A stretch of DNA of 29,362 nt. It comes from a virus. Its lineage: Duplodnaviria; Heunggongvirae; Uroviricota; Caudoviricetes. The notes below the pieces were generated by a model. The model was not told the DNA's origin, did no database searches, and saw only the letters and a program-made list of their open reading frames with translations. Position 1 is the first letter of the stretch. Each line of letters opens with the position of its first letter. The stretch lies in the IMG/VR virus record IMGVR_UViG_3300028734_000016; one strand, written 5' to 3'. A program made the translations under genes and the position numbers. Below, one piece after another: positions 1 through 29,362 of this stretch.

Positions 1-1
1 A

Positions 2-313
2 GAAAAAAATGAAGAAAGAAAAATAAATCTAATGGGTGATTTATTGAAAAACTACAATGATCAATATACTGTTAATGCTTTAATTGGAGCAGTAAATGAT
101 TATAATCCTAAATTTCCTAACTATAGTACAGATCAGATAAGGAATTACATGAACAATCTTCCACAATCTATTAAAAATCATTTTGATATTGTTAGTTCAA
201 CAAAAGAAGATGTAGACGATTTCATAGAAAATAAATTTGAATTATTTAAACGTTCTTATGATATGTTTAAAGAAATAGATAAGAAATATCCTGGTGAAAG
301 ATATGGTAGATGA
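2..313 (+). CDS. hypothetical protein, probably 5'-truncated
   Basis: Frame is open from base 2 (EKNEERKINL-MGDLL...), so the true start may lie before the window; TGA at 311-313 is followed by a hairpin. Confidence 0.7.
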   Translation, partial: EKNEERKINLMGDLLKNYNDQYTVNALIGAVNDYNPKFPNYSTDQIRNYMNNLPQSIKNHFDIVSSTKEDVDDFIENKFELFKRSYDMFKEIDKKYPGERYGR

Positions 314-315
314 AT

Positions 316-342
316 AAAAAGTCAGATTAAATCTGACTTTTT
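316..342. terminator. bidirectional intrinsic terminator
   Basis: AAAAAGTCAGAT-TAA-ATCTGACTTTTT, 12-bp inverted repeat between convergent genes. Confidence 0.8.
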
Positions 343-599
343 TAGTATAGTTGTTCTTCGATTAACATTCTCTTTTTAAATTCTGAATCAACTTGATCAT
401 AAAGTTGATTTACCATATCTGCACACCATTCAAAATCTTTTATAAGTTTATCTGTGTCATCTATATAATATAAATTATCAACTTTATCTTTTAAATAGTC
501 GATATCATCTTCATTTCCTAATTGTGAAAAATAATTATATTGTTGTATTATTTTAAGATAACCCAACATTTTATGTATATCATTTATTAATTTGCTCAT
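342..599 (-). CDS. hypothetical protein
   Basis: 85 aa ORF; ATGA overlap with the upstream gene at 596-599. Confidence 0.75.
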   Translation of the reverse strand: MSKLINDIHKMLGYLKIIQQYNYFSQLGNEDDIDYLKDKVDNLYYIDDTDKLIKDFEWCADMVNQLYDQVDSEFKKRMLIEEQLY

Positions 600-937
600 A
601 TGTTAAATTTTTTAGTATCTTTATTCTTTAATAAATACTCAAAATATTCTATTTCATCTTTTTTCATATATCTATCTATTAAGCCTTCTTCAGCATCGAA
701 TTTACCATCCAATATTTTAACTTTATATGGGTAAAGATTTAATGTGTTAATATAATTATCATGTTTTTTATTTGAATCTGTTTCTTCAGGTTCGTTTATG
801 AATCCGTTTTTATCTATTTTAAGTATTTGTCCTAAGCAATCATCATAAGTAAAATCTGGCTCCATATCTAAATGAACATAATCTCCTACTTTATATTTAG
901 GCTTTAGTTGGCTTTCAAATAATCTTAAGTGCTTCAT
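596..937 (-). CDS. tagged small protein (MKHLRLFE...TKKFNI), KOW/SH3-like KYKVGDYV motif
   Basis: 113 aa; shared terminal motifs; ATGA-coupled at both ends. Confidence 0.85.
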   Translation of the reverse strand: MKHLRLFESQLKPKYKVGDYVHLDMEPDFTYDDCLGQILKIDKNGFINEPEETDSNKKHDNYINTLNLYPYKVKILDGKFDAEEGLIDRYMKKDEIEYFEYLLKNKDTKKFNI

Positions 938-1281
938 ATGTTAAATTTGTTTGTATTTTTAATTGCTTCATATTCTATTATCTCATCATCTGTTGCTAAT
1001 CTTTTTATTGTATTATTTTTATTCCAAAAAAATACAGAATTTTTTATTTTATCTTTTCCAACATTTTTATCAGAAAAAAAATGTTTTATTTTATCTGGAA
1101 TATTAACATATTGAATAATCATACTTTTATCATCAATAAACATTATTTTTCCTATCGAATTATTCACAAAATCCTTCAACTTTGTTAATGTGTTAGATTT
1201 TGTATCATAGTTAATTGATACATAATCACCTACTTTATATTCAGTGGTTAATTCATTTTCAAAATTTTTTAAATATTTCAT
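934..1281 (-). CDS. tagged small protein (MKYLKNFE...TNKFNI), EYKVGDYV motif
   Basis: 115 aa; same terminal motifs as its neighbour. Confidence 0.85.
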   Translation of the reverse strand: MKYLKNFENELTTEYKVGDYVSINYDTKSNTLTKLKDFVNNSIGKIMFIDDKSMIIQYVNIPDKIKHFFSDKNVGKDKIKNSVFFWNKNNTIKRLATDDEIIEYEAIKNTNKFNI

Positions 1282-1284
1282 ATA

Positions 1285-2187
1285 TTAAATTTTTCTATTG
1301 AATACATATAGGTCAAATATATTTTTACCGTCTACAATTTTATTGTTACTTAAATCAGAACCTAAAAATGTTTTAATGCATCTATAATTACCTATTAATT
1401 TTTTACCATCGTATACTTTAATTTGTCTATTAATTGTACCCATAGCACCTACTAATACAAGATAATTATTACCAAACATACTCTTCATTACAGAAAATTT
1501 CATAGACTTTGTACTTGAATCTCTCAAAAATCTATTAGCATCATAATTATTTTTATTGATAAGCAAGTTCTTTGATGGAGTTTTTAAATCTATCTGACTA
1601 TTAGAGTTGGTTATTTCTATGCTCACTACTCCTCCCGTTGGTGTGGAGATAGTCGTTTCCTCTTCTGACTGTATCTGTCCACCTTTCAATAAAGTGTTCT
1701 GATTTCTTCTTATTTCATTAAAATCAGCTTTGGCTAATATCTTCTCTGTCATAATTCTATCATTTTGCATATAATTTTTGGGTGGAAGCCTAAAAAAATT
1801 ACCAGTAAATGTCATTGACTTTATGTTATCAGTTTTAAATAATCTCCAAACTTTTTTTGTTTCAGCTTTTTGTGATACAGACCATCCTTCTAAGTGCCAG
1901 CCTCTTACAAGCATATTCTTTGTATTCTTATTAACTCCAAGTACCATAGGCTGAATTGTTCTTTCTCTACCACCTTTCCAGCGATCCTCATCTCCATTAT
2001 AATTCAGAAGAATAACCAAGCCATATTTAATAGCTTTTTTCATTAATTCCACATCAAATTTAACAGGTTTGTTGATAGGAAATTTTGGTATAATATTTGG
2101 ATCAATCTGTTGAGCCTCATTAATTTTAGTACCAAATATTTTTATATCTTTATTTTTAAATTTGTATTCTTTACCTTCTTCAAACAT
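1285..2187 (-). CDS. WYL-like domain protein
   Basis: RERTIQPMVLG...LVRGWHL...WRLFKTDNIKSMTFTGNFF fits the WYL pattern R-x-(V/I)-x-P...R-x-F-x-x-D-x-I; no N-terminal wHTH seen. Confidence 0.6.
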   Translation of the reverse strand: MFEEGKEYKFKNKDIKIFGTKINEAQQIDPNIIPKFPINKPVKFDVELMKKAIKYGLVILLNYNGDEDRWKGGRERTIQPMVLGVNKNTKNMLVRGWHLEGWSVSQKAETKKVWRLFKTDNIKSMTFTGNFFRLPPKNYMQNDRIMTEKILAKADFNEIRRNQNTLLKGGQIQSEEETTISTPTGGVVSIEITNSNSQIDLKTPSKNLLINKNNYDANRFLRDSSTKSMKFSVMKSMFGNNYLVLVGAMGTINRQIKVYDGKKLIGNYRCIKTFLGSDLSNNKIVDGKNIFDLYVFNRKI

Positions 2188-3073
2188 GATTTTTTTTACC
2201 TTTTTTTATATTTATAAGTCTTTTAGTTATACATAGATTATTGATATTACCTATTTTTTCTATAGAAATGTTATTATCAAATCCATATTTAATTGATATT
2301 TTGTGATCTAAACTAGGATAATTATCATCAAAAGATTTTAAATTGAAATTATCTTTAATATATTCATTATCATAATAATCATAACCATTCCAATTATTAT
2401 AAAGTTCTTTTTTATATTTATATGTTTCATTTCTAACTTTTTTTCTATATTCAATAATACTATTATCATTTATCTTATATTTACCATCACAATATGTACA
2501 ATTTTGTTTATGATTATTATGATTTGATGGAGATTGAAAAAAGTGCTTTCCACACATATTACAAATTATTTCTACTTTAATTTTATTAGTTACATAATTT
2601 ACCAGAGTATAATTATATTTATTACCATGAATATCTTTTGCTTTTTGTATGAATTTTGTTCTTTTTTCTTCTAATTCAATCTTTTTATTATTTGATTTTA
2701 TTATATTTTTACTTTCTTCTAATGCTTCTCTTTTTATTTGATTTCTCTTCTTATTTTCTTCTATAAAATTTGTATCTAAAAATATACATTTGATATTATT
2801 TTTTTCTAAATATGTTTTCTCAGATTTTACATGACAACATTTATTACAAAAATATTCATTATATGTTTCTAAACTTTTTAAGTAATTTCTATATTGCATT
2901 TTTCTTAATTCACCACATTTATCACATTTTACAAAAATTTCAATTCCACTATGCTTAGGTAAATCTTTAATATAAACATTCATTTTATTGTTTATTATTT
3001 CATATCCTAAATTAATATAATGTGCTTTCGTTGTATTTGTTACATTTATTGTTATTTTATCTTTTGTTATCAT
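2180..3073 (-). CDS. putative HNH homing endonuclease with Zn-ribbon modules
   Basis: CxxC pairs (CDKC, CNKC, CNMC, CTYC); KAKDIHGNKYNY...IIC module typical of phage endonucleases; C-terminal SLDHKIS...NNLCITKRLINIKKG HNH-like core. Confidence 0.7.
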   Translation of the reverse strand: MITKDKITINVTNTTKAHYINLGYEIINNKMNVYIKDLPKHSGIEIFVKCDKCGELRKMQYRNYLKSLETYNEYFCNKCCHVKSEKTYLEKNNIKCIFLDTNFIEENKKRNQIKREALEESKNIIKSNNKKIELEEKRTKFIQKAKDIHGNKYNYTLVNYVTNKIKVEIICNMCGKHFFQSPSNHNNHKQNCTYCDGKYKINDNSIIEYRKKVRNETYKYKKELYNNWNGYDYYDNEYIKDNFNLKSFDDNYPSLDHKISIKYGFDNNISIEKIGNINNLCITKRLINIKKGKKNHV

Positions 3074-3100
3074 ATTCTCTTTTTTATACTATTTTCTTCA

Positions 3101-3133
3101 TTTATAAATAGTTGATAATCAATTATTTATAAA
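3101..3133. repeat. 33-bp near-perfect palindrome upstream of the HNH gene
   Basis: TTTATAAATAGTTGAT-A-ATCAATTATTTATAAA: 16-bp arms with one G/T mismatch. Confidence 0.75.
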
Positions 3134-3219
3134 AAACATGCAAGATCATGATATATATATACTATATAATATATATTTTCCGCCTTAAATGCTTGAAACT
3201 TATAATAGTTATATATTAA

Positions 3220-3933
3220 TTATTTTCTTTGATTATATTGTTTTTTGATTATTTGTGCCAAAAATATTGCATCTATTTCATCATCTATTGGCTTAGGTAC
3301 TTTTTTTATTTTGGATATTCTTTCCATATTTTCCACACACCAATCCTTTAGTTCTAATTTTGAATCGCTTTTAATTAGTGCGTAAAGCATATCCCATTTA
3401 TCAAAGTCTTTAGCATTTTTACCTTCATCATTTTCATTATGAATAATTTCTTTGATTACCTTTTTACCTTTAGTTTCAATTCTGGGTTTGTATGCCATTT
3501 TACATGCTTCCATTTTAAGAGTTATTGGTGAAAATATTTGTATATCCCCGTATTTATTTATTCTATGTAATAATTTATACTTGAGTAATGTTGTGAATTC
3601 AATTAAATCAAATATTGGTCCTTTTGAATTATAGGAAAATCCTTCAATTCCTATTCTTATACTATCTAATATTCCTACATTATCAAATATATCGTTAATT
3701 ATTAAATCTGTAACTTCATCAAAATTTTTCAATTTTAATATTTCAGATTTACTATAATCTTCCTCATCTAAATATGAATATTTAATGTGTCTATAATTAA
3801 TAAATGAGTTTGTGTCTTTAACCCAAGTGTTGTTTTCTTTTTGAGTAGAATAACTAAATAGTTTAGTGATTCCATTCTTTTCAATACATAGAGCAGTTGA
3901 AATTTTTGATACATCTAATCCAATAAATATCAT
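3220..3933 (-). CDS. RuvC-like Holliday junction resolvase
   Basis: MIFIGLDVSKISTALC (catalytic D in beta1), IGIEGFSY (E), SPITLK, and C-terminal DDEIDAIFLA (D/D). Start moved to ATG 3933 because RuvC begins at the first beta strand. Confidence 0.8.
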   Translation of the reverse strand: MIFIGLDVSKISTALCIEKNGITKLFSYSTQKENNTWVKDTNSFINYRHIKYSYLDEEDYSKSEILKLKNFDEVTDLIINDIFDNVGILDSIRIGIEGFSYNSKGPIFDLIEFTTLLKYKLLHRINKYGDIQIFSPITLKMEACKMAYKPRIETKGKKVIKEIIHNENDEGKNAKDFDKWDMLYALIKSDSKLELKDWCVENMERISKIKKVPKPIDDEIDAIFLAQIIKKQYNQRK

Positions 3934-3985
3934 AAACTGTTTTGTTTTTTTTTTATATATAAATAAAAACAAGTTCTTAAAATAG

Positions 3986-4237
3986 ATGTTAAAAGGAATA
4001 ATTGATGATAAGATAGATAGTTTTGATGGATTTCACTTAGTTTATGCTAAAAAATGTGGAAGTCCAAAAAATAAATTTTTCGAAAAAAGAATTGATGTGA
4101 TTGAATTTTTCTCTCACAACTTAAATAATATTGATTTTTTATCAATAAATGATGTTATTATAGATATAAATAAATTAGTTGAAAATAGTAAACAGCTAGG
4201 TCGATATTTAAAATTAATGAAGATATATGAAATATGA
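3986..4237 (+). CDS. hypothetical protein ending GRYLKLMKIYEI
   Basis: 83 aa ORF; RxxKLxxI-type C-terminal motif. Confidence 0.7.
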   Translation: MLKGIIDDKIDSFDGFHLVYAKKCGSPKNKFFEKRIDVIEFFSHNLNNIDFLSINDVIIDINKLVENSKQLGRYLKLMKIYEI

Positions 4238-4598
4238 TGGAGTAGTGTTAAAAATAGAAGATAATCTATTTTTATTTGTTCTTAATCCAGAAACAAAAAA
4301 TTTAACAGATGGTGTAAACATATCTGCTCACGAGTGTTATGAAAATTTAAAACACACACAATTGGTTGTAGTTAACACAATTTTCAAAGATGGTACAGAA
4401 GAAATAGATAAAATAGATTTAGAAGAATTTATACATGGTGATAAATACGGAAAATATGATACTTTTATTTTAATTAGTGATGTTATTACATATACAATAC
4501 CTAATTTATTAGATATGATTAAAAAAGGAGAATTGAATATGGTAGGTAAAACTTGTATAGAAGACTCCAAAAAAAATGAAGATGATATTAATGAATGA
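4227..4598 (+). CDS. hypothetical protein
   Basis: 123 aa acidic ORF overlapping both neighbours. Confidence 0.7.
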   Translation: MKYDGVVLKIEDNLFLFVLNPETKNLTDGVNISAHECYENLKHTQLVVVNTIFKDGTEEIDKIDLEEFIHGDKYGKYDTFILISDVITYTIPNLLDMIKKGELNMVGKTCIEDSKKNEDDINE

Positions 4599-4893
4599 TA
4601 CTTTTTCACTAAAAAATAGTTTAGAAAAGCTTAAAACCAAAAAATATGATATAAGTATTGATAATACTATTGATAGCTTATTAATTAAATTTGATGAAGA
4701 ACAACTTAGAATGTTATCAAAAAGACAAGGACTGTTGATTGATAACAAACTTATTAGATTATTTTTCGTTGAAAATGTTGGATTTAGATGTTACAATGAA
4801 AAAGATGATATTTATGGTAAATTTTCAATTTGTATTAACATTGAAAGATTTATGAATAACTTATATTTAGAATATATTTCTAATCATATTTAG
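4576..4893 (+). CDS. hypothetical protein
   Basis: 105 aa ORF; start could be 4576, 4582 or 4591; ends in TAG and overlaps the convergent gene by 14 nt. Confidence 0.65.
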   Translation: MKMILMNDTFSLKNSLEKLKTKKYDISIDNTIDSLLIKFDEEQLRMLSKRQGLLIDNKLIRLFFVENVGFRCYNEKDDIYGKFSICINIERFMNNLYLEYISNHI

Positions 4894-5185
4894 CTAAACA
4901 CATAGTATCATCACCTAAGCCCAATGCCACACCAAAGCTACATGGTCCACTTTCTTCGTCACTTACACCAATTACACAATTCTCAATTATTATTCTATCT
5001 GGTGTGTCTGGATCTATGTAATATTTATATCTAGTTTTTTTAATTTTTGGTATTTGAGATACATTACCATTTTCATCCATAAATTGATGAATATCAGTGG
5101 TGCTACTTAAAGTAGCACCACTTTTTATTGTGTAACCTGTTATACCATCAAAACTTCTTGTATAAAGAGTATTGTAATCTGTCAT
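4880..5185 (-). CDS. hypothetical protein, possibly virion-associated
   Basis: 101 aa; directly downstream of the large structural gene; contains TGYT and SGAT. Confidence 0.65.
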   Translation of the reverse strand: MTDYNTLYTRSFDGITGYTIKSGATLSSTTDIHQFMDENGNVSQIPKIKKTRYKYYIDPDTPDRIIIENCVIGVSDEESGPCSFGVALGLGDDTMCLAKYD

Positions 5186-5198
5186 GATGTCATTTATT

Positions 5199-8100
5199 TT
5201 ATTTTGGTGTTATATTAGATATATATGTTTTGTTTAAAGAGTTTATTTTAACAATAGTCTCTACTGGTGATGATACAGTTGTGCTACTATTATTGTAAGT
5301 AACATTTGATTTGTCCCAGTATTTTACTGTATTATTGACATAATTTGTTGTTTGCCAATATTTCATTTTTGTTAAATCAAAATTATTATTAACTAACCAA
5401 TAATTTCTTGGTTCGTCATAATAGAATAATTTATTGTTCACATAACCAATTCCACTACCATCATTATCATATGTTGTAGTTTCAATGTAAATATATGGAT
5501 CAACATTTTTATTTAAACTAAAACTAAAAGATGATAAATCAGTTTTATGTAATTTAAAATATTGAACAGGTATTAATGTTTCTGTTGGATTTATGAATGT
5601 TGTACCAGATAGATAAAATGTTTTTATCTTAACAGAATATTCATTCGGAATTTCATTATTATCTATAGTTGTTCCTGTTGCACCAAATAAGGTGTAGAAA
5701 TTGACAGTAACTAAATAATCTGATCCAAAATTTAAAGTTGCTGTATAATTAAAATTTACCACTGTTGATTTCCTATTTACTACTGATTTTTTCACTTGAT
5801 TTGATTCATCATAATTTTGGTATAATGTTAAACTTGTATCTGATACTCCTGTTATGTCAACTAAATTTGTTGATAATGGTACAACGTGTCTTCTAAGCCA
5901 AGTCTTTAGTTTTGTTAATTTAGTTTGTACTTCATCTAATGAATATATTAAAACATTATTTCCTTCTATATCAGTTATTGAATATGATAAATTAAATAAG
6001 TTTGTTTTTTTCCATGAAATATTATTTTGATATTTGCTACTAATAAAATCTGTTTCATTCCAGCCAGAAACACTATTATCAAAAATATCAGGTATTAATA
6101 TTTTATGTAAGTTACCGTATAATGTAGAAGATTTGTCTATATTTTTATAATATTCTGATAAATATAAGTTATTATATCCAAAGAAATTTATAGCATTTAT
6201 CAATGCTTTATATGAACCAACATAATCATAAACTTCTCTATAATTGACAAGCATTTCTTTTCTTTTGCGATTAAATAATGTATAATCTATAGCGTTATCT
6301 TCAATATCAGAAAGATATAATATATTATAAACATCATCTTCTAATTGAACTCCTAAATTATTAAGATTCACTTTAAATCTAACATCTTCTATCTCAGTTT
6401 GACCATATAATACGCATGATAATACTTCTTTTGGTTGAATTTCTATATTGTAATAAAATGTTGAACCAGTTGTATTAAAATATGTAAATCCTGAATCATC
6501 ATATGTATAACCACTTGAATCATTTGAATATGTGTATCCAGTGTCAATAAATATTTTATTTCTTGAAACATTTGATATTTTATAAATATTTACATTTTCA
6601 TTTATTGTTTTGCTTATAATATTTTGATCTTCAAAATTTATTTTTATAAGTTGATTAGTTTCAAAATAATTTTTAAAATTAAAATCGAATGTTGATGAAA
6701 ATTCAATAACATTACCACTTAATGTGAAATTGTTGAGTGAATGCGAATATCCAGAATTTGTATATCCACTCATCGAAAAATAATTAGTACTATTTAATGG
6801 TGTTATAAATTTATCAATTTTTAGTGTTCTGTTGTTTACTCCTTCTTCAATAGAATTATAACCTATGAAAATTTCTAGTGGCTCAGGTATATAATCATAT
6901 GAAATAGAAGAATCTAATTGTTCTAATTTGTATGTCAATCCAGTAAAAACTGTTTGTTGATATTTAGGATTATTAACGTGTATTAAATTATCATTCGGTG
7001 TATTATTAAGAAAAACTACATTGTTTGTTAAATCAATCAATGGTTTTTGTCCCGTATATTTTAATTTTTCAATGTTATTAAATGGTTTTAATTGTTCACC
7101 AGATATATCATATAAGAATATAGATTCATCTATTTCGTCTTGATATGGTACTTCCCAATATGCTTTTAAATATACATCTCTATTATATTCTCCTCTTGGT
7201 TTTCTAATAAATTCTCTTGTCTTTCCACCAATTACTACATTGTTTTCTGTAGTGAAAACACCTTGATAAGATAATGTTATAGCAGATTCTGATAAATATA
7301 ATATATTATATTCTTTATTATTTACATCATATGTACTACCTGTAATTTTTAATAACATACCTGTAGCTAAATTTAAATCAAATAAATTTGTAGATGTTGT
7401 TAATTCATTACCAGATAATAATATAGAATTATTTCTTTGATTTTCTATTATTTCATGAGTTGATAAAATATTTGTGATTATACTCAAATCCCAAATATCA
7501 TTATCTGACTGAATGTTTAATGTATATCCAGTATGATTAATACTATATCCGCTGTATATTATATACCCATTACTATACATAATATCATTATAAGTAGTTA
7601 TAAAGTTATTTATTGTAGTTTGAGTATCAACAGAAAAACCTATACTATATTCATTTCCATTTAATTTTAAATTGAATCCAAATCTATCATTATCACTTTG
7701 TAATCTTAGTACTATTTCTGAATGAGCATCAGGTTTATATAAATTAATATCTGATTTATTAGTTTTTTCTTGTATTAATTTTTCATTTGTGATAATATCA
7801 TATTTATTAGTTGTTCCATTAACAGTAAAATCAAAGTTGTCATCTATTTTTATTCCGTTTGAATAACCAGATACTGAAAAATAATTACTATTCGCTCCAT
7901 ATAAACTTTCAATAGATAAATAATCATTATTGTTTCTAAATGTATAATACGCATCTATACCATATTTATTTAATGTTGATTTATATTTATTTAGAAAAAC
8001 TGTGATAGTATCATATGATGTATTATTTGTTTTTCCACTGATATACATTTGTGATAAATTTATAATATTTGATGTAGAGTAACAATATGCATTATTAATT

Positions 8101-9452
8101 GTAGTGTTGTTAAATTCTGTTATATTACCAGATGATGTGAAATTTACTTTTTTTATTTGATTTGATTGTAATTTTTGTGTAATTGTGTATGTCGAATTAT
8201 CTTCGTCTATAATATATCCAGATACAAATAGCATTGTGTTATTTAAATTTGCATTATATACAGAATTTATTACGCTAAATTCTCTATCGTTCATTAAAAA
8301 TGTAGAACCAGTGTTATTAACAGTAGTTACACCACTTAGATGTATTATGCTGCCAATTTTTATATCTAATGTACCATCAAATTGTATTGTATTCCATTGT
8401 GTGTTGTTGCTAGTTACACTGTATGATCTATATTGAACATTAGATGAATCATAAAATGTTTTGAATGTTAAAGATTTGTTACCTAATATGTTATCTGTTA
8501 CTAATGAATCAATTGTGAATGTATATCCACTAAATAATTTATTACCTAAAACATCTTCAAATATTACATTCATTTTTGATTGTTCTGATCCTGATTCAGT
8601 ATAAATTGTAGTCTGCTCTAATAGATATGCGTATTTGCCTACATTAAGAGTACCAGTATTATATGATTCTGACTCTAATGTGATATTATTTTGTAAAATC
8701 GTAGGTCTTTCAGTTAATAATTCAACAGTCAATGTAAATAATTTATCAGTATTGTCATCAATTTTTATTTCATTTAAGTATGATTTTGTTGTTCCAGATT
8801 TTATTACACTAACAATACCATCATTGTATGTGGTGTTTATTAGTGAAAATACTTTACCAGGATATAAATTTTGAATTAATAAATTGTTATTTGATAAATT
8901 CCTATTGTAATCATTAATAGAAATCATACTCAGTGAGCTTGTTGTACCAGATAAAAATGATAAATTGAAAAGATTATTATTTGTGCTTGTTATAATTAAA
9001 AAAGCGTTCTTTTTGACTGATAATATATTAAAGTATTTATCATCACTAAAATCAGATGATCCAGTGATTCCGGAAAAATTAACTACTGAACCAATTGGAA
9101 ATTTTTTATGAAAATCTAATCCATATATCCATTTAGAATAAAATTTATTTGAATCATTTACTTTAGTGATATTTGTTATGATTTCATTTTGGTGACTGGT
9201 GTCGCCAGATTTTGATAATCCTGAAATTGTTATACCACTATTGTTGTTGTAATTCATTGATAATAAATTTGAATTAATTGTAAAATCAATAGGGTCAACG
9301 CTCTCAAACATATATAAACTTTGAGTTTTGAATGTTTGATCTGAATTTTCATCAAATATTATTTTACCGTTCCAATTTTCGGAATTTTTATCATATGAAA
9401 AATTGTGAGGAAAACCATCTTTATTGAAGTATATGTATTTTGAATTATCCAC
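5199..9452 (-). CDS. large virion structural protein, putative baseplate wedge (P2 gpI / T4 gp7-like segment)
   Basis: 1417 aa, N/S/T-rich and beta-like; RKEMLVNYREVYDYVGSYKALINAINFFGYNNLYLSEY resembles the gpI/gp7 wedge motif; GTG start. The CDS is certain, the product is inferred. Confidence 0.55.
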   Translation of the reverse strand: MDNSKYIYFNKDGFPHNFSYDKNSENWNGKIIFDENSDQTFKTQSLYMFESVDPIDFTINSNLLSMNYNNNSGITISGLSKSGDTSHQNEIITNITKVNDSNKFYSKWIYGLDFHKKFPIGSVVNFSGITGSSDFSDDKYFNILSVKKNAFLIITSTNNNLFNLSFLSGTTSSLSMISINDYNRNLSNNNLLIQNLYPGKVFSLINTTYNDGIVSVIKSGTTKSYLNEIKIDDNTDKLFTLTVELLTERPTILQNNITLESESYNTGTLNVGKYAYLLEQTTIYTESGSEQSKMNVIFEDVLGNKLFSGYTFTIDSLVTDNILGNKSLTFKTFYDSSNVQYRSYSVTSNNTQWNTIQFDGTLDIKIGSIIHLSGVTTVNNTGSTFLMNDREFSVINSVYNANLNNTMLFVSGYIIDEDNSTYTITQKLQSNQIKKVNFTSSGNITEFNNTTINNAYCYSTSNIINLSQMYISGKTNNTSYDTITVFLNKYKSTLNKYGIDAYYTFRNNNDYLSIESLYGANSNYFSVSGYSNGIKIDDNFDFTVNGTTNKYDIITNEKLIQEKTNKSDINLYKPDAHSEIVLRLQSDNDRFGFNLKLNGNEYSIGFSVDTQTTINNFITTYNDIMYSNGYIIYSGYSINHTGYTLNIQSDNDIWDLSIITNILSTHEIIENQRNNSILLSGNELTTSTNLFDLNLATGMLLKITGSTYDVNNKEYNILYLSESAITLSYQGVFTTENNVVIGGKTREFIRKPRGEYNRDVYLKAYWEVPYQDEIDESIFLYDISGEQLKPFNNIEKLKYTGQKPLIDLTNNVVFLNNTPNDNLIHVNNPKYQQTVFTGLTYKLEQLDSSISYDYIPEPLEIFIGYNSIEEGVNNRTLKIDKFITPLNSTNYFSMSGYTNSGYSHSLNNFTLSGNVIEFSSTFDFNFKNYFETNQLIKINFEDQNIISKTINENVNIYKISNVSRNKIFIDTGYTYSNDSSGYTYDDSGFTYFNTTGSTFYYNIEIQPKEVLSCVLYGQTEIEDVRFKVNLNNLGVQLEDDVYNILYLSDIEDNAIDYTLFNRKRKEMLVNYREVYDYVGSYKALINAINFFGYNNLYLSEYYKNIDKSSTLYGNLHKILIPDIFDNSVSGWNETDFISSKYQNNISWKKTNLFNLSYSITDIEGNNVLIYSLDEVQTKLTKLKTWLRRHVVPLSTNLVDITGVSDTSLTLYQNYDESNQVKKSVVNRKSTVVNFNYTATLNFGSDYLVTVNFYTLFGATGTTIDNNEIPNEYSVKIKTFYLSGTTFINPTETLIPVQYFKLHKTDLSSFSFSLNKNVDPYIYIETTTYDNDGSGIGYVNNKLFYYDEPRNYWLVNNNFDLTKMKYWQTTNYVNNTVKYWDKSNVTYNNSSTTVSSPVETIVKINSLNKTYISNITPK

Positions 9453-9522
9453 AAAAGTTGTTTTTCTTATATATATAAAAAAACTATTTCTTATATGTAA
9501 AAAATAATATATAAGATATATT

Positions 9523-9876
9523 ATGATTATAGAATTTAAAATGTATGAGAATTTTTTATCTGATGAATATTTAAAAAATGTTACAGATAGAAATATTGAA
9601 AAAATGTATATTGACGGCGAAATATATATTTTATTGTATCATGGTACGAATAAAGAAAATTCGAAGAAAATAATTAGAACAGGTAAATTTAAAAATGGTA
9701 CTTGGTTCTCTCCTGATTTTAATATTTCTAGAAGATATAGTTTAATGACAGGATGTAAAACTCCTATAATTTTCAATATGTATATAAAATTAGATTCGTT
9801 GTATATTAGTGGAGATTACTTTATTGCAAAACATGATTTACATAATGATAAACATGGACAGTCAATTTATGAATAA
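9523..9876 (+). CDS. ADP-ribosyltransferase-fold protein (PARP/HYE-like)
   Basis: LLYHGT...IIRTG...GTWFSPD...SRRYS matches the first two ART core motifs; a third catalytic residue is not identifiable. Confidence 0.6.
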   Translation: MIIEFKMYENFLSDEYLKNVTDRNIEKMYIDGEIYILLYHGTNKENSKKIIRTGKFKNGTWFSPDFNISRRYSLMTGCKTPIIFNMYIKLDSLYISGDYFIAKHDLHNDKHGQSIYE

Positions 9877-9892
9877 ATTAAAAATAGTATAA

Positions 9893-9991
9893 ATGAAATA
9901 TTTAAAAATGTATGAAGGTAAACAATTGGGTAGTTTGTATCACATATTTGATTTGAGTGAAATGAATATAATATTAAAAAAATATAATTAA
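9893..9991 (+). CDS. 32-aa micro-ORF MKYLKMYEGKQLGSLYHIFDLSEMNIILKKYN (below ORF-track cutoff)
   Basis: Manually translated; carries the N-terminal tag and a KKYN end; could be a truncated gene. Confidence 0.5.
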   Translation: MKYLKMYEGKQLGSLYHIFDLSEMNIILKKYN

Positions 9992-10033
9992 TATTAATTA
10001 TATTTTAAAATAATTAAAAAAAAATAAAAAAAA

Positions 10034-10822
10034 ATGGAAAATGAAAAATGGTCTCAACAGCCAGAAATAACAATTTTAGATGGTAACACTAGACTTTGCT
10101 CAATTGGAGATTTTGGTACAACACCAATTAATAATCTGATTAGTTTGGATTCATTATTTAATTCTGGATTCGATGTTAATGGCTCAATACAGGGTCAACT
10201 AAATACTTTGAAAAATAGTAAATTAAGTAAAAATTTCAACAGTGACAATTATGTTGGAACAACTCATTTAGATGTTGATAATATTGAAATATATTTGGCA
10301 AATAGAACTGGTATGTTTGATGTACATTCAACAATACCATTTAGTGGAGAAACTAATTTTATATTAACAGAGATATGGTTGGATACTGCTGGTTTGTATT
10401 ATCAGAAATTAAAATCAACTACAGGAAAAGAATATGAAAGATTTTTTGGTCTAGATTATGAAATAACTACACCTTGGACTAATATTTCTCCTAAATATAA
10501 GGTTTATACTGCATTATTTACTCAAGGTAGTACTTACGCTCCTACTGTTAATATTTTAGAAAATACAATTGGAGATATTGTTTGGGCTAGAACATCTCTT
10601 GGACAATATACTGGAACACTATCAAATGCTTTTACTCTAAACAAAACAGTTTGTCCACAAGATAGTACTAGATGTCATAGTCAAGGTGATTTGATGTATA
10701 ATTTTAATTTATATTTAGTTAATGTTAATCAAATAGTTATTACTATATTAGATGATACTTTATCATTCGCTGAGAATGATTTTTTATCTAATAAATTGAT
10801 TGAAATTAGAGTTTATGTTTAA
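10034..10822 (+). CDS. putative tail fibre / receptor-binding protein
   Basis: YYQKLKSTTGKEYERF...W knob-like segment and a C-terminal YKVYTALFTQ...APTVNILENTIG.IVWAR...GQY module that I recall from phage fibre proteins (not searched). Confidence 0.5.
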   Translation: MENEKWSQQPEITILDGNTRLCSIGDFGTTPINNLISLDSLFNSGFDVNGSIQGQLNTLKNSKLSKNFNSDNYVGTTHLDVDNIEIYLANRTGMFDVHSTIPFSGETNFILTEIWLDTAGLYYQKLKSTTGKEYERFFGLDYEITTPWTNISPKYKVYTALFTQGSTYAPTVNILENTIGDIVWARTSLGQYTGTLSNAFTLNKTVCPQDSTRCHSQGDLMYNFNLYLVNVNQIVITILDDTLSFAENDFLSNKLIEIRVYV

Positions 10823-10900
10823 TGTCAATTTTTTAAATAATAATTAACATTATAAACTTTTTTTCTAAATAGTTATATATTAAGAAAAAATTAAATTATT

Positions 10901-11167
10901 GTGGAGATTAATATTAAAGAAAATATTTATTTTAAAACATATGATAAAAGGATAACATTGAATGAGGATATAGTAGATTTTATATTATCAGATAAAATTG
11001 ATAAAGTGTTATATAAAGGAGAACCAAATGATATAAATTATAAATTATTAAAAAAAATAATTCCGTTGTCTGATTCTAATCCTGATCCAGAATTGGTTAG
11101 AAAAAAATATCAAAGTTATTTAGAAATTTGTGATAATACTCCATATTGTATAATTTATAAAAAATAA
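10901..11167 (+). CDS. hypothetical protein
   Basis: 88 aa, GTG start, TATATA upstream, terminator downstream. Confidence 0.6.
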   Translation: MEINIKENIYFKTYDKRITLNEDIVDFILSDKIDKVLYKGEPNDINYKLLKKIIPLSDSNPDPELVRKKYQSYLEICDNTPYCIIYKK

Positions 11168-11199
11168 AAGAAAGTTCAGATTATTCTGAACTTTCTTTT
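11166..11199. terminator. bidirectional terminator
   Basis: AAAAGAAAGTTCAGA-TTAT-TCTGAACTTTCTTTT, 15-bp stem at a convergent junction. Confidence 0.8.
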
Positions 11200-11513
11200 T
11201 TTAGCTTTTTTAGTTTTGTTCTTCTTACTTCCTTTTGAGATATCTTTAGCCAATCTTCCTTTAAAGTGTATAATTTTCCTTTATAGTAATATTGGTTTTT
11301 GTCATCATTATCATAATCAATCGCTGGACCATTTAATCTGTGATATTGATTATTTTTTTTATACTCTACTCTATCTTTGAAATGTATAATAGAATTTTTA
11401 TTGGTGACATTTAACCATTCATTTATTTTTACTGTGTCTTTATAAAAATTTATTAATTTATCTCTTTTTTCTGTTCCTTCTTTTAAGGAGTTTATTTCAT
11501 CAAATTCTGTCAT
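11181..11513 (-). CDS. HRLxGPA-motif protein with RRTKLKKL C-terminal motif
   Basis: 110 aa; YHRLNGPAIDY...QYYYKG motif, common in giant phage and virus hypotheticals. Confidence 0.75.
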   Translation of the reverse strand: MTEFDEINSLKEGTEKRDKLINFYKDTVKINEWLNVTNKNSIIHFKDRVEYKKNNQYHRLNGPAIDYDNDDKNQYYYKGKLYTLKEDWLKISQKEVRRTKLKKLKKESSE

Positions 11514-11748
11514 TTATTTTTAATAATTTTTGTTTTCTTGTTTCTGATACATCTACTTTTATATAATCTAAATTGATGAAATTTTTATCTGATATTGTTC
11601 CATCGTAAAATATAATTGTAATTGAATCTTTAAGGCGCGCTATATCTCCTTCAATACTAATTACTTCTCTTTTAAATTTTTGACATTTCCAAAATTTGTA
11701 AAAAGTTGCATCTTGAGTTACAATATCTCCTTTGTTAATATTTTTCAT
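11500..11748 (-). CDS. hypothetical protein ending RKQKLLKINDRI
   Basis: 82 aa; INKGDIV KOW-like start. Confidence 0.7.
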   Translation of the reverse strand: MKNINKGDIVTQDATFYKFWKCQKFKREVISIEGDIARLKDSITIIFYDGTISDKNFINLDYIKVDVSETRKQKLLKINDRI

Positions 11749-11822
11749 ATGATGTATTTTTATTAGATTGTAAATATATAATTTATTTTTAATATATACA
11801 ACAAAAGAAATAAAGTTTATAG

Positions 11823-13976
11823 ATGCAAAAAAATAGAAAATCTAGAAAATTTGATTGGATTAAACAGGATGATGGAACATTTGTTCAACAAACTCGTTCA
11901 GTGAAATATGATGAAGAAAAATTTATTGCAGTAGGTGATATTTATTTTAGATTTAATAAATATTTAACTGGAGTTACATATACATATATTAATAGTTTAG
12001 AAGATATTTATAATAAAGAAAATTTATTAACAGGAGATGGTTATTCAATTGTTAATATGTATAATGAATATGATGTAATTGATAGAGTTCTTAAAAATAT
12101 AATATTTGTTGATGTTGCAGCAGATACTCATATTGATATATCTAAACAATGGACACAAATAAATGGAGTTAATATTAAACCAGGCCAGTTGATTTTGTTG
12201 AAAGACCAAAAATCTGGAAGTGAGTCTGAAAATGATATTTACATAGTTTCGAATAAGAATTTTTTAATAAATTATAATGTTTTGAACACAAGAGAAAAAT
12301 CTGATAAATTTAGCTGTAGTGTAAAACTAGGTAATAATTCTGATAAACAATTTTTTTTGCTGAATGTTGGTTACAATTTTCCAATAACAGGAGAAGCTAA
12401 ATATTTTATTGAAGGAAAATCTTTTATTCTTAAAAATTTGGTGAAATATGATCTAGAGCGTTCATATTCAGATTCATCAAGCACATCTAAAATTTTTTTT
12501 ACGGATTATGATATTGCAAGAAAACAGTTAAATACAAATGCTGAAAAATATATTGAAATTGAATTTGATGTTAATAGTTTGTACTTATCTTCTGAGATTG
12601 TTAGAATAGATTATCATCATGATTCATATATTATTAGATCAGGTTTAACTATTAATTCTGAATTTACTGGTATTACCAGTCAAATTAGTAATAATGTAGT
12701 TAAAGGATTTACTTCAGTTCCTTATTCACAAAATTTTGATTGTATTATAGGAGATTATATTAAATTAAATATTTATAGTGGTTATACTATAGATTCAAAT
12801 TCTGTGAATGTTTTAACATTAAATACTTTTGTTAAAGATATCAGATATGGATGTTTAATTTTAGAAGAAACAATTCCAAATAGAGTTATAAATGACTTAA
12901 AAAATAAAGCATTTTCTGTTGAGAATCTTAATATAGGAATAAGCTGGGATGACGCTCTTGATAAATTATCATCAAATACTCCTTATTCTGATTATTATGA
13001 TATTAAAATAGGTAGTTATGACATTAATTATTTGAATGTAGTTTTTACTGCAAAAATGTGCGATTATGATAGATATTTCGATTATGATGGATTAACAATA
13101 TCATTAAATGATAATGAAAATTGGATAGGTTATACATTTAATACTCATAATCAATATATTGGATATAAATTGTTTGATAACTTAAATAGACTTGAGCCTA
13201 GTGGTTTTACATATGATTATTCATTGTACAATCAGTTTTTACTTACTGGTTTTACATGTCAATATACTGATAATGATAGAATTAGAATTATATACACTCA
13301 AGGAGGATTATTGAATAATTTTAAAGAATATACATATGTTAATGTTTCAGGAAATACAATTACTGGAAAATCTTTAATTTATAGTGTTTATGATACTGAA
13401 ATGATAATTGAAAAACCTTCTTCTTTTCCTTTTTTCCCTGCTACTGATATAATTTATATTCAAAATATAGATGGTTTGTTAAATATCTCAGATATTCTAT
13501 ATCAAGTTTATATTAATGAATCATATGATTGGTATATTCAAAAAAATGATAATGTTAGAAAGTATATATGTAGATCTTACGCAGAAATATTAGTACTAGA
13601 TGATTTTTTTAGAAATTATGCAACTGGAATATTATATGAAAATGAGAATAATGAATTTATTCTTAAATTATTTAATTTGGGAACTAATATCGATAAAAAT
13701 TCTGATCCTCTTTTGTATTTTTCAACAATTGAATTGGTTTATATTGGAGCTGATAGAAAATCAAGATTGCCAGTTCCTTTAACAATTTTATCTGGTAATA
13801 CAACGGAAAATTTTTGGAATTTACTAAACGGCGGTGTTGATGATTCATTGAATGGATTGAATGGTAGTTATTTAGGTGATGTTAATGATTCTGGTGTAGA
13901 TGTGATTTTACCTGGACCAAATAACCCTCCATTACTTTATACTTTGATTGATGGTGGTAAAGATTCTTCTCTGTGA
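11823..13976 (+). CDS. virion structural protein with tail-fibre-related domain (COG5301-like)
   Basis: VDVAADTHIDI...INGVNIKPGQLILLKDQ...ENDIYIV matches the V-x-A-T...IDGV...G-x-x-VL-x-K-x-Q...N-G-I-Y pattern; 717 aa. Confidence 0.6.
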   Translation: MQKNRKSRKFDWIKQDDGTFVQQTRSVKYDEEKFIAVGDIYFRFNKYLTGVTYTYINSLEDIYNKENLLTGDGYSIVNMYNEYDVIDRVLKNIIFVDVAADTHIDISKQWTQINGVNIKPGQLILLKDQKSGSESENDIYIVSNKNFLINYNVLNTREKSDKFSCSVKLGNNSDKQFFLLNVGYNFPITGEAKYFIEGKSFILKNLVKYDLERSYSDSSSTSKIFFTDYDIARKQLNTNAEKYIEIEFDVNSLYLSSEIVRIDYHHDSYIIRSGLTINSEFTGITSQISNNVVKGFTSVPYSQNFDCIIGDYIKLNIYSGYTIDSNSVNVLTLNTFVKDIRYGCLILEETIPNRVINDLKNKAFSVENLNIGISWDDALDKLSSNTPYSDYYDIKIGSYDINYLNVVFTAKMCDYDRYFDYDGLTISLNDNENWIGYTFNTHNQYIGYKLFDNLNRLEPSGFTYDYSLYNQFLLTGFTCQYTDNDRIRIIYTQGGLLNNFKEYTYVNVSGNTITGKSLIYSVYDTEMIIEKPSSFPFFPATDIIYIQNIDGLLNISDILYQVYINESYDWYIQKNDNVRKYICRSYAEILVLDDFFRNYATGILYENENNEFILKLFNLGTNIDKNSDPLLYFSTIELVYIGADRKSRLPVPLTILSGNTTENFWNLLNGGVDDSLNGLNGSYLGDVNDSGVDVILPGPNNPPLLYTLIDGGKDSSL

Positions 13977-14025
13977 GTATTTTTAGTCTAATAAAATAAT
14001 ATATAATAAAAATAATAATTTGTTC

Positions 14026-14607
14026 ATGTCTAAAGTTGAAAAATATAGTAGAGTTATAATAAAAAGAAATACTGTTCCAGGAGATGTTCCTACAATTCCA
14101 GCATTAGGATCATCACATGATGATCATACATTATTACCAGCATGGAGAACAACAGATATTTATATTGGTGAATTTTTTCTTAATGAAGTGGATGAAAATG
14201 TGTGGATGAGAGTTGGAGAAAATACAATAAAACAATTATATTTCATTGAAGATTCTGGTTTGACAAATGATTTTTTGACAGATGATACATTATATTTTGA
14301 TTCTTCAAATGATACATTGTATACTAAAAATATTCAAATTGGATTTCAAACTATTTATACTGATTATACAGGAACAACAACAGATAGTAATATTATCTTT
14401 TTTTCTGGTTCAAGTACACTAAATTATTATTTACCATCAGCAACTGGAACTAATAGAAATATTAAAATCGTTTGTGTTGGCTCAGTGGTTAATGTAAATT
14501 TGTATAATTCTGATATTTTGAATGGTTCTAATTCAACTGTGGTTTTGAATCAATATGATAAACTTGATATTGTAGATTATAGTGAAGGTGTGTGGTTTCG
14601 TGTATAA
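14026..14607 (+). CDS. short tail-fibre-like virion protein
   Basis: N-terminal RVIIKR...GDVP...GEFFLNEVD (Mtd_N-like) and a C-terminal YYLPSA...ILNG...LNQYD...W fibre-tip-like module; ATG 14026 preferred over TTG 14020. Confidence 0.55.
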   Translation: MSKVEKYSRVIIKRNTVPGDVPTIPALGSSHDDHTLLPAWRTTDIYIGEFFLNEVDENVWMRVGENTIKQLYFIEDSGLTNDFLTDDTLYFDSSNDTLYTKNIQIGFQTIYTDYTGTTTDSNIIFFSGSSTLNYYLPSATGTNRNIKIVCVGSVVNVNLYNSDILNGSNSTVVLNQYDKLDIVDYSEGVWFRV

Positions 14608-14613
14608 GAATAA

Positions 14614-14641
14614 AAAACCAAAACTTAATTGTTTTGGTTTT
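14614..14641. terminator. bidirectional terminator
   Basis: AAAACCAAAAC-TTAATT-GTTTTGGTTTT between convergent genes. Confidence 0.8.
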
Positions 14642-14644
14642 ATT

Positions 14645-14929
14645 TTAATTTCTCCAATTCAATCTAATTAAATCTATCATTCTGGATATATCTGTGAATT
14701 CATAATCTACATTCAAATGATTAAACCAATCTTCTATCATATTTGGTGATAGTTTATCAAGTCTTTTGAATATTCCTATAGCACCTTTTCTGCCATCGTA
14801 TCCTTCATATTCATGACAAAACCAATAATTGAATTTTTTAACATTTGATGTATCATCAAGTATGAATTTTTTCTTTGTCGTTGGTTTGGATTCTTCTGTT
14901 TTCTTCTTGAATATACTAAAAATTTTCAT
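14645..14929 (-). CDS. hypothetical protein
   Basis: 94 aa ORF preceded by a Bacteroidota-type promoter. Confidence 0.7.
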   Translation of the reverse strand: MKIFSIFKKKTEESKPTTKKKFILDDTSNVKKFNYWFCHEYEGYDGRKGAIGIFKRLDKLSPNMIEDWFNHLNVDYEFTDISRMIDLIRLNWRN

Positions 14930-14950
14930 GATTTATTAATTTTTTTGTTG

Positions 14951-14980
14951 CAAATATAATATAAATTATTTTAATTACAA
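14951..14980 (-). promoter_or_regulatory. Bacteroidota sigma70-type promoter
   Basis: Minus strand TTG-N19-TATATTTG, 21 nt before ATG 14929. Confidence 0.65.
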
Positions 14981-15000
14981 TGATATAAATAAAATATTAA

Positions 15001-15351
15001 TCAAATATTAACATTTATTAATCCAACATTTCTAGGTATTTCAATTGCAGTTGCTGTGTTCATATTATTATTTGGTTTTAAGTCGTTGATTATTACTCTT
15101 TCTCCTCTTGTTAGTCCCATTATTAATTGATCATAGAAAATTCCATTTTTTTGTAATTGTTCTTCAGTTCTTTTTCTCATTGATTCTGTTCTACCTGTTG
15201 TTAATATTATTTTATGTCCATCTGCGTTCCATTTATTTAATTTGTCTATTACTCCTGGTAATATCTCTGATTCTTCAAAAAGTATATTTGATAAATTTCC
15301 TTTGTGCTTAAATAATGTACCATCAATATCAATAAATAATGTTTTTTTCAT
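15001..15351 (-). CDS. HAD-superfamily phosphatase
   Basis: FIDIDGTL (motif I DxDGT), ILTTGR (motif II), C-terminal IND. Confidence 0.85.
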   Translation of the reverse strand: MKKTLFIDIDGTLFKHKGNLSNILFEESEILPGVIDKLNKWNADGHKIILTTGRTESMRKRTEEQLQKNGIFYDQLIMGLTRGERVIINDLKPNNNMNTATAIEIPRNVGLINVNI

Positions 15352-15439
15352 GTTTATATTCTAATTTAATTTTTATTATTTAGTTATTATTTTAATATAT
15401 GTTTTATTTTAAATGAACTTTTTTTATATATAGGTTCAT

Positions 15440-16633
15440 ATGGCAACAACAAATATTTATAATATAACCAATTATTCTGATGCATTATTAAATTGTGTTA
15501 TGATTGATGGTTTAACACCAGATATTATTAAAAGAAAATATATTTGGTTATTGAATGCAATTATTGAAAATGCAATAATAGGTCAAGATGACTATGGATT
15601 GGTTTGGTATTCTGGTACTTGGAAAGCAGGTGAATGGGAAGATGGTACATGGTATTCTGGTATATGGGAAGATGGTGAGTGGAAGAATGGTAAATTTTAT
15701 TCATATCGTTTTGATACAAATCAATTATTACAAAGAAATATTAGAATTATAGAGAAAAATAATCCAATATATTCACAATTTAGAAGAGGTATTTGGAGAA
15801 GAGGAGAATTTTTTAATGGTTATTTTGGTTCTGATATTCTAAAGGAAGATTGGTTTCAAATGTTAAACAGTGAAATTATTTATTATGACACAAGGTGGGA
15901 ATCAGGAGTTTTTCATAATGGAGTTTTTCGTAATTCTGTTTGGCTGAGCTATTATGATACAGATAGTATATTTAAAAATGGAATTTTTTATAATAGTGAA
16001 TGGCTTAATGGTACATTTTTAAATGGTACATTTCAAGGTTGTGAGTGGTGGGGAGGTAAATTTAATGGTGGTGATTTTATTGGTAATCCAAATGTTGTTC
16101 AATCATTGGGTACTTCATCATCATCTTCTTGCCATTGGTGGAAAGGAGAATTTAATCAAACAGATCCAAATATACTAAGTAGATTTGGATCTTGGCCTGT
16201 GTCAGGAACAACAGAATTGGATTTTCCATCTGTTATTTGGCATGATGGAACATTTTATAACGGTGAATTTCATTCAGGATTGAATGTTCAATCAGGATTA
16301 ACGTCAATATCAGATAATCATAATAGAACGATATGGTCTGGTGGCACTTGGAATAATGGTACTTGGTATGGTGGTACTCATTTAAACGGTGATTTTAATA
16401 ATGGAGCCTGGCTTGAGGGTATATGGACAGACGGAGTATTTAATAATGGTGCTTGGTGGAACGGTTTTTGGACAGGTGGAATAATAAATAATGGATTATT
16501 TTTTTGTGGTATATTTAATAATGTGGTATTTAATAATGGTGAATTAGGTTATCAACCTTCAGATGATATATTAATTAAGCAAAAATCAAATTTGTATTAT
16601 TTGACATCTTATCCTAATATTTATTCAGAATAA
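15440..16633 (+). CDS. G-x-(W/F)-x-x pentapeptide repeat protein
   Basis: e.g. GTWKA GEWED GTWYS GIWED GEWKN GKFYS, with a long C-terminal run of similar units. Confidence 0.8.
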   Translation: MATTNIYNITNYSDALLNCVMIDGLTPDIIKRKYIWLLNAIIENAIIGQDDYGLVWYSGTWKAGEWEDGTWYSGIWEDGEWKNGKFYSYRFDTNQLLQRNIRIIEKNNPIYSQFRRGIWRRGEFFNGYFGSDILKEDWFQMLNSEIIYYDTRWESGVFHNGVFRNSVWLSYYDTDSIFKNGIFYNSEWLNGTFLNGTFQGCEWWGGKFNGGDFIGNPNVVQSLGTSSSSSCHWWKGEFNQTDPNILSRFGSWPVSGTTELDFPSVIWHDGTFYNGEFHSGLNVQSGLTSISDNHNRTIWSGGTWNNGTWYGGTHLNGDFNNGAWLEGIWTDGVFNNGAWWNGFWTGGIINNGLFFCGIFNNVVFNNGELGYQPSDDILIKQKSNLYYLTSYPNIYSE

Positions 16634-16640
16634 AAAATTT

Positions 16641-16952
16641 ATGTCTAACTATCAATTATATGATTTCATTAAGGATGTTGATTTTCATATAAAAAATAAA
16701 AGTCCTATAGAATTATCGTTGAAAAGTGAAGCTTTTATTACTTATTTATTTCAATTGAAAATTTTTCAAATGAAAAATAAGATAAAAAAAGATCATCCAC
16801 TTTTTAAAGAGAAATATTTTTTGCTGGTTATGTATAGTACATTATATATTTCTAAAAAAAATGAGAATGAAGAATTTAAGTTTAATAATGTAGAAGTTAT
16901 TGGCGGTATAAAAATGCTAAGAAAAAAGAAATTGAAAAAAATATTCAATTAA
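16641..16952 (+). CDS. hypothetical protein ending LRKKKLKKIFN
   Basis: 103 aa ORF. Confidence 0.7.
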   Translation: MSNYQLYDFIKDVDFHIKNKSPIELSLKSEAFITYLFQLKIFQMKNKIKKDHPLFKEKYFLLVMYSTLYISKKNENEEFKFNNVEVIGGIKMLRKKKLKKIFN

Positions 16953-16954
16953 TT

Positions 16955-16985
16955 TTTGATATTTGAAAATAATGTATTATCTTTG
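16955..16985 (+). promoter_or_regulatory. Bacteroidota sigma70-type promoter
   Basis: TTTG (16955-16958)-N19-TATCTTTG (16978-16985), upstream of ATG 17025. Confidence 0.75.
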
Positions 16986-17024
16986 TGAAGTAAATAGATA
17001 TATACAATTATTAAAATATAATAT

Positions 17025-17438
17025 ATGATTAATTGTAATGCTTTTCTGAGTGATGAGTCTTTGATATTAGGTTCAAAAATTTTATTTGAACATAAATCTG
17101 AATTTGAGTATTGTTTATTAAATACTAATTATATTCTGTCTGTTAAAATGATGAGAGATTATTCTAAATTAGGATTAAGAGAAAGTAAAGAATTGATAGA
17201 TTTATATAAAGCTGGTAAATTAATTCCAGACCCAGATATAAAAAAAGAAAGAGTTGATAAACTTAAAAGATTGAAAAAGATTCCATTCGTTAATGAACTA
17301 ACAGATAAAATAACTTCATTAAATTCATATAATTTGAATAATATTCTTAATAATTTGTCTTTTAAAGAATTAATTATAATTGATGAAATTATTGAAAAAG
17401 AAATATCAAAAACATTTGAAAAAATAATAACAATTTAA
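17025..17438 (+). CDS. protein with ribosomal bL12 (L7/L12) CTD-like motif
   Basis: ILSVKMMRDYSKLGLRESKELID resembles the bL12 consensus (I/A)(I/V)K-x-VR-x-x-x-GLGLKEAK-x-LV(E/D). Confidence 0.6.
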   Translation: MINCNAFLSDESLILGSKILFEHKSEFEYCLLNTNYILSVKMMRDYSKLGLRESKELIDLYKAGKLIPDPDIKKERVDKLKRLKKIPFVNELTDKITSLNSYNLNNILNNLSFKELIIIDEIIEKEISKTFEKIITI

Positions 17439-17453
17439 AAATTTTTAAAAATT

Positions 17454-17900
17454 ATGAAAACAAAGATTAATGTGAATGACGTTAGAACTCTTATTTTTTG
17501 GGTACAAACATTTTTATTGTTTGAACATAGGAAATTTAATCATCAGCAGTTGCTTGAAAAATCTGATTATGTTACTAATGATTTTGTTGATGTTGAATAT
17601 CTTCATATTGATGAACTAATGATTGATGCTTATGATGTATATAATAAAATGAAAAAAGTCAGTGAACACGCTGATATGATAGATATGTTTAACGTAGCTA
17701 ATCTAAATAAGGATGATGTTATTCGTGAAACTGAAAAATATTTTAATATATTTCAAGATTTTATTGAAAACTATAAATATGATGTTCCTGAAATACGTGG
17801 TATACAACAAGGTATTCTCAATGAAAAAATGTTGAATTGCGTGAAAGTAGAAGATTATGAAAACGCCGCAAAATATAGAGATATTATTAAGGCGTCATAA
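17454..17900 (+). CDS. UVR (UvrB/UvrC) motif protein
   Basis: C-terminal MLNCVKVEDYENAAKYRDII matches E-x-(Y/F)-E-x-AA-x-x-RD. Confidence 0.7.
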   Translation: MKTKINVNDVRTLIFWVQTFLLFEHRKFNHQQLLEKSDYVTNDFVDVEYLHIDELMIDAYDVYNKMKKVSEHADMIDMFNVANLNKDDVIRETEKYFNIFQDFIENYKYDVPEIRGIQQGILNEKMLNCVKVEDYENAAKYRDIIKAS

Positions 17901-17914
17901 AAATTTGACTATTT

Positions 17915-18403
17915 ATGCTTAAAGATAAATTTTTATATAGAAAATGTAGAAATACAAGTATAGATAAACAATACACAAAAACAAGACGTAATAATAATAT
18001 TGATTTGTTTTCAGATTTGCCTACTCATCAATCAATAAATTGCATATATTACAATAGATATCACAATTATAATTTTAAACCTTTAGAAGAATTTATAAAT
18101 TCTAAAATAGGTGAAGATTGGAATGATATTTATTCTGAAATAATAACAAAAATCAAACCTAAATATCGATATTTACTTAAATTTGATCTTAATTATATAA
18201 TATGTAAACCAATGTATTATGATGATTATATACCTTATGATAATCGTTCATATCGTAGACATTCAATATGCTGTGATAGATTATATGTTGATTTGAATAA
18301 TATTATTTGTTATAAATCAAAAGATGAAATATTATCTGATTCTAAAAGAATTGTACGTAAACTTAAATTACAAGAAATATTTGATAATGAAAAAGAAAAT
18401 TAA
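17915..18403 (+). CDS. hypothetical protein
   Basis: 162 aa; FKPLEEFINSKIGEDWNDIYSEI core; RKLKLQEI near the C-terminus. Confidence 0.75.
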   Translation: MLKDKFLYRKCRNTSIDKQYTKTRRNNNIDLFSDLPTHQSINCIYYNRYHNYNFKPLEEFINSKIGEDWNDIYSEIITKIKPKYRYLLKFDLNYIICKPMYYDDYIPYDNRSYRRHSICCDRLYVDLNNIICYKSKDEILSDSKRIVRKLKLQEIFDNEKEN

Positions 18404-18459
18404 CACAATATAAGCCATATGACTTATATTGTGTTAATATAAGTCATATGGCTTATATT
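18401..18459. repeat. nested inverted repeat
   Basis: 24-bp unit 18407-18430 and its exact reverse complement 18436-18459; each unit is a one-mismatch palindrome, and 18401-18436 is a 36-bp one-mismatch palindrome. Confidence 0.9.
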
Positions 18460-18464
18460 AAATA

Positions 18465-18749
18465 TTATTCTTCGTTTGAAAATAACTTATCAAAATTTTC
18501 TCTTAATTCGTTTAGTTCCAAATTTAAAGTATTTATGAAATATTCAAGAATATCTTGAGAGAAAACTTCAGTTGATATATCACCTGTGTTTAGTTCAACA
18601 TCTCCAACTCTGAAACCATTGATTGAATTTATTCCTATTATTTTAAATTCATTGCATTTGTTGATTGCCTGTAATTCAAAAATTGTTTTTTCTGTATTAT
18701 TAATTCTATATAATAAGCCCGCTGCTACTTCAAAATCATTTCTTTTCAT
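18465..18749 (-). CDS. hypothetical protein
   Basis: 94 aa ORF downstream of dnaJ. Confidence 0.7.
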   Translation of the reverse strand: MKRNDFEVAAGLLYRINNTEKTIFELQAINKCNEFKIIGINSINGFRVGDVELNTGDISTEVFSQDILEYFINTLNLELNELRENFDKLFSNEE

Positions 18750-18768
18750 ATTATGTAATTGTTTTTAT

Positions 18769-19761
18769 TTATATATTTAATTTATCATAGTCTATGATTA
18801 TATTTATTTTTAAATATAAATCTGCACGTTTACCATCCTGCTTCAATAAACCTTTTTCTTTTATTTTTATTGTGTCGTTATTTTTAGTTTTATTTGGTAA
18901 TTTTATTTCTAATTTTGAATCATCAACGTGTGTATAATTTATTTTGTTTCCATCAATAGCATCTTGAAAGTGTATGTCTAATGTTGATATCAAATCATAA
19001 TTATTTATAATGTTACATTTACTGTTATTTATACTGTTTATATTTAAAATTAGGCTACCTACTTTATCTTTGTAGTATTTTGATTGACTACCATAACCAT
19101 ATTGAACATTTCTGTTTGATCCCCTAATTTCTGAAATATTTTGTAAAAGTAGTTCTGTTTCTTTTATGATTACTTTTTCTCCATTACATTTTTTACATTT
19201 TCCGCTGTGTATTTTTCCAGTTCCTTGACAATATTCACAATCTCTGTTGTTATTTATTCCTGTACCATCACATACAACACAATCATATGATTCTCCAGAT
19301 TTATCAAATCCTGTGCCATCGCATTCATCACAATTTATAAATTTCTTATATTTTATTGTAATTTTATCATTTTTGTATATTTGCTTAAAATCTATATTGA
19401 CATTTATACTGATATCTAATTGCTCAGTGAATTCTTCTGATCTAAAAAAATTACCAAATGGACTATTTTCACCAAAGAAATGAGAGAATATGTCTTGCCC
19501 ACCACCAAAAAAACTTGAATTGAATGATGAATATGATTTACCATTAGGACTTCTTGTGTCATATTCTTGCTTTTTTGTATCGTCAGATAATACTTCATAT
19601 GCTTCTGATATGATTTTGAATTTTTCCTCACTATTTTTGTCACCTTGATTTTTATCTGGATGGTGTTTTAATGCTAATTTTCGATATTTCTTTTTGATTT
19701 CTTCATCAGATGAATCTTTATTTAATCCTAGATCTTTATAATAATCCTTATTATAGTCCAT
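18769..19761 (-). CDS. dnaJ: DnaJ molecular chaperone (J domain, short G/F linker, Zn-finger, CTD)
   Basis: KDYYKDLG...HHPDKN J domain; [31 protein letters not shown] repeats; C-terminal GKRADLY. Confidence 0.95.
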
Positions 19762-19830
19762 TATATTATATTTTTATTTTATAATATTATATGAATTTTT
19801 ATTATAATTGTTTAGAAAAAATGTTATTGT

Positions 19831-20379
19831 TTAATTATTTTTACTTTTATATATTTTACAATGTGTTCTATTGATAATTATTCCATCAATAAATTCAAAA
19901 TAATCTTCTGTGATGATTGGGTATTTACTTGGTGATATTAAAATGAAATATTTACAGTTTAATGATAAATTATACATCAACTGATTAAAATATGAGTTGG
20001 TGCATAGATGAAGTGCATACGAACAGATAATTGTTTGTTTGTGTAAATTTAATCCATGTATTGCTATATCCTCGAATGAAAGTTTTAAACATTCATTTCC
20101 TGTTTTTTTTGTATAAATATTATTAAAATATGGATCTGTGCCAATTGCATCAATTATTCCATTTTTAGATAAATATTTGGTTATTTCTCCATTGCCACAT
20201 GACAAATCAATAAAGTTTGTTATATTAATTTTTTTTAAACACCAATTCAATACTAATTTGATATTATCTTCATGCGGATTAATATATGTTTCTTTATTAT
20301 CAGTATAATATTTTTTAATACCAATTTTTGTGTATTCATCTCTAATTCCATGTTCATGTATAGATTTGATGTGTTTCAT
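19831..20379 (-). CDS. small class I SAM-dependent methyltransferase-like protein
   Basis: FIDLSCGNGEIT motif I, IGTDPY, ICSYALHL; substrate unknown. Confidence 0.75.
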   Translation of the reverse strand: MKHIKSIHEHGIRDEYTKIGIKKYYTDNKETYINPHEDNIKLVLNWCLKKINITNFIDLSCGNGEITKYLSKNGIIDAIGTDPYFNNIYTKKTGNECLKLSFEDIAIHGLNLHKQTIICSYALHLCTNSYFNQLMYNLSLNCKYFILISPSKYPIITEDYFEFIDGIIINRTHCKIYKSKNN

Positions 20380-20475
20380 TAAAATTAATTATTTTTATTA
20401 TATATAAAATTAATTATTTTTATTTTATTTAGTTTATGATAATTAGTTTTTAATATATACTTAAAAATAACTTAT

Positions 20476-21363
20476 ATGATAGATAAAAAAATATGGACTA
20501 TTGAAAAATGCACTGAAGAAGCATTAAAATATAAAACTAAAAAAGAATTTAGGATAAAATGTAAACAAGTATATGGAATCTCAATTAGAAATAATTGGAT
20601 ATTTGATGTTTGTGCTCATATGAGAAAAAATAAATCATATATCTGGACAAAAGATTTTTGTCAAAAAGAATCTTTGAAGTTTAATAGTAGAAATGAATTT
20701 AGGAAAAATTCAAGTTATATTTATGGTAAATCATTAATATATGGATGGATAGATGAAATATGCTCACATATGAAGTGTATGGGTGATTTATATAAAAGAT
20801 GTATTTATGTTTATGAATTTTCTGATAACTATGCATATATTGGATTGACTTGTGATTTAGATAGACGATTTAATGAACATTTAAGAAAAGGCTCAGTTTA
20901 TGAACATATACAAAAAAATAATAATTATAAATTTAAAAAATTAAGTGAATATATTGATGTTTATTTATCAAAAATATTAGAAGAGGATTATGTTAATAAA
21001 TATAAAAATAATGATTGGAAAATTTTAAATAAGTGTAAAACAGGAGGAACAGGTGGTAAAAAATATTGGACAAAAGAATTATGTCAAATAGAAGCAAATA
21101 AATTTAATACAAAAGTTGAATTTAAAAAACAATCAGCATCAGCATATACAATTTCATTAAAAAATAAATGGTTAAAAGAAATATGTTTGCATATGACACC
21201 ATTAGTAAAACCAAATGGTTATTGGACAAAAGAATTATGTCAAATAGAAGCATTAAAATATAAGACTAGATCTGAATTTTATATGAAATCTATTAGTGCG
21301 TATTCTAAATCATATAAAAGTGGTTGGTTAAACGAGATTTGTTTTCATATGAATAAAAAATAA
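20476..21363 (+). CDS. GIY-YIG homing-type endonuclease with four 43-aa repeats
   Basis: RCIYVYEF...AYIGLT...RRFNEH...E...LN core flanked by WTxxxCxxExxK(Y/F)...W...C-x-HM repeats. Confidence 0.85.
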   Translation: MIDKKIWTIEKCTEEALKYKTKKEFRIKCKQVYGISIRNNWIFDVCAHMRKNKSYIWTKDFCQKESLKFNSRNEFRKNSSYIYGKSLIYGWIDEICSHMKCMGDLYKRCIYVYEFSDNYAYIGLTCDLDRRFNEHLRKGSVYEHIQKNNNYKFKKLSEYIDVYLSKILEEDYVNKYKNNDWKILNKCKTGGTGGKKYWTKELCQIEANKFNTKVEFKKQSASAYTISLKNKWLKEICLHMTPLVKPNGYWTKELCQIEALKYKTRSEFYMKSISAYSKSYKSGWLNEICFHMNKK

Positions 21364-21469
21364 AAATTGATATTAATTTACGGTGATATAAAAACTTGAT
21401 GCGTATTTTATCACTTTAATAATTTTTAACACCATATTTCTGATATTTTGATCTTATGCTATCCATATT

Positions 21470-21766
21470 TTATAAGTTAAATTTTTTTGTTTTTTTAATT
21501 AAAGCATAACCATTTTCATGATAATCTTGTTCAAAGTCTTGAGTTAATTCCAAAAAATCATTAAAATTTTCTAAATAATCTATTTGTTTATCTGTCAAAT
21601 CTTCTGATCCGTATTCATCCGCTGAAAAATGAGATAAGCCTTCAGCGTCTGTCCATAATTTATACAATTCAGATAGACTATCAAACATTGAGTTATCATA
21701 TCCTAATGATTTATTGTATGATATTTCATCTGATTCATTTAGTTGGTTAAATTTATTTATTTTCAT
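21470..21766 (-). CDS. tagged small acidic protein (MKINKFNQLNE...TKKFNL)
   Basis: 98 aa; both terminal motifs. Confidence 0.8.
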   Translation of the reverse strand: MKINKFNQLNESDEISYNKSLGYDNSMFDSLSELYKLWTDAEGLSHFSADEYGSEDLTDKQIDYLENFNDFLELTQDFEQDYHENGYALIKKTKKFNL

Positions 21767-22145
21767 CTTTTTCGTACATTTGAATTTTTTTGATATTGTT
21801 TTCTTCTATGTCTTGTAAATTTACTTCATAACTTGGTTCTTCTTCGTCATCATAATTGTCGTAATATCTTGCTGTGAAATTATCTATTATCTCATTTTCT
21901 TCCTTCATGAAACCATCAAATGATTCTACTTTTCTTAGTTTATTTTTCTTGTTTTTCTTATGTCTTTTCATATTTATAGCAGGTTTAGAATATGTGGCAA
22001 GAGTTTGACTAATATCACCAGAGCCAGTGGTACCTTGAGTTCCAGGAATACTTCCTGGTTGAGCAGCTACAATAGCGCCCATACCTCCTGTGTTACCGAG
22101 AGTGGCACACGCATCTTCTTTCATAAATTCTTCAAATTTTTTCAT
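21753..22145 (-). CDS. N-tagged Gly-rich protein (MKKFEEFMKE...)
   Basis: 130 aa; closest match to the T4 CTS MKTYQEFIAE. Confidence 0.8.
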   Translation of the reverse strand: MKKFEEFMKEDACATLGNTGGMGAIVAAQPGSIPGTQGTTGSGDISQTLATYSKPAINMKRHKKNKKNKLRKVESFDGFMKEENEIIDNFTARYYDNYDDEEEPSYEVNLQDIEENNIKKIQMYEKDENK

Positions 22146-22147
22146 AT

Positions 22148-22780
22148 TTATATATTGTATTTTTTTGTTGATATTTTAATTTCACATTCTTCTTTTGAAC
22201 CTATAAATTCAATTTTGTTATGTCTTTTTATTATAGGTAAATATATATTTTCTTCATCATTTAAAAAATTGCAAGATTTAAATTGCTCTTTCAAATTGTC
22301 TGGTATATTTTCATATTTTATCAAATAAGAAATTCCAACTGCTGATTTTCTTGATAAAACTATTTCTCCGGTATTATTCTGAACAAATGTATCTAATTCT
22401 TTTCTTATTCCTTTGGTTGAAGCGAATGAATACTCTTCAGAATCTTTCATTATAATATATTTTCCAATATTTTTATCATTGTTTACTATTCCCCAATTCC
22501 AACCAGAATCATCTATTTTTTCTGATATGAATCCTTCATTTCTGAATTTCTTGAACATTCTAAGTCTTCTTCTTTTCTCTTTTAATTCTTTTTTTGAATG
22601 CTTCATACTTTTATATGTGGTGAATGATGGTTCTCCAACAGCAGTGAATACAATGCCACTGGCTCCATTATTACCACCAGATTGCATATATCCTCTACCA
22701 AACGGAATCGAACCTACTCCTGCCTTTCCAGATGCATTACCTGATGATATTCCTTCTTCATATGTTTTTAAGTATTTCAT
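22148..22780 (-). CDS. tagged protein (MKYLKTYEE...TKKYNI)
   Basis: 210 aa; Gly-rich then basic N-terminal half. Confidence 0.85.
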   Translation of the reverse strand: MKYLKTYEEGISSGNASGKAGVGSIPFGRGYMQSGGNNGASGIVFTAVGEPSFTTYKSMKHSKKELKEKRRRLRMFKKFRNEGFISEKIDDSGWNWGIVNNDKNIGKYIIMKDSEEYSFASTKGIRKELDTFVQNNTGEIVLSRKSAVGISYLIKYENIPDNLKEQFKSCNFLNDEENIYLPIIKRHNKIEFIGSKEECEIKISTKKYNI

Positions 22781-23145
22781 AAGTTGAATTTTTGTGTCTT
22801 TTTAATTAGATTCCATTTTTTAATATCATCTTCGGTTATTTCAACTTTTCCCATATATTTGTTACCGTTTTCTATTGCAGTATCTTTTATGAAATCAGTA
22901 ACATGACTCCATGTTACTGATGTGCCTAAGTATGATAAATTTGTTTTAATAATATAAATATAAACTAATCCACTATTTTTTATGTAGGAGTTATTCATTC
23001 CATATATTTTTTCCTTTAACTCTTCATCAAAACCAAGTTTATTTAATGAGATTTCAAAATATGGTTCATCTGTATTTATTTCCCAAAATTTACCTTCTGC
23101 ATTAACATGTTCATCTATGTTCTCATATTTCTTAATATATTTCAT
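22777..23145 (-). CDS. tagged small protein (MKYIKKYE...TQKFNL)
   Basis: 122 aa; ATGA-coupled at both ends. Confidence 0.85.
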   Translation of the reverse strand: MKYIKKYENIDEHVNAEGKFWEINTDEPYFEISLNKLGFDEELKEKIYGMNNSYIKNSGLVYIYIIKTNLSYLGTSVTWSHVTDFIKDTAIENGNKYMGKVEITEDDIKKWNLIKKTQKFNL

Positions 23146-23465
23146 ATGTTGAATTTTTTTGATGATATTTCATAATCTGGAACCAATTCTAATTCATCTT
23201 CATATATCCATTGTCTTGAAAATGTGTCTATTGTTATGAAGCAAGTATATTTTTTAGTTTCAATACAATAATATTCTATTTTGTAGATATATTCATTGTT
23301 ATTTGTATTTATTTTAACATGATCTCCAATTTTAAATTTAGTATCTTTTGGTAATTTTTCATTATCACTAATCAAAAATGGTGAATCTTTTGATATTCCA
23401 TGATTTTTTAATTCATCTATTGATATTTTATTTATTTTTTCTTCAAATGATTTGATGTGTTTCAT
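23142..23465 (-). CDS. tagged small protein (MKHIKSFEE...SKKFNI), KFKIGDHV motif
   Basis: 107 aa. Confidence 0.85.
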   Translation of the reverse strand: MKHIKSFEEKINKISIDELKNHGISKDSPFLISDNEKLPKDTKFKIGDHVKINTNNNEYIYKIEYYCIETKKYTCFITIDTFSRQWIYEDELELVPDYEISSKKFNI

Positions 23466-23548
23466 ATGACTATTATATATTAATTTTTAATTATACTATT
23501 TTCTATGATGTGTTTTTTATATATACTTTAAAATAATAATAATTATAA

Positions 23549-24103
23549 ATGAAAAAACTTTTTGAAGAATATGTAGAATCTGCTGATTATAAAATAACAG
23601 TGTTTTTTAAAGAATTGAAATCTCAAATTGAAAGATGGTTTAATGAAGGTTCATTAGCTGCTCAAGGTTGCTCATTAGATGGACAAATAGATATTTCAAA
23701 TTCTAATCCAATGGAAAAATTTTTAATTTTTAATTTTTCTGAACCTATTGAAGAAACTAAAGATAAAGATTCTGAAGAAGAGGATTCGTTTTTTAGATAT
23801 AGAGTTATATTTATGGTTAGACTTGATGAGATGAAAGGTTCTGATAATTCTCAATCACAAGAACAAGGAGCTGCTCCTGTTGAAACTCCAGCTGAAGGTA
23901 AAGCATTAGAAATAAATAAAATATTGCTTAAAATTCACCAATTCAATGATGAAATGGAAGAAAAGGGTGAATTGGTAGAAGAAGTTGATGTTGAAGATAT
24001 AAAAGAAGATTTTATTATTGATAAATTAGGTCAATTGAAAGACAAATCAGATGATAAGGGAACAGATCAAAATGATTTAAAAGATAATGTTTATACACAA
24101 TGA
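23549..24103 (+). CDS. acidic hypothetical protein (MKKLFEEY...)
   Basis: 184 aa; N-tag-like start. Confidence 0.8.
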   Translation: MKKLFEEYVESADYKITVFFKELKSQIERWFNEGSLAAQGCSLDGQIDISNSNPMEKFLIFNFSEPIEETKDKDSEEEDSFFRYRVIFMVRLDEMKGSDNSQSQEQGAAPVETPAEGKALEINKILLKIHQFNDEMEEKGELVEEVDVEDIKEDFIIDKLGQLKDKSDDKGTDQNDLKDNVYTQ

Positions 24104-24552
24104 CAATAGTATCAAACACACAAATGTTGAATATATTTAGAAAGATTCCAATATTTAAAATGGATTTGGGTGTTAATTTTATTGATTTGAAGCAAGAAAC
24201 TGTTAGAATTAAAGATCCATTCATGAATAAATATTTGGAAATGACAGGTACACAAGTTATGACATATGGTTCAATAGGAAAATTAATATTTTATCAAGAT
24301 TTTACTTTATCATCAAAAGAATTTTATATATTTAATGATGATACTATTTATTCTATGATATATACTGATGATGATTCTAGAATGAGTCCAGAAAATTATT
24401 TAGCTTCTATAGTAAAAGAGATTAATGAAAAAGAAGGTATTAAAGATAATTCTGATAAAACTATTAAAAAAATAGATCCAAATATTAAATTACCTACAGA
24501 TCAATATATTGAAGAAATGATTAAGAAAAGAAAATTAAACGGAAATGGGTAA
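24100..24552 (+). CDS. hypothetical protein
   Basis: 150 aa; ATGA-coupled to the upstream gene. Confidence 0.8.
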   Translation: MTIVSNTQMLNIFRKIPIFKMDLGVNFIDLKQETVRIKDPFMNKYLEMTGTQVMTYGSIGKLIFYQDFTLSSKEFYIFNDDTIYSMIYTDDDSRMSPENYLASIVKEINEKEGIKDNSDKTIKKIDPNIKLPTDQYIEEMIKKRKLNGNG

Positions 24553-25777
24553 AAAAAGTAAAAATGATAATGTAATTGATAAAATTATTGTTAATAATCA
24601 TGGACTATTAGGATTAACACCGAATAAAGAAACTGTATATACTCAACCAGTTTCAAAAATAACCAGAATAAAAAATTTGGGTGATGTTACAGGTTATTCT
24701 GAGATTGTCACAGGAAGAACCAATACTCCAAATAAATCCATGTATAAATTTGGTGTAAATGATGATGTGACTGGAAAATCTGAATTGATTGTAGAAAGGA
24801 ATAAAACACCAAATAAAGAAATTGTATTTAATAATGTATCAGTGATTAAAACACCAGGTAATAAATCACTATTTAATAATATAGATATAATTAAAACTCC
24901 AAAAAATGAAATATTATACAATAATAATAAAATAGATAATTCATTAACTAATAGTGATTTGTATAAAAATATAGATTCAGTCAACAAATTAACAAATGAA
25001 GATTTATATAAAAATATAGGTTCAGATAATAAATTAATAAATGCTGATTTATATAAAAATATAGGTTCAGATAACAAATTAGTGAATGAAGATTTGTATA
25101 AAAATATAGGTTCAGATAACAAATTAGTGAATGAAGATTTGTATAAAAATATAGATTCTACCAACAATTTAACTGATGCAGATTTGTATAAAAATATAGA
25201 TTCTACCAACAATTTAACTAATGAAGATTTATATAAAAATATAGATTCTACCAACAAATTAACTAATGCAGATTTATATAAAAATATAGATTCTACCAAC
25301 AAATTAACTAATGCAGATTTATATAAAAATACAATTTTAGATAATAAATTAACTAATGAAGATTTATATAAAAATATAGGTTCAGATAACAAATTAATCA
25401 ATGAACAATTATTTGACGGTAAAGTTTTAGTGAGCAACAAATTAAACAATGAAAAATTATTTGATGATAATTTTATAGTAAATAATAAATTAACCAATGA
25501 AGATTTATATAAAAATGCAGTTTCAGATAACAAATTAAATAATGAACAATTGTTTGATGATAATGTTATAGTAAATAATAAATTAAATAATGAAAAATTA
25601 TTTGAAGATAATGTTATAGTAAATAATAAATTAGTGATGGAAAAATTATATAATGAGTCTAAAAAAGTTGATAATTCATTGAAAAATGATGTGATATATG
25701 ATAATAAAGATGACTCCACGTCAACTAAAAAATTGAAAAACGTTGAGACTTTGTATATTAATAGTAACATTGATTAA
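24545..25777 (+). CDS. tandem-repeat protein
   Basis: 410 aa; N-terminal TP-rich units followed by 15/16-aa repeats. Confidence 0.85.
   Translation: MGKKSKNDNVIDKIIVNNHGLLGLTPNKETVYTQPVSKITRIKNLGDVTGYSEIVTGRTNTPNKSMYKFGVNDDVTGKSELIVERNKTPNKEIVFNNVSVIKTPGNKSLFNNIDIIKTPKNEILYNNNKIDNSLTNSDLYKNIDSVNKLTNEDLYKNIGSDNKLINADLYKNIGSDNKLVNEDLYKNIGSDNKLVNEDLYKNIDSTNNLTDADLYKNIDSTNNLTNEDLYKNIDSTNKLTNADLYKNIDSTNKLTNADLYKNTILDNKLTNEDLYKNIGSDNKLINEQLFDGKVLVSNKLNNEKLFDDNFIVNNKLTNEDLYKNAVSDNKLNNEQLFDDNVIVNNKLNNEKLFEDNVIVNNKLVMEKLYNESKKVDNSLKNDVIYDNKDDSTSTKKLKNVETLYINSNID
24938..25672 (+). repeat. coding tandem repeat: 11 x 45-bp and 5 x 48-bp units
   Basis: NKLTNEDLYKNIxSx (15 aa) and NKLNNExLFDDNxIVN (16 aa) units, counted manually. 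Confidence 0.9.
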
Positions 25778-25801
25778 AAATTCTTAAAATATAAAAACAT
25801 T

Positions 25802-25833
25802 TTTGATTATCACATGATTAAGTATTATCTTTG
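25802..25833 (+). promoter_or_regulatory. Bacteroidota sigma70-type promoter
   Basis: TTTG (25802-25805)-N20-TATCTTTG (25826-25833), upstream of ATG 25863. Confidence 0.75.
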
Positions 25834-25862
25834 TATATAATTAATAATTAAAAAATATTATC

Positions 25863-26663
25863 ATGAGCATTCTAAATTATAATAGTTTTTCGGTTATGAA
25901 TCATAAAAATGAGCTAATTGAAAAGATCATTACTATAATAGAACCAACATTGGAGGATTTACTGATTAAATACGAAGAAAGTTTTTTTGAAGAAACTGGT
26001 AGGTATTTCACAGAATTTCAAAAAGAAAATACTCTACTATATTTAATATTTGATTTGGTTAAATCAATTGAAAAATATACTAAACCCACAGATAAACTTG
26101 TTAATTTGAGAACTAGATATTCCAACAAAGGAAATTTGGAGATTATTTCAGAAATAAAAAGAGATGGTATTCTTCATGATTTCTCTACTGAAGTTATAAT
26201 TGCAGGTGGTTATAATATTCAAAAAGCTCATTATAGATATATCACAAAAACTACTTTACCTCAAACTAACAATTCTGAACTGACTTCTCTTTATTCAGAA
26301 AAAATTAAGAAATTAAATAAAATTGAAAAACTTCAAAAGGATATAGAATATGACAAAACAATAATTTCTTCTTGTGAAAAAGAAATTTCAGAATCAATTA
26401 AATTGACTGATGAAGAAATATTTATTTTATTATCTAAAGAAGAATATGGTAGGCATTTATTGACTACTTGGGAAACATTGAGTTCTGATTCTTATGCTAA
26501 ACAGAACAACACAAAAGAAAGTTGGGAAAAAGGAAATAAAGAATATGTTGATAGTAGAATTGATAATTGGAAAAAAAGAAATATAAATTGGAAACAAGAT
26601 AGAATAAAGTCTGCTGAAATTTCAATCAAAAAATCTCAGGATAAAATAAATAAATTGAAATGA
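25863..26663 (+). CDS. hypothetical protein with coiled-coil C-terminal half
   Basis: 266 aa ORF. Confidence 0.8.
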   Translation: MSILNYNSFSVMNHKNELIEKIITIIEPTLEDLLIKYEESFFEETGRYFTEFQKENTLLYLIFDLVKSIEKYTKPTDKLVNLRTRYSNKGNLEIISEIKRDGILHDFSTEVIIAGGYNIQKAHYRYITKTTLPQTNNSELTSLYSEKIKKLNKIEKLQKDIEYDKTIISSCEKEISESIKLTDEEIFILLSKEEYGRHLLTTWETLSSDSYAKQNNTKESWEKGNKEYVDSRIDNWKKRNINWKQDRIKSAEISIKKSQDKINKLK

Positions 26664-27136
26664 TAGATAGTTATAATAGGTATAATTTAAATAATAATAT
26701 AGAAAAATTAGCAAAAACTATACTTAGAACTTTTTTACATATAATGAAAGGTGAGCATATTAATTGTGAATCAAAATGGTTTTCAGATGATAAATATCAG
26801 TTGATTTTTTATAAAGACAATTATACATTTAGTAAAATTTTTTACATTACATTTGAGATTAAAAATTGTGAATCTGAATTAGTTGAATATGATTCATATT
26901 CTATTTATGATCCATATGTTACTATAGAAGTTAAAAGTGGTAATAGTATAACAGATATGATAAGATGTGAAAAATTCTTATTGTTTATTAAAAATATACT
27001 TTTACCATATGATATAACTGGACAATATTATACTTTTTGTGGTTCAGTTGATATTGATGATATCCCATATTTAATAACAAAATTATCAATCAAGGAGTAT
27101 GATTTTTCAAATAATACAAAAAAATTCAATATTTGA
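26660..27136 (+). CDS. C-tagged protein (...TKKFNI)
   Basis: 158 aa; ATGA-coupled. Confidence 0.8.
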   Translation: MIDSYNRYNLNNNIEKLAKTILRTFLHIMKGEHINCESKWFSDDKYQLIFYKDNYTFSKIFYITFEIKNCESELVEYDSYSIYDPYVTIEVKSGNSITDMIRCEKFLLFIKNILLPYDITGQYYTFCGSVDIDDIPYLITKLSIKEYDFSNNTKKFNI

Positions 27137-27139
27137 TTT

Positions 27140-27616
27140 ATGATTCGAAAATATGAAGAACATGTAGTCTACACTGAAGAATTTTTATCTCACCTTGATA
27201 CTCACTATAAAGTAATTAAGTTAGGTGATAAAATTGTTGAATTTTTGAAGAGTGCTGATAGTAACTTGTTTTATTCGACTAATTCTCCTCCTGATTATGA
27301 ATATATGATAACTATTAATAGATTTAGTTATCCTACTTCAGAATTTGATGTTATTTTTTATATTCTTTTTACTATAACCAACAATACTGATATTAAAATA
27401 GATTTTCATTGGGGTAAATCAGTAAAAACATATCATAAAGATAAATGGAACACTGCTCTATTATTTTTAAGACATCTTATGTCATCAAAAGAAGATTATG
27501 GCGAGTATTATAGTTTTTCAACTGTTATTAAACAGAATGATATAAACAAAATTATTTCTGATGTGAATGTGGAGCATTTTAATTTTTATAAAGATACTTT
27601 AAAATTTAATTTATAA
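27140..27616 (+). CDS. tagged protein (MIRKYEE...LKFNL)
   Basis: 158 aa; possibly a distant paralogue of the preceding same-length gene. Confidence 0.8.
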   Translation: MIRKYEEHVVYTEEFLSHLDTHYKVIKLGDKIVEFLKSADSNLFYSTNSPPDYEYMITINRFSYPTSEFDVIFYILFTITNNTDIKIDFHWGKSVKTYHKDKWNTALLFLRHLMSSKEDYGEYYSFSTVIKQNDINKIISDVNVEHFNFYKDTLKFNL

Positions 27617-27652
27617 AAAAATACAATATCTAATTAGATATTGTATTTTTTT
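27615..27652. terminator. 38-bp perfect palindrome, likely bidirectional terminator
   Basis: AAAAAAATACAATATCTAATTAGATATTGTATTTTTTT at a convergent junction. Confidence 0.8.
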
Positions 27653-27969
27653 GTATTTTTTCTAACCTCAAATTCTTCAATTTCTGCTGGTGTGAGTTTT
27701 CTTTTAATGTCTTTATCTAATACACATCTTTTTCCACTTATTATTGCAATTTGACCAATATTTGTTGGCGATTTTACTCCATCCCAAGCAACATATTGAT
27801 ATTCATCAAGATAGTCTATATACTCGATTTCTTCAATTATAAATTTGCCTTTTAGGTATGTTTTTTTCGTTAATTGTTTAGAAACAAGAATATAATCTCC
27901 TATGTTATAAGTTGGAGCTTTATCATTTGTGTAATTATAATATTCTTCAAATTTATAAACTTTTTTCAT
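27634..27969 (-). CDS. tagged small protein (MKKVYKFEE...TKKYNI), YNIGDYI motif
   Basis: 111 aa. Confidence 0.85.
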   Translation of the reverse strand: MKKVYKFEEYYNYTNDKAPTYNIGDYILVSKQLTKKTYLKGKFIIEEIEYIDYLDEYQYVAWDGVKSPTNIGQIAIISGKRCVLDKDIKRKLTPAEIEEFEVRKNTKKYNI

Positions 27970-27971
27970 GA

Positions 27972-28622
27972 TTAGAATGATACTTTTTTTAGAATGTCAT
28001 TGTGATGAGTGAATGCTAATTGTGATTTTGATGCCCTATTTAATAACATCCACTTTCCACTTTTTGCATCATCATCAAATGATAGTTCAGATGTGTTTTT
28101 TATGTGAATGACAAATGGAAATGTAAAAAAGTTTATTTCCCTAGGATCATTAGTTCTAATCATAGGTAAAGGTTCAATGTTTTTTATATCATCACTCTTT
28201 GCCTTTGTTTCTTCATTTAGTTCTCTGAGAACGGCTTGCTGTGGTGTTTCTCCTGCATCAATAAAGCCTCCTGGTAAAGCCCAACCCCTACCGTCTTGCC
28301 TTTCTATCAGATAAACTCTACCCTCTCTTAAAGCCACTGCATCAACTGCGAAATTTGCAACATATGATATGATATTACCATCAGTCGTTTCAAAATATTT
28401 AGTTATTGGGTGTCCTGAGTTTACAAAGTTTGCAAATTTGTCATCTATCAATGTCAATTTACCTGCTTGTTCTTTTGGTAGAATATATTCTATCCTGTTG
28501 TCTGTCTTATAAATCCAGTTACCTTCTGGATCTTTATTGATTGCTATTATTGTTACCAATTTGCTCAAATCAAAATTTGATAGAGATTCATTCATATTAA
28601 AATTTTTAAAATTTGTTATCAT
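27972..28622 (-). CDS. Nudix hydrolase (ADP-ribose pyrophosphatase-like)
   Basis: AVDAV...LIER...GWALPGGFIDAGETPQQAVLRELNEET Nudix box; C-terminal LAFTH. Confidence 0.9.
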   Translation of the reverse strand: MITNFKNFNMNESLSNFDLSKLVTIIAINKDPEGNWIYKTDNRIEYILPKEQAGKLTLIDDKFANFVNSGHPITKYFETTDGNIISYVANFAVDAVALREGRVYLIERQDGRGWALPGGFIDAGETPQQAVLRELNEETKAKSDDIKNIEPLPMIRTNDPREINFFTFPFVIHIKNTSELSFDDDAKSGKWMLLNRASKSQLAFTHHNDILKKVSF

Positions 28623-28625
28623 TAA

Positions 28626-28880
28626 TTATAATTCTATTTTTTCAAATGTGTGTGTGATTTCTATTTCTTCATCTTCTTGATTCAATATCATATCATATTC
28701 ATTGATAGTTTTATCCATATCGTAGTATTTTATTTCTTTTTCTGAAAATGTTCTAGCATATTCTATGTCCAATACTAACATTTCGCCAATAACATCATCA
28801 ATATAAAAGTAATAATCATCGTATTTATATACGTATTTTTTTAATAATAAATTCTCATTGAATTTATTTAATCTTTTCAT
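28626..28880 (-). CDS. small acidic protein (MKRLNKFNE...)
   Basis: ATG 28880 preferred over 28985 because it gives the family N-tag and lies 21 nt below a TAnnTTTG element. Confidence 0.7.
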   Translation of the reverse strand: MKRLNKFNENLLLKKYVYKYDDYYFYIDDVIGEMLVLDIEYARTFSEKEIKYYDMDKTINEYDMILNQEDEEIEITHTFEKIEL

Positions 28881-28901
28881 GACTTCAGTTTTTATATTTT
28901 G

Positions 28902-28909
28902 CAAATATA
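28902..28909 (-). promoter_or_regulatory. Bacteroidota-type -7 element
   Basis: Minus strand TATATTTG; the -33 position reads TTTT rather than TTTG. Confidence 0.5.
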
Positions 28910-28971
28910 CAACTATTTTATGTAATAAAAAAATAATATATACATTATATATAAAAAATAATAAATAAATT

Positions 28972-29362
28972 ATGGACCAAAACATTATTAATAAATTGAA
29001 AGGACACGTTCCAGATGTAGTGTTGGCACAAATACCTGAAACTGCAACAAAATTTAATATAACAACATCACTTAGATTGTGTCATTTTTTATCTCAGTGT
29101 GCTCATGAGAGTATGAATTTTTCAGCAGTGAAAGAAAATTTGAATTATTCTGCTGCTGCATTAAAGTCAACATTTCCTAAATATTTTCCTGGTACGTTGA
29201 ATGAATCATATGCTAGAAAACCAGATAAAATCGCGAGTAGAGCATATGCAAATAGAATGGGTAATGGAGATGAAGCATCTGGTGATGGTTATAAATATTG
29301 CGGAAGGGGTTATATTCAACTTACTGGTAAAGTGAATTATTCTGCATTTGATAAACTTGTTA
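28972..29362 (+). CDS. glycoside hydrolase family 19 endolysin, 3'-truncated
   Basis: Manual translation MDQNIINKLKGHVPD...RLCHFLSQCAHES...ENLNYS...YANRMGNGDEASGDGYKYCGRGYIQLTGKVNY; runs off the window end. Confidence 0.92.
   Translation, partial: MDQNIINKLKGHVPDVVLAQIPETATKFNITTSLRLCHFLSQCAHESMNFSAVKENLNYSAAALKSTFPKYFPGTLNESYARKPDKIASRAYANRMGNGDEASGDGYKYCGRGYIQLTGKVNYSAFDKLV

Follow-up and report, generated by a model that had tools for sequence, protein, structure and literature searches.

About one quarter of the genes in the window (the whole 29,362-nucleotide stretch of phage DNA analysed here) encode, at their N-terminal end, a short peptide that is conserved and similar to the head-loading tag of phage T4, and most of these genes also encode a second conserved peptide at their C-terminal end (consensus K[FY]N[IL]). 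No published description of these tags was found. On balance, the N-terminal tag (N-tag) is probably a portable signal similar to the T4 capsid-targeting sequence (CTS), serving for docking to the prohead core, entry into the capsid and possibly cleavage at a glutamate, with the C-terminal tag (C-tag) acting as a linked second signal. Since T4-like N-tags and a second end peptide are found on many genes, the phage may pack a large and varied protein cargo together with its DNA.

The N-tag was characterised in a pooled set of 669 genes, comprising those of the window and of two close relatives (G1 and G2). The core motif [LIVFMY][KR]x[FY]E begins at residue 4 in 43 of these genes and at residue 5 in nine, against 0.19 expected per position. 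Tags fall into three classes, with the consensus sequences MK[YH][LI]Kx[FY]E (class A), MKx[YF]xx[FY][IM]xE (class B), and MI[TI]xFKx[FY]E (class C). The tight form MK[YH][LI][KR]x[FYI]x?E is carried by 35 of the 669 genes, with a single internal match among 1,829 internal methionines; its seven matches in the six-frame translation of the window all lie at ORF starts, and a reversed-pattern DNA control yielded no match, compared with 10-17 real matches per relative contig. A-rich initiation bias, which the preliminary description had named as the cause should the motif be equally common at the N-termini of all genes, is contradicted by the codons within the tag, as these follow genome-wide synonymous usage (p 0.26). 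Exchanges within the tags (Y/H, L/I, K/R, F/Y) preserve chemistry, not bases.

The N-tag is thus a position-1 motif under selection at the amino-acid level, placed ahead of unrelated folds. Its bearers include SH3-like barrels, an ADP-ribosyltransferase (ART)-fold enzyme, a Nudix protein, an NT5C nucleotidase whose Pfam domain begins at residue 13, and an ankyrin-repeat protein whose repeats begin at residue 18. AF2 models of two unrelated proteins place the tag outside the fold, and the tag residues M1 and E8 are invariant columns of the alignment. In 21 of 52 tags the Glu is followed by N, as is also the case at the junction of the major capsid protein (MCP) and in the scaffold repeats described below. 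The N-tag is present on approximately 8% of genes, and one tag or the other on 12%; by extrapolation this would amount to roughly 100-150 proteins per genome, and, to our knowledge, a cargo of this many species far exceeds that of any characterised phage.

The preliminary description had counted about 15 tagged proteins in the window. Eight of these are solid, including the ART-fold protein, and five, including the Nudix hydrolase, are plausible degenerate variants (Table 1); the remaining two are not tags. One is MKHIKSIHE, the start of the MTase at 19831-20379 (minus strand), which comparison with syntenic orthologues identified as a look-alike: MKHIKSIHEHG aligns to the untagged orthologue N-terminus MDSIRSKYQKYG, and the PSSM score of this start was reached by 2 of 100 simulated N-termini. 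The other, MKKLFEEY, at the start of a 184-aa acidic protein (23549-24103, plus strand), matches no class and was left out of the tagged count. The four large structural proteins, DnaJ, RuvC and both endonucleases were confirmed, on the window genes, to lack the tag, as had been stated.

Table 1. Genes of the window with an N-tag, a variant of it or a C-tag (positions are those of the window; aa, amino acids; nt, nucleotide positions).
Position	Strand	Product	N-terminus	C-tag	N-tag assignment
596-937	-	SH3-like protein, 113 aa	MKHLRLFE, class A (nt 914-937)	..TKKFNI (nt 599-616)	solid
934-1281	-	SH3-like protein, 115 aa	MKYLKNFE, class A (nt 1258-1281)	..TNKFNI (nt 937-954)	solid
9523-9876	+	ADP-ribosyltransferase-fold protein, 117 aa	MIIEFKMYE, class C (nt 9523-9549)	none	solid
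9893-9991	+	ORF, 32 aa, left from a class-A tagged gene of 300 aa	MKYLKMYEGKQLGSLY..		solid
21470-21766	-	protein, 98 aa	MKINKFNQLNE, degenerate	..TKKFNL	plausible variant
21753-22145	-	protein, 130 aa	MKKFEEFMKE, class B	none	solid
22148-22780	-	protein, 210 aa, Gly-rich segment	MKYLKTYE, class A	..TKKYNI	solid
22777-23145	-	protein, 122 aa	MKYIKKYE, class A	..TQKFNL	solid
23142-23465	-	protein, 107 aa	MKHIKSFE, class A	..SKKFNI	solid
26660-27136	+	protein, 158 aa	MIDSYNRYNL	..TKKFNI	untagged
27140-27616	+	paralogue, 158 aa	MIRKYEE, degenerate, class-C-like	..TLKFNL	plausible variant
27634-27969	-	SH3-like protein, 111 aa	MKKVYKFEE, variant	..TKKYNI	plausible variant
27972-28622	-	Nudix hydrolase, 216 aa	MITNFKNFNMNE, class-C variant	none	plausible variant
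28626-28880	-	protein, 84 aa	MKRLNKFNE ('FNE' variant)		plausible variant

Among the solid cases, the first SH3-like gene (596-937) has orthologues in G1 and G2 and shares an ATATGA stop/start overlap with the gene upstream. The second (934-1281) has 91 distant homologues sharing only about 35% identity, the N-tag being retained in 80 of them and the C-tag in 85; its AF2 model has a pLDDT of 84.6, falling to about 51 in residues 1-10 and the last five residues, which are unstructured. Assignment of the ART fold relies on a Pfam ART-PolyVal match (E 4.9e-4, under the family cut-off), Atlas neighbours of the PARP/Arr/Tox-ART type, and best Foldseek matches to Tpt1/KptA and PARPs; the tag is retained in homologues of this protein, and residues 1-16 have a pLDDT below 50. 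The full 300-aa counterpart of the remnant at 9893-9991 is intact in G2 (75724-76626). The gene at 23142-23465, with no orthologue in G2, leads a row of five minus-strand genes (from 23465 to 21470) that lies behind a TAATATATAA-type motif. As for the variants, the product of 21470-21766 belongs to PHROG 9962, a group of unknown function, and the G2 orthologue of 27140-27616 starts with MIIKFEE. The gene at 27634-27969 has no orthologue in G2, and the score of its start MKKVYKFEE was equalled by 2 of 100 sequences simulated from ordinary N-termini. The Nudix hydrolase (Pfam NUDIX 3.6e-17, domain from residue 92) shares its first six residues with the clear class-C members MITNFKVFEN and MITNFKIFEK, while the MKRLNKFNE start of 28626-28880 was also chosen by the gene caller and is preceded by a TAnnTTTG box.

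Class B connects the tags to the capsid. The close match to the T4 CTS (MKTYQEFIAE) that had been pointed out for MKKFEEFMKE was upheld, with identity at positions 1, 2, 6, 7 and 10 and conservative replacement at 4 and 8, giving agreement at the functionally mapped positions 4, 7, 8 and 10; orthologues start with MKKFEEFIKE and MKKFDEFIKE. Moreover, there is homology between residues 1-53 of this protein and the stretch 32-96 of the capsid protein encoded by the same phage (BLASTP 45% identity, E 4e-10). In an alignment with 50 clade MCPs, the tag and the next 43 residues correspond to the junction between propeptide and mature protein, the matched segment being M.EYAEMH.[ML]NE|N. This homology clearly indicates that one tag class derives from, or has common ancestry with, the capsid propeptide junction. 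A basic stretch and then an acidic tail follow the capsid-homologous residues.

The internal proteins of T4 (IPI-III) are small, highly basic and DNA-associated. A comparable basic character was not found in the pI comparison of tagged proteins, whose median pI is 5.9 and of which 22% exceed pI 8, against 40% of untagged proteins; the class-B protein of the window is the only tagged protein with a marked basic stretch. Targeting by the T4 CTS depends on Y4 and F7 (PMC9026906), and the corresponding residues are L/I and F/Y in class A and Y/F and F/Y in class B, with the same pattern shifted by one residue in class C, a resemblance of sequence only. Like the CTS, the N-tag is a peptide of about 10 residues at position 1 of unrelated, fast-evolving accessory proteins, with an MK start, hydrophobic or aromatic residues at 4 and 7, and a conserved Glu; class B additionally has I/M at 8 and E at 10, the T4 processing positions, with [IM]-x-E at residues 8-10 in nine genes (PMC9026906, PMC8442874). 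Classes A and C mostly depart from the T4 rule, because their Glu stands at 8 or 9, outside an L/I-x-E context, P2 is aromatic, and L/I/M/V occupies P3 of the conserved Glu in only 22 of 52 tags (42%). Further differences from T4 are that about 8% of genes are tagged here rather than three or four genes, that the tags occur in three registers, and that the putative cargo is not basic and mostly doubly tagged.

The search for a prohead protease suggested in the preliminary description led to a Peptidase_S80/S77-like enzyme. It belongs to a T4-type head module in L111, on the same 711,471-bp contig as the window, together with a Gp20 portal and a Gp23 capsid protein; such a module with a protease of the Glu-specific type is a further likeness to T4 (PMC9026906, PMC8442874). 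The Gp23 protein of L111 is recorded as PF07068, and its relative with 90% identity reaches 85.9 bits. For the close relative L068, scores are 213 bits for the portal against Portal_T4 and, for the protease, 26 bits against Peptidase_S80 (above the cut-off) and 23.8 bits against S77 (below the cut-off). The protease shares its polypeptide chain with a scaffold that contains 12 tandem YSEY[IL]AE[NH]LD repeats, and protease-scaffold fusions of the clade have 10-18 [FYW][ILVM]xE sites each in all 36 examined. The Y[IL]AE sites of the scaffold agree with the L/I-x-E rule of T4 and resemble the EFIAE half of its CTS (PMC9026906, PMC8442874). Matching hydrophobic-x-Glu sites are present in the capsid protein as well. 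The same module occurs in the distant relative LR756501, where the N-tag is not enriched.

In the proposed mechanism, the N-tag would be made on late-expressed accessory proteins, serve to dock these to the protease-scaffold core during prohead assembly and thereby bring them into the capsid interior. A Glu-specific prohead protease of the T4/phiKZ type may then cut after the conserved Glu of the tag, and the C-terminal K[FY]N[IL] would be a second, linked signal. That tagged proteins dock to the core, are cleaved, stay in the virion and are ejected into the host is inferred. The head-gene-type motif TAATATATAA lies upstream of 28 of 42 tagged transcription units, a modest excess over 107 of 228 (p 0.03) that favours this mechanism, although the association is weak when gene arrays are counted as single units. 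Since both tags sit at gene ends that often overlap, the tagged genes act as cassettes gained or lost whole between close relatives. Against the mechanism speak the departure of classes A and C from the T4 rule, the absence of basic character in the tagged proteins, the very large number of putative cargo species, the lack of N-tag enrichment in LR756501 and a C-tag that has no known counterpart in capsid targeting.

A different, and in our judgement unlikely, explanation is that the tags control stability or turnover. As degrons of the N- and C-terminus, or as peptides for adaptor docking, they would be recognised by a protease or unfoldase, either phage-encoded or of the host ClpXP/Lon type, and would time the lifetime of a large set of small accessory proteins without directing these to the capsid. 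In both tags the terminus is unstructured, which is the usual setting of degrons, and the C-tag has a hydrophobic last residue, as do many C-degrons (ssrA-type tags); the tagged proteins are also small and acidic to neutral, unlike the internal proteins of T4. This explanation, however, accounts neither for the homology of class B to the capsid propeptide junction nor for the invariant Glu followed by Asn, as at scaffold and MCP sites, and degrons are rarely so uniform across about 100 proteins. No unfoldase gene was found within the window.

The arrangement of the tagged genes raises a second alternative, which we consider improbable, namely that the termini act mainly as DNA or mRNA, with a junction of about 45 nt (C-tag codons, ATATGA, N-tag codons) serving as a module for translational coupling and recombination, by which cassettes could be expressed in rows and shuffled, and the peptides being by-products. 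Consistent with this, in 29 of the 65 C-tagged genes the stop and the following start form an ATATGA overlap, the final Ile codon of the C-tag is ATA in 86% of cases against 45% genome-wide, adjacent tagged-gene pairs number 28 against 5.9 expected, and whole cassettes vary between close relatives, as with six genes in G1 against two in the window. Nevertheless, the other 36 C-tagged genes have no overlapping start, TTC and AAC are commoner in the C-tag than genome-wide rather than rarer, and N-tags also occur on row-leading and isolated genes (23142-23465 and the ART gene, respectively). The ordinary synonymous usage of the N-tag, its chemistry-preserving exchanges and the retention of both tags in highly diverged homologues likewise argue for selection on the peptides.

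The two tags are strongly coupled, as had been proposed: the C-tag occurs on 39 of 52 genes with the core N-tag motif (p about 1e-32; odds ratio 57), a co-occurrence with which two-ended addressing would fit. Thirteen N-tagged genes, the ART gene included, have no C-tag, and 41 C-tagged genes lack the tight (class A) N-tag, or 31 by the looser core motif. The C-tag is unlikely to be a C-propeptide of the gp21 type, because K[FY]N[IL] contains no Glu and no enrichment of [LIVM]xE sites was found upstream of it; we know of no precedent for it in capsid targeting. Binding of the N- and C-peptides to each other or to a common hub, yielding a mixed assembly (cytoplasmic or like the phiKZ inner body, which is built from many proteins; PMC9026906) independent of core targeting, would suit both this coupling and the free ends of both tags in the monomer model, but it has little likelihood, given the many singly tagged genes, tag sequences that suggest no complementary pairing, and the capsid propeptide homology that it leaves unexplained.

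Other phages provide partial parallels to capsid targeting by a tag. In T4, the ADP-ribosyltransferase Alt and gp21 are head proteins that undergo processing at both termini (PMC9026906). Alt is packaged and thus a precedent for the ART among the putative cargo, and the two T4 proteins exemplify signals at both ends of a head-internal protein (PMC9026906); the window ART has the N-tag only. The large phages phiKZ, 201phi2-1 and SPN3US pack dozens of proteins, in which a diverged homologue of gp21 cuts after Glu, and their prohead proteases (gp175, gp245) belong to MEROPS S80, the family whose Pfam cut-off the protease described here exceeds. They differ in having long, varied propeptides and S/A-x-E cleavage (A/S/G-x-E in SPN3US) with no common address tag of 8-10 residues, while the head genes here are T4-like (Gp20, Gp23) with Y[IL]AE scaffold sites. 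In T-even phages, the loci for internal proteins are hypervariable, with exchange of the cargo behind a conserved CTS. The tagged genes similarly combine a constant terminus with a variable body and a gene content differing between close relatives, but they form tandem rows with stop/start overlaps and are conserved at both ends.

A more far-reaching, and rather doubtful, possibility is a two-signal addressing system in these megaphages, in which an N-tag derived from the propeptide junction of the capsid protein loads about 100 exchangeable cargo proteins into the prohead, the C-tag gives a second instruction, and the tag junctions are recombination points. The cargo would then consist of enzymes (ART, Nudix, nucleotidase) and many small binding domains, rapidly exchanged, and the instruction carried by the C-tag could concern, for example, whether a protein is retained, when it is ejected or which second partner it docks to. 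If the tag junctions do double as recombination points, the injected arsenal of this phage would be modular.

The recurrent N-terminal peptide of the window proteins (N-tag) is a real and portable motif, and selection on it acts at the level of the peptide. The window, a tightly packed region of ~44 genes (GC 23-24%), is part of the 711,471-bp JGI metagenome contig Ga0311364_10000001. Its close relatives are IMG/VR fragments of 94-235 kb with ~85% protein identity to it, and a distant relative, the 735-kb uncultured phage LR756501, is 32% identical across one structural protein. Two close relatives, G002 (235 kb; G2) and G001 (126 kb; G1), were taken in full, and 669 ORF-called genes from these and the window were pooled for statistics; two 20-kb pieces of the 711-kb contig were also used.

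The tight pattern MK[YH][LI][KR]x[FYI]x?E had seven matches in the six-frame translation of the window, all seven at ORF starts, and was present on 35 of the pooled genes, with a single internal match among 1,829 internal Met. A degenerate DNA version gave 10-17 matches per relative contig, and the reversed control gave none. Beyond class A (MK[YH][LI]Kx[FY]E), two more recurrent classes emerged when the N-termini of all genes with the C-terminal K[FY]N[IL] ending (C-tag) were listed: class B (MKx[YF]xx[FY][IM]xE), carried by nine genes without internal matches, and class C (MI[TIV]xFKx[FY]E), carried by 18 genes, of which 14 also have an ending of the K[FY]N[ILM] type. In a register-free test, the core [LIVFMY][KR]x[FY]E began at residue 4 (43 genes) or residue 5 (nine genes), against 0.19 per position expected from the interior rate. 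The A-rich initiation bias that the preliminary description had named as a possible refutation was not borne out: synonymous codon usage within the tag is that of the genome (G/C-ending codons 23:139 vs 4541:35610, p 0.26) and substitutions keep the chemistry (Y/H, L/I, K/R, F/Y), so the constraint acts on the peptide, and neither a DNA element nor A-rich initiation is its source. About 12% of genes have an N- or C-tag, which extrapolates to roughly 100-150 tagged proteins per genome.

Fifteen starts in the window had been put forward as tags resembling the T4 capsid targeting sequence (CTS). Eight of these are solid and five are plausible variants (see table), while two are not tags: the start of the methyltransferase (19831-20379) aligns with the untagged N-terminus of syntenic orthologues, and MKKLFEEY matches no class. 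Inspection of genes and starts also upheld the statement that the tag is absent from the four large structural proteins and from DnaJ, RuvC and both endonucleases. Reading the mini-ORF 9893-9991 as an 'empty cassette' was rejected, as it is a deletion remnant; in the window (9893-10822), an unrelated 262-aa gene (10034-10822) replaces the tagged gene of G2, of which the first 32 codons remain. Searches of Pfam and PHROGs assigned the small tagged proteins to no family. The product of 9523-9876 is weakly but concordantly assigned to the ADP-ribosyltransferase fold (ART) by three lines: Pfam ART-PolyVal (E 4.9e-4), atlas neighbours (PARP, Arr, Tox-ART and exotoxin A) and the best Foldseek matches (Tpt1/KptA and PARP14/16/10).

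Features of the window and of the head-module piece of the same contig (L111), by position
Position	Feature	Observation
596-937	Class-A N-tag	Solid
934-1281	Class-A N-tag	Solid
22148-22780	Class-A N-tag	Solid
22777-23145	Class-A N-tag	Solid
23142-23465	Class-A N-tag	Solid
9893-9991	N-tag	Solid; 32-aa ORF, remnant of a 300-aa tagged gene intact in G2
9523-9876	Class-C N-tag, ART	Solid; tag kept in homologues down to 63% identity
21753-22145	Class-B N-tag, MKKFEEFMKE	Solid
	Nudix start, MITNFKNFNMNE	Plausible variant; first six residues are those of clear class-C members
	MKKVYKFEE	Plausible variant
	MIRKYEE	Plausible variant; orthologue MIIKFEE
	MKINKFNQLNE	Plausible variant
	MKRLNKFNE	Plausible variant
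314-341, 14608-14644, 18404-18464	Perfect hairpins (e.g. AAAAGTCAGATTTAATCTGACTTTT)	Separate convergent genes; look like bidirectional intrinsic terminators
3934-3985, 9480-9522, 11749-11822, 23466-23548	Upstream regions with motifs (examples)	Also present in L111
14645-14929, 28626-28880	Genes preceded by a TAnnTTTG box (examples)	
24545-25777 (+)	410-aa protein	Mostly ~14 tandem copies of the 14-residue unit ..N[EA]DLYKNI[GD]S[DT]NKL[TVI]..
24694-25770	Long shadow ORF	On the strand opposite to 24545-25777
28972-29361 (+)	GH19-type lysozyme/chitinase-like gene	Cut by the window end; weak precomputed Glyco_hydro_19 match on record for the full-length product
L111:5266-6069	Acidic protein (M.[IV]DRRI..ILY.. 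ending ..DDF.N.I)	Conserved between portal and protease across the clade
L111:6552-8894	781-aa protein	Prohead protease and scaffold-like region in one chain

The tag is a linear motif lying outside the fold. An exhaustive homologue search with 934-1281 returned 91 cluster representatives (50% clusters), with the N-tag in 80 and the C-tag in 85; mean column identity in their alignment is 26%, and the invariant columns are M1, E8 and N114. The AF2 model built on this alignment (pLDDT 84.6) has a confident SH3-like core and a C-terminal helix (residues 98-112), with residues 1-10 and the last five as coil (pLDDT ~51); Foldseek returned only weak eL21/MazF-type barrel matches. In the ART model, which comes from a shallow alignment (pLDDT 66.6), residues 1-16 fall below 50. 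In the relatives, the tag is also found ahead of an NT5C nucleotidase (Pfam match from residue 13) and of ankyrin repeats (from residue 18).

The preliminary description had also proposed a two-ended scheme, and the coupling it implied is strong: the C-tag occurs on 39 of the 52 N-tagged genes (odds ratio 57, p ~1e-32). Overall, [FY]N[ILV]-stop ends 70 of the 669 genes, and K[FY]N[ILV] is found 65 times at the terminus versus 27 times internally in 118,693 residues. The logo, [DNS]-[TAS]-[NK]-K-[FY]-N-[IL], follows an acidic amphipathic stretch, and we know of no analogue of the C-tag. The C-tag contains no Glu and [LIVM]xE is not enriched upstream of it (39% vs 35%), so that a T4-Alt-like C-propeptide is not supported. 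An out-of-frame KFNI* at 1278-1292 was considered as a frameshifted tag and rejected as a spacer coincidence; the gene upstream has a ..VFNRKI end conserved in both relatives. Judged from sequence, the phage has more than one kind of C-terminal tag: 11500-11748 (-) and 11181-11513 (-) have another tail in common (..RKQKLLKINDRI), on a small SH3-like protein.

Tagged genes stand in rows (28 adjacent pairs vs 5.9 expected), and whole cassettes have been gained or lost between ~85%-identical relatives (window 596-1281 vs G1 20787-22780; 21470-23465 vs G2 61242-63185). G1 has six tagged genes at the site of the window's two, and 23142-23465 and 27634-27969 have no orthologue in G2. Tagged orthologues are 63-77% identical and their neighbours 80-96%. 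Such turnover would suit a less likely reading of the tag ends as coupling and recombination junctions, as would the ATATGA overlap with the next start, which accounts for the ATA bias of the last C-tag codon; the overlap is found in 29 of 65 C-tagged genes and is missing from the other 36, and the codons TTC and AAC are more frequent in the C-tag than genome-wide.

Pfam head-gene searches gave no match in four related fragments because the head region is absent from them. LR756501 encodes a Gp23-family capsid protein with a weak Peptidase_S77 match 3 kb upstream, and with its major capsid protein (MCP) as probe, 68 head-module loci were recovered, some of which match the window's relatives in sample and in GC. 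One such MCP shares its 90% cluster with a protein on the 711,471-bp contig, whose head module, L111, is that of the window phage itself; it lies ~100 kb away from the window and encodes a 610-aa Gp23 protein, a 781-aa protein and a T4-type portal. A close relative has a near-identical head module (L068), in which the Portal_T4 score of the portal is 213 bits, the capsid protein scores 85.9 bits, and the N-terminus of the 781-aa protein matches Peptidase_S80 (26 bits, above cut-off) and S77 (23.8 bits, just below cut-off). LR756501 has the head module in common and shows no enrichment of this tag.

The search for a prohead protease, proposed beforehand, yielded a protease-scaffold with Y[IL]AE repeats. 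Residues ~265-440 of the fusion hold 12 tandem 14-residue repeats (YSEY[IL]AE[NH]LDxxI), after which come an acidic linker rich in Pro and Glu and a C-terminal domain that is conserved, and [FYW][ILVM]xE is nine times commoner in the scaffold part than genome-wide. All 36 clade fusions examined, LR756501 included, have repeats with 10-18 such sites each, most commonly as YIAE[NH] and YLAEN. T4 gp21 cleaves after L/I-x-E and degrades its scaffold at many such sites, and in the T4 CTS (MKTYQEFIAE) residues 4 and 7 are required for targeting and residues 8 and 10 for processing (PMC9026906, PMC8442874). The fusion's N-terminus, MKPVLIVE/H, recalls an LIE site that the same literature notes close to the start of gp21. 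Between portal and protease, a 102-aa gene with both tags was considered as a core component; it occurs only in the nearest relatives, in two of the 22 head modules with an upstream ORF found, and is therefore not conserved as such. The portal-protease interval, where the acidic protein also lies, corresponds to the position of genes 67/68 of the T4 prohead core. In L111 and L068, several free-standing endonuclease-like genes (DUF7487, DUF723, Mom-domain) interrupt the portal-protease-capsid series, and these vary between close relatives.

The closest tie between tag and capsid concerns class B. The product of 21753-22145 (MKKFEEFMKE/DACATLGNTGGMGA..) aligns from residue 1 with MCP residues 32-96 (MAEYAEMHSMNE/NVAYSTLGNMNGMGA..) at 45% identity (E 4e-10), the matching segment including [ML]NE/N is conserved in 50 distinct clade MCPs, and this protein and its orthologues begin exactly at the Met of the MCP segment. 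The class-B tag is therefore homologous to the very probable maturation junction of the capsid protein. From sequence comparison, this suggests a route by which capsid targeting signals may arise. Asn follows the tag's Glu in 21 of 52 tags (background ~10%), a neighbour also seen in the scaffold repeats and at the MCP junction. No significant similarity links the class-A product of 22148-22780 with the capsid protein, classes A and C mostly depart from the L/I-x-E rule, and the tagged proteins are not basic.

The commonest upstream element is a TAATATATAA-type motif, and among upstream gaps of 40 nt or more, 33% contain TATATATA (background 1.5%). The motif stands ~28 nt before many starts, such as those of the protease-scaffold and the two small genes that precede it; at the portal gene its upstream distance is greater. 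Per gene, its association with tags seems strong (61/83 tagged vs 201/586 untagged, p 2e-11), a reading rejected since it shrinks to a modest effect per transcription unit (28/42 tagged vs 107/228, p 0.03). The Bacteroidota-type TAnnTTTG box is rare before tagged genes (6/83). We infer that units with the TAATATATAA-type motif are late.

The likeliest mechanism, to which we give somewhat more credence than doubt, is T4-like addressing: the tag would direct its proteins to the prohead core, where the prohead protease might cut after the conserved Glu. Several observations speak against it: the departure of classes A and C from the L/I-x-E rule, the non-basic tagged proteins, the large number of tagged genes, the head module of LR756501 without tag enrichment, the C-tag with neither a Glu nor an enriched cleavage motif upstream, and the restriction of the doubly tagged head-module gene to the nearest relatives. 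A complex prediction pairing the protease-scaffold with a tagged SH3-like protein scored 0.00 and counts neither for nor against it. Injection of the payload, as first proposed, would be a further step of inference. Among the less likely readings, the N- and C-tags may together mediate assembly, which would suit their coupling. As unstructured ends, they might instead be degrons or tethering tags, which would not explain the homology of class B to the capsid junction. If addressing to the prohead core is correct, a capsid for 711 kb could probably hold the 100-150 tagged proteins, a number of packaged species that would be, to our knowledge, unprecedented. In the searchable literature, no account of tags of this kind in huge phages was found.

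The question can be tested without phage culture. If addressing holds, the tags would offer a sequence-based way to list candidate virion cargo of uncultivated phages and would supply phage engineering with two natural, portable tags for packaging. Along with their DNA, the largest known phages would then deliver ~100 ready-made proteins, not three or four, which would give a new view of how huge phages take over their hosts and counter host defences and would partly explain the many small unknown genes in their genomes.
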